A DNA stretch of 64,000 nt from Candidatus Magasanikiibacteriota bacterium (GTDB taxonomy: Bacteria > Patescibacteriota > Patescibacteriia > Magasanikbacterales > GWA2-37-8): assembly GCA_041678665.1 (NCBI GenBank), contig JBAYNU010000002.1:5039-69038 (forward strand). Direction: 5' to 3'. How positions within the stretch are numbered: the first letter of the stretch is position 1; every line of letters starts with the position of its first letter. Below the pieces are notes generated by a model. It had not been told where the DNA came from. It made no database searches and saw only the letters and a program-made list of their open reading frames with translations. Positions 1-64,000 of the stretch are shown here, piece by piece. The translations under genes were made by a program, and so were the position numbers.

Positions 1-1359
1 TTGCCCAGAGCCAACAATTGGTGGGGGCCAGCGGGACAAACCGGACCATGCGGGCCTGATACGGAGATGTTTTATTGGAAAGGGGATACCGAATTTCCGC
101 CGGAGAATAGCAATCCCCAAACCGATGAAGATAATTGGTTGGAAATTTGGAACGATGTTTTCATGGAATATAATAAAACTGCGGATGGAAAGTATGAATC
201 ATTGGCAAAAAAGAATGTTGATACCGGCATGGGCTTGGAGCGAACTTTGGTGGTATTGAATGGTTTTGTTGATGTCTTTCAAATTGACACTTTTTGGCCA
301 TTGATTCAGAAAATTGAAGAAGTTTCCGGGCGTGAATATATTGAAAATATCAATATTACCAAGGCTATGCGTGTAATTGCCGATCATATTCGCACTGCCA
401 CCATGATTATGGGTGATGATCGCAAAATCGCGCCGTCCAATGTTGACCAGGGCTATATTGTGCGTCGGTTGGTTCGCCGCGCCGTGCGTTATGGCCGCGA
501 ACTGGGGCTTAAAGAAAATTTTTGTTCGCAGGTAGCCGAAGAAGTCATCAAAATTTTTGCCGATGTTTACCCGGAAATAGAGCGCAACCGCGAATTTATT
601 TTGGTAGAAATAGCCAAAGAGGAAAGTAAGTTTAGAAATACTTTAGAAAAGGGAATTAAAGAATTTGACAAATTAACAATTAACAATAAACAATTAACAA
701 TAACGGCAACGCAGGTTTTTGATTTGTATCAGAGTTATGGTTTTCCAGTTGAAATGACAGTGGAGTTGACCGAAGAGAGGGGATTGAAAGTAGATGTAAA
801 GGGATTTAAAGAAGAAATGAAAAAACACCAGGAACTATCCCGTGCCGGAGCTGAACAAAAATTTAAAGGCGGTTTGGCTGACCACGGCGAGATGTCAGTG
901 AAGTATCATACTGCTTGTCATTTGTTACTGGCGGCTTTGCGAGCGGTATTAGGCGAGCATGTAATACAGCGGGGGAGTAATATTACTGCCCAGCGCCTGC
1001 GTTTTGATTTTTCTCACCCGGAGAAAATGACCGATGATCAAAAAAAACGTGTAGAAGAGTTGGTTAATTATGCTATTACTCATGATTATCCGGTGGATTG
1101 CGCGGAAATGACCGTGCCCGAGGCCAAAACACTCGGCGCTATGGGCGTATTTGAAGATCGTTATGGCGCTAAGGTAAAAGTATATTCGGTGGGTGACCCC
1201 CAAACCGCGCCCGCCGCTCATGAAAATTCTCTCACTTTTTCCAAAGAAATTTGCGGCGGACCCCACGTAGAGCATACCGGCGTGTTGGGTAAATTTAGAA
1301 TAAGTAAAGAAGAATCCGTAAGCGCGGGAGTGCGGCGCATTAAAGCGATTTTAGAATAA
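1..1359 (+). CDS. alaS: alanyl-tRNA synthetase, C-terminal part (5' end outside window)
   Basis: ORF open at window start; GPCGPDTEMFYW class-II core end, editing-domain HxxxH/CGGPHV motifs. Confidence 0.85.
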   Translation: MPRANNWWGPAGQTGPCGPDTEMFYWKGDTEFPPENSNPQTDEDNWLEIWNDVFMEYNKTADGKYESLAKKNVDTGMGLERTLVVLNGFVDVFQIDTFWPLIQKIEEVSGREYIENINITKAMRVIADHIRTATMIMGDDRKIAPSNVDQGYIVRRLVRRAVRYGRELGLKENFCSQVAEEVIKIFADVYPEIERNREFILVEIAKEESKFRNTLEKGIKEFDKLTINNKQLTITATQVFDLYQSYGFPVEMTVELTEERGLKVDVKGFKEEMKKHQELSRAGAEQKFKGGLADHGEMSVKYHTACHLLLAALRAVLGEHVIQRGSNITAQRLRFDFSHPEKMTDDQKKRVEELVNYAITHDYPVDCAEMTVPEAKTLGAMGVFEDRYGAKVKVYSVGDPQTAPAAHENSLTFSKEICGGPHVEHTGVLGKFRISKEESVSAGVRRIKAILE

Positions 1360-1370
1360 TTTTTTTTAAA

Positions 1371-1820
1371 ATGTTTTCAAAGTTACTTGATTTTTTTTGG
1401 TCTTTGCGGAAACAGTTTTTAAAGTACGCCATTACTGGCGGGTCGGCGTTTATTTTGGACATGGGTACTTTGGTACTGTTTAAAGAAATATTTCATCTGC
1501 GTCCGGTGGTGGCGGTAATCATAAATCAGCCGATTGCTTTAATTTATGTCTTTCTTTTAAATAAATTTTGGACTTTTAAATCATCAGGGAAAATTCACCA
1601 TCAAGTTATCAAATTTCTCGCGCTCTACGCCGGTAATTACTTGTTTGCTATCATTTGGATGTGGTTATTTTCGGAAAAATTAGGATGGCATTATCTAGCA
1701 ATACGCATGGCTAATATCATTTTAGCGGTTAGCTGGAATTTTCTTTTATATAAGTATTGGATCTATCGAGAGACCCCTGTTAATAACCGAGCGTTTATAC
1801 CTATTGACAAAATAATTTAA
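1371..1820 (+). CDS. GtrA-family small polytopic membrane protein
   Basis: 149 aa, 4 predicted TM helices, N-terminal YAITGGSAFILD motif typical of GtrA-like proteins. Confidence 0.6.
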   Translation: MFSKLLDFFWSLRKQFLKYAITGGSAFILDMGTLVLFKEIFHLRPVVAVIINQPIALIYVFLLNKFWTFKSSGKIHHQVIKFLALYAGNYLFAIIWMWLFSEKLGWHYLAIRMANIILAVSWNFLLYKYWIYRETPVNNRAFIPIDKII

Positions 1821-1852
1821 TTTAGGTATTATATACCGCATAACATTTTATC

Positions 1853-2071
1853 ATGGTTAGTAAACAAGACATCATCGAACTTAAGGGTAAAATCACCGAG
1901 CTTTTGCCGGCTGGGACGTTTCGAGTGGAGCTCGAAAGTGGACAAGCAATTGTTGCTCATTTATCGGGTAAAATGCGTCTCAATAAAATTCGGTTATCAA
2001 TTGGAGACCAGGTAAAAGTAGAAATGACGCCTTACGATTTAACCAAAGGGCGAATAAATTATCGGTTCTAA
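1853..2071 (+). CDS. infA: translation initiation factor IF-1
   Basis: 72 aa S1-like OB fold; full-length match to IF-1 family. Confidence 0.9.
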
Positions 2072-2253
2072 CAAATTATTTAACACAATATCAACCAGTG
2101 CGGTGTAGTCTCAATTTAGGGCCTTATGTCCAAGCGAGACGTGGATATCGCGGCAGTGGTTGGTGTTTTTTGATTACAATAATGCTAATAGCTAATAATT
2201 AACGTACTTATTAGTTTTGTACCATTAAATAATAAGTATAATTCTCGCATTTT

Positions 2254-2367
2254 ATGAAAGTTCAAGCATCTGTAAAAAAGATTTGCGCCAAGTGCCAAGT
2301 AGTGCGCCGCCAAGGTCGGGTGCGTGTTATTTGCGTTAATCCCAAACACAAACAAAGACAAGGATAA
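2254..2367 (+). CDS. rpmJ: 50S ribosomal protein L36
   Basis: 37-aa [40 protein letters not shown] with CxxC...CxxxxH zinc ribbon. Not in ORF track because shorter than 60 aa. Canonical position between infA and rpsM. Confidence 0.85.
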
Positions 2368-2395
2368 AAATTCTAATCTATAAATTTTCAATATT

Positions 2396-2782
2396 ATGCG
2401 TATTGCTGGTATCAACATTCCTAAGGAGAAAAAAATCTTATATTCTTTGCCTTATATTTACGGTATTGGGCCAACTTTAGCCGCCAAAGTTCTTAAAGCT
2501 GCCGGCCTTGATGGTAATATCCGCACCAAAGATCTAAGTAGCGAGCAGGAAGATAAATTACGCGCTATTGTAGAAAAAGGCTACAAAACTGAAGGCGACT
2601 TACGTCGTGAAATTATGGCTAATATTAAACGGATGAAAGATATTAAATGCTATCGTGGTGTTCGTCACATGAAGCATTTGCCGGTACATGGTCAGCGTAC
2701 CAAAACCAATTCACGCACAGTGCGTGGTAACGTGCGCAAAACTGCCACTTCCGGTAAAAAATTGTCTACTCAAAAAACCTAG
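2396..2782 (+). CDS. rpsM: 30S ribosomal protein S13
   Basis: MRIAGINIP...YGIG... S13 signature; operon context. Confidence 0.95.
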   Translation: MRIAGINIPKEKKILYSLPYIYGIGPTLAAKVLKAAGLDGNIRTKDLSSEQEDKLRAIVEKGYKTEGDLRREIMANIKRMKDIKCYRGVRHMKHLPVHGQRTKTNSRTVRGNVRKTATSGKKLSTQKT

Positions 2783-2827
2783 CATCACGATTTTTTATAC
2801 TAATCATACGAACCAATTAATAAATTT

Positions 2828-3259
2828 ATGACAGAAGAGCAAAAAAAACCAAATGAGCCCATCGTCAAAAAAGAGGCTGAAGTAAAAACTAAAAAGAAAA
2901 AAGTTGTTAAGCAAATACCCCGTGGCAACGCCTATATTCAAGCTACTTATAACAACACCATCGTTACTATTACCGATCCCAATGGCAATGCTTTGGCTTG
3001 GTCTTCAGCCGGCATCGCCGGTTTTAAAGGACCAAAAAAGGCTACTCCTTATGCGGCTAGTATGGTGGTCAAAGCGGTGGCAGATAAAGTAGCTCCTTAT
3101 GGAATCAAAGAAGTTTGCGTATTTATTAAAGGTATTGGTGGCGGGCGCGAGGGAGCGATTCGTGCTTTTAATATTAATGGTTTAAATGTGGTGGCTATCA
3201 ACGAAGTTACGCCGATCCCGCACAATGGTTGTCGACCGCCCAAACGTCGTCGCGTATAA
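2828..3259 (+). CDS. rpsK: 30S ribosomal protein S11
   Basis: S11 family signature; operon order S13-S11-S4. Confidence 0.95.
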
Positions 3260-3277
3260 AGTTATAATTATTTTATT

Positions 3278-3904
3278 ATGTCTAAAGTTTACGATTCAAT
3301 TTGTTCTCAATGCCGCCGCGCCGGTCAGAAGTTATTTTTAAAAGGAGAGAAGTGTTTAGGGCCAAAATGTCCGATGATTAAAAGAAATTTTATTCCCGGA
3401 CAGCATGGTCCGACCGCCAGAAATAAAAAGTTATCTGGCTACGGCAAACAACTCCGCGAAAAGCAACAAGCCAAAAAAATGTATGGCTTGCGCGAAAAAC
3501 AATTTGCCAATTACGTATCCGAAGCTTCGCGAAAAACCGGTGATACCAGTAAATATTTTGTTACTTATTTGGAATCACGTTTGGACAATGCGGTATTTCG
3601 CATGGGCTTGGTAACGTCTCGTTCAGCTGCGCGCCAATTGGTTAGCCATGGCAATATCACTGTTAACGGTAAAAAAGTAGATATTCCATCTTACCGTGTT
3701 TCCGTCGGAGAAGAGATTGCCCTCAAAGAAAGCATGAAAAGCAGAAAATTGTTTGAAAATATTTTTGAACGACTGTCTAAGATAGAAGCGCCGTCATGGA
3801 TGCATGTTGATGCTAAAAAGGTATCTTTTAAAGTGTTAAATACCCCAACTTTAGATAGCGCGCCATTTAACTCCAAAGCCATCATCGAGTTTTATTCTCG
3901 TTAG
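3278..3904 (+). CDS. rpsD: 30S ribosomal protein S4
   Basis: N-terminal C4 zinc ribbon (CSQCRR...CLGPKCP), S4 domain. Confidence 0.95.
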   Translation: MSKVYDSICSQCRRAGQKLFLKGEKCLGPKCPMIKRNFIPGQHGPTARNKKLSGYGKQLREKQQAKKMYGLREKQFANYVSEASRKTGDTSKYFVTYLESRLDNAVFRMGLVTSRSAARQLVSHGNITVNGKKVDIPSYRVSVGEEIALKESMKSRKLFENIFERLSKIEAPSWMHVDAKKVSFKVLNTPTLDSAPFNSKAIIEFYSR

Positions 3905-4013
3905 TAATTTTCGCTTTTTTGTGGATCAATTTTGTCAATATATCTAAAGATATATACTCATTCGTTCGGAAAAGATTAAACACATTTAATCTTTTCTCTC
4001 ACTTATATCGTAT

Positions 4014-4853
4014 ATGGAAAACCTGCTTCTGCCATCCAAAGTGGAATTTATGGAGGGGGCCACTCCAAATTCCAGCACGGTAATTATCACTCCGTGTTTT
4101 CATGGTTACGGCACCACTTTAGGCAACAGTTTGCGCAGAGTTTTGTTGTCTTCTTTACCGGGAGCAGCCGTTGAAGCTTTCAAAATTAAAGGCGTACAGC
4201 ATGAGTTTAGCACTGTAGAAGGTGTTAAAGAAGATTTGGTAGAAATAATGTTGAATCTCAAGCAAATGGCTGTTAAGGTTTTTACTGATGAGCCGGTAGT
4301 CATTTCTTTAACTAAAAAAGGACCGGGCAAAGTTACTGCTAAGGATTTTGCTCCCAATGCCAATGCTGAAATTTTTTCCAAAGATTTGGTAATTGCCAAT
4401 TTAACTTCCAATAAAACTTTAGAAATGGAAATAATTGTAGGTAAAGGACGAGGATTTAGACCGGTAGAAGAGAAGGACCGTAAAAATTATGATTTAGGCA
4501 CTATAGTAATCGACTCTATTTATACTCCAATTCGCGACGTCGGATATAAGGTAGAATATACCCGCATGGGCGATATTACTAACTACGAAAAACTAGTTTT
4601 GAATATAGAAACCAACGGCACTATTTCGCCTTCCGAAGCCTTGCATCAAGCCACCCAAATTTTAATGGATCATTTTACTATTGTTTTGGATTCGGTAAAA
4701 GATAACATTACCACCGCAAAATTTAACACTGTTAAAGAAGCAAAGGTAGTAGTTGAGAATAATGTGGAAGAAAAAGAGGAAAAAGTTTCCAAAGCTAAAA
4801 TCAAAAAAGAAAAAATCATTAAGGAAAAAGTTAAAAAATCTAAGAAAAAATAA
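4014..4853 (+). CDS. rpoA: DNA-directed RNA polymerase alpha subunit, N-terminal domain only, with K/E-rich tail in place of the alpha-CTD
   Basis: alpha-NTD dimerisation domain through about residue 230, then 45-aa lysine/glutamate tail. No HhH alpha-CTD detectable. Confidence 0.85.
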   Translation: MENLLLPSKVEFMEGATPNSSTVIITPCFHGYGTTLGNSLRRVLLSSLPGAAVEAFKIKGVQHEFSTVEGVKEDLVEIMLNLKQMAVKVFTDEPVVISLTKKGPGKVTAKDFAPNANAEIFSKDLVIANLTSNKTLEMEIIVGKGRGFRPVEEKDRKNYDLGTIVIDSIYTPIRDVGYKVEYTRMGDITNYEKLVLNIETNGTISPSEALHQATQILMDHFTIVLDSVKDNITTAKFNTVKEAKVVVENNVEEKEEKVSKAKIKKEKIIKEKVKKSKKK

Positions 4854-4876
4854 TTGTAAAATAATATTTTTGTATT

Positions 4877-5227
4877 ATGAGACATCAAATGAAGAAAGTT
4901 ACTCTGGATCGTAAAGCTGCGCCGCGTCGAGCTCTTCTTTGTGGTCTGGTGTCCAGTTTGGTTTTATACGAAAAAATTACTACTACCAAAGCTAAAGCTA
5001 AAGCGATTAAACCGCTTATAGAAAAAGCAATTACCAAGGCTAAGAAAAATGATCTTGCGAATCGCCGTGCTTTATTGGCTCAACTGCATGCTAAAAATGT
5101 AGTTAGTAAACTCATAGAGGTTTTGGGGCCACGTTATACCACTCGTCAGGGTGGTTATACCCGCATTGTTAATTTGGGTAATCGCAAAGGCGATGGCGCG
5201 CAAGAGGTGGTAATAGAATTTGTTTAA
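4877..5227 (+). CDS. rplQ: 50S ribosomal protein L17
   Basis: L17 family signature; follows rpoA as in the alpha operon. Confidence 0.9.
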   Translation: MRHQMKKVTLDRKAAPRRALLCGLVSSLVLYEKITTTKAKAKAIKPLIEKAITKAKKNDLANRRALLAQLHAKNVVSKLIEVLGPRYTTRQGGYTRIVNLGNRKGDGAQEVVIEFV

Positions 5228-5245
5228 AAGGGTAAATTTAATCTT

Positions 5246-5596
5246 ATGTCAAAACGAAAAACCATAAAAATTGATGCCCTCGGTCAAGTGCCGGGTAGGT
5301 TGGCCACTCAAATCGCCACTATTCTTATGGGCAAAGACAAAGCAACTTATGCCCCGCATCTTGACGCAGGTAGCATCGTAAAAATTGCCAACGTTGGTAA
5401 AGTAAAATTTACCGGAAAAAAGATAGATCAAAAATTATATCGTCATCACTCCAATCATCCGGGTGGTCTCAAAGAGATTCCCGCTAAAAAAATGTTGGCT
5501 GAAAATCCAGAGCGTATTATTATTAGAGCAGTGGAAAAAATGTTGCCAAAAAATAAATTACGCGATCTTAGAATGGCACGCTTAAAATTTGAATAA
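5246..5596 (+). CDS. rplM: 50S ribosomal protein L13
   Basis: L13 family; L13-S9 pair. Confidence 0.85.
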   Translation: MSKRKTIKIDALGQVPGRLATQIATILMGKDKATYAPHLDAGSIVKIANVGKVKFTGKKIDQKLYRHHSNHPGGLKEIPAKKMLAENPERIIIRAVEKMLPKNKLRDLRMARLKFE

Positions 5597-5626
5597 ACCA
5601 TTTTATTTCACTCATTCATTTCGACT

Positions 5627-6034
5627 ATGACTAAAATAAATAAGAACCCGTCAGTTTTTAGAGCCGTGGGACGACGTAAAACCGCCAGTGCTCGTGTTAA
5701 AATTGACAAAGGCAGTGGTAAAATCATCGTCAACGGCGTAGATTACAAAATATATTTTCCTCATTTTGAGCTGAATGAGTCAGTGTTGGCTCCTTTGAAG
5801 GCGGTAGGAAAAGAAAAAGATCTAGATGTGTCAGCAAAAGTTTCTGGCGGTGGCAAGAAAGGTCAAGCCACTGCTGTTCAACATGGGATTGCGCGTGTTT
5901 TGGTGATTTGGAATGATGAATTTCATAAGACTCTCAAAACACAAGGGTATCTTACTCGCGATCCTAGATCAAAAGAACGAAAGAAATTTGGTCTCAAAAA
6001 AGCCCGACGCGCACCACAGTGGTCGAAGCGGTAA
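5627..6034 (+). CDS. rpsI: 30S ribosomal protein S9
   Basis: C-terminal ...KKARRAPQWSKR S9 signature. Confidence 0.9.
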   Translation: MTKINKNPSVFRAVGRRKTASARVKIDKGSGKIIVNGVDYKIYFPHFELNESVLAPLKAVGKEKDLDVSAKVSGGGKKGQATAVQHGIARVLVIWNDEFHKTLKTQGYLTRDPRSKERKKFGLKKARRAPQWSKR

Positions 6035-6050
6035 AAAATATTTTCAAATT

Positions 6051-6075
6051 CACCCCTTACCAAAGGGGTGTTTTG
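6051..6075 (+). terminator. intrinsic terminator after rpsI
   Basis: CACCCCTT-acca-AAGGGGTG stem followed by TTTT. Confidence 0.6.
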
Positions 6076-6155
6076 ATATTGACATGCGGTTACTTTCGTG
6101 CTACTGTATTTTTGGTTTCTTTCGATACTAACTTTGAAAAATCATGGAGGGTGTT

Positions 6156-6599
6156 ATGAAACAACAGCTGTTGATTCTGACGACGGCAGAGGAGAAGGCT
6201 GATCGGTTGAACCCCTTTCTCGGCTACTTGGCGAGATTCTTTGAGAGGCTGATATTTGCTTACGAAGAAGATGCCGCCAAGATTTCCCTGGCCGAGCGGC
6301 CGGATATGGTGTTATTTTTCTTCTTTGAATCCTCGCCGTACCAGGATCCCGAGTTCGCTCAAGGATGGAAGTGGCATACCATCGACCTGCTGAGGTGGAT
6401 ACGGAAGGGAGAGCAAGGGGAATGGGGACTCCATGTCCCTGTAGCCGTGATTAGGCACGAGGCCGGTCACGACCGGTGGGAAGATCAAATCACGGGAGAA
6501 TTGGGAAACTTTCTTCCCCCCGGGTTTATTCTCACCACCTCCGCTGGAGGGAACACGGCAGAAGAAATTCTTGCCATGCTGAATTCAATCCTCAAATAG
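6156..6599 (+). CDS. hypothetical protein encoded on a GC-rich island (about 50% GC versus under 40% in flanks)
   Basis: ORF 6144..6599. GGAGG SD is 4 nt before the second ATG at 6156. No recognisable family. Flanked by terminators. Confidence 0.5.
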   Translation: MKQQLLILTTAEEKADRLNPFLGYLARFFERLIFAYEEDAAKISLAERPDMVLFFFFESSPYQDPEFAQGWKWHTIDLLRWIRKGEQGEWGLHVPVAVIRHEAGHDRWEDQITGELGNFLPPGFILTTSAGGNTAEEILAMLNSILK

Positions 6600-6623
6600 C
6601 AAGTACACGGTGATTGCCAGCCA

Positions 6624-6651
6624 CCGGGCGTTCATAGCGCCCGGTTTTTTT
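6624..6651 (+). terminator. intrinsic terminator after GC-rich ORF
   Basis: CCGGGCG-ttcata-CGCCCGG perfect 7-bp stem followed by TTTTTTT. Confidence 0.7.
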
Positions 6652-6652
6652 G

Positions 6653-6681
6653 TTGTCAAAATAGCGGAAAAAAGGTATAAT
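6653..6681 (+). promoter_or_regulatory. sigma70-like promoter (TTGTCA-17-TATAAT) 6 nt upstream of the flippase ATG, implying a leaderless or near-leaderless mRNA
   Basis: TTGTCA at 6653-6658, TATAAT at 6676-6681, ATG at 6688. Confidence 0.4.
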
Positions 6682-6687
6682 TTTATC

Positions 6688-8118
6688 ATGTCCTACACCG
6701 TCGCCCAAAACACCTCCTTTCTAACCATTGCTTCGGTTTTACAAAAAGCCATTTCTTTTGTTTATTTTACCATCATCGCACGCCTGATTGGAGTAGAGAA
6801 CACCGGCGTGTATTTTTTTGCCATTGCTTTTACCAGTATTTTTTCCGTGGTGGCGGATTTTGGTTTGGCTTCGGTGCTCACGCGCGAACTGGCCAAAGAC
6901 CAAGGGCGTTCGCAATCGTATATCAATACCATCCTTTGGTCAAAAATTATTTTTGGTTTGGTGGCCTACGCGCTCATAGCGGTGGCCGTCAACATTTTAA
7001 ATTATCCCACTATCCTCAAAGACCTCGTTTACCTGTCCGGCATTACCATGTTTTTTGACAACTTGCACATGGTGTTTTACAGCGTATTTCGAGCGCACCG
7101 CAATTTGGTTTATGAAGCCATCGGGCTGGTCGGATCGCAAGTACTCACTCTCGTTATCGGTACGGTGGCGCTATTTGGCGGGGGAGCACTCTACTGGCTT
7201 ATTTTGGCCTACACCATTCCCGCCATCATCAACGCCGTTTATTCCGGATTTTTCGCGCGCCGCAAATTCGCGTTGCGTTTCAGTTTTTATTTTGACCGCG
7301 CCGTATTCAAATTATTTTTTCTCATGGCCGTGCCGTTTGCCTTAGCCGGCATCATCACACGTCTGTATGCGTACAGCGATTCGCTTATCATGTCCAAATT
7401 GCTTTCCGCCCGAGAGCTGGGGTATTGGAGCGTGCCGTACAAAATCACTTTCGCCTTTCAATTTATCCCTATGGCGTTATCTGCCAGTATTTATCCGGCT
7501 TTTAGCGCGTTTTTCTTACATTCTCCTCATAAAATTTCCGATTTATTCGCCAAATCTTGGCGCTACCTGTTTACTATTGTTTTTCCATTAGTTATTGGCA
7601 TTATTGTTTTGGCCAAGCCGACAATTCATTTACTTTATACCCCAAGCTATAACGCGTCTGTTCCGGTTTTACAAATTTTAGTGGTTGGTTTAGTTTTTAT
7701 TTTTCTTAGTTTTGTTACCGGTGCTTTTCTCAACGCCACCAATCGCCAATCCATTCAGACTGCTTTGATGGCCATCGCTTTAGCCATCAATTTAGCTAGC
7801 AATATTATTTTGATTCCACGTTTTGGAATTATCGGCGCCGCCATCTCCGCTTTAATTAGTAATTTAATTTTGTGGTTAAGCGGGTATATTATCGTTCAAA
7901 AAATAGCCCGTATTAATAGCGGTGAAATTATAAAATATTTTTTACAAACATTTATTCCGGCGGTAGTAATGGGAACGGTGGTATATTATTTGAGTGCGCG
8001 CATCTATTTTATTTGGACCATACCGATAGGAGCGGTGGTATATTTTATATTACTGTTCTTAACCGGTGGAATAAATATTGGATTATTAGTAAAAAAGTTC
8101 AAAGATATTAAGTCTTAA
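6688..8118 (+). CDS. polysaccharide biosynthesis protein / oligosaccharide flippase (MOP/Wzx-like)
   Basis: about 14 TM helices, polysaccharide-biosynthesis-protein family architecture; start chosen at MSYTV (ORF track begins at 6610). Confidence 0.7.
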   Translation: MSYTVAQNTSFLTIASVLQKAISFVYFTIIARLIGVENTGVYFFAIAFTSIFSVVADFGLASVLTRELAKDQGRSQSYINTILWSKIIFGLVAYALIAVAVNILNYPTILKDLVYLSGITMFFDNLHMVFYSVFRAHRNLVYEAIGLVGSQVLTLVIGTVALFGGGALYWLILAYTIPAIINAVYSGFFARRKFALRFSFYFDRAVFKLFFLMAVPFALAGIITRLYAYSDSLIMSKLLSARELGYWSVPYKITFAFQFIPMALSASIYPAFSAFFLHSPHKISDLFAKSWRYLFTIVFPLVIGIIVLAKPTIHLLYTPSYNASVPVLQILVVGLVFIFLSFVTGAFLNATNRQSIQTALMAIALAINLASNIILIPRFGIIGAAISALISNLILWLSGYIIVQKIARINSGEIIKYFLQTFIPAVVMGTVVYYLSARIYFIWTIPIGAVVYFILLFLTGGINIGLLVKKFKDIKS

Positions 8119-8121
8119 ATT

Positions 8122-9255
8122 TTGATTATGAAAACGCTCATTGTTACTTTGGAATACCCGCCTACGATTGGCGGAATTGCCAGTTATGCTTATAATTTTG
8201 CCAAACATCTTAACTCCGCCGAAACTATAATTTACGCCCCCCTAATTCAAGGAGCGAAACAGTTTGATGCGCAAAGTTCGCTTACGACTTATCGTCGTCG
8301 TCCTTTTTTTTGGATTATTTGGCCTCACTGGTTAAAATCTTTATGGCAAATTTGGCGGATTGTCAAAAAAGAAAAAATTGAAATAATCCACGTTCACCAT
8401 GTTTTACCGATGGGTTATATTGCTTATCTAATAAATAGATTTTTAAAGATACCTTACATTATTTTTTTGCATGGCAGTGATTTGCGTTTTGCCACCAGTA
8501 GTCAATTTAAACGAAAAAAATTTGGTTTTTTGTGTCGATCTGCTCAAAAAATTGTGGTTAATAGTCAATTTTCAGAAGCTCTGTTGAAATCCCTGGTAGA
8601 ACAATTGCCGACAGTGGAAGTGCTGTATCCTTGTCCAAGCGATGATTTTGTTGCTGCCACTTATTTGCCGGAAGAAATTAATAAAATAAAATCCCAGTTG
8701 GCTTTAAATGGAAAAAAAGTTATTATTTCCACCGCGCGTTTGGTAGAAAGAAAAGGGCATGCGTTGTTTATTCCGGCATTAATAAAAATTATTAAGGAAG
8801 TTCCTAACGCAGTTTGGTTAATAATTGGCGACGGTCCAGAAAAACCAACAATTGTTAGTTTCATTCAAAAAAATAATTTGCAAAGCGTGGTGCGTTTTTT
8901 ACCAAGTCAGCCACCTTCGGAAGTGGTCAAATTTTATCATTGCGCCGATGTTTTTGTTTTATTGACACACCAAGATAAAGACGGAGTGGACGAAGCTTGG
9001 GGGATAGTGTTTATGGAAGCCGCAGTCAGCGGATTGCCGGTGGTAGCCGGAAAATCAGGGGGGGTAGGGGAGGCGGTAGCCCATTTGTCTACCGGGTTAG
9101 TAATAGACGCTCACAATACCAATCTGGTAGCTACTTCAGTTATTGAATTGCTAAAAAATCCTGACTATGCCCATCAGATGGGGTCGGCCGGAAAAGAGCG
9201 AGTAAAAAATGAATTTACCTGGAAAAATCAAATGAAGAATTTCATTGAAAATTGA
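8122..9255 (+). CDS. glycosyltransferase family 4 (GT-B, GT1 clan)
   Basis: C-terminal E...GLPVVAG...GG motif typical of GT4 enzymes. Confidence 0.85.
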   Translation: MIMKTLIVTLEYPPTIGGIASYAYNFAKHLNSAETIIYAPLIQGAKQFDAQSSLTTYRRRPFFWIIWPHWLKSLWQIWRIVKKEKIEIIHVHHVLPMGYIAYLINRFLKIPYIIFLHGSDLRFATSSQFKRKKFGFLCRSAQKIVVNSQFSEALLKSLVEQLPTVEVLYPCPSDDFVAATYLPEEINKIKSQLALNGKKVIISTARLVERKGHALFIPALIKIIKEVPNAVWLIIGDGPEKPTIVSFIQKNNLQSVVRFLPSQPPSEVVKFYHCADVFVLLTHQDKDGVDEAWGIVFMEAAVSGLPVVAGKSGGVGEAVAHLSTGLVIDAHNTNLVATSVIELLKNPDYAHQMGSAGKERVKNEFTWKNQMKNFIEN

Positions 9256-9367
9256 GACTGTTTTATCGCGACCAATCTTATCCACAGGTTAAAATTGACC
9301 TAGATTTATTATGTGATATACTAAATTATAACTCACACGCGAGTTGTTTTTATTTGATTTATTTTTT

Positions 9368-9835
9368 ATGCAAGACGATCCCCAATATTTATCTGTTGAT
9401 AGTTTAGAAAATTTAAAGAAGGAGTATGAGCTTTTAAAGGTAAAAACTTTACCCGAAATTGCCAAGCGTATTGATGAAGCCAAGCAACAAGGCGATCTTT
9501 CGGAAAACGCCGAATATCATCAGGCGCGTGAAGATATGTCTTGGGCTAAAGGGCGTATGGATGAATTGGAATCTATCATCAATAACGCTCAAATTATCAC
9601 CAAAAGTTCTCAAAAACAGGGTAAAATTAATGTCGGTAGCACCATAGATATAAAAGTAGGTGACAACGAAAGAAAATACACGATTGTAGGGCAGCAAGAG
9701 GCCAACCCGTCCAAAGGCCTGATTTCCAATGAATCTCCCTTAGGAAGGGCATTTTTAGGCCATGAAGCAGGTGACGAGGTGGATGTGGTGGTCCCGGCAG
9801 GCAAGCAGACGTATCATATTATCAAAGTAAGCTAA
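9368..9835 (+). CDS. greA: transcription elongation factor GreA
   Basis: N-terminal coiled coil with DLSENAEY acidic tip, C-terminal FKBP-like domain; start at MQDDPQ. Confidence 0.9.
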   Translation: MQDDPQYLSVDSLENLKKEYELLKVKTLPEIAKRIDEAKQQGDLSENAEYHQAREDMSWAKGRMDELESIINNAQIITKSSQKQGKINVGSTIDIKVGDNERKYTIVGQQEANPSKGLISNESPLGRAFLGHEAGDEVDVVVPAGKQTYHIIKVS

Positions 9836-9850
9836 AAGAGATTTTCTTTG

Positions 9851-9877
9851 CCGCCCTTTTGATAGGGCGGTTTTTGT
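9851..9877 (+). terminator. intrinsic terminator after greA
   Basis: CCGCCC-ttttgata-GGGCGG stem followed by TTTTT. Confidence 0.7.
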
Positions 9878-9978
9878 TGAAAAAAAATGTTATTTATGAT
9901 AGGATATAAAGAGAAGAGACATTTAAACTATTTAGAAATTAAAACAAATTTCATTGTTTTTTAGTATTTTTATAAAAT

Positions 9979-11436
9979 ATGGCTTATTTAAAAGAAGACG
10001 CCGTGCGCCTGCAACATTTAGAAAATTTACGCGCTCAAAAAATTAATGTTTTTCCGGCTAATGTTACTACCAAACAAACATTGGCTCAAGCAAAAGATAG
10101 TCCTGTTGGTGGCGCTGTTCAAGTTGTTGGACGGTTAATATCCAAAAGAGAAATGGGCAAGATAGCCTTCTCTCATCTTAAAGATTTTAGCGGTCGGCTA
10201 CAAGCTGTATTTTCAGAAAAGGAGTTAGGCAAAGAGCAGTACAAATTATATGCCAAAGATATCGATGTGGGTGACTTTGTTTCTGTTGAAGGAGAAAATT
10301 TTGTTACTAAGGCCGGGGAAATATCTATTTTAGTAAAAAAGTTTTTAATTATTGCCAAAGCTTTATTACCACTTCCGGAGAAGTTTCACGGCTTAAATGA
10401 TACTGAAATTCGTTACCGTCAGCGCTATTTAGATCTTCTGGCTAATGAAGAATCAATGCAGATTGCTAAAACCCGTAGTTTATTGGTGCGTGAAATTCGT
10501 AATTATTTTGACAATCATGGTTTTTTTGAAGTAGAAACGCCAATTTTACAAACTCTTTATGGTGGCGCCAACGCCCGGCCGTTTGTCACCCATCATAATG
10601 CGTTAGATATTAATTTATATCTGCGTATTGCCCCCGAATTATATTTAAAGCGTTTAATTGTGGGCGGGTTTGAAAAGGTTTATGAAATTGCCAAATGTTT
10701 TCGTAATGAAGGTATTGATCAAAATCATAATCCTGAATTTACTCAAATCGAATTCTATTGGGCCTACGCTAATTACACCCAATTAATGGATTTAATGGAA
10801 GATTTATTGCCTAGATTAATTACTGCTGTAGGATTACCTACAAAATTTAATTCTGACGGTCAAGAAGTTGATTTTACTCCGCCTTACCCACGCGTTACCA
10901 TGCGTGAAATTATTAAAAAATACGCCGGCATTGATATTGAAGATTATTCAGATCAAGCGAGCATGCTAAAAGTGGCTCAAAAATTGAAGGTGGATGGAGT
11001 TGATAAAACTACCGGAAGAGGAAAACTGATTGATGAAATTTACAAAGCTTATGCTCGACCCAAAATTGTCAATCCGATGTTTATGATTGACCATCCGGTA
11101 GAGTTGTCACCTTTGGCTAAAAAGAAAGCTGATAACCCTAATTACGTAGAACGAATGCAACTTTTATGTGTTGGCGGTAATGAATTATGCAATGCTTTTT
11201 CCGAGTTGAACGATCCAATTGATCAAGAAAATCGGTTTCAAGAGCAGGATCGTTTGGCCAAGGGAGGAGACCAAGAAAGTATGCCTTACGACGAAGATTT
11301 CATTATTGCCTTAAAGCACGGCATGCCGCCTACCGCTGGACTCGGGATGGGTATCGACCGGTTGGTTAAACTACTGGTGGGGGCGCAAAATTTAAAAGAA
11401 GTTATTCTTTTTCCTACTTTAAAACCAGAAAAATAG
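9979..11436 (+). CDS. lysS: lysyl-tRNA synthetase (class II)
   Basis: N-terminal OB anticodon-binding domain plus class II catalytic core motifs. Confidence 0.95.
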   Translation: MAYLKEDAVRLQHLENLRAQKINVFPANVTTKQTLAQAKDSPVGGAVQVVGRLISKREMGKIAFSHLKDFSGRLQAVFSEKELGKEQYKLYAKDIDVGDFVSVEGENFVTKAGEISILVKKFLIIAKALLPLPEKFHGLNDTEIRYRQRYLDLLANEESMQIAKTRSLLVREIRNYFDNHGFFEVETPILQTLYGGANARPFVTHHNALDINLYLRIAPELYLKRLIVGGFEKVYEIAKCFRNEGIDQNHNPEFTQIEFYWAYANYTQLMDLMEDLLPRLITAVGLPTKFNSDGQEVDFTPPYPRVTMREIIKKYAGIDIEDYSDQASMLKVAQKLKVDGVDKTTGRGKLIDEIYKAYARPKIVNPMFMIDHPVELSPLAKKKADNPNYVERMQLLCVGGNELCNAFSELNDPIDQENRFQEQDRLAKGGDQESMPYDEDFIIALKHGMPPTAGLGMGIDRLVKLLVGAQNLKEVILFPTLKPEK

Positions 11437-11488
11437 CGTGCTCTCAGAATACGATGGCTGACGAGCGATTGTAAAAAAGTAAATTATT

Positions 11489-11881
11489 ATGACTAAAGTA
11501 ATGGTGTTTGGCACTTTTGATATTATTCATCCTGGACATATTCACATGTTTAAAGAAGCCAAACAGTATGGTGATTATTTGGTGATAGCGGTGGCACGCG
11601 ATCAAACCGTCTGTGATATAAAAGGAAAAACCCCCAAATATAACGAGAATATTCGCTTGCAAAATGTGTTAGAATTACACTTGGCCGATAAAGTTCGCCT
11701 GGGTTGTTTAGAAGATAAGTATCAGGCCATTCGTGAGGAAGACCCGGATATAATTGCTTTGGGGTATGATCAAAAAGCGTTTGTGGATAATTTGGCATTG
11801 GTGATTCGTCCTGATGCCAAAATTGTGCGTTTGCAACCGTATTTACCGGAAATTTATAAAAGTTCCAAAATGATTAAATAG
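11489..11881 (+). CDS. cytidylyltransferase-like nucleotidyltransferase (TagD/RibL-type HxGH fold)
   Basis: GTFDIIHPGH motif at N-terminus, about 130 aa. Confidence 0.65.
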   Translation: MTKVMVFGTFDIIHPGHIHMFKEAKQYGDYLVIAVARDQTVCDIKGKTPKYNENIRLQNVLELHLADKVRLGCLEDKYQAIREEDPDIIALGYDQKAFVDNLALVIRPDAKIVRLQPYLPEIYKSSKMIK

Positions 11882-11886
11882 TAATT

Positions 11887-12912
11887 ATGCAAAGGATCCT
11901 TATTGCTACCACTAATCTCGGTAAGTTTAATGAAATCATTTCTGAATTTGCGGATTTACCCTTTAAATTTGTAAGTTTGCGAGATTTAAAAATGGACAAA
12001 ATTGATTTGGTCGAACCTTATCAGACTCTTTGGGAAAATGCTATATATAAAGCTAAATTTTTTGGCAAAAAAAGCGGATTGGTAACCATTGCGGAGGATA
12101 CGGGGTTTTTTATTAAAGCTCTAAATGGTAGTCCGGGTATCGCACCCAAACGATTTGCTGCCACCGAAGAAGAAAGAATTAATAAAGTCCTCAAAATTTT
12201 ACGCGGTATTCCCCAAAACAAACGCCAAGCATATTTTCAGACCGAAGCTTGTTTGTATGATCCCAAAAGCGACAGCTTTACAATTTTTACCGGTAAAGTT
12301 AGTGGCCTAATAACCGAAAAAGTTTTTGGAAAAGCCAGTCCGGGGTTAGATTATGATGCCATTTTTTATTATCCGCCCTTTAAACAAGTTTTCGCCAAAA
12401 TATCGTCAGAGCAAAAAAATTTAGTTAGCCACCGCGGTCAAGTAGTTCATCAAATAAAATATTTTTTAGTTAAAAATTATGCTTTGCGTCATATTGTGGT
12501 GGCAGTGGGAATATTGGTTAAAGATAAAAAAATGCTCATCACCAAACGCCGTGATTCTCGACCGCAATTTAACAATCGTTGGGAATTTCCCGGTGGGGCG
12601 GTGGATGACGGTGAAAATTTAGAGTCTTGTCTTAAGCGCGAAATCAAAGAAGAGACCGGTTATCAAATAAAAATTTTAAAACAACTTCCTGACTTAATAG
12701 TGCGTTCGGAAAGTAAATATGGCTACCAAGTTTTTCTATGTGTTTTTATCGCCGCACCCATTTCCGGCAGGTTGCAAATTTCAGCCAACGAAAATACCGC
12801 TTCGCAGTGGGTATCGTTACAACAATGTTTAAAAAAGAAATTTTTACCACTTAATAAAATGTTTATTAAGAAAAATTTTAATATTTTAAAAGAGTATGTT
12901 AAAATAAAATGA
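11887..12912 (+). CDS. fusion protein: non-canonical purine NTP pyrophosphatase (RdgB/Ham1) N-terminal domain plus NUDIX hydrolase C-terminal domain
   Basis: ATTNLGKFNE, EDTGFF and SHRG Ham1 motifs; C-terminal GGAVDDGENLESCLKREIKEETGY NUDIX box. Confidence 0.8.
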   Translation: MQRILIATTNLGKFNEIISEFADLPFKFVSLRDLKMDKIDLVEPYQTLWENAIYKAKFFGKKSGLVTIAEDTGFFIKALNGSPGIAPKRFAATEEERINKVLKILRGIPQNKRQAYFQTEACLYDPKSDSFTIFTGKVSGLITEKVFGKASPGLDYDAIFYYPPFKQVFAKISSEQKNLVSHRGQVVHQIKYFLVKNYALRHIVVAVGILVKDKKMLITKRRDSRPQFNNRWEFPGGAVDDGENLESCLKREIKEETGYQIKILKQLPDLIVRSESKYGYQVFLCVFIAAPISGRLQISANENTASQWVSLQQCLKKKFLPLNKMFIKKNFNILKEYVKIK

Positions 12913-12913
12913 T

Positions 12914-14167
12914 ATGTTAGATATTAAATTCATCAAAGAAAATTTATCATTAGTAAAAACCAATTGTCAAAATCGTGGCGTCCAAGTGGATGTCGAAAAA
13001 ATATTGGAATTGGATGGTCGCCGTCGAGAAATTTTGAAATTAGCAGAAATTTTACGGGCACAGCGCAAGCAAACTTCCAAAAGCAAGCCGAGTGAAGAGG
13101 AAATAATTAGAATGCGCGCCATTGGCGACGATATTAAAAAGCACGAGGCAATTTTAGCCGGGGTTGAAAGTGAGCTTAATGAATTAATGCTTAAAGTGCC
13201 CAATTTAACTCATCCTGACAGTCCGATCGGGGGAGAGGAGGATTTCAGAGTTGTTTACCAGAATAAAGCCCCGAAATCCTTTAAATTTACGCCTACAGAT
13301 CATGAAACTTTATTGCTAAAAAACGACTTAATAGACGGCGAACGTGGCACCAAAGTATCAGGGGCGAAATTTTTCTTCTATAAAAATAATTTGGTACGAA
13401 TGAATCGAGCGCTAATTAATTATGGCATTGACATCGTAACAAAACGCGGCTATATGCTTATGGAAACGCCGGATGTAGCTAAAGATTTAATTTTGACTGG
13501 CGTGGGATTTAACCCACGCGGACCAGAGACGCAAATTTATTCCGTAGAAAATAGCGACTTGAGCTTGGTCGGCACGGCCGAAATTACTATGGGGGGTTAT
13601 CACGCCGGTGAAATTTTGGATCTATCCAAAGGTGCCAAAAAATATGTAGCCCTATCACATTGTTTTCGTACCGAAGCCGGCGCTTATGGCCGAGAAAGCA
13701 AGGGGCTATATCGTGTTCACCAATTCACCAAATTAGAAATGTTTGTATTTTGTAAACCGGAAGAAAGCGAAAAATATCACCAAGAAATTTTAGATATTGA
13801 AAAAGAAATTTCTGATGGTCTAGGGTTATTTTATCGTGTAATTGACATTCCAACCGGTGATTTAGGTGGTCCGGCTTATCGTAAATATGATATTGAAGGT
13901 TGGATGGTAATGAAAGGAGAAAGGGGGTCGCAAGGCGGATTTGGAGAAATCACTAGCTGTAGCAATTGTACCGGCTACCAAGCGCGCCGGCTTAACATTC
14001 GCTACCGCAAAGATGACGGATCGACTGATTTTGTTCATACCTTAAATGGAACGGCAGTCAACAATAGTCGTTGGCCATTAATTATCGTTGAAACTTATCA
14101 AAATGAGGATGGCACAATTTCCGTGCCCAAAGTCCTACAAAAATATTGTCACCTAAAAAAATTATGA
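12914..14167 (+). CDS. serS: seryl-tRNA synthetase
   Basis: N-terminal coiled-coil arm plus class II core. Confidence 0.95.
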   Translation: MLDIKFIKENLSLVKTNCQNRGVQVDVEKILELDGRRREILKLAEILRAQRKQTSKSKPSEEEIIRMRAIGDDIKKHEAILAGVESELNELMLKVPNLTHPDSPIGGEEDFRVVYQNKAPKSFKFTPTDHETLLLKNDLIDGERGTKVSGAKFFFYKNNLVRMNRALINYGIDIVTKRGYMLMETPDVAKDLILTGVGFNPRGPETQIYSVENSDLSLVGTAEITMGGYHAGEILDLSKGAKKYVALSHCFRTEAGAYGRESKGLYRVHQFTKLEMFVFCKPEESEKYHQEILDIEKEISDGLGLFYRVIDIPTGDLGGPAYRKYDIEGWMVMKGERGSQGGFGEITSCSNCTGYQARRLNIRYRKDDGSTDFVHTLNGTAVNNSRWPLIIVETYQNEDGTISVPKVLQKYCHLKKL

Positions 14168-14595
14168 TTAAACAATTGACATCTAAACAATTCAAACAAA
14201 TATTTAGTGCTGTTCCACGATTATGTGTTGAGGTGATTATTCAAAGTAACAAAGGAGTAATTCTGACCAAAAGAACCATACCTCCGGCCATAGGTTTTTG
14301 GCATGTACCTGGAGGTACAGTATTAAAAGGTGAGAAATTGGAAGCCGCTGTCGTACGGGTGGCCAAAAGCGAGCTTGGATTAAAAGTAAAAGTCATTAAA
14401 TTTTTGGGGGTTATACAATACTCATTCAAAAATTATTTTGGCTCTCCCGTGGGCTTGGCATATTCTGTAAAAATTATTGGCGGAAAATTTAATTTCGATA
14501 AAAAAGTCGCCAGTGACGCTAAATTTTTCAAAAAATTACCCAACAATACTATTCCAGAGCAAAAAAAGTTTATTACTAAACATATCAAGCTGTAA
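14164..14595 (+). CDS. NUDIX hydrolase
   Basis: GGTVLKGEKLEAAVVRVAKSELGL NUDIX box; ATG overlaps the serS stop (ATGA). Confidence 0.7.
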   Translation: MIKQLTSKQFKQIFSAVPRLCVEVIIQSNKGVILTKRTIPPAIGFWHVPGGTVLKGEKLEAAVVRVAKSELGLKVKVIKFLGVIQYSFKNYFGSPVGLAYSVKIIGGKFNFDKKVASDAKFFKKLPNNTIPEQKKFITKHIKL

Positions 14596-14596
14596 T

Positions 14597-15712
14597 ATGC
14601 TCTCATGGGTAGAAATTGATTCTAAAGCTATCAAATACAACCTAAAACAATTCCGGCGCCTGATCGGACCCAAGGTGCTTTTAATGCCGGTGATAAAAGC
14701 CAATGCCTACGGGCATGGATTTTTAGAAATTGCCAAAATATGCGCAGAAAATAAGGATGTGGATAGAATTTGCGTGGTCAATTTAGACGAAGCGGTGGAG
14801 CTAATAAAAAATAAAATTAAAAAATCAATTCAAATTTTAAGTTTTTATGAATTAGATAATAAAAAAATTTATCTGGCCGTAAAACACAATGTTATTTTTC
14901 CGGTTTACGATATTACCCAAGTAAAATTTTTGGATCGAGTAGGGGAAAGGTTAGAAAAAAACATAAAAGTTCACATTAAAGTGGATACTGGGGCCGCTCG
15001 GTTAGGCATATTACCTAAACAAGTAATAGATTTCGTTAAAAAAATAACTAAATTTAAAAACATAAAAATAGAAGGAATTTTTAGCCACTTTGCTTCCAGC
15101 GAAGATGATAAAATTTATACCGAACACCAGTTAAATATTTTTAATAAAATCACTGAGAAGCTTAAGCAAGATGGTATAAACATACCTATTAAACACTTTG
15201 CTTGTTCAGCTGCTGGTATTTTGTATGCGCAGAGTCGTTTTAACGCTATCCGAATAGGTGTAAGCATGTATGGGTTATACCCCGACGAGCTATCTCGCAA
15301 AAAATTGCATCTTAAGCCGGCCTTATCTTGGTTTACCACCATAATACAAATCAAAACCGTTCCCGCTTGGACGAAAATTGGCTACGGCGGCTCTTTTACT
15401 ACCAAAAAAATTACTAAATTAGCAATTATTCCAGTTGGATATTGGGACGGTTACGATCGTCGTTTGTCCAATAATTCCGAAGTAATAATTAAAGGCAAAA
15501 AATGTCCGGTGCGGGGTAGGATTTGCATGAACTTAACCATAATAGATGTTTCGGCTGTAAAAAATATTAAGATAGGGGAAAGAGTAATATTAATTGGTGG
15601 CAAAAAAAATTGCTCTATAACCGTCGATGATATTGCCCATCATGCCACCACCATTAATTACGAGGTGGTTGATCGTATCAACCCACTGCTTATTAGAGTA
15701 ATAAAAAAATGA
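14597..15712 (+). CDS. alr: alanine racemase
   Basis: VIKANAYGHG PLP-lysine motif; start at MLSWVEID (ORF track begins earlier at 14477). Confidence 0.85.
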   Translation: MLSWVEIDSKAIKYNLKQFRRLIGPKVLLMPVIKANAYGHGFLEIAKICAENKDVDRICVVNLDEAVELIKNKIKKSIQILSFYELDNKKIYLAVKHNVIFPVYDITQVKFLDRVGERLEKNIKVHIKVDTGAARLGILPKQVIDFVKKITKFKNIKIEGIFSHFASSEDDKIYTEHQLNIFNKITEKLKQDGINIPIKHFACSAAGILYAQSRFNAIRIGVSMYGLYPDELSRKKLHLKPALSWFTTIIQIKTVPAWTKIGYGGSFTTKKITKLAIIPVGYWDGYDRRLSNNSEVIIKGKKCPVRGRICMNLTIIDVSAVKNIKIGERVILIGGKKNCSITVDDIAHHATTINYEVVDRINPLLIRVIKK

Positions 15713-16764
15713 GATATTTTCGTTCACAAGGAGTCCATCGGCAATTCGCCCCTTACCAGAGTAGTTGGCGTCGGTTTTTGAATAATCTACGCAAAAGAAA
15801 CAGAGTGGGCGCTGTGCCACAAAATGAAACCCGCACCAGACGTAATCCCTTTCGCCCAGCAGCCAAACGATCGTCTGTTGGTTCTAGAATAAAATTATCT
15901 ATTTTCTTAGCTTTAATTATATTTATAGGTTGGATAAGCGTGTTGGTTTATTTACCTTATTTTACTATCAACAAAGTAGAATTTAGCGGATTAAAAATAA
16001 TAAAACAATCAGAAATTGAGCAGGTTATGAAAGACGAATTTTTAAGCCCGAATAAATATTGGCCACGTAGTAACTATTTCATTTTACGCAACAAAAAAGT
16101 AGCCGCCGTTTTATCTCAGCATTATTCACTAAGTTCTGTTAACGTTACAAAAATTTTCCCTAATCAATTGAATATTTACTTGGAAGAAAAAATCTCCACT
16201 GTTATTTATGATAATGGTAAAGAATACGTAATGTTAGATCAAGAGGGGGGGATAATTAAGTACCTAACCAAAGTAGAAGATGATGAAATAATAAGCCGAA
16301 ATGTGGAATTAAATGCAAGCACAACTCCATTAGCTACTTCGTCAAATTTTAATTCAATTGCGTTAGATTCTGCGACCGCATCATCATCGCCGCCAGTTAT
16401 TGAGCTTGTACACATTCCTAATTATAAAAAAATAAAAAGTGAATTTGGGTCATATCCAATAATTTATGATACCCTGTCCGTTAGCAACCCTAGTTCCACG
16501 ATAGTTTTGCCTCCAGAGGTGATTGCGGGAGTAATAAATTTCTACACTCAAATTGAGAAGCAGGGGATAGGCCAGATTAAGTATATTATTAAAAGCAATC
16601 TGTTAGCTGGCATGCTGGCGAAGACAGATAAAAAATGGGATATTTATTTTAAACCCACCCAAAGTATTTCTGAGCAGATTAATAATCTTAAACTGATATT
16701 ACGCGAAAATAAACCCACTGCCTATATTGATCTACGTTACGGGGGGAGAGTGTATTGGAAGTAG
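15709..16764 (+). CDS. FtsQ/DivIB-like cell division protein (single TM plus POTRA-like domain), tentative
   Basis: basic N-terminus, one TM helix, extracytoplasmic domain with POTRA-like start; near the alr/ddl cell-wall genes. Confidence 0.45.
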   Translation: MRYFRSQGVHRQFAPYQSSWRRFLNNLRKRNRVGAVPQNETRTRRNPFRPAAKRSSVGSRIKLSIFLALIIFIGWISVLVYLPYFTINKVEFSGLKIIKQSEIEQVMKDEFLSPNKYWPRSNYFILRNKKVAAVLSQHYSLSSVNVTKIFPNQLNIYLEEKISTVIYDNGKEYVMLDQEGGIIKYLTKVEDDEIISRNVELNASTTPLATSSNFNSIALDSATASSSPPVIELVHIPNYKKIKSEFGSYPIIYDTLSVSNPSSTIVLPPEVIAGVINFYTQIEKQGIGQIKYIIKSNLLAGMLAKTDKKWDIYFKPTQSISEQINNLKLILRENKPTAYIDLRYGGRVYWK

Positions 16765-16873
16765 TGGTATAAGATTTGACATAGTATTAAGGGTAATATA
16801 TAATTGAGTATAATAACTCTTACACTCAATTATAGTACTCAAGAATTAAGTCAAAATAGTATTTTTACCAGCT

Positions 16874-17815
16874 ATGCACAGATTACCCTATCAGGACGAC
16901 TTTATTTTAAACCTGCGAGCAAACAACTTTTCCGAAGAAACCGCCTATAATTACGAGCGTGATTTGAATACTTTTGAATCTTTTCTTAATAACGATGTTA
17001 AAAAACCGTTTGAGGATGCTACCAAAACCGATATTTTGCGTTTCAAGGCCTATCTATCTTCCACTGACCGCAAAACTGCCACTGAACATCGTTCTAAACA
17101 AAAGCTAGGTAGTTTTTCTATCAACCGTATTTTATCGGCTCTGCGATCGTATCTAAAATTTTTAGAAGATATGGATCGTAAACCGCCCGTATCTTCGGCT
17201 ACGGTCAAATTATTAAAAACCGAGAAAAAGAACGCTCGAGTGCCAGAATTTGAGGAAATTATAAAAATAATCGAAGCGCCAACTAAGTATGAGGACGATG
17301 AAAAAGTCGCCCTACGTAATCGCGCCATGCTTGAGACACTTTTTGCTACCGGTATGCGCATTTCGGAGCTTTTATCGCTTCGGGTGCGTCAAATTGACCA
17401 AACCGGACGGGTATATATCATGGGAAAAGGGAAAAAACAACGATTTGCGTATCTCACTCCACGCGCTTTAGCCCATGTAAAAAATTATATCATCAAGCGC
17501 AACAGCACTTCGGAAATGTTATTTGTTCCCTACCGCGGACGAAATAGTCAAGAAAAGGACAAAAAAATCTCCGCCAATTATTTACAATTCAAAATAAAAC
17601 GTTACCGAGAATTGTTGGATGTAAATATTCCGGTGAGCGCACATACTTTACGCCATGCCTTTGCCACTTTTATGGCAGAAAAAGGCGCCAATCCGGCCGC
17701 TATTCAAATTTTGCTTGGTCACGAGTCTTTGGATACCACCACGCGCTATGTTCATGCTTCCGACAGATACGCGGAAAAAACTCACCACGAATTTCATCCA
17801 TTATTTAATAAATAA
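16874..17815 (+). CDS. xerD: tyrosine site-specific recombinase XerC/XerD family
   Basis: R...HxxR...Y catalytic motifs (LRHAFATFM...LGHESLDTTTRYVH). Confidence 0.85.
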   Translation: MHRLPYQDDFILNLRANNFSEETAYNYERDLNTFESFLNNDVKKPFEDATKTDILRFKAYLSSTDRKTATEHRSKQKLGSFSINRILSALRSYLKFLEDMDRKPPVSSATVKLLKTEKKNARVPEFEEIIKIIEAPTKYEDDEKVALRNRAMLETLFATGMRISELLSLRVRQIDQTGRVYIMGKGKKQRFAYLTPRALAHVKNYIIKRNSTSEMLFVPYRGRNSQEKDKKISANYLQFKIKRYRELLDVNIPVSAHTLRHAFATFMAEKGANPAAIQILLGHESLDTTTRYVHASDRYAEKTHHEFHPLFNK

Positions 17816-18096
17816 AAACAAAATTTGTAAAAAATTATCTTATAAAATATACTATCCGGTGAAATAAGAAAGGGTGGTAGATTCTATGAATGACAAAAAC
17901 CTGACCGAAAAAGGTCAGGACATGTTGCAAATCGCCTATCTTACAACAACCCGTCGCAACCCGTGGCCCGGAAGCTGGCGGGGTAGCAAACCAATGGGAG
18001 GGCGGTATCTCTTTGATCCGCCATCACCCAAACGCTCGCCCCCCGTCAAATCAAACAATGGAGGAACAACCAATTTCGAAGGAGAGGAATAAATTC
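17816..18096 (+). ncRNA. candidate structured non-coding RNA (class unknown), GC-rich, terminated by the hairpin at 18097..18140
   Basis: local GC well above the genome average, perfect hairpin CCTGACC-gaaaaa-GGTCAGG and other stems; the only ORF is a low-complexity P/G-rich 72-aa frame. Confidence 0.3.
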
Positions 18097-18140
18097 AAGT
18101 GGGTACACAGATTTCACCGGCTGTTTACCCACTTTTTTAT
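18097..18140 (+). terminator. strong intrinsic terminator (possibly bidirectional, lies between convergent xerD-side transcript and ddl)
   Basis: AAGTGGGTAcACAG...CTGTtTACCCACTT, about 13-bp stem, followed by TTTTTTATTTT. Confidence 0.75.
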
Positions 18141-18141
18141 T

Positions 18142-19122
18142 TTACAAACTCGCTTTTATAATTAAATCAAGCATCTCCGTAAAGTTAATCCCCGCCTTAC
18201 TAGCCGCCTCGGGAAATAAAGATGTTTGGGTCATGCCAGGGATGGTATTTGTTTCTAAAATATACAGATTGCCATCATCGGCTACAAAAACATCAGTTCG
18301 CGACATACCGCGACAGCCGAGCGCAATATGACATTTGATAGCTAACTCTTGGATAGCGTGATTAATTTCGTGAGGAAAATCCGCCGGACAAACATGAGTT
18401 GAGCCCCCGGCGGCATATTTTGACTTGTAATCGTAGAATTCTCCTAAGTTGGGCAGAATATGCGTTGGTGGCAGGGGTATCAACTTACCTTCTTTTTCAA
18501 TCACACCACAAGTTGCCTCTTGACCACGGATAAATTTCTGCATCATGAGCCACGAGTGCTGCTTGATGGTTTTCTCAATGGCCTTAATCATCTCTATTTC
18601 GGTTTTAACAATACTGACTCCCACAGCCGATCCTTGATCAACCGGTTTGACTACGCATGGCAATCCGATTCTTTTTTTGGCATCAGACAAAATCTTTTCT
18701 CGGGATTCTTTCCAATTGCGTTTTTTGAAGTGGATAAACTGAGGAAATGGTAAACCATTAGCAAAATATATTTGATTGGCAAAAACTTTGTTCATGGCTA
18801 GGGCGCTCGACATAACTCCGCATCCGGTATATTTAACCCCCAAAGCCTCAAGTAATCCCTGTACTCCCCCATCTTCGCCAAAAGTTCCATGTAAAGCAAT
18901 AAAAACAATATTTATTTTTTTACTTAGATCATACAAATTTAGCAGCTTACGTTTTTTATTTTTTAATAAATAAAATTTGTGATCTTTTCCCATTTCTATA
19001 GATAAAATGTTATACTTTTCTTTGTTTAAATTGTCACAAATCGCCTTGCCGGTAATCAAAGATATCGCTCGTTCAACTGACGCCCCGCCCATTATTATTG
19101 CAACTCTTAATTTTTTAGGCAT
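18142..19122 (-). CDS. ddl: D-alanine--D-alanine ligase
   Basis: ATP-grasp fold, N-terminal IIMGGASVERAIS motif. Confidence 0.9.
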   Translation of the reverse strand: MPKKLRVAIIMGGASVERAISLITGKAICDNLNKEKYNILSIEMGKDHKFYLLKNKKRKLLNLYDLSKKINIVFIALHGTFGEDGGVQGLLEALGVKYTGCGVMSSALAMNKVFANQIYFANGLPFPQFIHFKKRNWKESREKILSDAKKRIGLPCVVKPVDQGSAVGVSIVKTEIEMIKAIEKTIKQHSWLMMQKFIRGQEATCGVIEKEGKLIPLPPTHILPNLGEFYDYKSKYAAGGSTHVCPADFPHEINHAIQELAIKCHIALGCRGMSRTDVFVADDGNLYILETNTIPGMTQTSLFPEAASKAGINFTEMLDLIIKASL

Positions 19123-19164
19123 AAAATTTAATTAAGTTACTACATCACTTTTTGTTATTACCCG

Positions 19165-20403
19165 TCAAGAGTTAATTAAATAATTCATTGGATCAACCGG
19201 AATGCCGTTTAAACGTGTTTCAAAATGAAGATGTGGTCCGGTAACAAACGGTCCAGATCCAATCTTGCCCGGTGTGCCGCCGGAATAACCGATGATGTCT
19301 CCTTTGCCCACAAATTGATCCTCAGAGACGTTGAGACTACTCAAGTGCCCATAAAGAGTAGACAGGTCGCCGGAATGTACTAAAAGGATGTAGCTATAAC
19401 AGGACGCAGTAGTGCACTTTTTTGCTCGCCCCACGTATCCAGCCGCAGCCGCATGTATTGCTGTTCCTTGCGAAGCGCGAATATCTATACCACTATGTTC
19501 AAATACATTACGAAACGGGTAGTCCGGTTCGTGAAAGGTAGCGGTAATATAATGACTAGGTACAGGCCAAACAAAGTTAACCGAATCGGACTCGTTAATT
19601 TTACTTTGCTGTTCTAATTTTTTTCTCACTTGGTCCTCATAATTTCTCACTTCATTTTCGATTGATTTATATTGCTGCTTTAAGCTTTCTAATAAAGTTT
19701 TATACTTTGCTTCGGATGATTGGGTTTGCACCAAAAGTATCTTTTTGTTTCCAGTTTGTTCACCTAAAGTTTTTCTTTTGTTTTCCAATTCTATTTGTAA
19801 ATTTTCATGAGTTTTTTTGCGTTCATTAACTTGCGCTTTTTTATTATCCAAATCTTCTTTAATTAAACGTAAATTTTTAACTGATTGACCCAGATCGGTA
19901 TAGATATTTTCCAAATATTGAACTTGATTATAAAAATCTGAAAAGCTATTATTAGTAAACATTATTTCTAAATATTGTTTTTGATCTTCCGCGTAGACCC
20001 CGCGAATAATAGCGGCAATGATATCTTTTTGTTTGTCTATTACCGCTTTTTTGTCGTTAATAGATAATTGTAAAGCCTCGATTTCAAGTTGGGCTTTATT
20101 AATTTCGGTTTGGGTAAGTTCGATATCAGCATCGGTTTGGGCAATACGATTATCCAGAATACTTAATTGATTTTTAAGTGAAGTCGTTTCCAGCTGTTTT
20201 TGATTAATATTGCTTTGATATTTAGCAATAGTTTCTTCCAATTGTTTAATAGTTTCTTTACGCTTAACTATTTCTTCGTTTAGCCCTGCTATTTCTTCGG
20301 TATTACCACCAATTTCAGCCTGTGCTAAATTAATTTGATAAAAAACAAAAAATAGAGTAAATAATAACCCGGATAATATTACCAATGAGTCTCCTTTTTT
20401 CAT
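19165..20403 (-). CDS. M23 family metallopeptidase with long N-terminal coiled coil (EnvC-like)
   Basis: C-terminal HxxxD...HLHFE M23 motifs; signal/TM followed by about 250 aa coiled coil. Confidence 0.8.
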   Translation of the reverse strand: MKKGDSLVILSGLLFTLFFVFYQINLAQAEIGGNTEEIAGLNEEIVKRKETIKQLEETIAKYQSNINQKQLETTSLKNQLSILDNRIAQTDADIELTQTEINKAQLEIEALQLSINDKKAVIDKQKDIIAAIIRGVYAEDQKQYLEIMFTNNSFSDFYNQVQYLENIYTDLGQSVKNLRLIKEDLDNKKAQVNERKKTHENLQIELENKRKTLGEQTGNKKILLVQTQSSEAKYKTLLESLKQQYKSIENEVRNYEDQVRKKLEQQSKINESDSVNFVWPVPSHYITATFHEPDYPFRNVFEHSGIDIRASQGTAIHAAAAGYVGRAKKCTTASCYSYILLVHSGDLSTLYGHLSSLNVSEDQFVGKGDIIGYSGGTPGKIGSGPFVTGPHLHFETRLNGIPVDPMNYLINS

Positions 20404-20405
20404 TT

Positions 20406-21980
20406 TTATGATATTAATTTTTTAATAGCTATTTTGATTCTGTTTATAGTTTCGTCTTTTTTCAGAACTTCAGCAATTTCAAATGGCCCCGGTGATTTAT
20501 CTTGTCCAGACAGGGCAACTCGCAGAGGCCATAAAATCTCTCCGTTATTATAATTATTTTCTTTAATCCACTCCCCTATTTTAATTTCTAAATCACTCTT
20601 ATTCCAAGATTGAACACTAAAAGTATTCAGCAACTCTTCTAGGCCCGGTAAAACTTTTGTCACAGTCTCCATATTACTCTTTTTCCATACCAAAAGCGAG
20701 CTGTCATATTCTGGTAATTCAAACACAAATGCTAATGCTTTCGGCAGCTCCGCGAGTGTCGCGACTCTTTCACGCTCCAATGGTAACGCCTTTGTTAGTT
20801 GTTCATTATTAATTGTTAATTTACTGGTTTTAAAAAAAGGTACCACTCTTTCCACTAAATTTTCTAACGGCAGGCGTTTAATATACTCTTTATTAAACCA
20901 ATCCAATTTTTCCAAATTAAATACCGCTCCGGATTTATTTACTTTGGCAAAATCAAATTCTTTAATCAAATCCTCTAAAGTAAAAAGCTCGCGATTGTCT
21001 CCCGGATTCCAACCTAAAAATGCTACAAAATTTATAACTGCTTCCGGCAAATAACCTTTTTTAATATAATCCTCCACCGCCACATCACCCTGGCGCTTGC
21101 TTAACTTGGATTTGTCGAAATTCAAAAGCAGGGGCAAGTGAGCGAATTCGGGCGGCTGCCAGCCGAAATATTTATAAAGCTGTAAATGTTTGGGAGTGCT
21201 GGAAATCCACTCTTCGCCACGACTGGCGACGGTAATCCCCATTAGATGATCGTCCACTACTACGGCCAAATGGTAAGTGGGAAAGCCATCGGATTTAATA
21301 ATTACCTGATCATCAACCAGCTCATTTTTTATTCTGATTTCCCCACGAATTAGATCATTAAAAACCGTTTCGCCGAATTTTGGCATTTTCATGCGAATAA
21401 CATGCTTTTCGCCGCCCGCGATACGTTTTTTGGCTTCCTGAGGATCAATGCCGGCGCATAAACCATCGTATCCGGTTGGTATTTTATTTTTCTGCTGCTT
21501 TTCTCGTAATTCCATTAAACGCTCCGATGAACAAAAACAATAATAAGCGTGACCTCTATCTAATAATTCCTGGGCATATTTTTGATAAATTTCCAAACGT
21601 TCAGACTGTATATATGGTCCACGTTTACCCACCTGCGCCACACAATTGTCATTCTGAGGCGCAGCTGAAGAATCCTTTTGGCTTTCAGGTGACAAGAGAT
21701 CCTTCCCTGAAGGGGTCCCTTTGGGATGCCCGCTCAGGATGACATTATCAGCGCTCTTTTTTAAAACTACGCCCTCATCTGGAACCAGGCCGGCCCAAAC
21801 TAAGGAATTTAAAATATTTTTTACGCCATCCTCGACAAATCGCTCGCGGTCGGTATCCTCGATACGCAACAAAAACTGTCCGCCGTGTTTCTTGGCGTAA
21901 AGATAGGCATACAAAGCCGTGCGCAAACCGCCAATATGCAAATAACCGGTGGGACTAGGAGCAAAACGAGTTCTAATCAT
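20406..21980 (-). CDS. gltX: glutamyl-tRNA synthetase carrying an in-frame insertion of about 33 aa derived from a palindromic repeat
   Basis: HIGG and KMSK class I motifs; 524 aa; insertion ...SPESQKDSSAAPQNDNCVAQVG... is encoded by repeat 21646..21745. Confidence 0.9.
   Translation of the reverse strand: MIRTRFAPSPTGYLHIGGLRTALYAYLYAKKHGGQFLLRIEDTDRERFVEDGVKNILNSLVWAGLVPDEGVVLKKSADNVILSGHPKGTPSGKDLLSPESQKDSSAAPQNDNCVAQVGKRGPYIQSERLEIYQKYAQELLDRGHAYYCFCSSERLMELREKQQKNKIPTGYDGLCAGIDPQEAKKRIAGGEKHVIRMKMPKFGETVFNDLIRGEIRIKNELVDDQVIIKSDGFPTYHLAVVVDDHLMGITVASRGEEWISSTPKHLQLYKYFGWQPPEFAHLPLLLNFDKSKLSKRQGDVAVEDYIKKGYLPEAVINFVAFLGWNPGDNRELFTLEDLIKEFDFAKVNKSGAVFNLEKLDWFNKEYIKRLPLENLVERVVPFFKTSKLTINNEQLTKALPLERERVATLAELPKALAFVFELPEYDSSLLVWKKSNMETVTKVLPGLEELLNTFSVQSWNKSDLEIKIGEWIKENNYNNGEILWPLRVALSGQDKSPGPFEIAEVLKKDETINRIKIAIKKLIS
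21646..21745. repeat. palindromic dispersed repeat, family A copy (TGTCATTCTGAGG...CTCAGGATGACA), in-frame inside gltX
   Basis: terminal inverted repeats plus internal GAAGAATCC core shared with copies at 44400, 45579, 47714, 55814, 57744. Confidence 0.7.
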
Positions 21981-22734
21981 AATATTTTGATTTTATCACC
22001 AACCAAGTAAATACTATGGTAGCATTTATTATTCTAATTAATCTCTTAGGCTGAATAATTAGTCGATACATCCATTCTAACCCAATTCGGCGTAAAAATA
22101 AAGGGGCGCGCGGCACGGCACCGGAAATATAATCAAATGACCCTCCTACCCCCATTGCAATTTTAACCTTAGGGATTTTAGCTAAATTTTCGTGGATCCA
22201 TTTTTCTTGCTTACTCATACCAAAAGCAACGAAAAGAATATCCGTACTAAAATTATTTATTTTATTTAAAATTGTTTCGTTATCAGCGATTATTAATTCG
22301 TAGTTATTAATTCGTAGTTCTTCAATCTTCGGGCCCTTGTTGTATCCCGCGATTTTTAAATTCGGAAATTGCTTCTGTAAATTTTCCGCTGTTTTTTTGA
22401 CCACATCCTCACTGCCTGAACCAAGCAAATATATACTTTTTTCCTGTTCTGCCGCTAATTTACAAATATCCAGCATAAAGTCTACGCCGGTCACACGCTT
22501 TAAATTAAAAAACAATTTTAACCCAAATCCATCGCAGGTATTAACATCGCCAGTATTTAGTACTTGTTTAAAATATTCGTCTTTCTGCGCGCGCACGATC
22601 ATTTCGGGATTAATGGTGTAAATTTTAGCCTGCTTTTCGGAGTGCAAAAAATCTTTCGCTACGTTAATAGCTCCATCTTTGGTATAACTTTCCACTTTTA
22701 CCCCAAGCGCAAACATGTAATTATTTTTTTTCAC
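21973..22734 (-). CDS. WecB/TagA/CpsF family glycosyltransferase (GT26)
   Basis: CDGFGL, RVTGVDFM, YLLGSG motifs. Confidence 0.75.
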   Translation of the reverse strand: MKKNNYMFALGVKVESYTKDGAINVAKDFLHSEKQAKIYTINPEMIVRAQKDEYFKQVLNTGDVNTCDGFGLKLFFNLKRVTGVDFMLDICKLAAEQEKSIYLLGSGSEDVVKKTAENLQKQFPNLKIAGYNKGPKIEELRINNYELIIADNETILNKINNFSTDILFVAFGMSKQEKWIHENLAKIPKVKIAMGVGGSFDYISGAVPRAPLFLRRIGLEWMYRLIIQPKRLIRIINATIVFTWLVIKSKYYD

Positions 22735-22975
22735 CTTTAATAATATATAAAGAAACCATCACTACCAAAATCGTTAGAATTAAAGCATACAATAATTTAG
22801 CCAATGCTCCGTCACCGCTAGCCAACGGAAAATATTTTTCAATCAAGGACTTAACGGCTTCGTTCCATGCCAGAGATACTATCAAGCCAAGGCCAGCCAT
22901 GATGTAAGTGCCGATTTTGTGTTTTACCTCCAAGCGTACCTTTTGGGCTTCGGATTTAATGTCGATAGTGGGCAT
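22721..22975 (-). CDS. hypothetical small membrane protein
   Basis: 84 aa, two hydrophobic helices. Confidence 0.4.
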   Translation of the reverse strand: MPTIDIKSEAQKVRLEVKHKIGTYIMAGLGLIVSLAWNEAVKSLIEKYFPLASGDGALAKLLYALILTILVVMVSLYIIKGEKK

Positions 22976-22977
22976 AA

Positions 22978-23457
22978 TTACTTTAATTTAAATACATTAA
23001 TTAATTTTTTGATTTGCCTAACAAATAAAACATTGAGAACATTGGGAACAAATTTATAATAAGCGATATTTAGTAAAATTAAAATTACAATCACTATCGC
23101 ATCGTAGCTCTGGCGCATCCAATAATTATCTTCAAGTCGCACCCACATGCCGAATTCATCAAAAGTCAAGCCCAAGCCGACTCCATAAAAAAGTGCTGAC
23201 CAACGAAAAGCATCTGATTCTGCCGGCGGACGACGTAAAAGCAGATACAGACCAACTATGCATAAAATAACCACACCGTAAGTAAAATGATGAATGTGGA
23301 CACCTTTAACAGTGAGAAAAAGATTGGGCATTAAATGGCCAAGCACCAAATATACCACCAGACGCGAGGCGGCGAAGGTAATCAAAAACGCAAAAGCAAC
23401 CAAACCAATGATGCGCTTGGAGGTGATTGACTGATTTTGAGTAACGAAATTCTTCAT
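22978..23457 (-). CDS. hypothetical 4-TM membrane protein
   Basis: 159 aa, 4 predicted TM helices. Confidence 0.45.
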   Translation of the reverse strand: MKNFVTQNQSITSKRIIGLVAFAFLITFAASRLVVYLVLGHLMPNLFLTVKGVHIHHFTYGVVILCIVGLYLLLRRPPAESDAFRWSALFYGVGLGLTFDEFGMWVRLEDNYWMRQSYDAIVIVILILLNIAYYKFVPNVLNVLFVRQIKKLINVFKLK

Positions 23458-23702
23458 AGAAATAATGCCTACATTATACTAGATTTTTTATAAAAAAACA
23501 ACCCGATTTAGTAAAGACTAAAGCGGGTTGGAAAGCTTCTTAGAATTAACACCCAAATCTGTAAAGCCAGTATACAATACCGGCGACGACTGGAACTAGC
23601 AAAAGGCCTGCAAGCCTACTTTTCCAATGGCGTTCTCATACGTGCCTTCCTTTCCATAAAAAGAACGACTTTTTCGATATTTGTGCTATAATACTAGTAT
23701 AC

Positions 23703-23730
23703 TTGACATATTTGTTCAGTATGGTAAAAT
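23703..23730 (+). promoter_or_regulatory. sigma70-like promoter for clpB (TTGACA-16-TAAAAT)
   Basis: TTGACA at 23703-23708, TAAAAT at 23725-23730. Confidence 0.5.
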
Positions 23731-23731
23731 A

Positions 23732-23758
23732 TTATCACTCTCAGTGGTAGAGTGATAA
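23732..23758 (+). promoter_or_regulatory. CIRCE-like inverted repeat (HrcA operator-like) immediately downstream of the clpB promoter
   Basis: TTATCACTC-N9-GAGTGATAA versus CIRCE consensus TTAGCACTC-N9-GAGTGCTAA. Confidence 0.55.
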
Positions 23759-23835
23759 ATCCAAAACGTTTTGAATTTTGATATTTATATTTTAAATTTA
23801 TTTAGAATTTGTAATTTTGAATTTATAATTTAAAT

Positions 23836-26466
23836 ATGCCTCCTCAAAATTTTACCAATAAATCCCAAGAAGCCATCCAGCGCGCGGCACAGATCGCCAC
23901 TCAAAACGGCCAATCTCAAGTTGATCCGCCACATTTGTTTTTCGCGTTTTTAGACGACGAGGAAGGCGTGGTGGTTTCTATTTTGCGCAAACTCAATGCC
24001 AACCTTATTTCCATCCGCGCCGGTATTCAAGCGCTCATCGACCAAATGCCCAAAGGCACTTCCCTGCCTCAAGGCGGTGTTGGTCAAATCATGCTTGGCC
24101 AGGCGATGTTATATATTTTCAATACTGCTGGACAAGAAGCCCAACGTATGGGTGATGAATTTATCAGTTTGGAACATTTATTTTTGGCGTTTCTTACCGG
24201 CAAGAATCCCATCAGCGAGCTTTTAAACAAACATAATGTTAATTACGATCAAACCTTAAAAGCTCTGTCATCTATTCGAGGCACACAAAAAGTGGATAGC
24301 CCGGAGCCAGAGGCCAAATATAATTCTTTAGAAAAATATGGTAAAAATTTGACTGACTTGGCACGGAAAGAAAAAATTGATCCGGTAATTGGACGTGATG
24401 ACGAAATCCGCCGTGTCTTGCAAATCCTTTCTCGTCGCACCAAAAATAATCCAGTATTAATTGGCGAACCTGGCACCGGTAAAACTGCCATTGCCGAAGG
24501 ATTGGCCCAAAGAATTGTGAACGGTGATGTGCCAGAATCGTTAAAAAATAAGGAAATAATCGCTTTGGACATTGGCTCGCTTTTGGCCGGCACTAAGTTT
24601 CGCGGTGAATTTGAAGATCGTCTTAAGGCCGTGCTAAAAGAAATTAATGCTTCAGGCGGAAAATTTATTTTATTTATCGATGAACTACACACCATCGTAG
24701 GCGCGGGCGCTACCGAAGGCAGTATGGACGCGTCCAACATGCTTAAACCAATGCTCGCGCGCGGTGAGCTACATTGTATCGGCGCTACTACTCTTAAAGA
24801 ATACCAAAAATATATCGAAAAAGACGCGGCCTTGGAACGCCGTTTCCAACCGGTAATGGTTGCCGAGCCTTCGGTGGCCGATGCTATCGCCATCTTGCGG
24901 GGCATCAAAGATAAATATGAAATTCACCACGGTGTGCGCATTACCGACCCGGCCCTACTCGCGGCGGTAAAACTTTCCGACCGTTATATTAGCGATCGCT
25001 TTTTGCCGGACAAAGCGATAGATTTAATAGACGAAGCGGCCAGCGCTCTGCGCCTAGAAATTGACTCCATGCCCGAGGAACTAGATAAAATGAAACGCCA
25101 AGAAATTAAATTTGAAATCGAAAAACGCGCTCTCAAAAAAGAAACCGACGAAGATTCCAAAGCGCGCCTCGCCAAAATAGAAAAAGAGTTGGCGGACATG
25201 AAAGAAAAATCTTCAGAACTCGAAGCTAAATGGAAAAATGAAAAAGAAATTATTACCAGAATTCACGACCGCAAAAAGGAAATTGATACCTTTAAACAAC
25301 AAGCAGAAATTGAAGAACGTAGAGGCGACTTGCAAAAAGTAGCCGAAATTCGGTATGGTAAAATTCCTTTATTGGAAGGAGAAAATCGCGTTGATGAAAA
25401 AAAATTAATTGAGTTACAAAAGAATCGTGGAATTTTGAAAGAAGAAGTCTCGGAAAGAGATATCGCCGAAGTAGTGGCACGCTGGACTGGCATTCCCACC
25501 TCCAAAATGTTACAAGATGAGTTAACCAAACTTACCGAAATGGAATCAACGTTGGAAAAAAGAGTGGTGGGGCAAAAAGAAGCCCTTAAATCAATGGCTA
25601 ATTCGATTCGGCGCAGTCGCGCTGGCATTTCTGACCCCAAACGCCCAATGGGTTCGTTTATCTTTCTTGGGCCAACCGGTGTGGGAAAAACCGAACTGGC
25701 CAAAGCGCTAGCGGAATTTTTATTTGATACCGAAGATGCGCTGGTACGCGTGGATATGAGTGAATATATGGAAAAACATGCAACGTCCAAAATTATCGGA
25801 TCTCCCCCCGGCTACGTCGGCTTTGAAGAAGGCGGACAACTCACTGAAATAATTCGCCGTCGACCTTACGCCGTAGTATTATTTGATGAAATTGAAAAAG
25901 CGCACCCGGATGTCTTTAATATCCTTTTGCAAATTCTTGATGACGGTCATATTACTGATGCCAAGGGACGCATCGTGAACTTCAAAAACACTGTAATTAT
26001 TATGACCAGTAATATTGGCAGCCAGGAAATTTTGGATTTCAATAAAAAGGGTGAATTGGGCTTTGGTAAAAGTCATGCTGGTAAAAAACAAAATGAAGAC
26101 GAAATTAACAAACGAATGATGGATTTGTTACGCGAACGCTTTAAACCAGAATTCATCAACCGCGTGGATGAAATTATTGTTTTTCATTCTTTAAACGAAA
26201 AACAAATTGAAGAAATTGTAAACATACAATTAACACAAGTGCAAAAACGATTGGATGATAAAAAAATAACTTTGAACGTGGATGAAGCGGCCAAAAAACA
26301 TCTAGCCAAAGAAGGCTATAATCCGGACTTTGGCGCGCGTCCACTAAAACGGCTCATCCAAAGCGAAATTTTGGATGAACTGGCTTTGCGGATTATCGAA
26401 GGCAAAGTGAAAGATGGGCAAACAGTGAAAGTGGGTATGGAAAAGGGTAAGATTGTGGTAAAGTAA
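23836..26466 (+). CDS. clpB: ATP-dependent chaperone ClpB
   Basis: Clp N domain, two AAA+ modules with Walker A/B, middle coiled-coil domain, 876 aa. Confidence 0.95.
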
Positions 26467-26541
26467 ACTCTATTAAAATACAGGAGGGACTTTTCTACTG
26501 TGACAGACGTTGGTGTGAAAAAGAAAAAAATATAATAAAAA

Positions 26542-26580
26542 CGAGCAGTTTTAAGTCATGCTCGGGACTTTTCTCATTTC
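26542..26580 (+). terminator. putative terminator hairpin in convergent intergenic region after clpB
   Basis: CGAGCA-N11-TGCTCG stem followed by T-rich tract. Confidence 0.4.
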
Positions 26581-26841
26581 TTACACAGCATGGCGATAAA
26601 TCTCATTAATAATCTCATAAAGATGCCGGGCTTCTTCGGCATCCTCTGCCGCTTTTTTTATAGCGGCATAGTTTTTTGCCGCTAGATTCTTCAGAATTTC
26701 CCCAGGGGACATCTTAATATTACGATCGTTATTGAGCATCGTCAAGATGAATGTGTCCCCTTTCTCCAGTTTTTGCCGCAAATATGGCAAATCTGTATAT
26801 AGCTCACAAGCCCTATTTATAAACTCTACTGGAAATTTCAT
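26581..26841 (-). CDS. hypothetical protein
   Basis: 86 aa ORF, no recognisable motif. Confidence 0.4.
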   Translation of the reverse strand: MKFPVEFINRACELYTDLPYLRQKLEKGDTFILTMLNNDRNIKMSPGEILKNLAAKNYAAIKKAAEDAEEARHLYEIINEIYRHAV

Positions 26842-27039
26842 TTTCTCCTCCTTTAATGTTAATAGACCCTAATAACATTATACAGATCCCAAACCAATTG
26901 TCAAGGGGGTTTATAAAATAACTACGGGGGAAATAAGTATAATAATTTTGTTAATCAAAAAAATACTATAAAATCTTGGTTTTTTGTTAAAAACATTGTA
27001 TAATACTGATAGTAAATAAAAAATCAAGTTAAAAATAAT

Positions 27040-27444
27040 ATGCTCCAAATAACTCCCTACGATCCATGCGGCCATACAAAATTAGCGGTTTCTGATTTTA
27101 AAAAAAGCTATACTTTTTATAAAGAAATTTTTGATGAGCTCGAATACCAACTGGTTTCAAATAAAGATGACCACGCTACTTGGGCTAGCCCAGATGGATA
27201 CGCTATTTTAATAACGCAGGCCAAAATAACCAACTACCCATACAAATTTGGCGCTCCCGGACTGCACCATCTTTGTTTAAAAGCCCATTCAGCGGAATTA
27301 GTGGATAAGATATACCAACTTTTACGGAAAAAAGGTGTTTATATATTTGACACCCCTCAAAAATATCCGGATTATACGGACAAATATTACGCTGTATATT
27401 TCGCTGATCCAGACGGAATAAAATTGGAAGTAGCTTATTATTGA
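27040..27444 (+). CDS. VOC (glyoxalase/bleomycin-resistance/dioxygenase) family protein
   Basis: 134 aa, paired beta-alpha-beta-beta-beta module pattern; TTGGTT-17-TATAAT promoter upstream. Confidence 0.5.
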   Translation: MLQITPYDPCGHTKLAVSDFKKSYTFYKEIFDELEYQLVSNKDDHATWASPDGYAILITQAKITNYPYKFGAPGLHHLCLKAHSAELVDKIYQLLRKKGVYIFDTPQKYPDYTDKYYAVYFADPDGIKLEVAYY

Positions 27445-27480
27445 ATTCGTATATTCAAAACCTATAATATTAAATTTTAT

Positions 27481-28005
27481 ATGGATATCAAAACAGCCAT
27501 CGCTCAACGCCGCAGTATTCGAAAATACCAAGACAAAGAAGTGCCCAATGATTTGATTGAAGAAATTATAGACGCCGCACGTTTGGCGCCGTCGGGAAAA
27601 AATTCTCAACCCTGGCGATTTTATATTGTTAAAGATCGCAAAATTAAAAACGAGTTCAAAGCTAATAAAATTTTTACCCGGGATTTCGTATATAATTCTC
27701 CCGCGTTTATTATCTGCTGTGCTGATCCGAATGTCTATCAGCACCACCCCGAAGAATTTGATAATCAAAATGACATTCGCGCCAACCGCGATCTAGCTAT
27801 TGCGTCGGCATTTTTGATATTACGCGCGACCGAATTAGGGCTTGGCACTTGCTATATCGGCTCAGTAAATCGAGATAAAATTAAAAATATTTTAAATATC
27901 CCCTCTTCCTATCTGGTTCCCTATGTTATTACTGTGGGCTACCCAAATGAAAACCCCCAACCAACGCCGAGAAAAAAACTGGAAGAAATTGTATTATTAT
28001 CATAA
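27481..28005 (+). CDS. nitroreductase family protein
   Basis: RRSIRKY...APSGKNSQPWRF nitroreductase signature. Confidence 0.8.
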   Translation: MDIKTAIAQRRSIRKYQDKEVPNDLIEEIIDAARLAPSGKNSQPWRFYIVKDRKIKNEFKANKIFTRDFVYNSPAFIICCADPNVYQHHPEEFDNQNDIRANRDLAIASAFLILRATELGLGTCYIGSVNRDKIKNILNIPSSYLVPYVITVGYPNENPQPTPRKKLEEIVLLS

Positions 28006-28014
28006 AAACTAATT

Positions 28015-29064
28015 ATGTCTTTGGTCCCCTACACAAAAATCGAAATAAAAGAAAATGGCGAACCGATGGTTGACTTGGATAAGTATGATTTTTTATTAGA
28101 GCCAAAATATTTTCAACAAGAACTTTCCCCTACCCCCAAAATGTATTTACGCGAGGGGGTGGCTCAAAAATTGTTAAAAGTACAAAAATCTTTAAGCCCA
28201 CTACGCCTAAAAATTTGGGATGCGTTTCGATCGCGTGATGTACAAAATAATATTTACCAAAAATACTGGCAAGAATTTAAAATAGCTCACCCCGAGTGGG
28301 ACAATCTTACTCTGGAATTAGAAGTAGGTAAATTTGTTTCACCTCCATACCAAACAGAGAGAATTCCTCCGCACGCTACCGGCGGCACGGTGGATTTAAC
28401 TTTGGCTGATGAAAATGGCCACGAACTGGACATGGGGACAATATTTGATCATTTTGGACCCGAAGCACAACCGGAGTATTTTGAGACACATGCCGGCAAT
28501 CCAACGGCCGCAAAAAATAGAAAAATTCTGCGAGAAGCCATGAAAGCCGAGGGTTTTACAACGGATCAAGACGAGTGGTGGCACTTTGATTATGGCAATC
28601 AAATGTGGGCGCTAAAAAGCGACCGGTCACCAGCGTTTTATGGAGAAGCAAATATATCAAAAATGCTTCAAGAAATTAGCGCTGGCGGAGTGGTGGTAAA
28701 CAATGATAAGGTGCTGGTTGTTTTTCAGGACAAAACTCAAACTTGGGCCTTGCCCAAAGGACATATAGATGAAGGAGAAACACCAGAAACCGCCGCCCGC
28801 CGAGAAATTTATGAAGAAGCCGGCATCACCGACCTAATTTTTATCAAAGAGCTAGGTTCTTACACTCGTGGCACCAAAAAACATCCGGATATCAAAAAAT
28901 TTATTACGATATCACTGTTTACCACCAATCAAAACGCACTGCAACCACTTGACATAGAAAATTCTGCAGCCAAGTGGGTGGATATCGAAGAAGTAGCTGA
29001 TTTATTGAGCTACAACGAAGATAAAAAATTCTTTTTGAAATTTAAAGACTCGCTTGATAAATAA
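28015..29064 (+). CDS. fusion protein: VanX/DdpX-type D-Ala-D-Ala dipeptidase (M15D) N-terminal domain plus NUDIX hydrolase C-terminal domain
   Basis: HATGGTVDLT and EWWHFDYG M15D motifs; C-terminal PKGHIDEGETPETAARREIYEEAGI NUDIX box. Confidence 0.75.
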   Translation: MSLVPYTKIEIKENGEPMVDLDKYDFLLEPKYFQQELSPTPKMYLREGVAQKLLKVQKSLSPLRLKIWDAFRSRDVQNNIYQKYWQEFKIAHPEWDNLTLELEVGKFVSPPYQTERIPPHATGGTVDLTLADENGHELDMGTIFDHFGPEAQPEYFETHAGNPTAAKNRKILREAMKAEGFTTDQDEWWHFDYGNQMWALKSDRSPAFYGEANISKMLQEISAGGVVVNNDKVLVVFQDKTQTWALPKGHIDEGETPETAARREIYEEAGITDLIFIKELGSYTRGTKKHPDIKKFITISLFTTNQNALQPLDIENSAAKWVDIEEVADLLSYNEDKKFFLKFKDSLDK

Positions 29065-29124
29065 AGCTTGGTTCTTATCTCAAAACATGGTATAATAAAA
29101 TCGGACTTATTTAATCCGGTTTTT

Positions 29125-31299
29125 ATGTTTAAACGAATATTAATTGCCCTATTTTGTCTGTTGTTTCCGGTCTTGACGTTGGCCCAGTCTGATTTCAACC
29201 CCAACTTCATTATTTCGGATACTGAAACGCAAGATAGCAATTGCTGGACCCGCAACGATGTCCAGCAATTTTTAACTGCACGTGGCAGTTTTTTGCGTAA
29301 CTATACTTGCGCCGATGCCAGTGGCACCACCAAAACAGCGGCCGATATTATTTACGAAGCGGCACAAACTTATAATATCAACCCTAAATTTTTATTGGTA
29401 ACCCTGCAAAAAGAACAAAGTTTGGTAACCGATGACTCGCCTTCGCAAAAACAATTGGATTGGGCGACTGGGTATAGTGTGTGCGATTCATGCTCAATGG
29501 ACGACCCGAATTTACAAAAATTCCGCGGATTCGGTAAGCAAGTGGATAACGCGGCGGGCTTAATTCGCTGGTATTACGACAATAAAGACAATAAAAGTTA
29601 TATTAAGAAAAAAGACGCGCCCGTAATGATAGATAATACCCAAGTAACCCCGGACAGTTGGGCTACGGCATTTCTTTACACCTACACCCCTCACTTGCAC
29701 GGCAACAAAAATTTTTGGCGCATTTGGGAAACATGGTTTGGCCAAGTTTATCCCAATGGCACTATTTTTAAAACAGCATCATCGAGCGAATACTGGATGT
29801 TGCAAGACGGTAAGTTAAGAAAATTCAAAAATACCACCGCGCTCATTACCCGCGCCGACCCCAAAATGGCTGTGCCTATTTCTGAAACGGATCTATCCAA
29901 TTACCCAGCTGGTTTGGAAATTTCTTTTCCCAATTATTCTTTGCTAAAAACTTCGTCTTCATACTATCTGCTTGACTACGACACCTTGCGTCCGTTTGAA
30001 AGCGAAACAACGGTGTTTAAACTTGGCTTTAACCCGCAAGAAGTAATTGATGTAACCGAAACGGATTTAGCTGGATATTTGGTCGGTGCCACCATCACCG
30101 CGTCTTCCACCGCTCCCACCGGTATTATTTATTATGTGCCGGAATTAAAAGAACCCTACTATTATATCAAGGATGGGGTGGCGCGAGTGATTATTGACAA
30201 GCGCGTGGTAGAAGTCAACTTTAAAAAACTTAAAGTGGAAAAACGCGCGATTAAAGATTTACGCAAATTTACTTTGGCTAATGATTTAATAAATTTTAAA
30301 GACGGTATATTACTAAAAGCTAAAGAATTTAAATCCATCTATGTAATTGAAGACGGCCAGGCGCGCGCCATTGCTGATAATGATACCTTCAACGCCCTAG
30401 GATATAAACACGAAAATATTATCACTGTCCCACTCACAACTCTTATGGCCCTGCCTCAAGGCGAGCCGTTATATTTAAATACTTCCCTACTCTCTAAAAC
30501 TGATAAATTTCTAGGTGATTCCGAGGCAAACGTTGATGATTTGTTTGGATCCAAACTGCCGGTGTATTTAATTGCCGAATATCCCAGCGGTCGTATTATT
30601 TCCGGGAAAAATATTGATACTCAACGGCCAATTGCTTCAATTGTAAAAATTCTTACGGCTTATGAAGCTTTAAATCAAAGTTTTGATTTGAAAAAAACCA
30701 CTGTCTATAAATCCAAACTTTACGCTTCCGAAGGCAACCCGCTCAAATTTAAAGATGGACAGAAAATTTCCAATAGTGATATTTTTGCCTCCATGCTGGT
30801 AATTTCAGCTAATACTTGCGCGCGTATAGTGGCGCAAACTAGCGGGTTAACTACAGAAGAAGGTTTTATCCATGCCATCAACAACCGTTTAGCTGACTGG
30901 GGAGCAGATAATTCCAAAATGGTCGAGCCAACCGGCCTTGATCCAAACAATGTTTCCACAGCCCGAGATTTACTTAAGATATTTGTCAAAATCCTTAAAA
31001 ATGATATAATTAAAGACAGTCTAGATGACGTCAATTACAAGCTAAATACTATATTTTCCGGCAAAACTAGACGAACCATTACTAACACCAATTTACTTTA
31101 TCAACAAAAAAAACTACCTTATAAAATTTTAGCCAGTAAAACCGGCTACATTGACGAATCGGGTTCGAATTTAATAATACTTATCGAAGATCCGAAAACA
31201 AAAAAACAATATGTAATCATCACTTTAGGAGAATCAAATTATGCCAATCGCTTTGTCGAGCCGGATAAAATGGCCAAATGGACCATCAATCAAAAATAA
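29125..31299 (+). CDS. secreted protein with large N-terminal domain of unknown function and C-terminal S11 (PBP5-type) D-alanyl-D-alanine carboxypeptidase domain
   Basis: signal peptide MFKRILIALFCLLFPVLTLA; SIVK (SxxK), SAN (SxN), KTG motifs in the C-terminal 250 aa. Confidence 0.7.
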   Translation: MFKRILIALFCLLFPVLTLAQSDFNPNFIISDTETQDSNCWTRNDVQQFLTARGSFLRNYTCADASGTTKTAADIIYEAAQTYNINPKFLLVTLQKEQSLVTDDSPSQKQLDWATGYSVCDSCSMDDPNLQKFRGFGKQVDNAAGLIRWYYDNKDNKSYIKKKDAPVMIDNTQVTPDSWATAFLYTYTPHLHGNKNFWRIWETWFGQVYPNGTIFKTASSSEYWMLQDGKLRKFKNTTALITRADPKMAVPISETDLSNYPAGLEISFPNYSLLKTSSSYYLLDYDTLRPFESETTVFKLGFNPQEVIDVTETDLAGYLVGATITASSTAPTGIIYYVPELKEPYYYIKDGVARVIIDKRVVEVNFKKLKVEKRAIKDLRKFTLANDLINFKDGILLKAKEFKSIYVIEDGQARAIADNDTFNALGYKHENIITVPLTTLMALPQGEPLYLNTSLLSKTDKFLGDSEANVDDLFGSKLPVYLIAEYPSGRIISGKNIDTQRPIASIVKILTAYEALNQSFDLKKTTVYKSKLYASEGNPLKFKDGQKISNSDIFASMLVISANTCARIVAQTSGLTTEEGFIHAINNRLADWGADNSKMVEPTGLDPNNVSTARDLLKIFVKILKNDIIKDSLDDVNYKLNTIFSGKTRRTITNTNLLYQQKKLPYKILASKTGYIDESGSNLIILIEDPKTKKQYVIITLGESNYANRFVEPDKMAKWTINQK

Positions 31300-31363
31300 T
31301 TTTTTCAAAATCTGTTACCCAAAACCTGCCGGCAGGCAGGGCTAACAGCTATTAACTAAACAT

Positions 31364-32161
31364 ATGTCTCTCGTTTTCGCCGCTATTGCGCCTCATCCGC
31401 CAATCTTAATACCCACTATCGGCCAAGAAGCATTGAAAAAAATTAACAAAACCAAAAGAGCTCTTGAACAACTGGAAGAAGATTTATATTTGAGCAAACC
31501 CGATATATTATTGGTAGTTGCTCCTCATAATAATTTGATGACCGATGCTTTTACTCTCAATGTTTGCACGGAATACGAAACTGACTTACGCGATTTTGGT
31601 GATTTATCTACCCGTCTTAAATTTAAAGGTGATATTGGCTTGGCCACCAATATTTTGGAAGCCAGCAAGGATACCAACGTCCCCACGGTAATGTTTAGTG
31701 AAAGATTAATTGATCACGGGGCAACAGTGCCACTTTTTTGCCTAGCCAACCATATTACCAATGCCAATATAATTCCGGTTGGATTCGCGACAGATTTGGG
31801 TTGGAAAAAACATGTTGATTTTGGTACGTTGATAAAAGATCAAATCATGAACACCAACAAGCGGGTGGCGGTAATTGCTTCGGGTGATTTATCGCACGCC
31901 CTCACCTCTGATTCACCAGCTGGATTCAATACCGCCGGCGTGGAATTTGATACTAAAATTCAAGAATTTCTACCCAATAAAAATTTAGTAGGCATGATGC
32001 AGTGGGAAGAAAAATTTATCAAAAATGCAGCCGCCGATGCTGGTTTTCGTACCATTCTTATTCTTATGGGAATTTTACATGATGTTAACTATACCTACAA
32101 ATCCTACTGCTACGAAAATCCGTTGGGGGTGGGATATTTAACAGCGAATTTTGTGTTATAA
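31364..32161 (+). CDS. class III extradiol dioxygenase-like (LigB/DODA/Memo superfamily) protein
   Basis: N-terminal AIAPHPP and VVAPHNN motifs resembling the HGSP and SAHW motifs of the LigB family. Confidence 0.5.
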   Translation: MSLVFAAIAPHPPILIPTIGQEALKKINKTKRALEQLEEDLYLSKPDILLVVAPHNNLMTDAFTLNVCTEYETDLRDFGDLSTRLKFKGDIGLATNILEASKDTNVPTVMFSERLIDHGATVPLFCLANHITNANIIPVGFATDLGWKKHVDFGTLIKDQIMNTNKRVAVIASGDLSHALTSDSPAGFNTAGVEFDTKIQEFLPNKNLVGMMQWEEKFIKNAAADAGFRTILILMGILHDVNYTYKSYCYENPLGVGYLTANFVL

Positions 32162-32269
32162 AAACACTACTCCCTCCCCTCTTAGGGGAGGGATAAAGGG
32201 CGGGGTATTTGGTTGGCCTTTATACCCCCACCTCTATCCTCCCCTTAAGAGGGGGAGGAAAACTACTCT
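32162..32269 (+). other. GC-rich triple-hairpin intergenic element
   Basis: TCCCTCCCCT/AGGGGAGGGA, GGGGTAT/ATACCCC and CCTCCCC/GGGGGAGG stems within about 105 nt in an AT-rich genome. Confidence 0.4.
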
Positions 32270-32560
32270 ATGGACGGCATTAGAAACATCTTGACAAAAC
32301 AGGCAAAAGATGCTATTAAACCCAATAAAAACATCCACTCCGAGGCTCATTATTGGGCCGACGTAATATCTTCGGCTTTTGGGGAACGCAAAAAATTCGG
32401 AATGTATTTAGGGATAATTAAACGAATTGGTGTGTCAGAAGCGCGCCGAATTTTTTCAGAAATTAATGACAGCCATGTGGCCAGCCCAGCCAAATTATTT
32501 TTATGGAAAGCGAGCAAGAAAAGTTTGGAGTCAACAGTTCAGAGCCAACAAAAAATATGA
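32270..32560 (+). CDS. hypothetical protein
   Basis: 96 aa ORF; stop overlaps def start (ATGA). Confidence 0.4.
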   Translation: MDGIRNILTKQAKDAIKPNKNIHSEAHYWADVISSAFGERKKFGMYLGIIKRIGVSEARRIFSEINDSHVASPAKLFLWKASKKSLESTVQSQQKI

Positions 32561-33045
32561 TTCTAAAAATCACCACCGAACCCAATCCAATTTTGCATAA
32601 AGTCGGCGCGCAAATAGCCCCGACTAATTTAATATCGGGAAAATATAATCAATTAATCGTCGACATGGTCGAAACAATGTATGCCGACGATGGTGTTGGC
32701 ATCGCCGCACCCCAAGTTGGCCAGTCTATTCAATTATGCGTGATTGCTAAACAATATAACCCAATTGATGCTAAACAAGACTTAATTTTAATTAATCCGG
32801 TCTGGGAAAAACTATCCATTCTCAAAAAAACTGATGAGGAAGGTTGTTTGTCTGTCCCTAATATTTACGGCAAAGTTAAGCGCTATACAAAAATTAGAGT
32901 GAAAGCGTTTGACCAGGCCGGTAAACCCATTAGTTTTATTGCCAAAGACTTCCCTGCTCGTATCATTCAACACGAAGTCGACCATCTCGATGGAATTTTG
33001 TTTATTGAGAAAGCAAAAAATTTACATAAAATAGAGAAGGAATAA
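32557..33045 (+). CDS. def: peptide deformylase
   Basis: GVGIAAPQ, EGCLSVP and HEVDH motifs. Confidence 0.9.
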   Translation: MILKITTEPNPILHKVGAQIAPTNLISGKYNQLIVDMVETMYADDGVGIAAPQVGQSIQLCVIAKQYNPIDAKQDLILINPVWEKLSILKKTDEEGCLSVPNIYGKVKRYTKIRVKAFDQAGKPISFIAKDFPARIIQHEVDHLDGILFIEKAKNLHKIEKE

Positions 33046-33051
33046 TCAGTT

Positions 33052-33888
33052 ATGTTTTTGTCTTTTACCATCATCGCTATTGGTTCGGCCTTTTTTGCCG
33101 CTATCGCAAACATCATAGCACGATCCTTGTTAAAAAATTTGAGTTCGCGTGATTTTGTTGGAATAAATTTTTTAACAATGGGCGCAACCATGGTATTGGT
33201 CTCGCCTTTTTTTTATCATTTTCAAGCGACCATTTGGTTAATAATTATCTTGGCCGGAATGGCGCTCGTCGACACGCTCGCTAATTATCTTTATTTTAAG
33301 ACCTTCGAAAATACCGAAGCCATCATAGCCACCCCCATTCTTTCTCTAATCCCGGCATTCACTTTTTTCTTTAGTTGGATTATCTTAAAAGAAAACACTG
33401 GTTGGCAAACTTATTTAATTTGCTTAATTATAATTTTGGCGGTGGTATTTTTTTCCGTTGACTTCAAAAATTTTTCACAATTTAAGAAATTTACACTCGT
33501 ACCAGCCATTTCCTCGGCTATTTTATTTGGTCTTACTGCCATCCCACTAAAAATACTTCTAAGCAGCGGCGCTATTAACTCCCCCACTCTTTATATGTAT
33601 CGCGCCGGCTTCATTGCTCTGTTCTCTTTGTTGTTTTTCAAATTTCCGCTACGAGATATTTCCACCAAACAATACTGGACGATATTTGCTCGTGGCCTGT
33701 TCGTCATCGCCCAATATATATTATTATATTTTGCCATCAACCAAGGTAACACTGGTGTGGCGCTAACCTTGGGTAATATTACTCCGGTTTTTGTATTTAT
33801 CTTGGGGATCATATTTTTACACGAAAAACCAACTATTAAAAAAGCTCTAACGGCTACCCTTATTTTGATATTATCTTTAATTATATGA
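33052..33888 (+). CDS. EamA/DMT family transporter
   Basis: 10 TM helices in two EamA-like halves. Confidence 0.75.
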   Translation: MFLSFTIIAIGSAFFAAIANIIARSLLKNLSSRDFVGINFLTMGATMVLVSPFFYHFQATIWLIIILAGMALVDTLANYLYFKTFENTEAIIATPILSLIPAFTFFFSWIILKENTGWQTYLICLIIILAVVFFSVDFKNFSQFKKFTLVPAISSAILFGLTAIPLKILLSSGAINSPTLYMYRAGFIALFSLLFFKFPLRDISTKQYWTIFARGLFVIAQYILLYFAINQGNTGVALTLGNITPVFVFILGIIFLHEKPTIKKALTATLILILSLII

Positions 33889-34901
33889 AAAAAATACTTG
33901 TACTATTTTGCGGCGGCACAATAGCTATGCACAAAAGTAAAACCACTGGAGCGTTAGATGTGCAAAACAAACAGATATCTGATTGGCTTTTAAAATTGGA
34001 GCCGCGTTTGGCTGATATCGCTAAAATTACCACTGAATTTATTGATAATATCGATAGCACTAATATCACCCATGTACTTTGGGAAAAATTGGTGCAAAAA
34101 ATTAATGATAACTATACCAGATATGATGGCTTCCTAATAACGATGGGTACTAATACCTTGGCCTATGCTTCAAGCGCTCTGTCATTCGCTTTATTAAAAA
34201 TAGGAAAACCAGTGGTATTAACTGGCGCCCAAATACCCGCTGAAGGAATAAGTTCGGATGCTCATAATAATTTAGTAAACGGAGTGCGAGTAGCCAGCAT
34301 GAAGTTAGGTGGCGTATTTGTAGTATTTGGCAGTAAAATTATTTTGGGTTGTCGTGCGAAAAAAATTAGCGAATCTGATCTTGATGCTTTCAAAACATTC
34401 AACAACCGTGATTTTGGGGAGATTTCTATTGGAATAAAAATTAATGACAACAACCACCTTGGCCACACCAAAAAATTTACACCCAAAAACGGATTTGATG
34501 ATAATGTTGTTTGTCTAACTTTAATTCCTGGGCTAAAAAATGAACATATTATAGGTATTATAAACAACGGGGTACGTGGTTTGGTTATTCGCGCCTATGG
34601 CTCCGGTGATATTCCATATGATTTATTGCCATCTTTAGAATATGCTAGAAATAAAAAAGTGCCAGTGGTGGTAACAACGCAATGCCCCGGTGGAGCAACT
34701 ATTATGGGATTAAATGATGTTGGGTTAAAAGCTCTTCATACCGGCGTTATTCAAGCATTCGATATGAGTATGGAAACAATGTCAACCAAACTAATGTGGT
34801 TACTAAAACAAAAAACGCCTTACGAAAAAATTCAAATAAAAATGCACGAAAATATGTGTGGTGAAGTGGATATAAACCGAGCAAAAGTATTTCTCAATTA
34901 A
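33885..34901 (+). CDS. L-asparaginase (type I) / GatD-like amidohydrolase
   Basis: N-terminal LFCGGTIAM threonine-containing motif. Confidence 0.8.
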   Translation: MKKILVLFCGGTIAMHKSKTTGALDVQNKQISDWLLKLEPRLADIAKITTEFIDNIDSTNITHVLWEKLVQKINDNYTRYDGFLITMGTNTLAYASSALSFALLKIGKPVVLTGAQIPAEGISSDAHNNLVNGVRVASMKLGGVFVVFGSKIILGCRAKKISESDLDAFKTFNNRDFGEISIGIKINDNNHLGHTKKFTPKNGFDDNVVCLTLIPGLKNEHIIGIINNGVRGLVIRAYGSGDIPYDLLPSLEYARNKKVPVVVTTQCPGGATIMGLNDVGLKALHTGVIQAFDMSMETMSTKLMWLLKQKTPYEKIQIKMHENMCGEVDINRAKVFLN

Positions 34902-34910
34902 TTTTACCAA

Positions 34911-35657
34911 ATGCCTGAGTTGCTACAAACAATCGGATTATTGCTTATTGGCTGTTTAGCTAGTTTTATTGGCTCAATGGTCGGCGGTGGCGGATTGATC
35001 AATATCACACTGTTAATTTTAGTAGGGGTACCGCCAAGTGTAGCGATTGCCACTAGTAAATTTGCCGGTGTGGCGTCGGCGGGCAGTTCTTTTACAAAAT
35101 ACGCAAAAGATAAGCAGATTGTTTGGAAATATGTTGCGATTTTGGTCATTCTAAGTCTACTGGGTGCCGTCATTGGCTCTGAGCTTCTGATAGTGACCGA
35201 CGCTAAAATACTAAAAGCCATTGTTACAATTCTTCTATTAATTCCTATTCCTTTAATCTTATTTAGTAAAAAATCGGGACTTAATATTATTACTACCTCG
35301 ATATTAAAAAAAATTATCGGGTCGCTATTATATTTTGGGGCGGGTATATATGGTGGTTTCTTTGGTGGCGGTTCTGGTATTCTAACAATTTCATCTCTCG
35401 TTTTTGGCTACGGACTAACTTACGTCAAAGCTTCGGCCACAGATGTTTTGCCTTGGCTAATATCGTCGATTATATCTTGCGTTATTTTCTATCAACATGG
35501 ATTAATTAATTTCCAATACGGTATTATCCTATTTATAGGATCTATACTGGGAGGATATCTAGGCGCCAAAACTGCCGTTCTCAAAGGTAACCGTTGGGTA
35601 AAAATAATTTTTCTATTTATGACTGTAGCTTTAGTGTTTAAATTAATCTTTTCCTAA
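34911..35657 (+). CDS. TSUP (TauE/SafE) family membrane transporter
   Basis: 248 aa, 8 TM, GGG-rich loops typical of DUF81/TauE. Confidence 0.75.
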   Translation: MPELLQTIGLLLIGCLASFIGSMVGGGGLINITLLILVGVPPSVAIATSKFAGVASAGSSFTKYAKDKQIVWKYVAILVILSLLGAVIGSELLIVTDAKILKAIVTILLLIPIPLILFSKKSGLNIITTSILKKIIGSLLYFGAGIYGGFFGGGSGILTISSLVFGYGLTYVKASATDVLPWLISSIISCVIFYQHGLINFQYGIILFIGSILGGYLGAKTAVLKGNRWVKIIFLFMTVALVFKLIFS

Positions 35658-35661
35658 TTCT

Positions 35662-36615
35662 GTGATTTCTGTAAATTTTTTTGGCACACATGATTTTGCG
35701 GCGGGAATTTTACAGGCGCTAATTGACAGCGCTGATTTTGAAATTAAAACCGTTTTCACGGTGCCGGATAAACCGATTGGTCGCCATCAGGAAATACAAA
35801 AATCTTCGGTAAAAATTTTGGCGGAAAAATATGGATTAAGAGTTGAACAACCGGAATCTCTACAAAATTTTTCCTTACTCCTTACTCCTTACTCCTTAAA
35901 CATCGTCTGCGATTACGGTTTGCTGATACCGAAAAACATTATTGATGCCCCGGGTCATGGCTCTCTCAATGTCCACCCTTCTCTACTCCCAAAATACCGC
36001 GGAGCGACACCTGTTCAGACGGCTTTAATGAATGGTGACAGCGAAACCGGTGTGACAATAATGCTGATGGATGAGAAGCTGGATCATGGCCCGATTTTGG
36101 CGTGGAAAACGATCAAAATTGATCCGACCGACAATTACACATCTTTGAGTGAAAAACTTCTAGAAACGGCCAAATCTTTGCTTATAGACACTGTCCAAAA
36201 GTGGGTTTTAGGGCCAAAAATGCCCCCCCAACCCCAGGATGACTCCAAGGCGACTGTTTGCCACGAATTGACTCGCGCTGATGGCCAGGTGGACTTCTCC
36301 GGTCAAACCGCCCAGCAGGTTTATAATCGCTTCCGCGCCCTTACCCCTTGGCCGGGGGTGTGGACGATGCTGGGTGGAAAACGGGTAAAACTACTATCTG
36401 TCATTACCGCCATGCCTACCGGCAGGCAGGCGAAAGCAGGAATCTGTGGCAGATCCCGGGTCAAGCCCGGGATGACAGCTATTGCGGATAATCAAATATT
36501 TTTTACCTGCGCCGATGGTAATCCAATCGAAGTATTAGAACTCCAAATGGAAGGAAAAAAACCAATGACTGCCAAAGAATTTATTAACGGATATAAAACA
36601 CTTCTCCATGCATAA
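35662..36615 (+). CDS. fmt: methionyl-tRNA formyltransferase (contains two short repeat-derived segments)
   Basis: formyl transferase N domain (NVHPSLLPKYRGATP) and C-terminal domain; tandem CCTTACTC x3 at 35872-35899 and a family-A-variant segment at 36410-36480. Confidence 0.9.
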   Translation: MISVNFFGTHDFAAGILQALIDSADFEIKTVFTVPDKPIGRHQEIQKSSVKILAEKYGLRVEQPESLQNFSLLLTPYSLNIVCDYGLLIPKNIIDAPGHGSLNVHPSLLPKYRGATPVQTALMNGDSETGVTIMLMDEKLDHGPILAWKTIKIDPTDNYTSLSEKLLETAKSLLIDTVQKWVLGPKMPPQPQDDSKATVCHELTRADGQVDFSGQTAQQVYNRFRALTPWPGVWTMLGGKRVKLLSVITAMPTGRQAKAGICGRSRVKPGMTAIADNQIFFTCADGNPIEVLELQMEGKKPMTAKEFINGYKTLLHA

Positions 36616-38041
36616 CTTGTCCAATCGCGCTTTAATTTTTGGACTAATTACGATCTACGCGCTTATCCGCGTGGCTTCTTTTTTGACCTACGGAGAAACT
36701 GGCGCGCAAGAAATAATTTCTATAATCCTTGCCACAATTTTTGTATTTTTTTGTATAAAAAATATTTCATGGGCGTGGACTATCCTGATTGGAGAAATTT
36801 TACTTGACGGCGCCGGACATTTTTTTGAGTTAAAAAGTTTAATCCTACGCATCTGGTTTTTGGGGATTTTTACAATTATTTGGTTGATACAAAAAATCAG
36901 CGCGCGGGAAAAATTAAACCTTCCGCCCAAAAATGTGCTGATTGGCATGGTAACATTTGGTCTTTTTCTTTTTTATGCAATTGCCAACGGGCTAGCCCTG
37001 CGGCACTCCCCTATTTTTATCGCTCAGGACGCAATTTTATATTTATTTATTCTTCTGATTTTTCCCGCATTTGATTTTAAAAAATATTTTTTGACTCCTT
37101 ACTCAGTTATCGTTAAAACCTTCATCGTGGGTTCAGTAATATTTTCTCTAGTTACATTATTTTTATATTCCAGTGGACTGGCGATTTTAACCGATCCTTA
37201 TTATCATTGGTTTCGTAATATTGCTGCCGGAAAAATCACCGATCTGGGGCAAAATTTTTTTCGCATTGTTTTACCCGAACATTTATTTATTATTCCAATT
37301 ATTTTGGTGGTTGCGGCCTGCCTTATGCGTCAGCCAAAAAAACCCAGCCTTTGGATTTTAATGATTTGCGCTATTATAATTTTGGCGCTTAATTTTACCA
37401 GAATTTATATTTTGGCAATGATTGTTGGTTTGGTTGTTCTTTTTTACCGCGAAAATTTTAAAAAATGGTTCGCTGTATCAGTCGTCGCTTTGATAAGTTT
37501 GCTAATTATTTTTTGCTCGCTCCATCTTGTTGCTAGTCGCGGACAATCACTTGGTCTGGAACTGCTCGGCGTGCGAATGACCGGCATCCAAACGCCCGTT
37601 TCCGACCCAAGCGGAGCGATTCGCCTGGCGCTTTTACCGGATATTTTTCGGACAATAAAAAATAACCCACTGCTGGGCTCGGGTTTGGGTACGACTGTAA
37701 CTTATGTTGACCCCGCGACCAAAGAAACTCAAACTCGCACGCAATTTGACTGGGGATATTTGGAAATGATTGCTGAGTTGGGAATTATAGGTACACTTGC
37801 CTATTTGTCGCTTTTGGTTATAATCATTTTAAATTTATTTCGCGCGACTTATTCCATTGACGCGGAGAAAAATTTGCAACCTCTGCGCCGGGGACTATTC
37901 GCCGGGGCGATAGCATTGTTTTTTATCAACATTACTACGCCGGCGCTATTTCAAGGATTTGGCGTAATTTATTTTGTTTTGCTTATTTTAGCAAGTGATG
38001 TTTCCGCAAAATTGTCTCCCGCGCCACCTCGTATCTCTTAA
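36608..38041 (+). CDS. O-antigen ligase / Wzy-like polytopic membrane protein
   Basis: about 12 TM helices with large periplasmic loop near C-terminus. Confidence 0.5.
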   Translation: MHNLSNRALIFGLITIYALIRVASFLTYGETGAQEIISIILATIFVFFCIKNISWAWTILIGEILLDGAGHFFELKSLILRIWFLGIFTIIWLIQKISAREKLNLPPKNVLIGMVTFGLFLFYAIANGLALRHSPIFIAQDAILYLFILLIFPAFDFKKYFLTPYSVIVKTFIVGSVIFSLVTLFLYSSGLAILTDPYYHWFRNIAAGKITDLGQNFFRIVLPEHLFIIPIILVVAACLMRQPKKPSLWILMICAIIILALNFTRIYILAMIVGLVVLFYRENFKKWFAVSVVALISLLIIFCSLHLVASRGQSLGLELLGVRMTGIQTPVSDPSGAIRLALLPDIFRTIKNNPLLGSGLGTTVTYVDPATKETQTRTQFDWGYLEMIAELGIIGTLAYLSLLVIIILNLFRATYSIDAEKNLQPLRRGLFAGAIALFFINITTPALFQGFGVIYFVLLILASDVSAKLSPAPPRIS

Positions 38042-38687
38042 CCGACTTCGTTTTCCATGGTAATTTATACATAAAACTGGGCAGCCAATTACTTATCCCC
38101 ACTCGCCCCCCCACGATCGCTTTAAACAAAACTTCCGGCACAAAAACGCCGGTTTTATTTTGCTCTAACATAGTAAGCCATAAATCCCAATCTTGGAACC
38201 TCTTTAGTAGTTCATCCCAGACAGGGCAATCAACACGCTTAATAAGCGAGGTACACATAATATAATTAACTCTTTTTAATAAATCGGCGTCAAAAAAATT
38301 ACTCTTAATTTTTTTCCAACCAAATTGAAATTGCGAATAAGCATAACTAACTTGCGAATTATTCTTTAAAGCCGCCAACATTTTTGCAAGCATATCGGGC
38401 TTAGCAACCACGTCTGCATCCCAAAAAATTATGTAATCACCGTGAGATTCTTTGAAACCGCGATTGCGCGCCGCCGGAGCGCCTTTATTCTCTTGATTAA
38501 TTAATTTAATATTTAAAGATAATTTAATATTTTTATAAACTCTACTAAAATTATCGGTACTGCCATCATTGACCACAATTACTTCAAGCGGCCGATGGGT
38601 TTGACTTGCAACTGAACATAAACATCGCTCCAGGGTGTGGGCATGATTGTATACAGGAATAATTACGCTTATTAATTCATTGTCCAT
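37983..38687 (-). CDS. glycosyltransferase family 2
   Basis: VIIPVYN...VNDGSTD GT-A motifs. Confidence 0.8.
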   Translation of the reverse strand: MDNELISVIIPVYNHAHTLERCLCSVASQTHRPLEVIVVNDGSTDNFSRVYKNIKLSLNIKLINQENKGAPAARNRGFKESHGDYIIFWDADVVAKPDMLAKMLAALKNNSQVSYAYSQFQFGWKKIKSNFFDADLLKRVNYIMCTSLIKRVDCPVWDELLKRFQDWDLWLTMLEQNKTGVFVPEVLFKAIVGGRVGISNWLPSFMYKLPWKTKSVKRYEVARETILRKHHLLK

Positions 38688-38703
38688 AAATCTTAAATTA
38701 TTT

Positions 38704-40704
38704 CTATTTTAAATATTTAGCTCCCCACCACTTTAAAAAATCTCGCGCAATCGGCATCGCGGCAGTACTACCTTCGGTTCCCTCCTCGACTAAAATAGAA
38801 ACAACGATACGTGGATTGTCATAAGGGGCAAAACTGGTAAACCAGGCGTGGGGAGCCTTGTTGTTCACCCACTGAGCGGTGCCGGTCTTGCCGGCGGTGG
38901 TAAAAGGCAAAGTTTTTAAAAGCTGACAGCTACCGGTCAATACACATTCACGCATACCTTGACGCACAACATCCATAGTTGATTGCGAAACTAAATTTTT
39001 CTTTTTAATGGGAAAATTCAATTTATTAATCTGCTTATTCACGGCATTCTGAAAATAATCTGCCAAATGCGGTACAATTATTTTACCGCCATTAGCGAAA
39101 GCCGATGTCCACATAGCCAACTGGATTGGGGTAACCAAAAGTTCGCCCTGACCGATTGACAAATTATAAGTATCTCCTACATACCACGCTTCGTTTTTGG
39201 TTTCTTCTTTCCAAGTGGGTGATGGCACAAAACCATCTTGTTCACCGGGTAAATCTACGCCGGTAATTTGTCCCAAGTTAAACAACAGCAAATATTTAAT
39301 TAACTTCTCCGCGCCCAATCCGACAAAATTACCATAGCCTCCACCAATATAATAAAAGAAAGAATTCACCGACCAAGCAATTGCTTTGGTTACATTAGTA
39401 ATACCGTGACCACCGATTTTCCAATCCCTGAATGTCCATTTACCTACTTGGATACTGCCTACACTATTAATTGCAGTATTTTTTGTAATTATTTTTTCTT
39501 CCAGCGCCGCTGCTGCAATCACCGGCTTAATAGTAGATCCGGACGGATAAGACCCACCAATAACGCGATTAAATAAGGGCTTATTAATATCGTTGAGATA
39601 TTTTTGATAATTTATTTTACTAATGCCTCCAGAAAAATCATTATTATCAAAAGTCGGCAAACTTACTAGCGCCAATACGGCCCCGGTCTCAGGATCTAAT
39701 GCCACTCCGGCCGCCCGTTTTAAGCCAAGTTCACCAAGTCTCTTGCTTATAATTGTCTCAAAAACAGCTTGAGCCTCGGCATCAATGGTCAAGTATAAGT
39801 TTTGACCAGGAATAGGCGGGTCTTCGGCTAACACATTTTGCGCTCGTCCCATTGCATCTACCTCTATTTTTTGACGACCATACTGCCCACGCAATGATTT
39901 TTCGTATTGTTTTTCTAGACCGGTTTTGCCAATGTCATCGGAAGAAAAATAACCATCAGACTGTAACAAGTGTAAATCATTAATATTGAGTTTGCCGACA
40001 TAACCAAGAAGATGCGAAAAACTTAATGCTGTTGAAGTCACGCCAAGTATACCTGAATTGATAAAACCGGTATTAATATAGTTTCTTTTGGTACCACTTT
40101 CAATAGCTACGCCTGGCAAATCGGTGTTCTGTAGGTAGAGTCGCAAAGCAGTGGTGTGATCTAAATTTTCTTTAACTACCAGCGACTCGTAACTGTAAGA
40201 CTGGTACTGCCTCAATAAATCTATAATTTGCTGATAAGACATTCCTACCATAGCGGCTACCTTTTGTAAAACCATCTCCCGCTTATCGGAATCGCTAGGT
40301 AAATCGCGTGGTACAATATTTAAAGAAAAACTAGGCACATTTTGTACTAACTGCCGAGCATGGTTATCGTAAATTATCCCTCGCTCCGCCGAAATCGGAC
40401 GCATTCTAATACGATTACCTTCCGCCAAAATACGGTAATCAGACCCCTTAATCACTTGCAAATAAAATATCCGTCCTAAAATTATACTAACACCAAAAAA
40501 AATAATCAACAAAAATAAATTTATTATTTTTTTACTGATGCTTACCCCTAAATGATTACGCTTAGAAGAAGGCGGCGAAATGCCAAAATTATCTAAATAT
40601 AAAGATTCCTCCACCCACTTTTTAGAGTAGCGGCCTGATAAATCCCCCATCTTCTTTTTATCATCGGTAATGTAAAAAAGTTTTTTGTCGGCCATAATGC
40701 TCAC
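38704..40704 (-). CDS. mrdA: penicillin-binding protein 2 (elongasome transpeptidase)
   Basis: SxxK (STIK), SxN and KTGT motifs; sits in an mreBCD-pbp2 cluster. Confidence 0.85.
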   Translation of the reverse strand: MSIMADKKLFYITDDKKKMGDLSGRYSKKWVEESLYLDNFGISPPSSKRNHLGVSISKKIINLFLLIIFFGVSIILGRIFYLQVIKGSDYRILAEGNRIRMRPISAERGIIYDNHARQLVQNVPSFSLNIVPRDLPSDSDKREMVLQKVAAMVGMSYQQIIDLLRQYQSYSYESLVVKENLDHTTALRLYLQNTDLPGVAIESGTKRNYINTGFINSGILGVTSTALSFSHLLGYVGKLNINDLHLLQSDGYFSSDDIGKTGLEKQYEKSLRGQYGRQKIEVDAMGRAQNVLAEDPPIPGQNLYLTIDAEAQAVFETIISKRLGELGLKRAAGVALDPETGAVLALVSLPTFDNNDFSGGISKINYQKYLNDINKPLFNRVIGGSYPSGSTIKPVIAAAALEEKIITKNTAINSVGSIQVGKWTFRDWKIGGHGITNVTKAIAWSVNSFFYYIGGGYGNFVGLGAEKLIKYLLLFNLGQITGVDLPGEQDGFVPSPTWKEETKNEAWYVGDTYNLSIGQGELLVTPIQLAMWTSAFANGGKIIVPHLADYFQNAVNKQINKLNFPIKKKNLVSQSTMDVVRQGMRECVLTGSCQLLKTLPFTTAGKTGTAQWVNNKAPHAWFTSFAPYDNPRIVVSILVEEGTEGSTAAMPIARDFLKWWGAKYLK

Positions 40705-41245
40705 CGGGTACTAAATTAATATATTCGGGACGAAACTTTTTTATTAATAATAATGTTATTAAATAACTAATCACTAAAACCGAAGCGGTCAAAACAGACT
40801 CATAAAATAAATTACTTAATAAATTTTGACTTGACCAAATAATACTTGCACTTGCATCACCAAAAATTAACAAACCAACAAAAAATAAAACCCGATACAA
40901 AACAACAGATATCAGACCGGATAAGAAAACAATCAAAGGAGAACGGTTGGTAAACACTGACGACAATACCCAACCGACAATTGCCAAGCTGATTACTAAT
41001 GCACTAATAATAATTCCGAAACTTTCGGCGCTAAAAATTTCTAAAAAAAATGCTACCGGGATCACCAAAAATAATATTTGTAAATCTAAACTAAACATTA
41101 AATACCATAACACCGCAACCACCGCTATGTTGATTGCGCTGAGAGGAAATGGCAAAAAATTAATAACAAAAATTTGAGTTAACACAATAACAGCTACAAA
41201 AAAAATGATTTTAATAAACTGCCATAATCTTTTTAAAAAAATCAT
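40661..41245 (-). CDS. mreD: rod shape-determining protein MreD (by position and topology)
   Basis: 194 aa polytopic membrane protein between mreC and pbp2. Confidence 0.55.
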   Translation of the reverse strand: MIFLKRLWQFIKIIFFVAVIVLTQIFVINFLPFPLSAINIAVVAVLWYLMFSLDLQILFLVIPVAFFLEIFSAESFGIIISALVISLAIVGWVLSSVFTNRSPLIVFLSGLISVVLYRVLFFVGLLIFGDASASIIWSSQNLLSNLFYESVLTASVLVISYLITLLLIKKFRPEYINLVPGEHYGRQKTFLHYR

Positions 41246-41249
41246 AATA

Positions 41250-42041
41250 TTACTTAGCTAAAACACTGACCACGTTTAAACGCGCCAAATCCAAAGCGGG
41301 AGTTAATACTGCTTGCTGAAAAGGTTTATATGCTTCGTTTTCCACCACTGCCACACTGCCAACCAAAAGCCCAAGTGGACACTCCGTTTCTAAGCCGCCA
41401 GTAACGACGGTATCCCCCACAACCACTACCTCATTACGAGGAATAAATTTGAGACGTAAAGATAGCCCATAACCACCCTCTACTATCCCCAGGCTATTTG
41501 ATTTATTTATTATCATGCCTGATATATTAAATTGGCCATCACTTATTAATCTCACCACGGCGATGTCGTTCTCAGTCTTAATAATCTTACCGACTAATAT
41601 ACCTTTACCGGCAATAACCGGCTGATTAACTTTTATCCCGTCATTAGTACCGCCTCTAATTATGATGGTTTTTTCCACCCCATCTAAACTACGCCCCAAA
41701 ACAGCGGTAGTTATCCAACGCTGGGGATTTCCAGCTTTAAAATCAACTTGCTCTTTTAATTGTTTGTTTTCATTTTCTAAATTTTTAACCTGTGCGCTCA
41801 ACAAGACTATCTGCTGTTGATTATTTTCGCACCATGCGGTAGTGGAAGCTGCTTCGCTATTTGAAAAATTAGAATTATTTAAATTAACTTTAAAATCATA
41901 TAAATTAGAAATTATCGGGACAATAAAAGATCTACCAGCATATTCTAAAGGACGCAAAATTCCTAAATAATGAAAACTTATTACTAAAAATAAGAAAAAA
42001 CCTAAATAATAGTAGGTTTTTCGATTACGAGTATATAACAT
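41250..42041 (-). CDS. mreC: rod shape-determining protein MreC
   Basis: N-terminal TM, coiled coil, beta-rich C-terminal domain; follows mreB. Confidence 0.75.
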   Translation of the reverse strand: MLYTRNRKTYYYLGFFLFLVISFHYLGILRPLEYAGRSFIVPIISNLYDFKVNLNNSNFSNSEAASTTAWCENNQQQIVLLSAQVKNLENENKQLKEQVDFKAGNPQRWITTAVLGRSLDGVEKTIIIRGGTNDGIKVNQPVIAGKGILVGKIIKTENDIAVVRLISDGQFNISGMIINKSNSLGIVEGGYGLSLRLKFIPRNEVVVVGDTVVTGGLETECPLGLLVGSVAVVENEAYKPFQQAVLTPALDLARLNVVSVLAK

Positions 42042-42050
42042 AAAACTAAC

Positions 42051-43085
42051 TTAACTAGATAAGACACCTACTTCATCAAGTAAATCTTGGTCATCTAATA
42101 ACGCTCCAGAACCGCGCACCACCGAAGTAAGCGGATCATCGGCAATACGCACTGGGATTTCGGTAGCTCGAGAAATTAACTGATCCATACCCCGCAGTAA
42201 AGCACCGCCACCTGACAACAATAGTCCGCGCTCGTGAATATCGGCCACCAATTCCGGCGGCGCCACTTCCAAGGTGGCTTTAATATTGTCAACAATCGTT
42301 CGTAGCGATTTGATAATTGCTTCACGCACCTGCGCGTCGTTAATCATTATTTCTTTAGGTAACCCGGTTAATAAATCTCGTCCTCGCATTGGATATTCCA
42401 TAGTTTCTGACATTTCAATCGCCGATCCAATGCGAATTTTTATTTCTTCTGCCTGCCGTTCACCTAAAAGCAAATTAAAACTATCACGTGCATACTGCAC
42501 AATATTACGACAAAGTTCATCCCCAGCAACCTTAATTGATTTCCAAGTAACTACCCCTCCTAAAGAAATAATGGCTATCTCGGTTGTGCCACCGCCAATT
42601 TCTACAATAAAGTTGCCCACCGGTTCCTTGACCGGCATGCGACTCCCGATCGCGGCGGCCATTGGTTCTTCTACCACCCACACTTCCCTAGCACCAGCGT
42701 TTTTTACTGCGTCAGCCACTGCTTTACGTTCTACCTCGGTAATTTCAAGCGGAACACCGATAACGGCACGCGGCCGAGATAAAAAATTAAAACTTTCTTC
42801 AAAAACCTTACCAATAAAATAACGAAGCATCTTTTCAGTTACTTCAAAATCAGAAATAATTCCGCTAGTTAAAGGACGAGTGGTAGCAATATGGGGCGGG
42901 GTTTTGCCTAACATATCTTTGGCTTCGTTGCCCACTGCCAAAATTTGTTCAGTGCGCATATTTACCGCCACCACACTAGGTTCATTTATCACAATCCCTC
43001 TACCCTTTACATAAAAAAGAGTATTGGCTGTTCCCAAATCTATAGCTATTTCTTTTCTAAATCTACTGCCAAATTTTTTTAACAT
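42051..43085 (-). CDS. mreB: rod shape-determining protein MreB
   Basis: actin-fold ATPase, full-length MreB similarity. Confidence 0.95.
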   Translation of the reverse strand: MLKKFGSRFRKEIAIDLGTANTLFYVKGRGIVINEPSVVAVNMRTEQILAVGNEAKDMLGKTPPHIATTRPLTSGIISDFEVTEKMLRYFIGKVFEESFNFLSRPRAVIGVPLEITEVERKAVADAVKNAGAREVWVVEEPMAAAIGSRMPVKEPVGNFIVEIGGGTTEIAIISLGGVVTWKSIKVAGDELCRNIVQYARDSFNLLLGERQAEEIKIRIGSAIEMSETMEYPMRGRDLLTGLPKEIMINDAQVREAIIKSLRTIVDNIKATLEVAPPELVADIHERGLLLSGGGALLRGMDQLISRATEIPVRIADDPLTSVVRGSGALLDDQDLLDEVGVLSS

Positions 43086-43091
43086 AATACC

Positions 43092-43544
43092 TTAATATTC
43101 TAAATTACTATAACGTCGATTGGTAAAAATAACCGCCTCTAAAATAACAAATAAAACTACTAAAATTATTCCGTTCCACCAAGTTAACAATTTTTCTTGT
43201 AATAAAAACAAGGCAAAAATAATCAAGGTGGTAAAAATAACACTTTGGCGAAAAGTCTTTTTTACATGACGAAAAATAACCTCATCATTTTTTACAATCG
43301 CTCGCCGCACCAAAAATACTATTACCGAAAATGTACCGACTAACGCCAAAAATAAACTCAAATAAAAGAAAGCCAAGCCTAATGTCCCGGCGCTATTGGG
43401 ATCTAAACTCAAAATTACAAATACCCAAGTTCCCCAGCAAATCAAAGTACCTAGCGACATCAAAATTAAATATTGACGGAGGGTCATATGACATTGTTTA
43501 GTAAACTGTATTTTATCCCAAAATACCTTATTTGGCAAGACCAT
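43092..43544 (-). CDS. hypothetical membrane protein
   Basis: 150 aa, 3-4 TM helices. Confidence 0.4.
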   Translation of the reverse strand: MVLPNKVFWDKIQFTKQCHMTLRQYLILMSLGTLICWGTWVFVILSLDPNSAGTLGLAFFYLSLFLALVGTFSVIVFLVRRAIVKNDEVIFRHVKKTFRQSVIFTTLIIFALFLLQEKLLTWWNGIILVVLFVILEAVIFTNRRYSNLEY

Positions 43545-43567
43545 TAAATCACTCTAAATACTTACCG

Positions 43568-46500
43568 CTAAGCCCTAAATTCGCAAATATCCCTAAAATC
43601 ACATCGTCCACAAATAAATTGACTGGGGGTGGCGGCAAAATCACGAGCGTGAATACGCTGGATAGTTTCAAGCATTTTTTCTTGCACTGCGACAATTTCT
43701 TTTTCAGAACCAAAAAATGATATCTGGGAATTTTGGTTGAGATAATAAAAAGTTAATTTACTAACAACACCAATATGATAATATTCTGGAAGCGTTTTTA
43801 CAGCCAACTGGTAAATTAATAGCTGATTTTTGTCGTCGCTCGATAATTTTTCTTTACCTTTGCCGGTTTTGTAATCCACGATATGCAATGAGCCATCGGG
43901 TAATTGATCAATACGATCAATGCGACCGCTTACCGTGAACCCGCCAATTTTTATACGAAATGACCCTTCAAGTGTAACCGGAACTGTCCAGCCATTTTTT
44001 TCATTTTCTTCATAAAATTTTTTGAGCACTTCTTTGCCTTCGGTATAATAAGTGTCACGCTGACCCTTGCTTTCGTACCAATCATCAATCCAGTGTTGAT
44101 CGTAAATTTCCAACAATTCTTTAATTTCGGGTATTTTTAGGTTACCGGATTTTTTTAAGATCGTAATCGAACTGAACAATGAATCTTGGGTGGCGCTATT
44201 TAAAACGCGCGCGCGTTCATAAAATGCCTGTAAGGTTCCATGCATGCTTTGGCCAAAACTGAAATTAGCATTACCTTTGGTGGGTATGCCGACAACATTG
44301 GCCAGCTTGTATTGATACGGACAGGTAGAATATGAATTAAGCTGTGAATAAGAAAATCGTTCGGGGAGATGATAAATTGAATCAGAACGAACTTGATCAT
44401 TGTCATTCTGAGCGGAGCGAAGCGAAGTCGAAGAATCCTTTAAACTTTGCAATCGAAGGGATTCCTCCGCTCGCCCTGCGGGCTCGGTCGGAATGACAAA
44501 TTCACTTACTCCTTTTTCCTTGCTCCTTAATCCTTTCGCCTCGTATCCGAGCTCGCTCAAAAACCGACTGTTTTTTTTCTGTCGACTGCCACCATAATCA
44601 TCAGCACTGGTTAGATATAACTTTTCCTTAGCGCGGGTCATCGCCACATAAAACAACCTTCGTTCTTCTTCGATATGCTCGTCGCCTTCCGGTAATTGCT
44701 CTTTGATTAATTCAAAAGGAATTTCAATCGCTTCGGATCTCGCGCGCGATGGAAAACGTTCTTCCACCAAATTTACTACAAACACGTATTTAAATTCCAA
44801 ACCCTTGGAGCCATGAATAGTTAAAATATTCACCGAGTCAGGGGTATCCACCATTTGATGTAATGATCCCTTGTCGCCTGAATCCACAATGTAATTAAAA
44901 TGTTCCAAAAATCCAGATACGGTCGCGCCGGCTTCGGCGGTTTCATAAGCCGAAATATATTCCAAAAATTGCTTAAGCTGGTGAATTTGTCGAATGGCGC
45001 CGCGATTACCTGCTTCTTCTTGTTTTATTAAATAACTAAAATATCCACTTTCTTCCAACCACTCCACCAAAAGCGTGGTTGGTTTGCTATTACCAACCTT
45101 GGTTTGTCCAGTTTTAATCCAAGAAGTAATTTTTTGAGCAAGTTCAAATCCAGCAACGGATAAATATAATTCCGAAGCGCGCCTAAGCGACTCGAAATAG
45201 GAAACAGATTTCTTTTTGGCAAAAGAAGTTATTTTTTGGATATCCTCGGCTGGAAATTGTAAAAACGACAAATTTAACAAACGGAATATCGCGGTTGATT
45301 CGTGGTGATTATCTAATAATTTAAGAAAGTTGATACAGTCCAAAACAATGGGCTGACGATAAAGCCCGGCTGAAGCGATAAATTCGTATGGTATCCCCTG
45401 TTTTTCCAAAGCATTAATAAACGGATCGGCATGCGCGTTGGCTCTCACCAAAATGGCAAAATCATCCCAGGTCGCGCTTTCGTTGATGGTTCTGAGCCGC
45501 GCGATTTCGTCAACCACGCTTTTTACTTCTTCATCCAGTGTGGTAGAGTGAATGTGACAGACGCTCGCCGTTCGCGCGTTGTCATTCTGAGGCGTAGTCG
45601 AAGAATCCCTTCTACTTCGAACGTTAAAGGATCCTTCGCTTCGCTCAGGATGACAATTTGCGGTGAGTCGCTTATTTATTTTGAGCTTCACCTCCAACCG
45701 ATCCGGATTATTATTCTGAATAGATTTATATGCCAAATCCAAAATTTCCTGGCAAGAACGATAATTTTCATTAAGAACAATTTCTTTGGCCTGCGAATAG
45801 TCTTCTTTAAACCGTAAAATATTATTCACGCTGGCACCGCGAAAAGCATAGATTGACTGGTCATCGTCGCCAACGACGGTAAGCTGGTTTTCTTCGCCTG
45901 CAATCATTTGTACCAACTGGTATTGCGCCCAGTTCACATCCTGAAATTCATCCACCAAAATATATTTATAACGCTCGCGTAATAATTTCAAAATATTCGG
46001 TCGTTCACGCAATAATTTTATGGTGTAAAAAATCAAATCGCCAAAATCAAGCGCGCTGTTATCAAGAAGTAATTGATTATACGCGTGATAGGCGTTGGCG
46101 ATTTCGGAAAGGCGTTTAAAATCGACGGCGGCATTACTGTCATTCCCGTGAAAACGGGAATCCGCGACTTCTGGGGCAGATCCCCGCTTTCGCCTGCCTG
46201 CCGGCAGGCATGGCGGGGATGACAATGTAGAATCGCTGTCCAACTTCATCCCTTCCGCATACTCCAAATATTCTTGCGGTGTAATAAGTTCATCTTTACA
46301 TTTAGAAAAATGTTTTAAGAGTTCGTGAATATGCTTGGCTGGGTTTCCCAAAGGTCGATAATAATCCAAATCAAATTTATCTAAATTGCGCCGCACCAAA
46401 AGCCAAGCGTCGGTTTCGGTAAGTAATTTAAATTGATTAGGTAGACCAATGTCCAATCCATGATTTTCCAAAATCCGCTGGCAAAAAGCATGGAAGGTGG

Positions 46501-46756
46501 AAATTTGCATATCCACATATCCGAGCTCAAGCATTTCATCCACGCGCGTTTGCATTTCTCCGGCTGCCTTTTCCGTAAAAGTCAACGCCAAAATTTGCTC
46601 GGGAGTAGCGAGTTTATTTTCTATTAAATGTGTAATTTTTTGCGTAATTACCGTGGTCTTACCGGTACCGGCGCCCGCCACAATCAAAAGCGGGCCGGAG
46701 GCATATTCCACGGCCTGTTTTTGCGCGGGGTTGAGAGGGTATTTTGGCATAATCAT
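43568..46756 (-). CDS. UvrD/PcrA-family SF1 DNA helicase fused to C-terminal Cas4/RecB-type PD-(D/E)xK nuclease domain with Cys4 cluster; carries three in-frame repeat-derived insertions
   Basis: GAGTGKT Walker A; C-terminal GRIDRID, VDYKTGK, QLLIYQLA nuclease motifs and STCPY...CGRCDFRDIC cysteines; 1062 aa. Confidence 0.85.
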   Translation of the reverse strand: MIMPKYPLNPAQKQAVEYASGPLLIVAGAGTGKTTVITQKITHLIENKLATPEQILALTFTEKAAGEMQTRVDEMLELGYVDMQISTFHAFCQRILENHGLDIGLPNQFKLLTETDAWLLVRRNLDKFDLDYYRPLGNPAKHIHELLKHFSKCKDELITPQEYLEYAEGMKLDSDSTLSSPPCLPAGRRKRGSAPEVADSRFHGNDSNAAVDFKRLSEIANAYHAYNQLLLDNSALDFGDLIFYTIKLLRERPNILKLLRERYKYILVDEFQDVNWAQYQLVQMIAGEENQLTVVGDDDQSIYAFRGASVNNILRFKEDYSQAKEIVLNENYRSCQEILDLAYKSIQNNNPDRLEVKLKINKRLTANCHPERSEGSFNVRSRRDSSTTPQNDNARTASVCHIHSTTLDEEVKSVVDEIARLRTINESATWDDFAILVRANAHADPFINALEKQGIPYEFIASAGLYRQPIVLDCINFLKLLDNHHESTAIFRLLNLSFLQFPAEDIQKITSFAKKKSVSYFESLRRASELYLSVAGFELAQKITSWIKTGQTKVGNSKPTTLLVEWLEESGYFSYLIKQEEAGNRGAIRQIHQLKQFLEYISAYETAEAGATVSGFLEHFNYIVDSGDKGSLHQMVDTPDSVNILTIHGSKGLEFKYVFVVNLVEERFPSRARSEAIEIPFELIKEQLPEGDEHIEEERRLFYVAMTRAKEKLYLTSADDYGGSRQKKNSRFLSELGYEAKGLRSKEKGVSEFVIPTEPAGRAEESLRLQSLKDSSTSLRSAQNDNDQVRSDSIYHLPERFSYSQLNSYSTCPYQYKLANVVGIPTKGNANFSFGQSMHGTLQAFYERARVLNSATQDSLFSSITILKKSGNLKIPEIKELLEIYDQHWIDDWYESKGQRDTYYTEGKEVLKKFYEENEKNGWTVPVTLEGSFRIKIGGFTVSGRIDRIDQLPDGSLHIVDYKTGKGKEKLSSDDKNQLLIYQLAVKTLPEYYHIGVVSKLTFYYLNQNSQISFFGSEKEIVAVQEKMLETIQRIHARDFAATPSQFICGRCDFRDICEFRA
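44400..44499. repeat. family A palindromic repeat copy, in-frame inside the helicase gene
   Basis: TTGTCATTCTGAGCG...GAAGAATCC...CGGAATGACAA. Confidence 0.7.
45579..45656. repeat. family A palindromic repeat copy, in-frame inside the helicase gene
   Basis: TTGTCATTCTGAGGCG...GAAGAATCC...GGATCCTTC...CGCTCAGGATGACAA. Confidence 0.75.
46138..46225. repeat. family A variant copy (TGTCATTCCCG...CGGGGATGACA, internal GCCTGCCGGCAGGC palindrome), in-frame inside the helicase gene
   Basis: terminal IRs; related fragments at 36410-36480, 31320-31345, 46763-46790. Confidence 0.65.
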
Positions 46757-46892
46757 TACCTATCATTCCGATGAAAATCGGGATCTTTTACTATCGTATT
46801 TTACCCTACTTTCCGCTCATTGACAAGAAAACATTTTTATGCTAAAACAATACTATGTTTTCTAATCCAAACATCCAAGCAAGGAGAGAAAA

Positions 46893-47183
46893 ATGAAACA
46901 CAACGAAAGAGTCATCAATGCCGTGGTAATAGGGGCATTGATACTGGTATTCCTCCTGTGGTGGGGGCTAGCCAATGACTACGCGTCTTTTAAAAAGATG
47001 TGCGCGTTGTCAGAAGAAGCAGCTTGTCGTGAGGCAGGTTATGCTCCGCCCATCGTATGGAGCATGAATGAGAAAGCGCTCTTTTGCCATGACGACAAAG
47101 GGCTAAAACACCAAATAAAGATTCCAGCCTGCAACTGCAAGTTGGACCCTGGAGCGAAAGAATGCCGCTTCTTGAAAAAGTAA
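46893..47183 (+). CDS. hypothetical small secreted or membrane-anchored Cys-containing protein
   Basis: 96 aa, N-terminal hydrophobic helix, 6 Cys; strong AAGGAG SD; elevated GC. Confidence 0.5.
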   Translation: MKHNERVINAVVIGALILVFLLWWGLANDYASFKKMCALSEEAACREAGYAPPIVWSMNEKALFCHDDKGLKHQIKIPACNCKLDPGAKECRFLKK

Positions 47184-47186
47184 AAC

Positions 47187-47227
47187 AGACCGTGCAATCA
47201 GGGAGGATTGCACGGTCTCTATTTTTA
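47187..47227 (+). terminator. intrinsic terminator (copy 1 of a duplicated 52-nt segment)
   Basis: AGACCGTGCAATC-agggag-GATTGCACGGTCT 13-bp perfect stem followed by TATTTTTAT. Confidence 0.8.
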
Positions 47228-47303
47228 TATGATGGATCCTTTGTTTTACAATTTCTGACAATCAATATATAATATACTAAGCTCAAAATCATAGGAGGAA
47301 ATC

Positions 47304-47636
47304 ATGAAAAAATATAAATGGGCAGTAGTATATTTATTTTTGGTCTTGCTCTTTTGGCAACTCGGCAATTTATTAAATGCCCACACCGAAAAGCTCAAAG
47401 CAGGTTTCATACTTTCGCAAGAAGCTTTATCGCTCTATTGCTATCATCGCTTCGGCGATGAAAGTGAAAAAGTAATGATAACAATAGGCGACACACAGCT
47501 GGAAAAAAAAGATTATACGATGTGTTTTGTCCCGCGAGAAGGGGCTCTCTACTTTATTGTGAGCCTAAATCAATGTACGAACACGCAGGACTATGACGAC
47601 TGCATGTTCCTCACCGGGGCGGCGGAAGAATTTTGA
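47304..47636 (+). CDS. hypothetical small secreted or membrane-anchored Cys-containing protein
   Basis: 110 aa, N-terminal hydrophobic helix, 4 Cys; AGGAGG SD. Confidence 0.5.
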   Translation: MKKYKWAVVYLFLVLLFWQLGNLLNAHTEKLKAGFILSQEALSLYCYHRFGDESEKVMITIGDTQLEKKDYTMCFVPREGALYFIVSLNQCTNTQDYDDCMFLTGAAEEF

Positions 47637-47650
47637 GCATAGCTTCAAAC

Positions 47651-47692
47651 AGACCGTGCAATCAGGGAGGATTGCACGGTCTCTATTTTTTA
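47651..47692 (+). terminator. intrinsic terminator (copy 2, identical to 47187..47227)
   Basis: same 13-bp stem followed by T-run. Confidence 0.8.
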
Positions 47693-47713
47693 TATGATGG
47701 GTCATCTTCTCAA

Positions 47714-47796
47714 TTGTCATTCTGAGGAAGTGAAACGACCGAAGAATCCCTTAAATCACAAAGTCAAAGAGATCCTTCGCTTCGCTCAGGATGACA
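47714..47796. repeat. family A palindromic repeat copy (intergenic)
   Basis: TTGTCATTCTGAGG...GAAGAATCC...GATCCTTCGCTTCGCTCAGGATGACAG. Confidence 0.7.
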
Positions 47797-47948
47797 GACG
47801 GAGATGTCTCATATTATTTCGAAGTGGCATTTGTCATTCACTCCTAAAAGCTATCAGCTACAAGCTGTAAGCTACTGGATAAGGGCTTCGCCACATATAA
47901 ACATCGCTCGCTCAAAAATAAAAATAAATTTTTATTTTACTCACTCGC

Positions 47949-49733
47949 TTAGTTTATGAACCCGCCCGCCTGAATACTCCAAAGCTTCTTGTAAACACCA
48001 GAAGTTTTTTTGACCAAATCCGCGTGCGTCCCCTCTTCAATAATTCCGCCTTCGCCAATCACAATAATTCGATCCATTTTCATGATAGTAGATAAACGGT
48101 GCGCCACGGTAATCACAGTTTTGTTTTTCATTAGATTGACAAGCGCATCTTGAATCAGATGTTCGGATTCAGAGTCCAAACTGGAAGTGGCTTCGTCCAT
48201 AATAAGAATCGGCGCGCCCCGTAAAATCGCGCGCGCAATCGCCACGCGCTGACGCTCACCGCCGGAAAGTTTTACTCCCCGCTCTCCCACAAAAGTATTA
48301 TATCCTTCGGAAAATTCGGATATAAACTCGTGACAATGCGCGAGCCGCGCGGCTACAAATACTTCTTCGTCGGTCGCGTCAAATTTTCCGTAACGAATAT
48401 TTTCCATTAAACTGCGATGAAATAAAATTGGATCCTGGGGCACATAGCTTACTGCCGCCCACAAACTTTCCAGTTTAACATCGGTGATATCATTCCCATC
48501 AATCAAAATCCGACCGCTGTCAATATCATACAAGCGCAACAATAATCTGGTAATGGTGGTCTTGCCGGCTCCCGACGGCCCCACAAACGCTACCTTTTCA
48601 CGCGAACTAATAGTCAAAGAAAAATCATTCAACACGCGCCGAGTTTCATTATAGCTAAAACAAACCTTATCAAAAACCACTTTCCCGTCTGTCGCTTGTA
48701 AATTTTTCGCTCGCGACTTATCCGCCACACCGTGCGGGGTTTTGAGAATTTCGGTCATCTCTTCGGCGTCGGCCATTTCTTGAAAAATATGGCGCATCAC
48801 CTTGCCGAAATCCCAAATCTTCATAAAAACGATAATCACATAGGATTGCAGTAATACAAAATCGCCAATTGTAAATTGTCCGGCTTGCCATAATTTTAAT
48901 CCATAGTAAAAAGCCACAAATTCCAAAATAAAAATCAAAAAACCCTGAACCGCTTCCACAGTATTATTGATATTCCAAGAGAACTTGCGCAAACGACGTA
49001 ATTTATCCAGCGCTACATCAAATAGACTGGTTTCTTTATTATAACCACCAAATAATTTTACATTGGTTTGGTTGGTAATGGTGTCTGCCAAAATAGCGGT
49101 AGTGGCCGACTCGGCTTCACTGCGTCTGATATCATAGGGCATCTTGAACTTAATCAATAGCCAATTGACGGTAAAAAATAAAGCTAACCACGCCAACATA
49201 ATATAACCCAAAAGATGACTCTTAAAAAATAACACCGCGATGACGACTGACAAGTTTATTACCAAAGGCAAAAGATTATATACCAGTCGATCCGCCAAAC
49301 CTTCAAACGCGCGTGTAAACCAATTAACCCGTTTTACCAAAGAACCCACAAAACTGCTGTTAAAAAAAGCGTAGGAATGCAAATGAAGATACCTAAAACA
49401 GGTATTGGCCAAATCCTTGAGCATCCAACTCTCCAAACTTACCAAAGTAAAAGTTTGGATGCGCCAAAACGCCCAATGTGTGAAATTGAGCGCTAAAATA
49501 ATAAGCAAAACAAACAATAAGGCATCAATAGAATTATTTTGACCAATTGATAAAATATCAAAGAATTTCTTGTAATACAGTGGAATAATCACATCAAATA
49601 CCGAAGCAAAAATTGTAGACAAAAATACCACTATCCCAAGCCAAGGATAGCGTTTTAGATGCTGCCAGTAAATTTTCATTGTCAATTTAGTATTATTTTG
49701 CATAAAATTTAGGAAAACACGACAAATCCGCAA
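47949..49733 (-). CDS. ABC transporter, fused permease/ATPase exporter (MsbA-like)
   Basis: 6 TM N-terminal domain; Walker A GPSGAGKTT, LSGGERQRVAIARA signature, Walker B ILIMDEATS. Confidence 0.9.
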   Translation of the reverse strand: MRICRVFLNFMQNNTKLTMKIYWQHLKRYPWLGIVVFLSTIFASVFDVIIPLYYKKFFDILSIGQNNSIDALLFVLLIILALNFTHWAFWRIQTFTLVSLESWMLKDLANTCFRYLHLHSYAFFNSSFVGSLVKRVNWFTRAFEGLADRLVYNLLPLVINLSVVIAVLFFKSHLLGYIMLAWLALFFTVNWLLIKFKMPYDIRRSEAESATTAILADTITNQTNVKLFGGYNKETSLFDVALDKLRRLRKFSWNINNTVEAVQGFLIFILEFVAFYYGLKLWQAGQFTIGDFVLLQSYVIIVFMKIWDFGKVMRHIFQEMADAEEMTEILKTPHGVADKSRAKNLQATDGKVVFDKVCFSYNETRRVLNDFSLTISSREKVAFVGPSGAGKTTITRLLLRLYDIDSGRILIDGNDITDVKLESLWAAVSYVPQDPILFHRSLMENIRYGKFDATDEEVFVAARLAHCHEFISEFSEGYNTFVGERGVKLSGGERQRVAIARAILRGAPILIMDEATSSLDSESEHLIQDALVNLMKNKTVITVAHRLSTIMKMDRIIVIGEGGIIEEGTHADLVKKTSGVYKKLWSIQAGGFIN

Positions 49734-49761
49734 AGGCGGATCGTTATATAATTATATAATC

Positions 49762-49986
49762 TCATTCGCTCAGAAATGTCTTTGTAAACAAAGCCACTTC
49801 TTCGCTCACTGCTATTATAGATGACGCGATAAACAAAAAAATGTTACAGTGGTAACATAAAAATTTGGACGCTAATCCATTCTCAAGACAAAGTTTATTA
49901 TTTTTCGCTGCAACCGCACCCGCAGCCATTGCCGCACTTGCAACAATGATAGCACACCGACTCTTGACAAGCGCAGCGGTCATCAT
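49762..49986 (-). CDS. ORF of 74 aa (Ala-rich N-terminus, hydrophobic C-terminus). Frame is ambiguous with the Cys-rich 42-aa ORF at 49898..50026.
   Basis: listed in ORF track; its third-codon-position composition fits the genome better than the alternative frame does. Confidence 0.2.
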   Translation of the reverse strand: MMTAALVKSRCAIIVASAAMAAGAVAAKNNKLCLENGLASKFLCYHCNIFLFIASSIIAVSEEVALFTKTFLSE

Positions 49987-50026
49987 CTTTTTCCAGAGGC
50001 ATGTTGCATTCTACGCATTTTTCCAT
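49898..50026 (-). CDS. alternative-frame 42-aa Cys-rich peptide MEKCVECNMPLEKDDDRCACQESVCYHCCKCGNGCGCGCSEK (11 Cys)
   Basis: hand translation of minus strand; overlaps the 74-aa ORF in another frame; no clear SD. Confidence 0.25.
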   Translation of the reverse strand: MEKCVECNMPLEKDDDRCACQESVCYHCCKCGNGCGCGCSEK

Positions 50027-50169
50027 ACAAAGAAGGAATAAAGAATAAGGATTAAGGAATAAACGAACACAAAATATATTTACTCCTTAATTTTTATTCC
50101 TTACTCATTATTATACCACAACCAAAAAACCCGGCAATACAACCGGGCTTTCGTGTCAAGTAGGGTAAA

Positions 50170-50604
50170 TTATTGGCTCTTGGGGAGACGCTTGTACTTC
50201 TTTCCAACATTAATGCGGTTCATTTCGCGATCAATCACGGCTTGTAAACGGGCATAATCCACATCTTGAACATTTTTGATTTTTTCCATTTGTTCCTGTG
50301 CTCTTTTATGGGCTTCCTGCGCCCTCGCGACATCAATTTCTTCTACCCGTTCAGCATTATCGGCCAAAATAACAATTTCGTTATTACCGCGCACTTCCAA
50401 AAATCCACCGGCCACGGCAATTGGATGATCCCCCGCTTTATCCACAATACGCATCTCCCCGGCTTTGAGAACGGAAACAAGCGGAATATGATTGGGCATA
50501 ACCGTAATTTCACCGTCCATGGTGGGGATGGTTACTTGCGTTACTTCGGTATTTTCGTAAACCACCTTTTCGGGGGTCGCTATCTTAAATCTTAGATTTG
50601 ACAT
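50170..50604 (-). CDS. atpC: F1 ATP synthase epsilon subunit
   Basis: beta-sandwich plus C-terminal helices; last gene of the atp operon. Confidence 0.85.
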   Translation of the reverse strand: MSNLRFKIATPEKVVYENTEVTQVTIPTMDGEITVMPNHIPLVSVLKAGEMRIVDKAGDHPIAVAGGFLEVRGNNEIVILADNAERVEEIDVARAQEAHKRAQEQMEKIKNVQDVDYARLQAVIDREMNRINVGKKYKRLPKSQ

Positions 50605-50673
50605 ATTTATTTACGATACACGATACATGGAAAATGATACATTTGTATATTATTCCATGTATTTTGCATGCTG

Positions 50674-52065
<1,392 letters not shown>

Positions 52066-52434
52066 TTAAGAGTTGGTTTTAAGATAATTAATAATATGAT
52101 CTAAAAATAATTTTCCTTTCTCGATATCATCATCTGTAGTCCGATCTGGATCGCGCTTAGGCATCGCTTGGACAAACTCGATAAAATTTTCACACTCACT
52201 TCGTATTTCTGTGCTAAGTGTTTGGTCCCTTCTTAATAGACTTACTATTTCTGACGCAATACTCGAAAACCAAGCACCACGACATCTATAATTATAATAA
52301 TTAGGATGGTCTGGTTTTAAAATCTCCGACGGTATATCATCTGTCCACTTTCTGTCATCCCGTAACTCTAGGATATTCTCCAAAACTTGTTTTCTGATTA
52401 ATTCGACCGGGTATCCTTGGGTTTCTGTGCTCAT
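52066..52434 (-). CDS. hypothetical protein inserted between atpG and atpD
   Basis: 122 aa, acidic, no recognisable family; not a canonical atp operon member. Confidence 0.5.
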   Translation of the reverse strand: MSTETQGYPVELIRKQVLENILELRDDRKWTDDIPSEILKPDHPNYYNYRCRGAWFSSIASEIVSLLRRDQTLSTEIRSECENFIEFVQAMPKRDPDRTTDDDIEKGKLFLDHIINYLKTNS

Positions 52435-52439
52435 AAACG

Positions 52440-53399
52440 TTATTCCAACGCCGCCGATCCACCGGCGATTTCCGCAATTTCTTGCGTGATGCCGGCCTGG
52501 CGGGCTTTGTTAAAATTCAAATTTAATTCTTTGATCATATCGGTGGCCGCTTCAGACGCGTTTTTCATGGCCATCATGCGGGCGCTGTGTTCGCTGGCGG
52601 ACGATTCCAAAAGCGCTTGAAAAATTTGCGTTTCTACCAAACGCGGTAAAATAATTTTTAAAACCTCGGTACGATTTGGTTCAAATAAATATTCGCCTAG
52701 TTCGATTTTTGGTTCGCTTACTCCTTGTTCCTTATTCTTTATTCCTTCATTATCCCCGATCATCTTTTCCAAATCCACTTCCGACACCGGCAAAACCTGT
52801 CTTAACTTAGCCACCTGCGCGATGGCCGATTTAAAATCGGTGTAAGCCACTACCACCTTGTCGTATTTGCCGGATTCGTAATCCGCAATTATTGTACGCG
52901 CAGCCGGCAAAATATCTTTGAGCCCGGGAGTATCTGGCAGTCCGGTATAAGACGCGGTTAAATTGTATTTCATTTTTTTGGCAAATTCGGCGCCTTTTTT
53001 TCCAATTCCCAAAACATCCACCTCAATATTATCGGACGGCTCTACTACTTTTCCGGCCACGCGCTGGCGACTAATATTTTTGGGATCCTGGAGTTGCGCC
53101 GCCGTCTTGCGAATGATATTGGCATTGAAACTGCCGCACAGCCCGCGATTGCTGGTAATCAAGATCACTAATAATTTTTTCACCGGCCTAATATCCATAA
53201 GAGCAATGCCTTCGCGCTCGCCTTTGGAAAGATTTACCAAAAGATCCCAGGCCATTTTGGCATAGGTGCGCGTGTTTTGCGCCGCTTCCACCGCTTTTCT
53301 CATCTTGACGGCGGACATCATTTCCATGGCTTTGGTAATCTTTTTGGTATTACCCACGGATTTGATGCGACGTTTGATTGCTTTGGTATTTACGGCCAT
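52440..53399 (-). CDS. atpG: F1 ATP synthase gamma subunit (contains a family-B repeat-derived segment)
   Basis: N-terminal IKRRIKSVGNTKKITKAMEMMSAVKMRKA; start taken at MAVNTK (ORF track extends to 53408 with a non-ATG start). Confidence 0.9.
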   Translation of the reverse strand: MAVNTKAIKRRIKSVGNTKKITKAMEMMSAVKMRKAVEAAQNTRTYAKMAWDLLVNLSKGEREGIALMDIRPVKKLLVILITSNRGLCGSFNANIIRKTAAQLQDPKNISRQRVAGKVVEPSDNIEVDVLGIGKKGAEFAKKMKYNLTASYTGLPDTPGLKDILPAARTIIADYESGKYDKVVVAYTDFKSAIAQVAKLRQVLPVSEVDLEKMIGDNEGIKNKEQGVSEPKIELGEYLFEPNRTEVLKIILPRLVETQIFQALLESSASEHSARMMAMKNASEAATDMIKELNLNFNKARQAGITQEIAEIAGGSAALE

Positions 53400-53425
53400 A
53401 CTTAACAATATACAAAATACATGGA

Positions 53426-53797
53426 TTACGATACACTTTCTATTTTTTCTTCTAATTTATCTATTGTCACCCAAATCATTTTTCCTATTTCATTAGACAT
53501 TTCCAAACCGACATTATATTCATCTTTACTAATCCAGTTCTGAATAAACGCGAAATATATTATATACTTACATTCTTGCGACGAACCATGTGATATCTCA
53601 TAAAAATTTAACTTAACTTTGTCTCGCCTACGCGCGTATCCCTCAACATAATTCAACATTATAGACATTGATGCTCGGCGCAACTGCGAACTAACGCCAT
53701 ACAATTCATTACTTGGAAAATTTTTCACTATCTGATAACAGTATAAAACGAATCTATTAATTTTATTTTTCAACAATACATGAAATTTTCCCTCCAT
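53426..53797 (-). CDS. four-helix-bundle protein (23S rRNA intervening-sequence protein family) inserted between atpA and atpG
   Basis: LRRASMSIMLNYVEGYARR...HGSSQECKYIIYFA core matches the TIGR02436-type four-helix-bundle family; flanked by inverted repeats. Confidence 0.75.
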   Translation of the reverse strand: MEGKFHVLLKNKINRFVLYCYQIVKNFPSNELYGVSSQLRRASMSIMLNYVEGYARRRDKVKLNFYEISHGSSQECKYIIYFAFIQNWISKDEYNVGLEMSNEIGKMIWVTIDKLEEKIESVS

Positions 53798-53828
53798 ATA
53801 AATTTGTATATTTTTCCATGTATATTGT

Positions 53829-55319
53829 CTATTGTTTCACAAACTCTTCACAAGCCCCCTTCAATTCCGCTTCAATCTTTTCATCCCAATCCGCTTTGGC
53901 GATTTTGCTCAAAAGCGCGGATTTGGAACGATTGAAAAATTCATGAAATTTATTTTCCCATGTTTGCATCCCGGCTACCGGCACGTTATCGGCAAAACCA
54001 TTGGACACGGCGTAAATAATTGCCACTTGGTTGGCCACATTCATCGGCTGATATTGCGGTTGTTTGAGCACTTCCACTAAACGCTGGCCCAAATCAATTT
54101 GTTTTTTGGTGGCTGGATCAAGGTCGGACGCAAACTGGGCAAACGCTTCCAACTCACGGAACTGGCCCATGTTTAATTTTAATTTGCCAGCGACTTTTTT
54201 CATGGGTTTAATTTGAGCATCACCACCTACACGCGACACGGATAAGCCCACATTTACGGCCGGGCGAATACCACGGAAATACAAATCCGATTCCAAAAAT
54301 ATCTGACCGTCGGTAATGGAAATTACATTGGTAGGAATATAGGCGGTCACATCACCGGCTTGAGTTTCGATAATTGGTAAAGCGGTAATGGATCCACCGC
54401 CGGCTTCTTTATTGCGGCGACAAGCGCGCTCCAAAAGACGAGAATGAAGATAAAACACATCACCCGGATAGGCCTCGCGACCCGGTGGGCGACGCAGTAA
54501 AAGCGAAATTTCACGGTAAGCCCAAGCCTGTTTAGATAAGTCATCATACACGCAGAGCACATCTTTACCTTGGTCCATAAAATATTCCGCCATGGCCACA
54601 CCGGCATAGGGCGCAATATAAGAAAGTGAAGCGGGCTGCGACGCGCCAGCCACCACGACGATTGTATAGTCCATAGCGCCATGTTCTTTGAGTTTAGCTA
54701 CAATACGCGCGATCTTGGATTCTTTTTGACCGATGGCCACATACACACAAATCATGTTCTGACCTTTTTGATTGATAATTGTATCAATGGCCAAAGCAGT
54801 TTTCCCAATCTGGCGATCGCCAATGATAAGTTCGCGCTGACCGCGCCCAATTGGAAACATAGCATCAATAGATTTAATGCCGGTCTGCACTGGTTGGTTA
54901 ACCCGTTCGCGCTTCATTACACCTGGAGCAATTTTTTCGATTGGATAAAACTTTTCGGTTTTAATTTCCACACCGCCATCAATTGCTTTGCCCAAAGGAT
55001 TTACCACACGACCAATAAGTTGTTCACCTACTGGAACAGATAAAATGCGACCAGTGCGCTTAACAGTATCACCTTCTTTAATATGGGTATATTCACCCAA
55101 AAGCACCGAGCCAACGGTTTCTTCCTCGAGGTTTAAGGCCACACCATATGTACCGCCAGAAAACTCAAGCATTTCGCTGGCCTGACATTGCGAAAGTCCA
55201 CTCATACGAGCAATTCCGTCGCCGACTTCGATTACTTTTCCCACTTCTTCCACTTCTACTTGTTTTTCAAAAGCGGAAATATTTTTGCGCAGTTCTTCTA
55301 CTATGGAATTGATAGACAT
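53829..55319 (-). CDS. atpA: F1 ATP synthase alpha subunit
   Basis: GDRQIGKT P-loop; start at [10 protein letters not shown]. Confidence 0.95.
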
Positions 55320-55324
55320 AATAA

Positions 55325-55403
55325 ATTTAATTAACAATTAACAATAAACAACTAACAAGTCAGCATACCGATTTGTTAATTGCTAATTGTTAGTTGTTAA
55401 TTT
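55325..55403. repeat. AT-rich inverted repeat built from AATTAACAA units (family C), atpH-atpA intercistronic
   Basis: AATTAACAATTAACAATAAACAACTAACAA ... TTGTTAATTGCTAATTGTTAGTTGTTAATT; same unit string at 671-704 inside alaS. Confidence 0.5.
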
Positions 55404-55406
55404 GCT

Positions 55407-55799
55407 TTATGATAATTTTTGTTTTAATCGCGCTAATTGTCTTTTTACACTCGCATCAAAAATAACTTCATCGGACTTAACTACTACTCCGCCAATAATA
55501 TCTTTATCTACAATCGGTGTAACTTCGCCTTGACTGGAAAAAACATCACCAATTTTAATTAATTCCTTATCGCTCATGCCACGAGCCGTTACCACATCCA
55601 AAGACACTATCCCCTGTTCTTTTTTGGCGTATTTTACAAATTCAGCAATTACCCGTTCGGCTTGTTTTAATTTATGCGCGCGCGCCAAAATTTTTACAAA
55701 TTCCGCGAGGATAATATGTAATTTTTCACCCTTCAAATCTTTGGTCAGCTCATACAAAGCTTTGGCGTATTGGGTTGTAGTGGTTTTCTTTTTGGGCAT
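55407..55799 (-). CDS. atpH: F1 ATP synthase delta (OSCP) subunit, short form
   Basis: OSCP-like helices; start placed at MPKKK because the 28 codons upstream are the translation of repeat 55814..55915. Confidence 0.7.
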   Translation of the reverse strand: MPKKKTTTTQYAKALYELTKDLKGEKLHIILAEFVKILARAHKLKQAERVIAEFVKYAKKEQGIVSLDVVTARGMSDKELIKIGDVFSSQGEVTPIVDKDIIGGVVVKSDEVIFDASVKRQLARLKQKLS

Positions 55800-55813
55800 A
55801 ATTGTTTTCGTTG

Positions 55814-55915
55814 TTGTCATCCTGAGTGAGCGAAGCGAATCGAAGAATCTGTGATTATTCGCCGATAAATTCTTCGACTTCATTCACCTTTGGCTCATTT
55901 CGCTCAGAATGACAA
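55814..55915. repeat. family A palindromic repeat copy, atpF-atpH intercistronic
   Basis: TTGTCATCCTGAGTGAGCGAAGCGAATCGAAGAATC...GAATTCTTCGAC...CGCTCAGAATGACAA. Confidence 0.7.
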
Positions 55916-55927
55916 ACGTATTACTGC

Positions 55928-56485
55928 TTACTTCTTTACACTATCAAGCATCTCCTCAATAATTTTCTTGTCCTTTTTCTCATCAATTTTTTCACTCAAA
56001 ATCTTTTCCAGGGCAGACACAATTAATCCAGCGGTTTCTTCTTTTAAATCCTTAACCATACTTTCTTTCTCGGTTTTAATATTGCGTCTGGCCGTTTCTA
56101 CTAATCCTTCAATCTCTTTTTTGGCTTTTACTTTTAATTCTTCCGACATTTTACCGGCTTCAACATTGGTCTTTTCCAAAATTTTGTTGGCTTCCACTTT
56201 GGCGGTGTCGATACGCGCTTGATAATCGCGCTCGCCACGACGCAAAGTTTCTTCAACTTTTTTGGAATTTTCGATACTATCATCAATCATTTTCTGACGC
56301 TCGACCATCTTCTTGGTGATTGGTTTTAGTATCAAATACCAAACCACTACCATTACAATGGCAAAATTAATGGCTTGAAATACAAATAATTGGCCATTAA
56401 TGCCAAGCGATGCCAAAACACCGGTATCGGCGGTCACCTCTGTGTGTTCGCTGGTGGTTTCTAAATTAATTTGTTCCATAATCAT
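55928..56485 (-). CDS. atpF: Fo ATP synthase b subunit
   Basis: single N-terminal TM followed by long charged helix. Confidence 0.85.
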   Translation of the reverse strand: MIMEQINLETTSEHTEVTADTGVLASLGINGQLFVFQAINFAIVMVVVWYLILKPITKKMVERQKMIDDSIENSKKVEETLRRGERDYQARIDTAKVEANKILEKTNVEAGKMSEELKVKAKKEIEGLVETARRNIKTEKESMVKDLKEETAGLIVSALEKILSEKIDEKKDKKIIEEMLDSVKK

Positions 56486-56502
56486 GAAATGTTAAATTAT
56501 CA

Positions 56503-56545
56503 AACTGTTAAATTGTCACAAAAGCAATTTGACAATTTAACAGTT
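56503..56545 (-). promoter_or_regulatory. perfect 16-bp stem-loop between atpE and atpF (candidate mRNA stability/processing element)
   Basis: AACTGTTAAATTGTCA-N11-TGACAATTTAACAGTT, 18 nt upstream of the atpF start codon. Confidence 0.5.
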
Positions 56546-56604
56546 TAGCAATTTAGCGCAAACGATCTGATTTGACCAGACCAAAATTGATCCAGTCAAT
56601 CAAA

Positions 56605-56826
56605 CTATTTGAGGGTGAAAACGACAACCAACGCGTAGATCGCGATGGCCTCGGCAAACGCGGCACCGAGTAACATTGGCACAAATACCTTGCCCGAAGC
56701 CTCCGGATTGCGTCCGATGGCTTCCATAGCCTTGGCGACTAAACGACCAATAGCCAAAGCCGGACCAATACCGCCAATGGCGATAGCCAAGGCCTTAGCT
56801 AGGGCCAACACTGATGCGTGTTCCAT
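56605..56826 (-). CDS. atpE: Fo ATP synthase c subunit
   Basis: 73 aa helical hairpin with GRNPEA loop and carboxylate-bearing second helix. Confidence 0.9.
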   Translation of the reverse strand: MEHASVLALAKALAIAIGGIGPALAIGRLVAKAMEAIGRNPEASGKVFVPMLLGAAFAEAIAIYALVVVFTLK

Positions 56827-56959
56827 ATTTTTAGACCTTTACGACACAACTTCGACGAAGGGAAAATATTTTTTACTTCGCAAAGTTACATCTTTATTAA
56901 AACATTAAAGCATGAAAACATTAAAACAAACTGTTTTTATGTTCTCGTGTTCTGGTGTT

Positions 56960-57736
56960 TTAATGTTCGCTTTCGCCGTGCGGCGCCGTGGTCATTACTG
57001 TGAGATATACCAAGGTCAACATGGTAAATACCGCCGCTTGAATCAAACCGACTAAAATTTCCAAAAGCATAAACGGGGTTGGTACAAATAACCCTACCAA
57101 ACTACTCATCACTGTCATTAAAACTTCGCCAGCAAAAATATTACCAAATAACCGCAAAGATAAAGATAATACTTTGGCCATTTCCGAAATAATTTCCAAA
57201 ATCCCCACGAATAATTCAATAAAAGCGGTAAATATAGCGATCGGTCCCTTTTTTAAACTTTTAATAAAACTGCCGATTTGAATAAATTTGTTTAGATGAG
57301 TAAAAAGACCCACGGTAATAAAACCAAACAAATGTGAAACCACTACCGATGTCAAAGCCATGGCTACAGTAAGATTAAGATCGGTGTTGGCCGGACGCAA
57401 TAACATTTTACCGCCCCAAGTAATGGAACCGGTACCAGGAATAAGACCGAGCCAATTGGAGAGTAAAATAAAAAAGAAAACCGAACCGACGATGGGCAAA
57501 AAACGCATAGTCTTTTTTCGATCTCCGGTTACTTGATCAAAATATCCCAATAAAATTTCTAAAAAATATTCAATAAAATTTTGTAATTTTTTGGGGCGAA
57601 GCGAAATTGACTTGCGTAAAATAATACCTAACACCAAAAAAATAATCAAAGCAATCCAAGTATTCAGCATGGTATTGGTGATAGCGAAGCCTCCGATGGT
57701 AGTGAGTGTATCCGGTGCTAATGTCGGTATGTGCAT
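56960..57736 (-). CDS. atpB: Fo ATP synthase a subunit
   Basis: 5-6 TM, conserved Arg-containing helix (LSLRLFGNIFAGE). Confidence 0.9.
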   Translation of the reverse strand: MHIPTLAPDTLTTIGGFAITNTMLNTWIALIIFLVLGIILRKSISLRPKKLQNFIEYFLEILLGYFDQVTGDRKKTMRFLPIVGSVFFFILLSNWLGLIPGTGSITWGGKMLLRPANTDLNLTVAMALTSVVVSHLFGFITVGLFTHLNKFIQIGSFIKSLKKGPIAIFTAFIELFVGILEIISEMAKVLSLSLRLFGNIFAGEVLMTVMSSLVGLFVPTPFMLLEILVGLIQAAVFTMLTLVYLTVMTTAPHGESEH

Positions 57737-57743
57737 AATTGGT

Positions 57744-57801
57744 TTGTCATCCTGAGTGAAACGAAGGATCTAGATTCTTCGACTACGCCTCAGAATGACA
57801 A
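57744..57801. repeat. family A palindromic repeat copy (short form), exactly fills the atpZ-atpB intercistronic gap
   Basis: TTGTCATCCTGAGTGAAACGAAGGATCTAGATTCTTCGACTACGCCTCAGAATGACAA. Confidence 0.7.
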
Positions 57802-57802
57802 T

Positions 57803-58090
57803 TTAATTTAATTTATTATACTGATCCCCGTAGCGCTTGGCCTTTTTTTGTATAATGCGCACAGTAGCGGCAAAGGCTAAAACCAAACAAATTATTAAAA
57901 AAAGAGGATATTTATCAAATTTATTATCTAACCAATTTCCTAATAATACCCCCAACACCGCCGGTACAGCAATAGCTATCCCAAAATCCCCTACGATCCG
58001 CATTGCGAACATATAATAAGCTCGATCGCTGGTTTTTCTTTGCTCGCCAGAGCCTTGACGAAGGCGAGTTTTGTCCGATTCTTCATTCAT
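57803..58090 (-). CDS. AtpZ/AtpI-like small membrane protein preceding the atp operon
   Basis: 95 aa, two TM helices, position upstream of atpB. Confidence 0.55.
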   Translation of the reverse strand: MNEESDKTRLRQGSGEQRKTSDRAYYMFAMRIVGDFGIAIAVPAVLGVLLGNWLDNKFDKYPLFLIICLVLAFAATVRIIQKKAKRYGDQYNKLN

Positions 58091-58172
58091 ACAATATATT
58101 TTTGGACGCCCATATTTTACAGGATTTACTGAAAAAGGTCAAGGGATTTTTAAAATTAATATTGGGGATAAC

Positions 58173-59021
58173 TCAAATCATGTTAGTAAACAACCTTTTA
58201 GCATTTTCGTCGGCCATTTTTACTACTTCCTCCATGCCCAGACCTTTCAACTCAGCAATCTCTTTTGCCACTTCTTTTACCATCCACGGCTCACAACGCT
58301 CGCCACGATATTTTTGCGGTGCGAGATAGGGCGCGTCAGTTTCAATCAAAATTCTGTCTAACGGACATTTGTTTACTACCTCCAATAAATCCTCGGTTGG
58401 CTTAGGGTTGGTTTTACGGGCAGGAAAAGTGATCACACCGGTAAAGCCAATATAAAATCCCATGTCTAAAAATTGTTGAGCTTGCTGCCAATTGCCGGAG
58501 AAGCAGTGAATTGTAGCTTTTAGCTTATAGCTTTTAGGTGTTAGGTTTTGTAATACGCTGATTGTTTCATTATAGGCATCTCTGATATGGATGACCAACG
58601 GCAAATCATGTTTGCGCGCAAAATTAATCTGCTGTAAAAAAATCCCAGTTTGTTTTTTGAGGATTTCTTCTTTATCCGCCTCTGGCGGTAAATGAAAAAG
58701 CTCAATGCCGCATTCCCCTACCGCGATCACCTTTTTTGACTTAGCCAATTCATCATAATACGCTTCATCAAAATCTTCTTCGCGCGACTTAAAAATTATT
58801 TCTTCTTCATCAACTTCGGTGGAAGTAATGTGAATGGGGTGAAGCCCGATAGTCGCGTACAATCCGTCATATTTTTCCGCCAACTCCACCGCCGCCTTGC
58901 TGGTATCTTTTTGTGTACCTACAATATTACATTGCACACCTTTTTCTAGACAACGTTTAATCACGACCTCGCGATCGTCTTTATAGGCATTGAATTGTAA
59001 GTGACAATGAGAATCAATCAT
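58173..59021 (-). CDS. TatD family metal-dependent hydrolase/DNase
   Basis: IDSHCHL N-terminal motif, TIM-barrel metal ligands. Confidence 0.85.
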   Translation of the reverse strand: MIDSHCHLQFNAYKDDREVVIKRCLEKGVQCNIVGTQKDTSKAAVELAEKYDGLYATIGLHPIHITSTEVDEEEIIFKSREEDFDEAYYDELAKSKKVIAVGECGIELFHLPPEADKEEILKKQTGIFLQQINFARKHDLPLVIHIRDAYNETISVLQNLTPKSYKLKATIHCFSGNWQQAQQFLDMGFYIGFTGVITFPARKTNPKPTEDLLEVVNKCPLDRILIETDAPYLAPQKYRGERCEPWMVKEVAKEIAELKGLGMEEVVKMADENAKRLFTNMI

Positions 59022-59038
59022 AAAAATAGCTTATAATT

Positions 59039-60157
59039 TTAGATATCAGATTGTAACATGCTGATTGTCAAGGTGTTAAAATTATCAAAATTATACCCAT
59101 TAAGTCGACTACTGGCAACCCACGTTTCAAAAAACTTATTAGAAATTGACGAAGTCATGAGTTGGGGTTGACTTAAAATGGATTGGAGAAAATAAATATG
59201 TGCAAACAATGATGATGAGTTCGCTGTTTCTTTATTCGAAACCGTAACTGGCAAAAACGACAGTTCAATCGCCAGCCCTTGCTGAGTTTCTTTGGAAAAA
59301 TATTGATCAAATACAAAATTACCGAGCGAATAAAAAATTGGACGATTCTTATAAATTTCCATTTCCTGTACCACGTGCGGATGATGCCCGATAATAACAT
59401 CCGCACCGGCATCAATCATTAGATGAGCGATCGCTCGCTGACGAATGTTAGAAATTGTTTTGTACTCCTCACCCCAATGAATATTAACAATTACTTTATC
59501 CGACTGCTCGACCGCTTTTTTAACTATCGCTTCTATTTTTTTATTTTCTAAACGAAAATAAGTATCATTCAAACCAACAAAAGCTAGTTTAATTCCGTTG
59601 ATTTCTTTAATTTTTATCGCTTCATCGCTGATACCGTAGCCATCACCGTAAAAATCGATACCCGCAGCCGCTAAATTTTGGGCGCTTTCTTTTAGCCCGG
59701 CACTACCCATATCCAAACTGTGATTATTGGCCACCGTAAAAATATTAAAATTATATTTTTGTAATGTTGGAATCAGCGCCGGATCAAATCGAAAAGCAAT
59801 CTCTTTGGTAGTTGATCGGCGTTTATCGGCAAAAGGACCTTCTAGGTTGGCGTGGACAATATTCGATGTAAATAAAGTGCTCGATGTTTCGTCGTATAAT
59901 TTTTGAAAAATCCAGTCCGCACCATTTTTATCAATTTGTTTTTTAACATTACGATCAAGCATCATATCGCCAAAAAACGTTAATTTAATCGTGTCAGTGG
60001 CAATAACTTGCCCTTGATCTTCGTAAATAACTTTGGAAGGTAGGTCTCCCAACACCAAAGGTGTTAATATGACGCCATTTTGGCTATCACCAAAAACCAC
60101 CGGCCCACAGCCGGTGATAAATAATAAACCAAAAATTATTAAAACAAATTTTTTCAT
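59039..60157 (-). CDS. CapA/PgsA-type metallophosphatase lipoprotein (poly-gamma-glutamate/capsule synthesis family)
   Basis: lipobox ITGCG, GDMM, VANNHSLD (GNHD/E-type) metallophosphatase motifs. Confidence 0.65.
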   Translation of the reverse strand: MKKFVLIIFGLLFITGCGPVVFGDSQNGVILTPLVLGDLPSKVIYEDQGQVIATDTIKLTFFGDMMLDRNVKKQIDKNGADWIFQKLYDETSSTLFTSNIVHANLEGPFADKRRSTTKEIAFRFDPALIPTLQKYNFNIFTVANNHSLDMGSAGLKESAQNLAAAGIDFYGDGYGISDEAIKIKEINGIKLAFVGLNDTYFRLENKKIEAIVKKAVEQSDKVIVNIHWGEEYKTISNIRQRAIAHLMIDAGADVIIGHHPHVVQEMEIYKNRPIFYSLGNFVFDQYFSKETQQGLAIELSFLPVTVSNKETANSSSLFAHIYFLQSILSQPQLMTSSISNKFFETWVASSRLNGYNFDNFNTLTISMLQSDI

Positions 60158-60176
60158 AAAATTTTAATTCTCCCGT

Positions 60177-60701
60177 TTAGATCAATCCTTCAATCGTGCT
60201 ACGCAGGGCCTTGAGCGCCTCGGGGATTAAAGGCAAAAATACTCCGGCCAAAGTTACTGTGTGAGGCACAATCACTGAATTAGCAACCCAACCCATAAAA
60301 GTTTCACCTACTGGAAAACGCGCGATAAAATAAAAAATCACACCCAAAGTCAAGGCGCCCTCCACTGCTCCAAACACGAAACCGGTTAACCGATCCAACC
60401 CGCGAATAATCGGCAAATGCGTAATGGCCGTGAGCGCTTTATTGATAAACCAAAAAATTAACACTACTAGACGATTGATGACAATAAAAGAAATTACAAA
60501 AATTATAACTTTGGAAATGTTGGGCTGCCAGCCAGTAACGGCGATGAGCCAATTGGCCCCCACATCATAATAACGCACAGCCAAATATACCGACGCTATC
60601 ATACCCACGAGTGAAATTATCACGTAAACGATGCCACGCCACAAACCATAAAGACCAAATGCGGCGATGATGACGATAAGCGCGATGTCAAAGGGGGTCA
60701 T
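60177..60701 (-). CDS. cvpA: CvpA family membrane protein
   Basis: 174 aa, 4 TM, N-terminal FDIALIVIIAAFGLYGLWRG. Confidence 0.7.
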   Translation of the reverse strand: MTPFDIALIVIIAAFGLYGLWRGIVYVIISLVGMIASVYLAVRYYDVGANWLIAVTGWQPNISKVIIFVISFIVINRLVVLIFWFINKALTAITHLPIIRGLDRLTGFVFGAVEGALTLGVIFYFIARFPVGETFMGWVANSVIVPHTVTLAGVFLPLIPEALKALRSTIEGLI

Positions 60702-60752
60702 ATGTTAAGGATTAAGGAATAAAGAGTAAGGAATAAATTATTTAGTCCACTA

Positions 60753-62276
60753 CTATCCCAGCCGAGGAAATAATGCCTCAGATTTTTTGATTTTTGTTCC
60801 CGGCTTCAATCCGCCCCATTTGGTCGCGCCTTCCCAATCAAATTTTTTCCAGTCAACTTTTATACCAAACTGCGAGAGAATCTTTTCGGCGGTAGTAGGC
60901 ATGATCGGAAGCAGAGCAACGCCGATGTGACGAAGGGCTTCGGCTAATTGATAAAGCAGACCGGAAATGTCTTCGCCTTTTTTGGCTTTTTCCCAGGGTT
61001 TTTGTTCGGAAATCAAATGGTCTGCGATAGCCACGATGCCACCAATCATATTTATCACTTGACCAAAATTATAATTATCTACCAACGAAGGTAGTTTCTT
61101 CCAAAAATCAGTAGTCCAATCAATGGTAATTAAATACTTCTTATTCTCCGGAATCTCTCCATCGCAATAATTCTCCAACATGGTTAAAATCCGCGAATTT
61201 AAATTCCCAATCCCATTCGCCAAATGCGCACCGTAAAATTCTTTAAATTTTTCATCGGTAACATCGCCATCATCATAGGCGGGCAAAGCTCCAAGTAAAT
61301 AATATCTCAAAGAATCGGTGCCAAACTTTTGCACCATTTCAAACGGATCAATTACATTGCCCAGCGACTTACTCATTTTTTGCCCACCAGAAGTAATAAA
61401 TCCGTGAATAAAAACTTGTTTTGAAGGCGGCAAGCCGGCCGACATTAACATCGCCTGCCACATTGCGCTTTGCTGACGAAGATTATCTTTACCGGCCACT
61501 TGATATCCGGGCCAAAATTCTTTAAATTTCTTGCCCTTAGGCCAGCCGAGAGTAGAAATATAATTTACCAAAGCATCAAACCATACATACATCACCTGAT
61601 CTTCATCGCCCGGCACCGGAATTCCCCATGGCATTTTAGATTTAAGGCGCGAAACAGAAAAATCTTGCAGACCACTAGCAACAAAATTACGAATTTCTAG
61701 CTGGCGATTTTTTGGCACCACAAAATCCGGATTCTTGTCATATAAATCCAACAATGATTGCTGGTATTTGGAAAATCGAAAAAAATAATTTTCTTCATCA
61801 ATCAACTCTAATTCCAAATTCGGATGCACCGGACATCTGCCATCCACTAATTCGGAATCAGTTTTTTCTAATTCGCACCCCACACAATATTTAACCTGAT
61901 ATTTCTTTTTATAAATATCACCATTTTTTTCGCATAGTTTCCAAAATTCCTGCGCCGCCTTCATGTGGTCGGGATCGGTAGTGCGAATAAATTTGTTATA
62001 ACTTAAATTAAGCGCTTGTTTTAAAGCATCAAACTTGCCGGCGTATTCATCACAATACGCCTGCGGATCTTTGCCTTCTTCTTGCGCTTTGCGATAAATC
62101 TTGATCCCATGTTCATCGGTGCCGGTATTAAAAATCACCTCATCGCCTTTTAGCATGTGATACCGCGCCAAAACATCGGCCTGAATAATTTCCAAAGCAA
62201 ACCCAATATGCGGTTTGGCATTCACATATGGCAAGGTAGTGGTGAGGTAATATTTCGACATAAAATCAAATCTCAA
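60753..62276 (-). CDS. metG: methionyl-tRNA synthetase (short form)
   Basis: HIGF (HIGH-type) and KMSKS motifs, CxxC zinc knuckle. Confidence 0.9.
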   Translation of the reverse strand: MRFDFMSKYYLTTTLPYVNAKPHIGFALEIIQADVLARYHMLKGDEVIFNTGTDEHGIKIYRKAQEEGKDPQAYCDEYAGKFDALKQALNLSYNKFIRTTDPDHMKAAQEFWKLCEKNGDIYKKKYQVKYCVGCELEKTDSELVDGRCPVHPNLELELIDEENYFFRFSKYQQSLLDLYDKNPDFVVPKNRQLEIRNFVASGLQDFSVSRLKSKMPWGIPVPGDEDQVMYVWFDALVNYISTLGWPKGKKFKEFWPGYQVAGKDNLRQQSAMWQAMLMSAGLPPSKQVFIHGFITSGGQKMSKSLGNVIDPFEMVQKFGTDSLRYYLLGALPAYDDGDVTDEKFKEFYGAHLANGIGNLNSRILTMLENYCDGEIPENKKYLITIDWTTDFWKKLPSLVDNYNFGQVINMIGGIVAIADHLISEQKPWEKAKKGEDISGLLYQLAEALRHIGVALLPIMPTTAEKILSQFGIKVDWKKFDWEGATKWGGLKPGTKIKKSEALFPRLG

Positions 62277-62331
62277 AAATCAAAAATTCTAATTTTTTAA
62301 TGTTTAATTTTTATTGAACAAACAATAAATT

Positions 62332-63357
62332 TTATATTTCCTCGCCGTCCTCTACGTCATCACCATCCAAAAAATCATTGTCATCACTTCTTAAGTTGGG
62401 CAAATAACCCATACCGGAATCGGCCAGAATTAGTTTTTTAATTTTTTCGACATATCTACCGTTTCTGTCCCCTTTTAAAAAATAAAAATTCTCGTTCAAT
62501 TGATCGGCTTGACCTAAAATAAACTCTAAATAGTTGATTTTATCCGTGATAAATTCATCATCGGTTTGGTTTTTTGCCTGACGATATTCTGCTAATATAT
62601 TTTGCATTTCTTTTTTAGCCACTTCTCTATCTCGATTAATTTTTTCACTTTTTTTAGAACTGTCGCCCCAAACGCTTCTTCTAAGATCACTAATTCTTCT
62701 GGGGAAATTAGGAAATTCTTTAATTAAGTCACTCTCTACAATATTATTGTATATTTGACTAATTCTCGAAGGATCCAGCTGGTGATCCGTTAATTTTTTA
62801 TTAAATAATTGACCGACTATTTCTTCAGCGGTAAAACCAATTGTAATACCCAAAATAATTATTTTAAAAATTTCTCTATCTTGACCATCTTTAATTTTAG
62901 CTAAAATACGCGATAAATCATGCCAAGCCTCAACATTTCCAAAATTATTATCATCCAACGGTATTTCCGGAACTGCATCTCGATTATCTTCGCCATTACC
63001 TTCTTGATTGGAAGAAAAAGAAATCTCTCTCAATTTCGGCCGCTTAGACTCATTGCGAAAAATATCAACAATCTTATTATGATAAACTGTCCTACGAAGC
63101 GAACTACTATTTAGAAAAAAATTAAGCCAGTCTAAATCATTACAACCAATCATAAATTCCTCAATATCTCCCCTGGTCTCTTCAATCATATAGTCAACTC
63201 CACTGGTATAATTCATGCTAAAATTAAATGATGTTAAGATATTCTTCATCATCTGCGCTTCTTTTTCTGAAAACAAAATCTTATGAATTTTATTTAATAA
63301 CTCTTCTTTGTTCCCCTCTAATTTATTCTCTGGATTATATTTTCCAACCTCGTTCAT
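62332..63357 (-). CDS. hypothetical acidic protein with possible HTH segment
   Basis: 341 aa, D/E-rich C-terminus, segment DREIFKIIILGITIGFTAEEIVGQLF resembles a sigma-70 region-4-type HTH. Confidence 0.4.
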   Translation of the reverse strand: MNEVGKYNPENKLEGNKEELLNKIHKILFSEKEAQMMKNILTSFNFSMNYTSGVDYMIEETRGDIEEFMIGCNDLDWLNFFLNSSSLRRTVYHNKIVDIFRNESKRPKLREISFSSNQEGNGEDNRDAVPEIPLDDNNFGNVEAWHDLSRILAKIKDGQDREIFKIIILGITIGFTAEEIVGQLFNKKLTDHQLDPSRISQIYNNIVESDLIKEFPNFPRRISDLRRSVWGDSSKKSEKINRDREVAKKEMQNILAEYRQAKNQTDDEFITDKINYLEFILGQADQLNENFYFLKGDRNGRYVEKIKKLILADSGMGYLPNLRSDDNDFLDGDDVEDGEEI

Positions 63358-63360
63358 ATA

Positions 63361-64000
63361 TTAATTAATTACTACCACAAACTCTCCTCTTTCGTCGATT
63401 GGTTGTTCCAAAATTTCGGAAATGGTGCCACGGTAAATGGTTTCAAACATTTTGGTGAGTTCGCGCGCGACCACTAGCTCGCGTTTGGAATCCAAAACTT
63501 GTGATAACTCTTGCAAACATTTGGTAATACGGTGACCCGATTCATAAAAAACCACAGTATGTTTTTGTTCGGTGACTTCTTTGAAAAACTTCTGGCGTTT
63601 ATTTTTGTGAGGCGGGAAACCCATGAAGACAAATTTGTCGGTGGGAAAGCCGGAAATGGACAGAGCCGTGATGAGCGCGCAAGGGCCTGGGATGGGGATA
63701 AAATTGTTAAATTGTTGAATTGTTAAATTGTTAATTAGTAAATTTCCAGGGTCACTTATTCCTGGGGTGCCGGCGTCGGTCACTAGCGCCAAATTTTTGC
63801 CTTCGGCTAATAAATTTTTAATTTCACGAATTTTTTTGCCATCACTATGATGGTGATAACTGATAAGCGGTTTCTTGATACTGTAATGCGCGAGCAGCTT
63901 ACCACCCTCGCGCGTATCCTCGCACAAAACCAAATCTACACTTTTTAAAACTTCTAAAGCGCGCAAAGTGATGTCGCCGAAATTACCAATAGGCGTGGCA
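63361..64000 (-). CDS. rsmI: 16S rRNA (cytidine1402-2'-O)-methyltransferase RsmI, N-terminus beyond window end
   Basis: tetrapyrrole-methylase fold motifs (ATPIGNFGDITLRALEVL continues into the last bases of the window); contains an AATTGTTAA repeat tract encoding NLLINNLTIQQFNN. Confidence 0.8.
   Translation of the reverse strand, partial: ATPIGNFGDITLRALEVLKSVDLVLCEDTREGGKLLAHYSIKKPLISYHHHSDGKKIREIKNLLAEGKNLALVTDAGTPGISDPGNLLINNLTIQQFNNFIPIPGPCALITALSISGFPTDKFVFMGFPPHKNKRQKFFKEVTEQKHTVVFYESGHRITKCLQELSQVLDSKRELVVARELTKMFETIYRGTISEILEQPIDERGEFVVVIN

Follow-up and report, generated by a model that had tools for sequence, protein, structure and literature searches.

A GC-rich orphan gene and the adjoining half of a flippase gene in a Magasanikbacterium are probably imported DNA

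Between the ribosomal operon and the glycan-synthesis genes of a groundwater Magasanikbacterium lies a short, GC-rich open reading frame, and the question it raises is whether this gene is native or, as a preliminary description made from the sequence alone had proposed, recently acquired. Analysis of the window (the whole 64,000-nt stretch of DNA examined here) placed the ORF at 6156-6599 on the forward strand, encoding a protein of 147 aa (16.9 kDa, pI 5.0; NCBI MFA7653575.1 / WCX97_00835). Initiation at an alternative ATG (6144) would extend it to 151 aa. The GC content of the ORF was 0.523 compared with a window mean of 0.395 and exceeded that of 99.7% of all 444-nt windows across the 64 kb, where the peak value was 0.538 (start 6201). 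Its GC3 of 0.618 was the highest among the 62 window ORFs (0.375 +/- 0.061), and its synonymous-codon score lay at z = -5.8 relative to 235 same-size chunks from other genes, none of which scored as low (0/235). The ORF is thus the strongest compositional and codon-usage outlier among the 62, and the windowed GC and codon analyses bore out the earlier account of an island of about 50% GC. That account had also put the flanks below 40% GC, which was correct on the left (below or near 40%) and incorrect on the right: up to ~7500 the 5' half of the downstream flippase gene had a GC content of 0.45-0.50 and a GC3 of 0.57, making the right flank part of the same anomaly as the ORF. No paralogue or decayed copy of the ORF was present within the window, including other frames and the opposite strand.

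Homologue searches returned only the protein itself. Self-matches alone were obtained from 5.8 billion clustered proteins (word-indexed search) and from 1.84 billion representative proteins (exhaustive phmmer), and the same was true of IMG/VR, JGI metagenome contigs and tblastn against phages and plasmids. Pfam, NCBIfam, PHROGs and PADLOC gave nothing at E <=10, and the sole match in a PDB sequence search was Tim50 (E 1.2). Across these collections neither an identifiable donor nor a homologue in another lineage was found, and the lack of a recognisable family noted at the outset held throughout, Rfam included. With no relatives among ~15 billion sequences, the 147-aa protein is, as judged from sequence, a true ORFan, and any experimental function or fold would therefore be new information. 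A 58-aa antisense ORF had no Pfam match. We found nothing in the literature on the rpsI-flippase junction or on Shine-Dalgarno (SD) and leaderless usage in Magasanikbacteria.

The signals around the ORF were then assigned on the forward strand. Upstream, rpsI (5627-6034; ribosomal protein S9, Pfam PF00380, E 5e-46; native GC3 0.35) is the last gene of the conserved ribosomal operon and is followed by a native intrinsic terminator at 6051-6074, comprising a hairpin at 6051-6070 with an 8-bp stem (CACCCCTT/AAGGGGTG) and TTTT (dG -14.9 kcal/mol, z -3.8 in folding compared with shuffles). This terminator aligned with the rpsI terminator of the related locus L006, and its U-tract had 4 T compared with 7-9 T in relatives. 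A putative promoter, TTGACA-17 nt-TACTGT, was read at 6079-6107; it fell below the promoter-scan threshold, with a perfect -35 element and a weak -10 element (3/6 positions, including T1, A2 and T6). The SD sequence GGAGG at 6146-6150, 5 nt before the ATG at 6156, was as strong as had been described. GGAGG-type sites preceded only 2 of the 62 window ORFs, the orphan ORF included, and any SD-like 4-mer preceded 12 of 62, leaving ~80% of ORFs without an SD site. Downstream, a second intrinsic terminator at 6623-6652 begins 24 nt past the stop codon and consists of a 10-bp stem (ACCGGGCG../..CGCCCGGT) to 6645 followed by 7 T (dG -17.6 kcal/mol, z -3.5). Both hairpins have the predicted form of intrinsic (Rho-independent) terminators by scan and folding, so the terminators claimed on either side of the ORF were recovered. 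The next gene encodes a Wzx-like polysaccharide flippase of 476 aa (6688-8118; Pfam PF01943, PF13440) and has no SD site. Its own promoter, TTGTCA-17-TATAAT (6653-6681; 11/12 positions in the scan), ends with a -10 box (6676-6681) 6 nt before the ATG, and the mRNA is therefore predicted to be leaderless; this arrangement had been recognised earlier, with the ATG given as 6689 when it is at 6688.

To place the ORF among relatives, we compared 69 genome loci, 80 metagenome loci and 7 contigs from an exact-protein look-up. Synteny of rpsI and the flippase gene extended over ~100 distinct loci, and the orphan ORF was absent from every related rpsI-flippase locus recovered; tblastn over 157 loci found the window's own copy only. 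In the closest relatives having both genes (L002/L009, L005, L006, L079 and L120) the spacer was empty, measuring 62-162 bp, with nothing in it but the terminator of rpsI and the promoter of the flippase gene. Flippase identity to the window was 76% for L005, 70% for L002/L009 and 65% for L006, and 85% for L079 and 72% for L120 over the matched N-terminal part. Both flanks of the additional DNA aligned with contiguous terminator-promoter sequence of relatives, the left flank matching the terminator region of L006/L079 and the sequence past 6646 (TTTTTTTG..AAAATAGCGGAAAAA) matching the post-terminator sequence of L006. The junction alignment thus delimits an inserted cassette of ~571 bp (6075-6645, forward strand), absent from relatives, that contains the promoter-like site, leader, SD site, ORF and its own terminator stem. 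Acquisition passed the refuting test set for it in the preliminary description and is supported by this presence/absence comparison together with GC3 and codon usage outside the range of the other ORFs. The transcriptional insulation that had also been taken to suggest acquisition fared less well: the terminators are there, but insulation is not peculiar to the ORF. The junction ancestrally has a terminator and, directly after it, a leaderless flippase promoter, and it is between these two that the cassette lies.

The edges of the cassette share TTTTG (6071-6075 and 6648-6652), which could be microhomology or chance, and no significant terminal repeats accompany it. The window has no tRNA, no mobility genes and no clear target-site duplication around the insert, whose neighbours are the S9, flippase, GT4 and GreA genes. 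A classical mobile genomic island was rejected, given that integrase or transposase, tRNA target and flanking repeats were all lacking. An integron-type origin was judged unlikely, from sequence reading and the cassette's own promoter only.

Analysis of the same spacer in 100 distinct loci revealed a gene-flux hotspot, with 55 spacers of <=250 bp and 45 of >250 bp. The long spacers carry unrelated cargo, namely GNAT, FemAB, QueA, an S51 peptidase, a beta-helix protein and many family-less proteins, none of which had homology to the orphan ORF (blastp, phmmer --max). Strong SD sites preceded 14 of 58 cargo ORFs (24%) compared with 27 of 885 background ORFs (3%; odds ratio 10, P = 2e-8). Several cargo genes are also GC3-rich; compared with the local median, GC3 was 0.62 versus 0.36 for the window cargo, 0.74 versus 0.31 for L030 and 0.66 versus 0.37 for L044. 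A promoter shared by the window and L030 cassettes was considered and discarded, as ATATTGACA alone was common to both (P = 0.11).

The anomaly to the right of the cassette was resolved by comparison with the L001/L078 lineage. Between 6676 and 7515 on the forward strand, a tract taking in the -10 region of the flippase gene and its first ~276 codons, the window was 90.3% identical to this lineage at the nucleotide level and 95.6% at the amino-acid level, with a tract GC3 of 0.57. Identity of the flippase gene to L001 fell from 90.3% before 7515 to 67.6% after it, 7515 being the maximum-chi2 breakpoint (chi2 118), and coincided with a GC3 change-point at 7456 (0.59 before versus 0.34 after). 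The background identity to L001 was 71.5% for GT4, 74% for GreA and 70% for the C-terminal part of the flippase (all at the amino-acid level). In distance matrices of the 5' segment the window and L001 were 0.90 identical and each was ~0.75 identical to L005; for the 3' segment all pairs among the window, L001 and L005 stood at ~0.70 (window-L005 0.69), so that the two segments appear incongruent. The flippase is accordingly predicted to be chimeric, its N-terminal half being of donor type and its C-terminal half native. The genes of L001 have a GC3 of 0.49-0.57, which fits the tract and not the host (native 3' half of the flippase gene, 0.33-0.34), and this indicates transfer from an L001-like lineage into the host. 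The foreign island would then be larger than the ORF, spanning ~6075-7515 (~1.44 kb) and including the 5' half of the flippase gene, and its alignment pattern supports entry, on the right side at least, by homologous recombination with a higher-GC relative.

L001 and L078 do not carry the orphan ORF upstream of their flippase gene. The 228 nt upstream of the L001 gene consist of a long hairpin (26-bp stem) and unrelated GC-rich DNA; this region was rejected as the donor, being non-homologous, and its hairpin drew only spurious miRNA-model matches. The codon usage of the orphan ORF fitted the L001 table poorly (-0.07, compared with +0.12 for the flippase tract). None of the four L001 genes has an SD site, nor do ~80% of the window ORFs, and against both the SD site of the orphan ORF looks foreign.

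We consider it probable that the island is not native but was imported horizontally, at a hotspot of recombination and insertion, and that it most likely arrived in a single import. In the ancestral state of Magasanikbacteria and related CPR bacteria, rpsI would have been followed at this junction by a hairpin terminator and then by a -10 box abutting the ATG of the Wzx-like flippase gene. By one change, the rpsI terminator and the flippase promoter would have come to flank a self-contained 571-bp expression cassette, composed in order of a TTGACA-17-TACTGT promoter-like site, a ~45 nt leader, GGAGG, the 147-codon ORF and a terminator. The other would have turned the adjoining ~830 nt (flippase -10 region and codons 1 to ~276) into the allele of a higher-GC relative of the L001/L078 lineage, with a crossover near 7515, inside the flippase gene. 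Both may be accounted for by one homologous-recombination import from an unsampled higher-GC Magasanikbacterium that already had the cassette in its spacer, the donor lineage having earlier obtained it from outside the group, from a source that was richer in GC and used SD sites. The orphan gene may thus have hitch-hiked with the exchange of a flippase allele. It would be transcribed from its own putative promoter, with read-through from rpsI also possible because the rpsI terminator now has a 4-U tract only; translation would start via the SD site, and transcription would end ahead of the unchanged leaderless flippase promoter.

The single event is argued from adjacency and similar GC3 only, since no donor was found and L001/L078 lack the ORF. 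Two independent events are a credible alternative, if an unlikely one: in one, the U-tract of the rpsI terminator would have received the foreign 571-bp cassette by illegitimate insertion, and in the other, homologous gene conversion would have replaced the 5' half of the flippase gene with that of an L001-like relative. The stretch at 6646-6675 looks clade-native, AAAATAGCGGAAAAA resembling L006 and L081, and alignable similarity to L001 begins only at 6676; this alternative also accommodates an L001 lineage that has no orphan ORF and whose codon table suits it poorly, and a hotspot that takes many independent insertions. It requires, however, that two rare events fell at most 30 nt apart and that both lifted GC3 to ~0.6, and AAAAGCGG is so widely conserved a motif that the donor could have had it too.

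By whichever route the DNA arrived, it is distinctly improbable that the insert is non-functional, with a 147-codon ORF that is fortuitous or dead and yields no protein. The length of the ORF is only marginally beyond chance (p ~0.04), as dinucleotide shuffling of the 571-nt, 52% GC segment produced a stop-free run of >=153 codons in 3.75% of cases; the lack of a homologue anywhere means that purifying selection cannot be demonstrated, and the confidence of the AlphaFold2 model was low. Against this, GC content varied periodically with codon position (0.57/0.38/0.62; chi2 19.4, P = 6e-5), GGAGG stands at ideal spacing to the ATG that opens the frame, the terminator follows closely on the stop codon, and the protein has an ordinary amino-acid composition with a regular alternation of strands and helices.

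The imported gene, as we read it, probably encodes an alpha/beta protein that is small, acidic and cytosolic. On reading the sequence by eye we saw neither an obvious signal peptide nor a long hydrophobic segment. A single-sequence AlphaFold2 model (pLDDT 41) contained four strand-helix units (E4-8, H20-30, E51-58, H65-84, E96-101, H109-117, E125-128, H135-146). A possible fifth strand was read from the sequence. In a Foldseek search of the PDB with this model there was no match with E <0.04, and all of the weak matches were three-layer alpha/beta sandwiches, with a TIR domain at the top (E 0.047, TM 0.41) and flavodoxins and CheY lower, tentatively suggesting such a sandwich fold; the low model confidence makes this a weak statement. 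The modelled units resemble the (beta-alpha)5 arrangement of flavodoxin-like and CheY-like proteins (receiver, TIR, flavodoxin), and by eye 'ERPDMVLFFFF' and 'VPVAVIRH' recall strands beta3 and beta4 of receiver domains. Unlike these families, the orphan protein gave no HMM match at E <=10, and it lacks the acidic pocket, Thr/Ser and Lys of a receiver domain, having TT, F, R and T/S at the eye-aligned positions. A pseudo-receiver (PF00072) was rejected (hhalign probability 0.4% against a profile of five receiver sequences), as was a TIR or anti-phage defence identity, PADLOC giving no match and the Foldseek TIR match being as weak as stated above. The product may be an accessory, dispensable protein.

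Could the island instead be an assembly chimera, in which ~1.4 kb of a co-occurring higher-GC relative was spliced in by the assembler? L001 and other relatives belong to the window's own sample series (ERZ2724xxxx and Ga017237x-8x records), and where related strains share a conserved stretch, such as the 5' end of the flippase gene, chimeric joins can arise. Four pipelines (NCBI MAG, ENA MEGAHIT, JGI/IMG and Logan) have the identical ORF on record beside the same neighbouring genes, although the ENA contig, at 100% identity to the window, is not an independent sample and lends no independent support. For a chimera the assembler would have had to switch genomes at two points separated by 1.4 kb. 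The left point falls in an intergenic terminator that is poorly conserved and so unlikely to offer long shared k-mers. Nor did any collection searched contain a separate contig of the supposed second organism, in which the ORF would adjoin a flippase 5' half with 90% identity to L001. We therefore regard a chimera as very improbable.

Structured non-coding RNA genes are common as GC islands in AT-rich genomes, and such a gene was considered here as well. The folding energy of 6108-6652 was low compared with shuffles (z = -2.95), but this signal derived mostly from the terminator hairpin; without the hairpin z was -1.84 and the centroid structure was sparse. Rfam gave no match across the whole window at the gathering score (best sub-threshold match in the region E >=0.35, with no meaningful E-value), ARAGORN found no tRNA or tmRNA at the GC-rich stretch, and both codon periodicity and the SD-ATG arrangement favour a protein-coding gene, which makes an RNA gene extremely improbable. 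A native, lineage-specific core gene with odd composition from amino-acid content or high expression would suit a strong SD site beside the highly expressed ribosomal operon and is nevertheless refuted, as the gene is absent in all relatives, its deviation is mainly in third codon positions (GC3 0.62 versus 0.375) and not in those determined by amino acids, and the ribosomal protein genes of the window have a GC3 of 0.31-0.38 and no SD site.

Exchange of surface-glycan genes by recombination is a feature of the O-antigen clusters of E. coli (galF-gnd) and the capsule loci of pneumococci (dexB-aliA). The probable import described here resembles these loci in that a variable, atypical segment opens a glycan-synthesis cluster (Wzx-like flippase and GT4) bounded by conserved genes, in that a crossover inside a conserved coding region would have produced a mosaic gene, and in that the site holds different cargo by lineage. 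It differs in that the tract is very short (1.4 kb) and takes in half a flippase gene instead of a whole cluster, that it carries one orphan gene without recognisable glycan function, and that the exchange is between species of uncultured CPR bacteria, not within a species, given the ~70% background identity. If read correctly, it is a clean, base-pair-resolved case of inter-lineage homologous recombination in such bacteria, and the chimeric flippase implies that CPR surface-glycan genes are diversified by a type of exchange known in cultivated pathogens. With acquired ORFans and islets the cassette shares the atypical GC3 and codon usage, short length, lack of homologues and unique distribution of its gene, and insertion in a spacer between a terminator and a promoter. 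It differs in having no integrase, tRNA, transposase or flanking repeats, and it appears to have entered through homology of the flanking DNA and not by means of a mobile element.

By itself, the acquired orphan gene is a routine case, and its acquisition is an ordinary kind of event in a groundwater Magasanikbacterium (CPR). There is a modest chance that the ORF is one case of a recurrent, undescribed capture at the rpsI-flippase junction of SD-poor Magasanikbacteria and related CPR bacteria, in which the captured cassettes would be strongly SD-driven, GC3-elevated orphans of ~100-150 aa from outside the lineage; the window, L030, L044, L043, L115/L123 and L127 would then be examples. Possible sources are the host bacteria or the phages of these presumed episymbionts. 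If recurrent capture is true, the cassettes would mark host-to-symbiont or phage-to-symbiont gene flow, and some could encode new folds for host interaction or defence. The hotspot, which extends over ~100 genomes, is a convenient site for surveying accessory genes in Magasanikbacteria, and a strong SD site combined with high GC3 may offer an inexpensive way of flagging foreign genes in those CPR genomes that are poor in SD sites.

Finally, the start of the flippase gene resembles the leaderless mRNAs of other bacteria, with its ATG 6 nt past TATAAT and no SD site, and its relatives are alike. The -10 box lies <=~12 nt from the flippase ATG in most of them; a strict TAnnnT 4-9 nt upstream of the ATG was present in 57 of 114 distinct relatives, the others being read by eye, and an SD-like motif in only 7 of 114. 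The likeness is confined to the flippase gene, as the neighbouring orphan ORF has a classical leader and SD site.

The 147-codon ORF at 6156-6599 (+ strand; NCBI MFA7653575.1, locus tag WCX97_00835) of this Candidatus Magasanikbacteria MAG (CPR/Patescibacteria) lies downstream of the ribosomal genes rplQ, rplM and rpsI (5627-6034) and upstream of a Wzx-like flippase gene (ATG at 6688; PF01943/PF13440), which is followed in order by genes for a GT4 glycosyltransferase, GreA and LysRS. Between rpsI and the ORF we identified a hairpin terminator (6051-6070, then TTTT; -14.9 kcal/mol) and an AT-rich, promoter-like stretch with TTGACA (6079-6084), 17 nt and TACTGT. The Shine-Dalgarno (SD) site GGAGG (6146-6150) is ideally spaced from the ATG at 6156. 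Another hairpin, with a 10-bp stem, starts 24 nt past the stop codon (6623-6645, then seven T; -17.6 kcal/mol), and folding showed both hairpins to be more stable than expected (z about -3.5 to -3.8). The flippase promoter motif, TTGTCA-17-TATAAT, occupies 6653-6681. The strong SD, the bracketing terminators and the separate promoter close to the next ATG reported in the preliminary description were all recovered. So was its GC content of about 50%: the measured value was 0.523, and the maximum over all 444-nt windows of the 64 kb begins at 6201. Mean GC and mean GC3 (GC at third codon positions) of the 62 long ORFs in the window were 0.395 (sd 0.039) and 0.375 (sd 0.061). The GC3 of the ORF (0.618) was the highest among them, and its synonymous-codon log-score was 5.8 sd under 235 same-size chunks of other genes, none of which scored as low. 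The description had also placed the flanks below 40% GC; this was the one incorrect detail, since GC in the right flank remains 0.45-0.50 to about 7500, an exception that proved informative.

Analysis of the flippase gene revealed a GC3 of 0.57 for codons 1-270 and 0.34 for the remainder, with a change-point at about 7456. The best match was contig L001/L078, from a lineage with a GC of 0.457. Nucleotide identity to this contig was 90.3% over 6676-7515 and 67.6% over the remainder of the gene (7516 onward), and the maximum-chi2 breakpoint was located at 7515 (chi2 118). At the protein level, identity to L001 was 95.6% for the N-terminal 250 residues of the flippase and 70% for its C-terminal part, compared with 71.5% for the GT4 glycosyltransferase and 74% for GreA. 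In the 5' part the window and L001 were 0.90 identical and each was about 0.75 identical to the related locus L005; in the 3' part all three pairs were about 0.70 identical, making the two distance matrices incongruent. Judged from these comparisons, the window flippase is a chimera, and the GC-rich island is a cassette plus a recombinant tract (6676-7515), about 1.44 kb. Genes of L001 itself had a GC3 of 0.49-0.57; the composition of the tract is that of the L001 lineage, not of the recipient, which indicates transfer into the window genome. L001 was rejected as the donor, being only 90% identical and unrelated in the 228 nt 5' of its flippase, where a 26-bp-stem hairpin and GC-rich sequence reach the contig end. 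This near-perfect long hairpin (L001 119-224), directly 5' of the flippase promoter, gave only spurious miRNA-precursor matches in Rfam, and the 125-nt stretch 111-235 has a dG of about -54 kcal/mol. A MITE-like element and a bidirectional terminator are candidate identities for it. In L001 (1677-2738), the closest relative, and in L078, a radical SAM/SPASM gene that the window lacks is inserted between the flippase and GT4 genes, and this gap is a second variable point of the glycan cluster.

Flippase homologues numbered in the hundreds, and their context was taken from exact-protein look-ups, 69 GTDB species genomes and 80 JGI metagenome contigs. The order rpsI then flippase, on the same strand, was kept in 100 distinct loci, none of which encoded a relative of the ORF. 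In the nearest relatives with both genes, the spacers are short and contain nothing but the terminator of rpsI and a -10 box directly next to the flippase ATG. Their lengths were about 62 bp in L005 (flippase 76% identical), 162 bp in the paired entry L002/L009 (70%), 106 bp in L006 (65%) and about 66-76 bp in L079 and L120 (85% and 72% over the matched N-terminal part). Window positions 6035-6074 align to the terminator region of these relatives and 6646-6680 to the post-terminator motif of L006, TTTTTTTG..AAAAGCGGAAAAA. Since both edges align with contiguous ancestral sequence, the insert was placed at ~6075-6645 (571 bp), within or just past the U-tract of the rpsI terminator. A search for mobile-element marks found neither a tRNA nor an integrase, and the only terminal repeat at the insert was TTTTG. 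In Magasanikbacteria and neighbouring CPR groups, the flippase ATG is preceded within about 12 nt by a -10 box, commonly GGTAAAAT or TATAAT (for example window 6653-6690, L005 2235-2258, L079 515-536 and L006 4975-5003), and an SD-like motif preceded the gene in only 7 of 114 loci; as read from these motifs, the start is conserved as leaderless or near-leaderless across ~114 related loci. The flippase call in L005 is 57 aa too short, and a T-run (tatatttttttttgcc) around 2380-2400, near codon 45, hints at either a frameshift or a sequencing error in the homopolymer.

Foreign composition and absence from relatives support the earlier view of a recently acquired gene and extend the acquisition to the flippase tract. 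Because cassette and tract are adjacent and similar in GC3, the likelier history is one import, its source being an unsampled lineage similar to L001 that already bore the cassette. Room is left for two separate events by the native-looking short stretch at 6646-6675, by the lack of the ORF in L001 and by the poor agreement between the L001 table and the codon usage of the ORF (-0.07 vs +0.12 for the tract). Under one event or two, the cassette appears to have come from outside the group as a whole, because the ORF has a perfect GGAGG while an SD-like 4-mer is missing in 50 of the 62 window ORFs, whose upstream regions are AT-rich, and an SD site is missing in all four L001 genes examined. On sequence grounds, the finding is an ORFan islet that sits on a homologous-recombination tract, at a hotspot in a glycan locus.

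It is unlikely that the ORF is dead or fortuitous. Its length by itself is weak evidence for coding, as an equal stop-free run appears in ~4% of cases when the 571-nt GC-rich segment is shuffled with its dinucleotides preserved. GC by codon position was 0.57, 0.38 and 0.62 (chi2 19.4, P = 6e-5), and the predicted product (16.9 kDa, pI 5.0) has an ordinary amino-acid composition and is modelled as a regular alternation of strand and helix segments (single-sequence AlphaFold2, low-confidence, pLDDT 41). From these features, together with the SD spacing and the terminator after the stop codon, we concluded that the ORF encodes a protein or did so until recently. The alternative of an RNA gene was unsupported, with no Rfam or ARAGORN match and a folding z of only -1.8 for the segment without its terminator. 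As previously reported, the protein belongs to no recognisable family: Pfam, NCBIfam, PHROG, PADLOC and PDB gave no match even at E <=10. Only self-matches were returned by a 5.8-billion-cluster search and an exhaustive phmmer search of 1.84 billion representatives, and no match was found in IMG/VR, JGI metagenome contigs, INPHARED phages or PLSDB plasmids. The model contains four strand-helix units in series, with a possible fifth strand read by eye from the sequence. Foldseek returned no significant match; the folds listed (TIR, flavodoxin, CheY and Ras-like domains) were all generic three-layer alpha/beta sandwiches, a weak pointer to this fold class. A by-eye likeness to receiver domains was rejected by a profile-profile test (probability 0.4%). 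Chimeric assembly of the contig, whose ENA sequence is identical to the window, would require two switches, one inside a poorly conserved spacer, and is further opposed by records of this ORF, with its neighbours unchanged, from NCBI, ENA, JGI/IMG and Logan sources.

Spacer length in the 100 distinct loci was <=250 bp in 55 and longer in 45 (>500 bp in 38). The long spacers hold 250-2340 bp of unrelated cargo at one junction (among others in L010, L016, L017, L019, L022-L025, L029-L031, L040-L046, L052-L056, L061, L064, L074 and L077). Save for a few lineage-level families, cargo was mutually unrelated; it included a GNAT acetyltransferase, tandem FemAB, QueA, an S51 peptidase, a PEP-utiliser-domain protein, a beta-helix protein, an SDH-type protease and many family-less ORFs, and 12 of 20 cargo proteins scanned had no Pfam match. 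A strong SD 5-mer preceded 14 of 58 cargo ORFs (90 aa or more) compared with 27 of the 885 remaining ORFs of these loci (odds ratio 10, P = 2e-8). Several cargo ORFs, including those of L043 and L127, resemble the window ORF in being small and GC3-elevated: 127 aa in L030 (GC3 0.74 vs a local median of 0.31), 143 aa in L044 (0.66 vs 0.37) and 97 aa in L115/L123 (0.65 vs 0.26 and 0.47). Their products show no mutual kinship and some are membrane proteins. Thin as each case is, these data suggest that foreign cassettes have been captured repeatedly at the rpsI-flippase junction. A parallel case in another Magasanikbacterium, L030 3277-4000 (flippase 57% identical), has the order rpsI terminator, ATATTGACA, GAGGAGG, 127-aa ORF, complex hairpin and leaderless flippase promoter. 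The L030 protein has no Pfam match and is not homologous to the window ORF; ATATTGACA is the sole element shared by the two leaders (P = 0.11).

A working of the locus can be proposed from its observed parts, namely the foreign composition, absence from relatives, insert junctions, flippase breakpoint, terminator hairpins and SD/-10 motifs. The ORF would be transcribed from its own TTGACA/TACTGT promoter, possibly also by read-through from rpsI, as the terminator U-tract is now only 4 nt compared with 7-9 in relatives. Translation would use the SD site, and the transcript would end at the second hairpin. The ancestral leaderless promoter would still drive the flippase, so that insertion would be transcriptionally neutral to the neighbours; this neutrality, with the conserved flanks as homology arms, could explain how cargo comes to be tolerated and to build up at the junction. 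Rather than a selected trait, the ORF may be a passenger of flippase allele exchange.

SD use is rare in the window genome, with an SD-like 4-mer <=18 nt from the candidate start in only 12 of 62 ORFs, and strong SD sites may flag foreign genes in CPR genomes such as those of the window and L001. The only GGAGG SD in the window besides that of the orphan ORF belongs to a 110-aa ORF (47304-47636, + strand), which has an N-terminal hydrophobic segment and no Pfam match and, with the orphan ORF excluded, ranks among the bottom two by codon-usage score. This ORF lies between two copies of a 44-nt perfect direct repeat (47183-47226 and 47647-47690), each a terminator-like hairpin (ACCGTGCAATC...GATTGCACGGT) with a T-run, and its neighbours encode an AddA-like helicase-nuclease and an ABC transporter. 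The arrangement at 47183-47690 resembles that of a foreign cassette of promoter, SD, ORF and terminator, which would be the second in the window.

Follow-up and report, generated by a model that had tools for sequence, protein, structure and literature searches.

Tag-bearing hairpin doublets inserted between and within genes of a Candidatus Magasanikiibacteriota bacterium, and their proposed association with a GIY-YIG nuclease gene

The window, i.e. the whole 64,000-nucleotide stretch of contig JBAYNU010000002.1 that was analysed, carries a dispersed family of palindromic repeats. Twelve matches to TTGTCATYCTGAGG (allowing up to two mismatches) were detected where 0.46 were expected, and none of 100 shuffles reached this number, thereby confirming the family that had been proposed from the letters alone (the sequence-only reading). 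All seven full copies described in that reading were recovered at their positions, and every copy folds better than its own shuffles (z = -2.6 to -4.9), in agreement with the hairpin folding claimed for each. The census comprises eight doublets (six A-type and two B-type) and one lone unit. Five of the eight doublets lie in-frame within genes, namely one in gltX, one in fmt and three in a gene for an AddA-like UvrD/PD-(D/E)XK helicase-nuclease (ORF 43568-46756, minus strand).

21646-21745: A-type doublet, in-frame in gltX (ORF 20406-21980, minus strand); units 21648-21676 (+) and 21696-21743 (-); peptide NVILSGHPKGTPSGKDLLSPESQKDSSAAPQNDN, GluRS residues 79-112
36399-36480: B-type (NTS-like) doublet, in-frame in fmt (ORF 35662-36615, plus strand); decayed left unit ~36399-36444, right unit 36450-36476 (-), TGTC ATCCCGGG CTTGA CCCGGGAT C; peptide SVITAMPTGRQAKAGICGRSRVKPGMTA
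44400-44499: A-type doublet, in-frame in the helicase gene, in the linker joining helicase and nuclease domains; units 44402-44439 (+) and 44458-44497 (-); peptide FVIPTEPAGRAEESLRLQSLKDSSTSLRSAQNDN
45579-45656: A-type doublet, in-frame in the helicase gene; units 45581-45609 (+) and 45628-45654 (-), the latter an exact canonical 26-mer; peptide NCHPERSEGSFNVRSRRDSSTTPQNDN
46138-46225: B-type (NTS-like) doublet, in-frame in the helicase gene; left unit 46139-46164 (+), TGTC ATTCCCGT GAAA ACGGGAAT CCG; right unit 46177-46223 (-), its loop nesting a CCTGCCGGCAGG hairpin; peptide LSSPPCLPAGRRKRGSAPEVADSRFHGNDS
46763-46787 (+): lone unit that lacks a proper tag, ATTCCGAT GAAA ATCGGGAT C, situated upstream of the helicase gene, 7 nt from its start codon
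47714-47796: intergenic A-type doublet with convergent ORFs on its two sides, 47304-47636 (+) and 47949-49733 (-); units 47716-47750 (+) and 47769-47795 (-), of which the (-) unit is an exact canonical 26-mer
49752-49772 (-): decayed A-type unit remnant GACATTTCTGAGCGAATGAGAT, upstream of an ABC-transporter start
55814-55915: A-type doublet in the atpF/atpH gap; left unit with one stem mismatch, right unit 55866-55913 (-)
57744-57801: minimal A-type doublet in the gap between an atpI-like gene and atpB; units 57746-57772 (+) and 57771-57799 (-), with practically no spacer

The annotated atpH start (55883) falls within doublet 55814-55915, and the ATG at 55799, just beyond the element, is the likelier start. 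Outside the window, an additional in-frame lone unit was identified in bacA/uppP (L123:1137-1170).

A palindrome of 58-102 bp had been taken as the repeat; the entity that is actually repeated is a unit of ~27 nt, and each copy is a pair of inverted units with their tags pointing outward. A unit consists of an unpaired (T/C)GTC tag, an AT-starting hairpin stem and a C-led tail, and a tag-plus-stem scan detected 14 of the 16 units of the eight doublets. The A-type hairpin reads TGTC-ATYCT-GA-GCGNAGC-GA-AGRAT-C, in which five Watson-Crick pairs (ATYCT with AGRAT, present both as ATTCT/AGAAT and as ATCCT/AGGAT) enclose tandem G.A on either side of a GCGNAGC tri-loop core, a DNA mini-hairpin motif of extraordinary stability (PMC13037366). 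B-type units, as exemplified by 46138-46225 (TGTC ATTCCCGT GAAA ACGGGAAT CC / GATCCCCGC...GCGGGGAT GACA), possess 8-bp stems (ATTCCCGT/ACGGGAAT, ATCCCCGC/GCGGGGAT and ATCCCGGG/CCCGGGAT). The terminal motif and the GAAGAATCC core that had been ascribed to all copies are both missing from the B-type copy 46138-46225. Likewise, 36410-36480, previously listed as a fragment, proved to be part of the complete fmt doublet; of the other presumed fragments, 46763-46790 corresponds to the untagged lone unit, 49752-49772 to the decayed remnant, and 31320-31345 is merely a CCTGCCGGCAGGCAGG sub-hairpin, which B-type loops also nest.

Compensatory changes were assessed in 92 units near GIY-YIG genes, the loci having been retrieved by protein and not by repeat sequence. 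Stem position 3 was occupied by T-A in 51 units, C-G in 34, A-T in two and G-C in two, and was non-Watson-Crick in three of the 92, one of these being a T.G wobble; the inner cores in this set were GCGCAGC, GCGAAGC and GCGTAGC. The earlier account had overlooked the unit-level hairpin with its compensatory changes, as well as the connection to a GIY-YIG nuclease gene.

The four in-frame intragenic copies reported previously are all genuine, although that count was incomplete, the fmt copy being a fifth. The QNDN ending attributed to these four holds for three, while the 46138 copy ends in HGNDS. The accompanying argument from shared orientation was not sustained, since orientation means little in a near-palindrome and the terminal unit can be read in two open frames, of which one gives QND and the other RMT/GMT, the frame used by the fmt copy. 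The insert-encoded peptides are hydrophilic (by computed hydropathy) and predicted to be disordered.

Alignment revealed that the gltX insert site is empty in 116 of 120 GluRS homologues and that 97 of 120 helicase homologues have just two residues at the position of the 46138-46225 insert, in keeping with the proposal of lineage-specific, in-frame insertion into both gltX and the helicase gene. Additionally, the corresponding loop is 13-16 aa shorter in the nearest representatives of fmt, and the helicase linker that accommodates 44400-44499 is variable, some homologues bearing repeat-coded peptides of their own. The loop containing 45579-45656 represents a hot spot, with related inserts in 13 of 120 homologues and in two different frames. 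In the AlphaFold model of GluRS, residues 78-110 form the sole segment with pLDDT<50 and match the gltX insert, while in the helicase model residues 173-203 (46138 insert) and 368-393 (45579 insert) have pLDDT<50 and the 44400 insert lies inside the low-confidence segment 740-790. The predicted structures thus agree with the proposed placement in loops, the gltX and helicase inserts being the least confident coils of their models.

It could be argued that such segments belong to the proteins as ancestral or functional features, with the DNA similarity being secondary, and in some distant homologues these loops do indeed hold related peptides. Their frame, length and sub-type differ, however, and eight of the 13 carriers have a non-carrier as their nearest relative, which indicates that the segments were gained repeatedly at permissive loops and not inherited. 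The alignments, in which nearest relatives lack the segments and carriers are scattered, contradict this view, and the occurrence of the same DNA in non-coding positions and the low model confidence of the segments also count against it; this explanation is scarcely credible.

The units belong to the CGTC-tagged REP/Ssn-related-motif (SRM) superfamily, as do Neisseria dRS3/NTS and two Rickettsia elements, RPE-4 and RPE-6, which Di Nocera et al. 2013 (PMC3733652) classify as CGTC-tagged REPs. B-type units display the features by which these REPs are defined (a TGTC tag variant, an AT-starting 8-bp stem and a 4-5 nt loop), and the resemblance to Rickettsia palindromic elements that had been noticed is consequently closer than an analogy. 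The published SRM pattern yielded two matches in the window versus 0.03 expected (the 46138 left unit and the fmt right unit), whereas A-type units gave no match to it. The exact A-type 26-mer was found at no fewer than 120 genome loci in at least 12 phyla, complete genomes among them, and also in 50 viral-contig stretches. The elements are thus neither CPR-specific nor new in kind, the superfamily having been described already as CGTC REPs, as Neisseria dRS3/NTS and as SRMs (PMC11893778).

None of the eight doublets is flanked by target-site duplications, and no transposase families were found in the precomputed Pfam lists for the contig parts covered. These results bear on two explanations by known types of mobile DNA. 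Classical MITEs, i.e. deletion derivatives of DDE-transposase insertion sequences mobilised by cut-and-paste via terminal inverted repeats, would account for short dispersed copies with inverted ends (TTGTCAT...ATGACAA) and internal similarity; nevertheless, both of the above negative results oppose this, the 'terminal repeat' folds on itself as a unit, shows compensatory changes and also occurs singly, and conservation to the base across phyla is unlike that of lineage-bound MITEs, making this origin highly improbable. Missing target duplications would be expected of single-strand transposition and would fit REPINs, which are REP doublets moved by the REP-associated tyrosine (HUH/Y1) transposase RAYT and whose architecture is exactly that of inverted doublets of hairpin units (PMC3337134). 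This too is improbable, as the tag is TGTC and not GTAG, the Pfam lists for the contig parts covered hold no Y1_Tnp, the flanking gene found here is GIY-YIG, and CGTC-type repeats have no association with tyrosine transposases according to Di Nocera et al. (PMC3733652).

This flanking gene encodes a conserved single-domain GIY-YIG protein of 92-110 aa (about 95), and lies between A-type units in L008 (Gracilibacteria), L089 and L257 (Patescibacteria) and L249 (a viral contig). Among 80 metagenome loci retrieved with the GIY-YIG protein, a tagged hairpin was present within 300 bp of the gene in 71 and on both sides in 42, the commonest orientation being tags-outward. Up to 100 bp from the gene the unit density was 7.0 per kb, versus 0.3 per kb beyond 1.5 kb, and for A-type units alone 3.2 per kb near the gene versus 0.02-0.1 per kb far off. 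Furthermore, GIY-YIG genes located 23-68 bp from canonical NTS match the profile of this protein from end to end (E = 1e-27 to 1e-33), so that the clade is, as judged by this profile, homologous to the NTS-flanked, Ssn-type genes; the SRM pattern itself finds only one of the 80 loci. Conversely, among the matches listed, just three of the 120 genome loci and one of the 50 viral stretches retrieved with the 26-mer contain a GIY-YIG gene, and most copies therefore lie far from any nuclease gene, which is to be expected of action in trans, although it is not proof thereof. Neither the window nor the 79 kb covered of the 94.6 kb contig yielded a GIY-YIG/ssn gene.

The reading we favour, with a probability of about 0.68, is that the doublets are gene-less, MITE- or REPIN-like non-autonomous derivatives of a hairpin-ssn-hairpin cassette of roughly 0.5 kb, spread or kept via the nuclease. 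It is based on the same units flanking the GIY-YIG gene elsewhere with their tags outward, and on the biochemistry of SsnA, assigned to this gene family, which binds hairpins of this kind on single-stranded DNA, its cut lying a few bases upstream of the tag (PMC11893778). We infer that an Ssn-type nuclease would act in trans on single-stranded DNA, thereby spreading or maintaining the doublets. Survival in coding DNA would require a permissive surface loop, a maintained frame and the use of an open unit frame, and doublets may be kept there because four of the six frames of a unit are open. Several points count against this reading, among them the negative search for a GIY-YIG/ssn gene in the window and the covered 79 kb of the contig. 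We know of no transposition chemistry for Ssn nucleases, and a tags-outward doublet would receive one cut per strand, unlike IS200/IS605 with two on one strand. The failure of A-type units to match the SRM pattern and its rarity in the clade loci are also unfavourable, as is the finding that the Neisseria hairpins serve in restricting incoming transforming DNA and not as mobile DNA, and are intragenic in only 2% of cases (PMC11893778).

This last point leads to the possibility that the hairpins are host-serving signals and not mobile DNA. Like NTS/SsnA, they may mark self DNA, with the Ssn nuclease trimming incoming or displaced single strands and tuning recombination, or their role may lie at the RNA level, as terminators or stabilisers; in that case recombination and selection would raise the copy number, with intragenic copies as by-products. 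Such a role is consistent with the modulation of N. meningitidis transformation by SsnA and NTS (PMC11893778), with the position of the three intergenic doublets between unidirectional or convergent genes, as reported for REPs, and with the exact 26-mer conservation across phyla, which implies constraint by a conserved binding protein. Yet it leaves identical doublets at lineage-specific sites in unrelated essential genes unexplained, G.T wobble is nearly absent from the stems (1/92), which speaks against a structure that acts chiefly in RNA, and the nuclease gene is flanked in an insertion-sequence-like, tags-outward manner. We consider a host signal in place of mobility unlikely; the two are, however, compatible with each other.

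Compared with known systems, the elements resemble the RPE-1 type (Ogata et al. 2000, cited by Di Nocera et al.) in that in-frame palindromic repeats are tolerated in surface regions of essential proteins of a small-genome, host-dependent bacterium. RPE-1 is longer, and Di Nocera et al. (PMC3733652) treat it as a separate palindromic insertion type, whereas the present elements are doublets of a unit spread across phyla. The REPIN/RAYT system (Bertels and Rainey 2011) likewise has two inverted REP hairpins plus spacer as the non-autonomous unit, tied to a single-copy nuclease/transposase gene flanked by the same hairpins; it differs in its GTAG tag, its HUH/Y1 tyrosine transposase as opposed to a GIY-YIG fold, and its essentially extragenic location.

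The CGTC-tagged REPs (Di Nocera, De Gregorio, Rocco 2013, BMC Genomics 14:522, PMC3733652), which include Neisseria dRS3 and Rickettsia conorii RPE-4/RPE-6, share the unpaired CGTC/TGTC tag, a stem opening with A then T, the short tail, a prevalence of inverted dimers with often dissimilar partners, the lack of an adjoining transposase gene and intragenic copies, with an excess noted in UvrD/RecBCD-type repair genes and tRNA synthetases. They were reported from five phyla, mainly alpha-proteobacteria and with no Patescibacteria; their stated 8-9 bp stem and 4-5 nt loop exclude the A-type stem, and the intragenic share observed here (5/8 doublets) is high. The description of Neisseria NTS/SRM and the SsnA GIY-YIG single-strand nuclease (Nat Commun 2025;16:2388, PMC11893778) makes no mention of Patescibacteria, gives a 2% intragenic share in Neisseria, does not cover gene-less in-frame doublets in essential genes and has a search pattern outside which the A-type falls. 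Nonetheless, B-type TGTCATTCCCGTGAAAACGGGAATCCGC is nearly identical to NTS CGTCATTCCCGCGMAVGCGGGAATCYRG, hairpins stand on both sides of a GIY-YIG gene that encodes a single domain of about 95 aa in both cases, and full-length homology links the clade identified here to the GIY-YIG genes adjoining canonical NTS.

The contig holding the window (94.6 kb; ENA ERZ27247350) belongs to a 'Candidatus Magasanikbacteria' (Patescibacteria) metagenome-assembled genome. With two or fewer mismatches allowed, the window holds 12 matches to the terminal motif TTGTCATYCTGAGG, where 0.46 would be expected, and none of 100 shuffles reached 12. All seven full copies listed by the sequence-only reading were confirmed in place, and the hairpin folding it proposed was borne out, each copy being more stable than shuffled versions of itself (z = -2.6 to -4.9). 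The repeated entity, however, proved not to be the palindrome of 58-102 bp but a unit of approximately 27 nt, consisting of an unpaired TGTC tag, a hairpin with a stem starting AT and a C-led tail; two such units in inverted orientation, their tags facing outward, make up each full copy (a doublet). Eight doublets and one lone unit were found.

Repeat units and remnants in the window
Six doublets: A-type, TGTC ATYCT GA (core) GA AGRAT C, canonical core GCGAAGC
46138-46225 and 36399-36480: B-type doublets, TGTC ATTCCCGT GAAA ACGGGAAT CC and relatives, 8-bp stems
46763-46787: lone unit without tag
49752-49772: decayed remnants

All 14 units found by a scan for tag plus stem start with TGTC, and their tails (CCT, CCC, CCG, CTC, CTG, CTA) begin with C in 13 cases. 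The A-type hairpin unit, written TGTCATTCTGAGCGAAGCGAAGAATCC, has a stem that starts AT and contains only five Watson-Crick pairs, followed by G.A/G.A and then by a GC-GNA-GC core or longer inserts. The 8-bp stems of the B-type enclose a GAAA loop (46139-46164), a CTTGA loop (36450-36476) or, in unit 46177-46223, a loop of 25 nt. Stem changes between units are paired, namely ATTCT/AGAAT versus ATCCT/AGGAT, ATTCCCGT/ACGGGAAT, ATCCCCGC/GCGGGGAT and ATCCCGGG/CCCGGGAT. The stretch 31320-31345, previously counted as a fragment of the family, is just the CCTGCCGGCAGG sub-hairpin, which is also nested in B-type loops. The small palindrome CCTGCCGGCAGGCAGG is solitary at this position, after ORF 29068-31299, and lies within two B-type loops at approximately 36413-36428 and 46191-46206, which looks as if one hairpin element had been inserted into another. 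Rfam returned no match in the window at gathering thresholds, ARAGORN identified no tRNAs there, and a literature search with the literal repeat sequence returned primer matches only.

Two further families of intergenic or coding repeats were noted. Degenerate tandem heptamers TTAACAA / AATTGTT occupy intergenic positions in both orientations (669-700, 20792-20822, 55329-55406, 56487-56516 and 63702-63739); a Shine-Dalgarno-like family, AAGGAGT / AAGGAAT, lies at 35856-35904, 44501-44535, 50029-50115, 52705-52751 and 60693-60747; one run of this family inside the helicase gene adjoins doublet 44400-44499 and encodes KGLRSKEKGVSE.

Five of the eight doublets were found to lie in-frame in real genes, as assessed by Pfam and by checking of the reading frames, and a lone unit does so elsewhere on the contig.

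Units carried in-frame by genes
gltX: doublet, GluRS residues 79-112
fmt: doublet, residues 246-273
1062-aa UvrD/PD-(D/E)XK helicase-nuclease gene: three doublets
L123:1137-1170 (locus on the same contig, approximately 8 kb past the window end): lone A-like unit TGTCATTCTGATCCGCCGGCTGGCGGGGAAGAATCCC in bacA/uppP, encoding EGILPRQPADQNDS

The annotated start of atpH falls within another doublet, situated between atpF and atpH; since an ATG lies just past the element and the Pfam match begins at residue 30, this doublet is suggested to be intergenic. In the same ATP synthase operon, the gene between atpA and atpG (53426-53797, minus strand) encodes 123 aa and belongs to the 23S_rRNA_IVP / bAvd-like four-helix-bundle family; a gene of this family is also present near GIY-YIG genes at the Patescibacteria locus L257.

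Four of the six reading frames of a unit are open, giving the hydrophilic peptides CHSERSEES, VILSEAKN, GFFASLRMT and ILRFAQND. The QNDN signature noted in the sequence-only reading therefore reflects no more than one of the two frames that the end unit can use, and the shared orientation of the copies relative to the host gene carries little meaning in a near-palindrome. The idea that intragenic placement is a general trait of the candidate phyla radiation (CPR) was not supported, as none of nine A-type units at five CPR loci (genome scan) fell in long open frames; in other phyla 23 of 161 did so, an upper bound inflated by spurious frames in high-GC DNA.

Were the in-gene segments ancestral features of the proteins, homologues would be expected to share them, and the alignments contradict this. 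Among the 120 homologues closest to GluRS (60-72% identity), 116 have nothing at the site of the insert, the remainder carrying either a shorter insert of the same family (P0013 and P0055) or unrelated inserts (two proteins), and at the position of helicase insert 1 only two residues are present in 97 of 120 homologues. Both segments are thus the lineage-specific insertions that had been proposed. The regions that hold helicase inserts 2 and 3 are variable, and other Patescibacteria have their own repeat-coded peptides there (CHSERSEES.., VILSEAK.., ..LRMTK, ..AQDDK and ..RGNDN). Because the 13 carriers of insert 2 among 120 homologues use two different reading frames, and because eight of them have a non-carrier as closest relative (one such pair being 92% identical), the alignments indicate recurrent gain or loss at permissive loops and not ancestry. 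The fmt doublet cannot be regarded as a clean addition of 28 aa: the loops of the closest representatives are 13-16 aa shorter, a net gain of about that length, so some native loop residues were replaced by the element or lost.

The predicted location in loops was upheld by AlphaFold modelling. In the GluRS model (pLDDT 89.7), the sole segment below 50 is a coil that forms a beta-hairpin tip (residues 78-110), and the three inserts of the helicase account for the longest three sub-50 segments of its model (173-203, 368-393 and 740-790). Lineage-specific in-frame palindrome insertion, a Rickettsia-like trait, was seen in gltX, at three sites in the helicase, in fmt and, beyond the window, in bacA. 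Survival of insertions in essential genes would appear to follow a simple rule: four frames are open, the peptides are hydrophilic and the sites lie in loops. Repeat-coded peptides of this kind (..CHSERSEES.., ..VILSEAK.., ..LRMT.., ..AQND..) inflate and distort protein predictions and alignments from metagenome-assembled genomes. Repeat-coded peptides of a different family, such as ..PHLNLLLKGEEVVDPSPVRRGQGEV.., ..PPNLPLERGGGQPFPLSKGEYKGV.. and ..SPAGRQYPIS.., occupy the same loops in the proteins P0025 (GluRS) and P0127, P0134 and P0215 (helicase) of other Patescibacteria, which suggests that several palindromic families use the same permissive sites.

The exact A-type 26-mer TGTCATYCTGAGCGAAGCGAAGRATC was found at no fewer than 120 genome loci, in Acidobacteriota, Nitrospirota, Nitrospinota, Chloroflexota, Bacillota, Bacteroidota, Verrucomicrobiota, Planctomycetota, Cyanobacteria, Gemmatimonadota, Pseudomonadota, Bdellovibrionota and Patescibacteria, and in 50 stretches of viral contigs. 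Complete genomes are among the hosts, and the 26-mer is frequently part of the same tags-outward doublet. At the Gracilibacteria locus L008, A-type units cluster around a GIY-YIG nuclease gene, the 3' end of which reads into one of them (..DSSLRSE*); the same arrangement was observed at Patescibacteria loci L089 and L257 and in viral contig L249. The encoded proteins form a highly conserved clade of 92-126 aa (most below 110 aa) with 58-68% identity across phyla; they match Pfam GIY-YIG with E = 4e-16 and 2e-16, and the PDB contains no Ssn structure and only distant UPF0213 relatives.

This association was evaluated with 80 metagenome loci retrieved by the protein alone, without the repeat sequence. 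A tagged hairpin lies within 300 bp of the gene at 71 of the 80 loci, and on both sides at 42, the tags-outward orientation being the commonest. Unit density falls from 7.0/kb within 100 bp of the gene to 0.3/kb beyond 1.5 kb, a 23-fold enrichment, and that of the A-type from 3.2/kb to 0.02-0.1/kb (at least 30-fold). In the same set, stem position 3 was T-A in 51 units, C-G in 34, A-T in two and G-C in two, with non-Watson-Crick combinations in three of 92, one of them a T.G wobble, and the core reads GCGNAGC. As GCGNAGC is an extraordinarily stable DNA mini-hairpin motif (PMC13037366) and wobble pairs are nearly absent, the A-type hairpin is probably a structure at the DNA rather than the RNA level. 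Contigs carrying the clade (L127-L206 and the protein match table) are mostly 0.5-2 kb long and end near hairpins, which suggests that metagenome assemblies often break at such cassettes, leaving them under-represented among binned genomes.

A comparable partnership is known from Neisseria, in which the 94-aa single-domain GIY-YIG nuclease SsnA binds the Neisseria Transformation Sequence (NTS; CGTCATTCCCGCGMAVGCGGGAATCYRG) and cuts upstream of the tag, in single-stranded DNA only; Ssn genes are typically flanked by hairpins (Ssn-related motif, SRM) in a layout resembling an insertion sequence (PMC11893778). The published SRM pattern, HGTCWYN(0-2)YYVSBRHN(0-5)WNVSBRGN(0-2)RNCYNB, matches just two units of the window against 0.03 expected, both of the B-type (46138-46165, plus strand; 36449-36477, minus strand); it matched no A-type unit there, and it recovers one of the 80 loci of the GIY-YIG clade. 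Because GIY-YIG genes situated 23-68 bp from a canonical NTS give full-length matches to the clade profile (E = 1e-27 to 1e-33), the clade probably belongs with the NTS-associated, Ssn-type nucleases, the reference for this placement being these NTS-adjoining genes.

Regular-expression and profile searches that covered the window and 79 kb of its 94.6-kb contig found no ssn/GIY-YIG gene. ORFs 46893-47183 and 47304-47636, between unit 46763 and doublet 47714, were considered and rejected as nuclease genes; their products are Cys-rich, have no Pfam match, and possess hydrophobic, signal-peptide-like N-termini. A perfect 44-nt direct repeat, AAACAGACCGTGCAATCAGGGAGGATTGCACGGTCTCTATTTTT (47183-47226 and 47647-47690), which consists of a GC hairpin and then a T-run, overlaps the stop codon of the first ORF and recurs 11 nt past the second; it looks like a duplicated terminator behind two small secreted-protein genes.

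Pfam lists for the reachable contig (79 kb) contained neither a Y1 transposase nor a transposase family of any other kind. RAYT-driven REPINs, which carry a GTAG tag where TGTC is present here, fit poorly, having the wrong tag and no such genes seen on that contig. DDE-type MITEs also fit poorly: although the ends are inverted, none of the eight doublets is bordered by a target-site duplication, and no such genes were seen on the reachable contig. The best reading is that the doublets derive from hairpin-ssn-hairpin cassettes and are gene-less and non-autonomous; they would stand to the cassettes as a MITE does to an insertion sequence or a REPIN to a REPtron, and we infer that the nuclease mobilises them. 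We know of no transposition chemistry for Ssn enzymes. A role serving the host could coexist with such mobility; the hairpins might, as in Neisseria, regulate recombination or transformation, or the intergenic copies might have RNA 3'-end effects. In its widest form the cassette reading is tentative, with a probability of roughly 0.3: an unrecognised pan-bacterial mobile system would consist of the A-type hairpin together with its conserved GIY-YIG partner, with the nuclease as transposase and gene-less doublets moved in trans; in Patescibacteria and other bacteria with reduced genomes, the doublets would repeatedly remodel the surface loops of essential proteins. If true, the enzyme that mobilises CGTC-type REPs, and with them Rickettsia RPE-4 and RPE-6, would at last be identified; these protein-invading repeats were described over a decade ago, and no enzyme is known to move them.

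The CGTC-tagged REPs (Di Nocera et al. 2013, PMC3733652) have the tag CGTC, often TGTC (TGTC or CCTC being accepted), an 8-9 bp stem beginning AT, a 4-5 nt loop and a 3-nt tail (consensus CCA), occur mostly as inverted dimers, and have no associated transposase; intragenic copies are found notably in UvrD/RecBCD-type and tRNA synthetase genes. This superfamily includes Neisseria dRS3 and, as CGTC-1 and CGTC-4, Rickettsia RPE-6 and RPE-4, whose tie to the present units runs through that class assignment (PMC3733652) and not through sequence comparison. The units of the window share the tag (as its TGTC variant), the tail, the inverted dimers and, as far as the reachable 79 kb of contig shows, the lack of a nearby transposase, and on sequence the B-type units appear to fit both descriptions, CGTC-tagged REP and SRM. 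The suggestion that such elements had not been described for CPR genomes stands for the host group, no paper linking Patescibacteria to REP, REPIN or MITE elements having been found in the searched library, and falls for the kind of element, which is already known, including its in-frame invasion of repair genes and synthetases. Compared with these known systems, the new features are the host group, by which the CGTC-REP superfamily extends to the candidate phyla radiation, the large proportion of intragenic copies, and the A-type hairpin, a variant missed by the published pattern, conserved base-for-base in at least 12 phyla and so tightly coupled across phyla to one Ssn-type GIY-YIG clade that it provides a testable enzyme candidate.

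Follow-up and report, generated by a model that had tools for sequence, protein, structure and literature searches.

The closest described systems are the CGTC-tagged REPs, a superfamily that includes Neisseria dRS3 as well as Rickettsia RPE-4 and RPE-6 (Di Nocera, De Gregorio and Rocco 2013, BMC Genomics 14:522; PMC3733652). In that paper, such a repeat is described as an unpaired tetranucleotide, CGTC (with TGTC and CCTC as accepted variants), followed by a stem that begins with A-T and measures 8-9 bp, a loop of 4-5 nt and a tail with the consensus CCA. The repeats are found in several phyla, mostly as inverted dimers with variable and often structured spacers and also as singlets, and are presented there without a dedicated transposase (PMC3733652). 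Within ORFs they encode 20-30 aa of proteins that include UvrD/Rep helicases, RecBCD, DNA polymerases and tRNA synthetases, and CGTC-type dimers lie inside the GlyRS-beta and IleRS genes of Erythrobacter litoralis (PMC3733652). The Rickettsia RPEs, as related by later papers (Ogata et al. 2000 Science 290:347, via PMC10969869 and PMC3733652), are palindromes of ~100-150 bp that occur in-frame within unrelated housekeeping genes, are translated, and are judged compatible with the fold and function of the host proteins. According to the same accounts, experiments have demonstrated that RPE-bearing proteins are expressed. The classic coding RPE, RPE-1, belongs to a separate sequence family and is longer than the elements described here.

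Two other kinds of small repeat are relevant. REPINs are inverted doublets of short hairpins with a GTAG head, which lie beside a RAYT gene and are moved by IS200/IS605-like tyrosine transposases. Bacterial MITEs (Correia/NEMIS, ERIC, RUP, Nezha, Coxiella QMITE) are small, non-coding and foldable, carry terminal inverted repeats and occasionally form in-frame ORF fusions; they are flanked by target-site duplications and can be traced to a parent insertion sequence.

In this study, the window, by which we mean the whole 64-kb stretch of Candidatus Magasanikbacteria DNA that was analysed, was found to carry an apparent REP-type dimer within gltX, the gene for glutamyl-tRNA synthetase (GluRS). 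The gene and the parts of its element (A1) are as follows.

20406-21980, minus strand: gltX, glutamyl-tRNA synthetase, an intact ORF of 524 aa encoding a class I GluRS
21647-21744, minus strand: element A1, an imperfect palindrome of 98 nt built from a pair of TGTC-headed REP-type units in inverted arrangement; residues ~79-112, NVILSGHPKGTPSGKDLLSPESQKDSSAAPQNDN
21698-21744, minus strand: 5' arm of A1 in the gene sense, consisting of the TGTC head, ATCCT, an expanded 32-nt loop, AGGAT and C, with a weak nearest-neighbour energy
21676-21697, minus strand: 22-nt spacer between the arms of A1
21647-21675, plus strand: second arm of A1, TGTC ATTCT GAGGCGCAGCTGA AGAAT CC

Judged from its sequence, the gltX product is a bacterial class I GluRS that has kept both the core and the anticodon-binding domain. 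Two Pfam domains were detected (tRNA-synt_1c, PF00749, 2.3e-103; Anticodon_2, PF19269, 1.8e-31), and the best PDB matches are GluRS without exception. The HIGH motif is present as HIGG (residues 15-18) and the KMSKS motif as KLSKR (residues 292-296). The original identification of the gene stands. H15, G17, K292, S294, K295 and R296 are invariant in an alignment of 58 sequences, and Cys148, Cys150 and Cys175 are conserved. The AlphaFold model has a mean pLDDT of 90 and a pTM of 0.87, and in Foldseek its target-normalised TM-score was 0.86-0.91 against 1gln, 1j09 and 4gri (0.91 for 1gln and 0.88 for 1j09). The insert-bearing GluRS probably works as an enzyme.

The preliminary description had proposed that a roughly 33-aa in-frame insertion, encoded by a repeat copy at 21646-21745, lies between the catalytic core motifs. 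The coordinates were right to within 1 nt, and the rest of the proposal agrees with what we found: the 98-nt element, copies of which are dispersed in the window, corresponds to 33 residues, and residues ~79-112 fall between HIGG and KLSKR. Measured from terminus to terminus (TGTCATYCTGAG...CTCAGRATGACA, with TGTCATTCTGAG at 21647 and CTCAGGATGACA ending at 21744) A1 is 98 nt long, while as read it contributes 99 nt, or 33 codons, beginning with the last base of codon 79 and ending with the first of codon 112. Its GC content (0.53) exceeds that of gltX (0.41), as had also been noted, and that of the window (0.39). Homologues are mostly 485-500 aa long among the best 120, as against 524 aa here, and the net surplus over the GluRS of relatives is 34-36 aa (~35). 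As the element accounts for 33 of these, the remaining 1-3 adjoining residues represent ordinary loop variation.

Alignments to solved structures are broken at the insert. Between residues 73 and 118 of the query, Borrelia 4gri advances only from 96 to 98, and between residues 70 and 118, Thermus 1j09 advances only from 70 to 75. The closest homologue among the best 120 (P0002, 72% identity, 487 aa) has an empty site, reading DEGVVLKKD-KVAQTGK where the gltX of the window reads DEGVVLKKSADNVILSGHPKGTPSGKDLLSPESQKDSSAAPQNDNCVAQVGK. The segment is thus missing both from solved structures and from the nearest CPR (Candidate Phyla Radiation) relatives, as expected from the claim that canonical GluRS lacks it, and no conserved GluRS region aligned with it. 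In the AlphaFold model, the insert emerges from the tip of a β-hairpin in the Rossmann-fold half of the enzyme, flanked by strands 69-74 and 113-117; residues 78-108 have pLDDT values below 50, as compared with 85-98 for the flanks. Most likely, the insert, predicted to be disordered, is a solvent-exposed excursion of a surface loop, a placement that answers the earlier question of where it would map on the structure. Tryptic digestion of the insert-bearing enzyme should yield the peptides GTPSGK, DLLSPESQK and DSSAAPQNDNCVAQVGK.

Including A1, eight copies of the repeat are present in the 64 kb. Three are located within a single UvrD-like helicase ORF, one within fmt and three between genes.

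43568-46756, minus strand: UvrD/PcrA-type helicase fused to a PD-(D/E)XK nuclease, 1062 aa, with three in-frame elements that belong to one superfamily with A1
44401-44498, minus strand: element A2, 98 nt, in the helicase gene, read as VIPTEPAGRAEESLRLQSLKDSSTSLRSAQND; open only in the frame of the gene
45580-45655, minus strand: element A3, 76 nt, in the helicase gene, read as CHPERSEGSFNVRSRRDSSTTPQND
46138-46224, minus strand: element B2, 87 nt, in the helicase gene, read as SSPPCLPAGRRKRGSAPEVADSRFHGND; one arm is TGTCATTCCCGTGAAAACGGGAATC
36399-36477, plus strand: element B1, 79 nt, in fmt (35662-36615), read as VITAMPTGRQAKAGICGRSRVKPGMT
47715-47796, plus strand: element A4, 82 nt, intergenic
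55815-55914, plus strand: element A5, 100 nt, between atpF and atpH, overlapping the mechanically called start of atpH
57745-57800, plus strand: element A6, 56 nt, the smallest form, in which the two arms enclose a 4-nt loop, between an atpI-like gene and atpB

As three copies are intergenic, the repeat is not derived from gltX. The termini of A1 recur as inverted pairs around five other elements of the window, and a 26-mer taken from the gltX copy finds a second site at three or fewer mismatches, while shuffled sequences gave 0.00 matches. Homologues of the helicase are typically 975-985 aa long, compared to 1062 aa in the window. For the fmt copy, comparison with solved Fmt structures revealed only a 9-residue gap and no clean insertion; B1 may therefore have replaced native residues.

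All eight elements are inverted dimers, with spacers of 4 to ~45 nt. The TGTC head is followed by AT in 16 of 16 arms and is unpaired in DNA folds, and ...AT closes every arm in the window except one decayed arm, the left one of B1. The arms end in ...AT-C and then C or T, matching the consensus tail CCA in part only. Two types of arm can be recognised. B arms have an 8-bp stem, a loop of 4-5 nt and an unpaired head (ATTCCCGT/ACGGGAAT with a 4-nt loop; ATCCCGGG/CCCGGGAT with a 5-nt loop), and fold with z values of about -4.2 to -4.5. A arms, among them the two in the gltX copy, have a 5-bp Watson-Crick stem and a conserved GAGCGAAGCGA-type loop of at least 11 nt. GCGAAGC is a sequence that forms an unusually stable DNA mini-hairpin. 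The thermodynamic support for the A-arm hairpin is weak (z = -0.84 to +0.5), so its reading as a hairpin rests on covariation instead: Watson-Crick-complementary triplets, of six types, are found in 86 of 92 independent arms. For the second arm of A1, identity with the arms at 45579-45611 and 57773-57803 is 88-90%. As RNA, the gltX copy has a minimum free energy of -33.4 kcal/mol (z = -1.67), being a rather degenerate palindrome with a 32-nt loop in one arm. No strand asymmetry of G-T wobbles was seen in the long hairpin, where, by eye, the wobbles favour both strands.

The unpaired 4-nt head, the A-T start of the stem, the inverted dimers and the location of copies in UvrD helicase and synthetase genes are all shared with the CGTC-tagged REPs. 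B arms match the published geometry exactly, whereas A arms, those of gltX included, miss the 8-9-bp stem and the 4-5-nt loop. When encoded peptides only are compared, B2 and B1 closely match CGTC-1 and CGTC-3: the B2 peptide ends in DSRFHGND as against DSRFRGND in the CGTC-1 dimers of Rickettsia conorii (7 of 8 residues), and a B-type RVKPGMT is near-identical to the catalogued RVKPGHD. The A-type peptides (VILSEAKD, CHPERSEGS, ...PQNDN) are absent, in the same peptide comparison, from the 2013 catalogue (PMC3733652), which likewise names neither a CPR/Patescibacteria host nor GluRS as a target, both of which are found here. No paper was retrieved by a full-text literature search for the arm sequence and its peptides, and nothing relevant was found in the literature on CPR with MITE or REPIN. 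Given the arm design and the precedents in synthetases and UvrD helicases, the event appears to be of a known kind: the gltX element resembles the CGTC-tagged REPs in its heads, the A-T start of its stems and its inverted pairing, and would be an occurrence of that kind in a new lineage.

The elements also behave as RPEs do, being in-frame palindromes in the ORFs of proteins inferred to be functional, in a small genome. However, they are shorter (56-100 nt), and their host is Candidatus Magasanikbacteria and not Rickettsia. Only the B-type arms resemble RPE-6 (CGTC-1) peptides; the gltX copy is RPE-like in its working but is not classed as an RPE. REPINs share with the present elements an inverted hairpin doublet that replicates, singlets as remnants, and insertion without target-site duplication. 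They differ in their head (GTAG versus TGTC), in their adjoining RAYT gene, of which the window has none, and in being, in the classical case, species-specific, whereas the arm described here is identical across phyla. In view of the in-frame palindromic repeats documented in essential genes (Rickettsia RPEs, the Erythrobacter litoralis synthetases) and of the four further in-frame intragenic copies in the same 64-kb window, the earlier remark that such an insert is unusual for an essential synthetase was overstated.

Each of the five intragenic window copies is in-frame and stop-free and leaves its host ORF open, and no gene in the 64 kb is split by a copy. A1 and A2 are each stop-free in one frame out of six, which is the frame used by the host gene, and for the three intergenic copies together 2 of 18 frames are open. 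Three further intragenic copies, found in relatives, likewise have inserted lengths divisible by three and leave the host frame free of stops. As the intragenic copies are all in-frame and stop-free, and the gltX copy is open in a single frame, translation is the best reading, and A1 is most likely translated as part of GluRS.

We therefore propose, with a probability of about 0.8, that A1 is a non-autonomous palindromic repeat which inserted into gltX and is carried as a translated, tolerated passenger. An inverted dimer of TGTC-headed REP-type hairpin units would have inserted at a solvent-exposed β-hairpin turn in the Rossmann-fold half of GluRS. As it added 99 bases, a multiple of three, and landed in a frame without a stop codon, it would be transcribed and translated together with gltX, and the ~33 low-complexity residues would loop out, leaving the catalytic core, the zinc-binding cysteines and the anticodon-binding domain undisturbed. 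The element itself would be selfish DNA; it makes no target-site duplication and has no transposase nearby. Purifying selection would act as a filter, so that within essential genes copies would survive only where they lie in permissive loops, in frame and without stop codons, and such a filter for permissive loops could account for the different elements in the same GluRS loop of different relatives.

In relatives, this loop has been struck independently by at least three element types, which give rise to unrelated peptides across lineages. The GluRS genes of P0013 and P0055 carry an orthologous element there, differing by an in-frame indel of one codon. The host gene shows 76% amino acid identity between the two versus 52% third-position identity, i.e. 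purifying selection, and this, together with the shared insert, implies that insert-bearing GluRS genes persist for a long time. Within the element, 22 of 24 third positions are identical as against a mean of 12.9 (p ~4e-5), making it the most conserved 24-codon stretch of the gene. Such conservation is not expected of neutral junk and hints at a nucleotide-level constraint that lies outside the explanation preferred above. In addition, the 26-nt arm is identical across many phyla. It is possible, although we regard it as doubtful, that some conserved trans-acting system recognises the 26-nt hairpin across phyla, holds the arms constant, and targets copies to, or maintains them in, loops of housekeeping genes such as the GluRS β-hairpin. 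If this were true, the intragenic copies would be more than neutral passengers, and the gltX insert would give access to a pan-bacterial machinery for handling REPs that has yet to be described, or else to a DNA or RNA function acting in cis within essential genes.

The same third-position conservation, the cross-phylum identity of the arm and the repeated insertion in one GluRS loop might also be taken as signs of co-option, with the peptide, or the hairpin at the DNA or RNA level, being useful, for example as a cis-regulatory or mRNA-stability structure or as an interaction loop of GluRS, and being selected rather than just tolerated. This seems unlikely. The peptide is not conserved among lineages, the closest relative has no insert, and the few changes in the P0013/P0055 copy are mostly non-synonymous. 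Moreover, the arms are conserved in every copy, including the intergenic ones, so that this conservation stems from what upholds the family as a whole (a recognition sequence or gene conversion) and not from a role specific to gltX.

A comparably low probability is assigned to the notion that A1 is a classical MITE, one that arose by deletion from an insertion sequence and is mobilised by the DDE transposase of the latter via its TGTCAT... terminal inverted repeats. The 12-nt terminal inverted repeats are perfect, the TG...CA termini are typical of many DDE elements, and the size range of 56-100 nt fits. However, no target-site duplications were found around the eight window copies or around complete copies from other phyla, and the 67 ORFs of the window include no transposase and no Y1_Tnp, RAYT or other HUH gene. 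Each arm forms, behind a 4-nt head, a hairpin that covaries, as in REPs and unlike a plain terminal inverted repeat. Single arms on their own are seen in other genomes, and heads also occur in tandem arrays. As for a vehicle, the canonical 76-nt element had no BLAST match among PLSDB plasmids or INPHARED phages, so a plasmid or phage vector is without evidence. In metagenome scans neither the empty-site nor the filled gltX junction was matched. In 120 loci no complete element bounded by these termini was noted; distant pairs of termini were listed there, and a parent element might lie between them. The window also encodes a XerC/D-like tyrosine recombinase (16874-17815).

It is very improbable that A1 is an intervening sequence, removed from the mRNA or the DNA before translation, leaving the 33 residues absent from the protein. 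CPR bacteria do carry intervening sequences in rRNA genes, the window has a gene for a 23S rRNA-intervening-sequence protein, and the element is able to fold as the long hairpin described above. Yet an element that is removed need not keep the frame, as the five window copies and the three in relatives do; stop codons block A1 and A2 in each of the five remaining frames, and even the indel that separates the P0013 and P0055 orthologues is in-frame. In Rfam, no family was found in the whole window at the gathering score, and 21600-21800 gave only chance-level matches (E >2, with E up to 10). An intein is no alternative, as 33 aa of low complexity are far too short. Equally improbable is that gltX is disabled, redundant or an assembly artefact in a cell using another GluRS: the view is limited to one 64-kb window of a metagenome-assembled genome, but the ORF is intact over 524 codons with all invariant family residues kept, the synteny wecG, gltX, M23 peptidase is common to relatives, the same 524-aa protein was recovered independently in a Logan assembly of run SRR6484787, a finding that speaks against a chimeric assembly, the insert-bearing gltX of relatives is under purifying selection, and small CPR genomes normally carry one gltX.

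If A1 is indeed a translated passenger, selfish DNA inside protein-coding genes is extended from Rickettsia and the Proteobacteria to the Candidate Phyla Radiation, whose genomes are tiny and have nearly all genes essential. To our knowledge, no transposase is known for CGTC-type REPs; the identical 26-nt arm in many phyla and the synonymous-site conservation in the orthologous copy keep alive the old question of how these repeats spread and are maintained. For annotation, the repeat would account for many puzzling inserts confined to particular lineages, and for spurious peptides, in CPR proteins (VILSEAKD..., CHPERSEGS..., ...PQNDN), and one loop of GluRS, together with a few loops of a UvrD-like helicase, would stand out as natural insertion-tolerant sites.

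The gene for glutamyl-tRNA synthetase (GluRS) carries a segment of extra DNA that was examined by comparison with solved structures and with homologues.

20406-21980, minus strand: gltX, encoding GluRS (ORF, 524 aa)

Pfam assigns two domains to its product: PF00749, the class I Glu/Gln catalytic domain (2.3e-103), and PF19269, the domain that binds the anticodon in GluRS (1.8e-31). An identical protein, named glutamate--tRNA ligase, occurs in a Candidatus Magasanikbacteria MAG, and an independent assembly of run SRR6484787 yields the same protein. Solved GluRS structures aligned with it in two separate blocks: residues 1-73 and 118-519 of the window protein correspond to 26-96 and 98-505 of the Borrelia enzyme (4gri), and residues 1-70 and 118-518 correspond to 1-70 and 75-466 of the Thermus enzyme (1j09), leaving about 40 residues without a counterpart. 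Most of the best 120 homologues have 485-500 aa; the one nearest to the window protein (P0002; 487 aa, 72% identity) has the loop DEGVVLKKD-KVAQTGK where the window protein reads DEGVVLKKSADNVILSGHPKGTPSGKDLLSPESQKDSSAAPQNDNCVAQVGK, and comparison at the codon level with its locus showed shared flanks and an empty site. The extra DNA starts with TGTCATTCTGAG (from 21647) and ends with CTCAGGATGACA (to 21744). Its length is 98 nt, or 99 nt when counted as in-frame codons, and its GC content is 53%, compared to 41% for gltX and 39% for the window. The preliminary description, which had proposed a repeat-encoded in-frame insert of about 33 aa, was correct in these coordinates and numbers, and the split alignments and the empty P0002 site agree with its statement that the segment is absent from canonical GluRS.

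The enzyme otherwise appears complete: the HIGH motif (HIGG, 15-18), the KMSKS motif (KLSKR, 292-296) and the conserved cysteines are intact, and all invariant columns of a 58-sequence alignment are retained. An AlphaFold model, with 58 homologues as input, had a mean pLDDT of 90 and a pTM of 0.87, and superposed on GluRS crystal structures with target-normalised TM-scores of 0.86-0.91. The insert, once mapped on this model, falls in its sole long low-confidence stretch (residues 78-108, pLDDT <50), which is flanked by short strands (69-74 and 113-117) that together form a hairpin. From DEG to GPY, Thermus and Borrelia make a turn with about 7 residues, whereas Magasanikbacteria have 14-16 and the window protein has 50. 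The insertion site would seem to be remote from both the tRNA and the active site.

The gltX element (A1) is one of eight related elements in the window, which, with their other host genes, are as follows.

Repeat elements and their other host genes in the window
21647-21744: A1, in gltX
44401-44498: A2, in the helicase gene; same termini as A1, inverted pair
45580-45655: A3, in the helicase gene; same termini as A1, inverted pair
47715-47796: A4, in a short spacer; same termini as A1, inverted pair
55815-55914: A5, in the atpF/atpH spacer; same termini as A1, inverted pair
57745-57800: A6, in a short spacer; same termini as A1, inverted pair
36399-36477: B1, in fmt; other interior, same TGTCAT...ATGACA ends
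46138-46224: B2, in the helicase gene; other interior, same TGTCAT...ATGACA ends
43568-46756: UvrD-type helicase fused to a PD-(D/E)XK nuclease, 1062 aa, three in-frame elements
35662-36615: methionyl-tRNA formyltransferase gene (fmt), one B-type element

All eight are imperfect palindromes (RNA minimum free energy -20 to -53 kcal/mol), and no direct duplication flanks any of them. Five are intragenic (one in gltX, three in the helicase gene and one in fmt), and the other three lie in short spacers, two of them within the ATP synthase operon. The automatically called start of atpH (55883) falls inside A5; the OSCP domain is matched from residue 30 onwards, so atpH probably starts downstream of this element. 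None of the copies disrupts a window gene.

Similar insertions were found in relatives. The GluRS loop is the only internal site with repeat-like inserts of at least 8 aa among the best 120 homologues. In two of these, P0013 and P0055, DEG is followed immediately by a 74-nt element that belongs to the A1 family and is read as VILSEAKDPSRSDKRDSSAKPQNDN; in P0025 the loop holds an 80-nt palindrome of another, unrelated family, read as RPHLNLLLKGEEVVDPSPVRRGQGEV, with termini AGACCTCA...TGAGGTCT and a loop-region RNA minimum free energy of -54 kcal/mol; and P0032 has a short GC-rich hairpin remnant. Neither the insertion points nor the element types match those of the window, and the closest relative is empty, so at least three independent insertions have struck this loop. 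The simplest explanation for such concentration is filtering by selection, as an insertion at other positions of an essential enzyme would be lethal; alternatively, copies may be targeted to this loop. A second in-frame copy in the P0013 genome lies in the neighbouring NUDIX-WecG fusion gene (locus L003, 8652-8724; read as CHSEQSEESLLSERKGSFTSVQDD), and no element was found in the wecG homologue of the window (21973-22734). Homologues of the helicase-nuclease are typically 975-985 aa, compared to 1062 aa here, and 24 of the 120 listed contain 33 repeat-like insert segments, clustered at a few recurring positions, with many of the peptides ending in ...QNDN or ...RNDN. B1 is read as VITAMPTGRQAKAGICGRSRVKPGMT; as the net gap between this Fmt and solved Fmt structures is only 9 residues, B1 may have replaced native C-terminal-domain sequence.

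The P0013 and P0055 copies (L003, 10216-10289, and L125) share subfamily-specific features that are missing from the paralogue elsewhere in the P0013 genome, and therefore look orthologous rather than independently inserted; they differ by an in-frame one-codon indel, and the host gene is under purifying selection. The two gltX genes are 73% identical in DNA (52% at third positions), compared to 93% (92% at third positions) for the element, which is the best-conserved 24-codon stretch of the whole gene (22/24 third positions matching versus a mean of 12.9; binomial p ~4e-5), and synonymous changes are present in the flanking codons. This suggests that the arms, that is, the TGTC-headed hairpin units, are constrained at the nucleotide level or homogenised by gene conversion even within a coding region, and a simple passenger picture leaves this conservation unaccounted for.

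All five intragenic window copies leave the host frame open. For A1 and A2, five of the six frames contain stops and the sixth, the frame of the host gene, does not; the three intergenic copies pooled are open in 2 of 18 frames. Because every intragenic copy, here or in a relative, added a multiple of three bases as inserted and brings no stop into the host frame, these frame statistics argue that the element is translated. Removal of the element before translation is very improbable, as it predicts neither the multiple-of-three length nor the stop-free frame.

Each arm consists of a 4-nt TGTC head followed by a small hairpin with a stem starting A-T. Two B-type arms tested as ssDNA have an 8-bp stem with a 4- or 5-nt loop (z = -4.2 and -4.5), the head being unpaired and a 1-nt tail following the stem. 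A-type arms, including both gltX arms, have the form TGTC-AT-NNN-GAGCGAAGCGA-NNN-AT-C, with weak nearest-neighbour energies. In 92 arms from the window and loci of many phyla, excluding search-seed arms, the triplets covary and are perfectly complementary in 86, the six pair types being TCT/AGA, CCT/AGG, TCC/GGA, CCC/GGG, GTT/AAC and GCT/AGC.

This architecture matches that of the CGTC-tagged REPs which, according to Di Nocera et al. 2013 (PMC3733652), are mostly inverted dimers with variable spacers, occur in several phyla without a dedicated transposase, and count Neisseria dRS3 and Rickettsia RPE-4 and RPE-6 among their members. Their catalogue places CGTC-1 dimers inside the E. litoralis glycyl-tRNA synthetase beta and isoleucyl-tRNA synthetase genes and UvrD/Rep helicases. 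R. conorii dimers in it encode ...DSRFRGND, compared to ...DSRFHGND in the helicase B2, and CGTC-3 dimers encode ...RVKPGHD, compared to ...RVKPGMT in B1. However, the A-type peptides are missing from the peptides that the catalogue lists, and the A arms do not fit its published stem and loop lengths. Judged by its design, the gltX element is best regarded as a member of the CGTC superfamily, and on these two differences it can be placed, putatively, in a family that was probably uncatalogued in 2013. The preliminary reading of a repeat-derived in-frame insert in GluRS holds; its description as unusual is an overstatement, REP and RPE elements in coding genes, including those for aminoacyl-tRNA synthetases, being already known.

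The exact 26-mer arm TGTCATCCTGAGYGAAGCGAAGGATC is present in at least 120 species-representative genomes, and the hosts listed include Acidobacteriota, Verrucomicrobiota, Lachnospiraceae and other Clostridia, Bacteroidales, Chloroflexota, Gemmatimonadota, Nitrospirota, several proteobacterial classes and Patescibacteria, with at least one isolate (Mucilaginibacter sp. SG564). In the genomes listed, it usually occurs in 56-150-nt hairpin elements with a variable self-complementary centre, and also as single arms. A canonical 76-nt element had no match in PLSDB plasmids or INPHARED phages, and no Rfam match to the element was found. In some genomes the 12-nt head TGTCATCCTGRG forms a tandem array (up to 28 repeats, period 19-24 nt) that flanks a hairpin element, with repeats of the complementary head mirroring it on the opposite flank (L120 100-890, L012 260-760, L082 1580-1780).

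Other repeats were seen in the window. The ATP synthase operon is interrupted by two genes:

53426-53797: 23S rRNA-intervening-sequence protein gene (PF05635), between atpA and atpG
52066-52434: 122-aa ORF, between atpG and atpD

AT-rich inverted repeats surround them (50618-50676 versus 53403-53435 and 53796-53828). A second AT-rich repeat with AAGGAATA-like units (AAGGAATAAAGAATAAGGATTAAGGAATAA) is found at 50033-50065, 60707-60740, 52705-52751 and 44499-44535; two of the four copies are intergenic, one is in-frame within atpG (read NEGIKNKEQGVSEP), where Pfam coverage falls about 30 aa short of the protein length, and one is within the helicase gene, adjoining A2 (KGLRSKEKGVSEF). Perfect 44-nt direct repeats (47183-47226 and 47647-47690), each containing a terminator-like hairpin followed by a T run (AAACAGACCGTGCAATCAGGGAGGATTGCACGGTCTCTATTTTT), bracket a 110-aa ORF (47304-47636).

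Most likely, a selfish, non-autonomous palindromic repeat landed in the DNA for a permissive hairpin turn of GluRS and would be translated together with gltX. Inspection of the 67 window ORFs revealed a single recombinase, XerC/D-like, and no transposase. What is new here is the CPR host lineage, GluRS as a target, and the repeated insertion of different elements into a single loop, together with an A-type family, probably uncatalogued, whose arm is identical across phyla.
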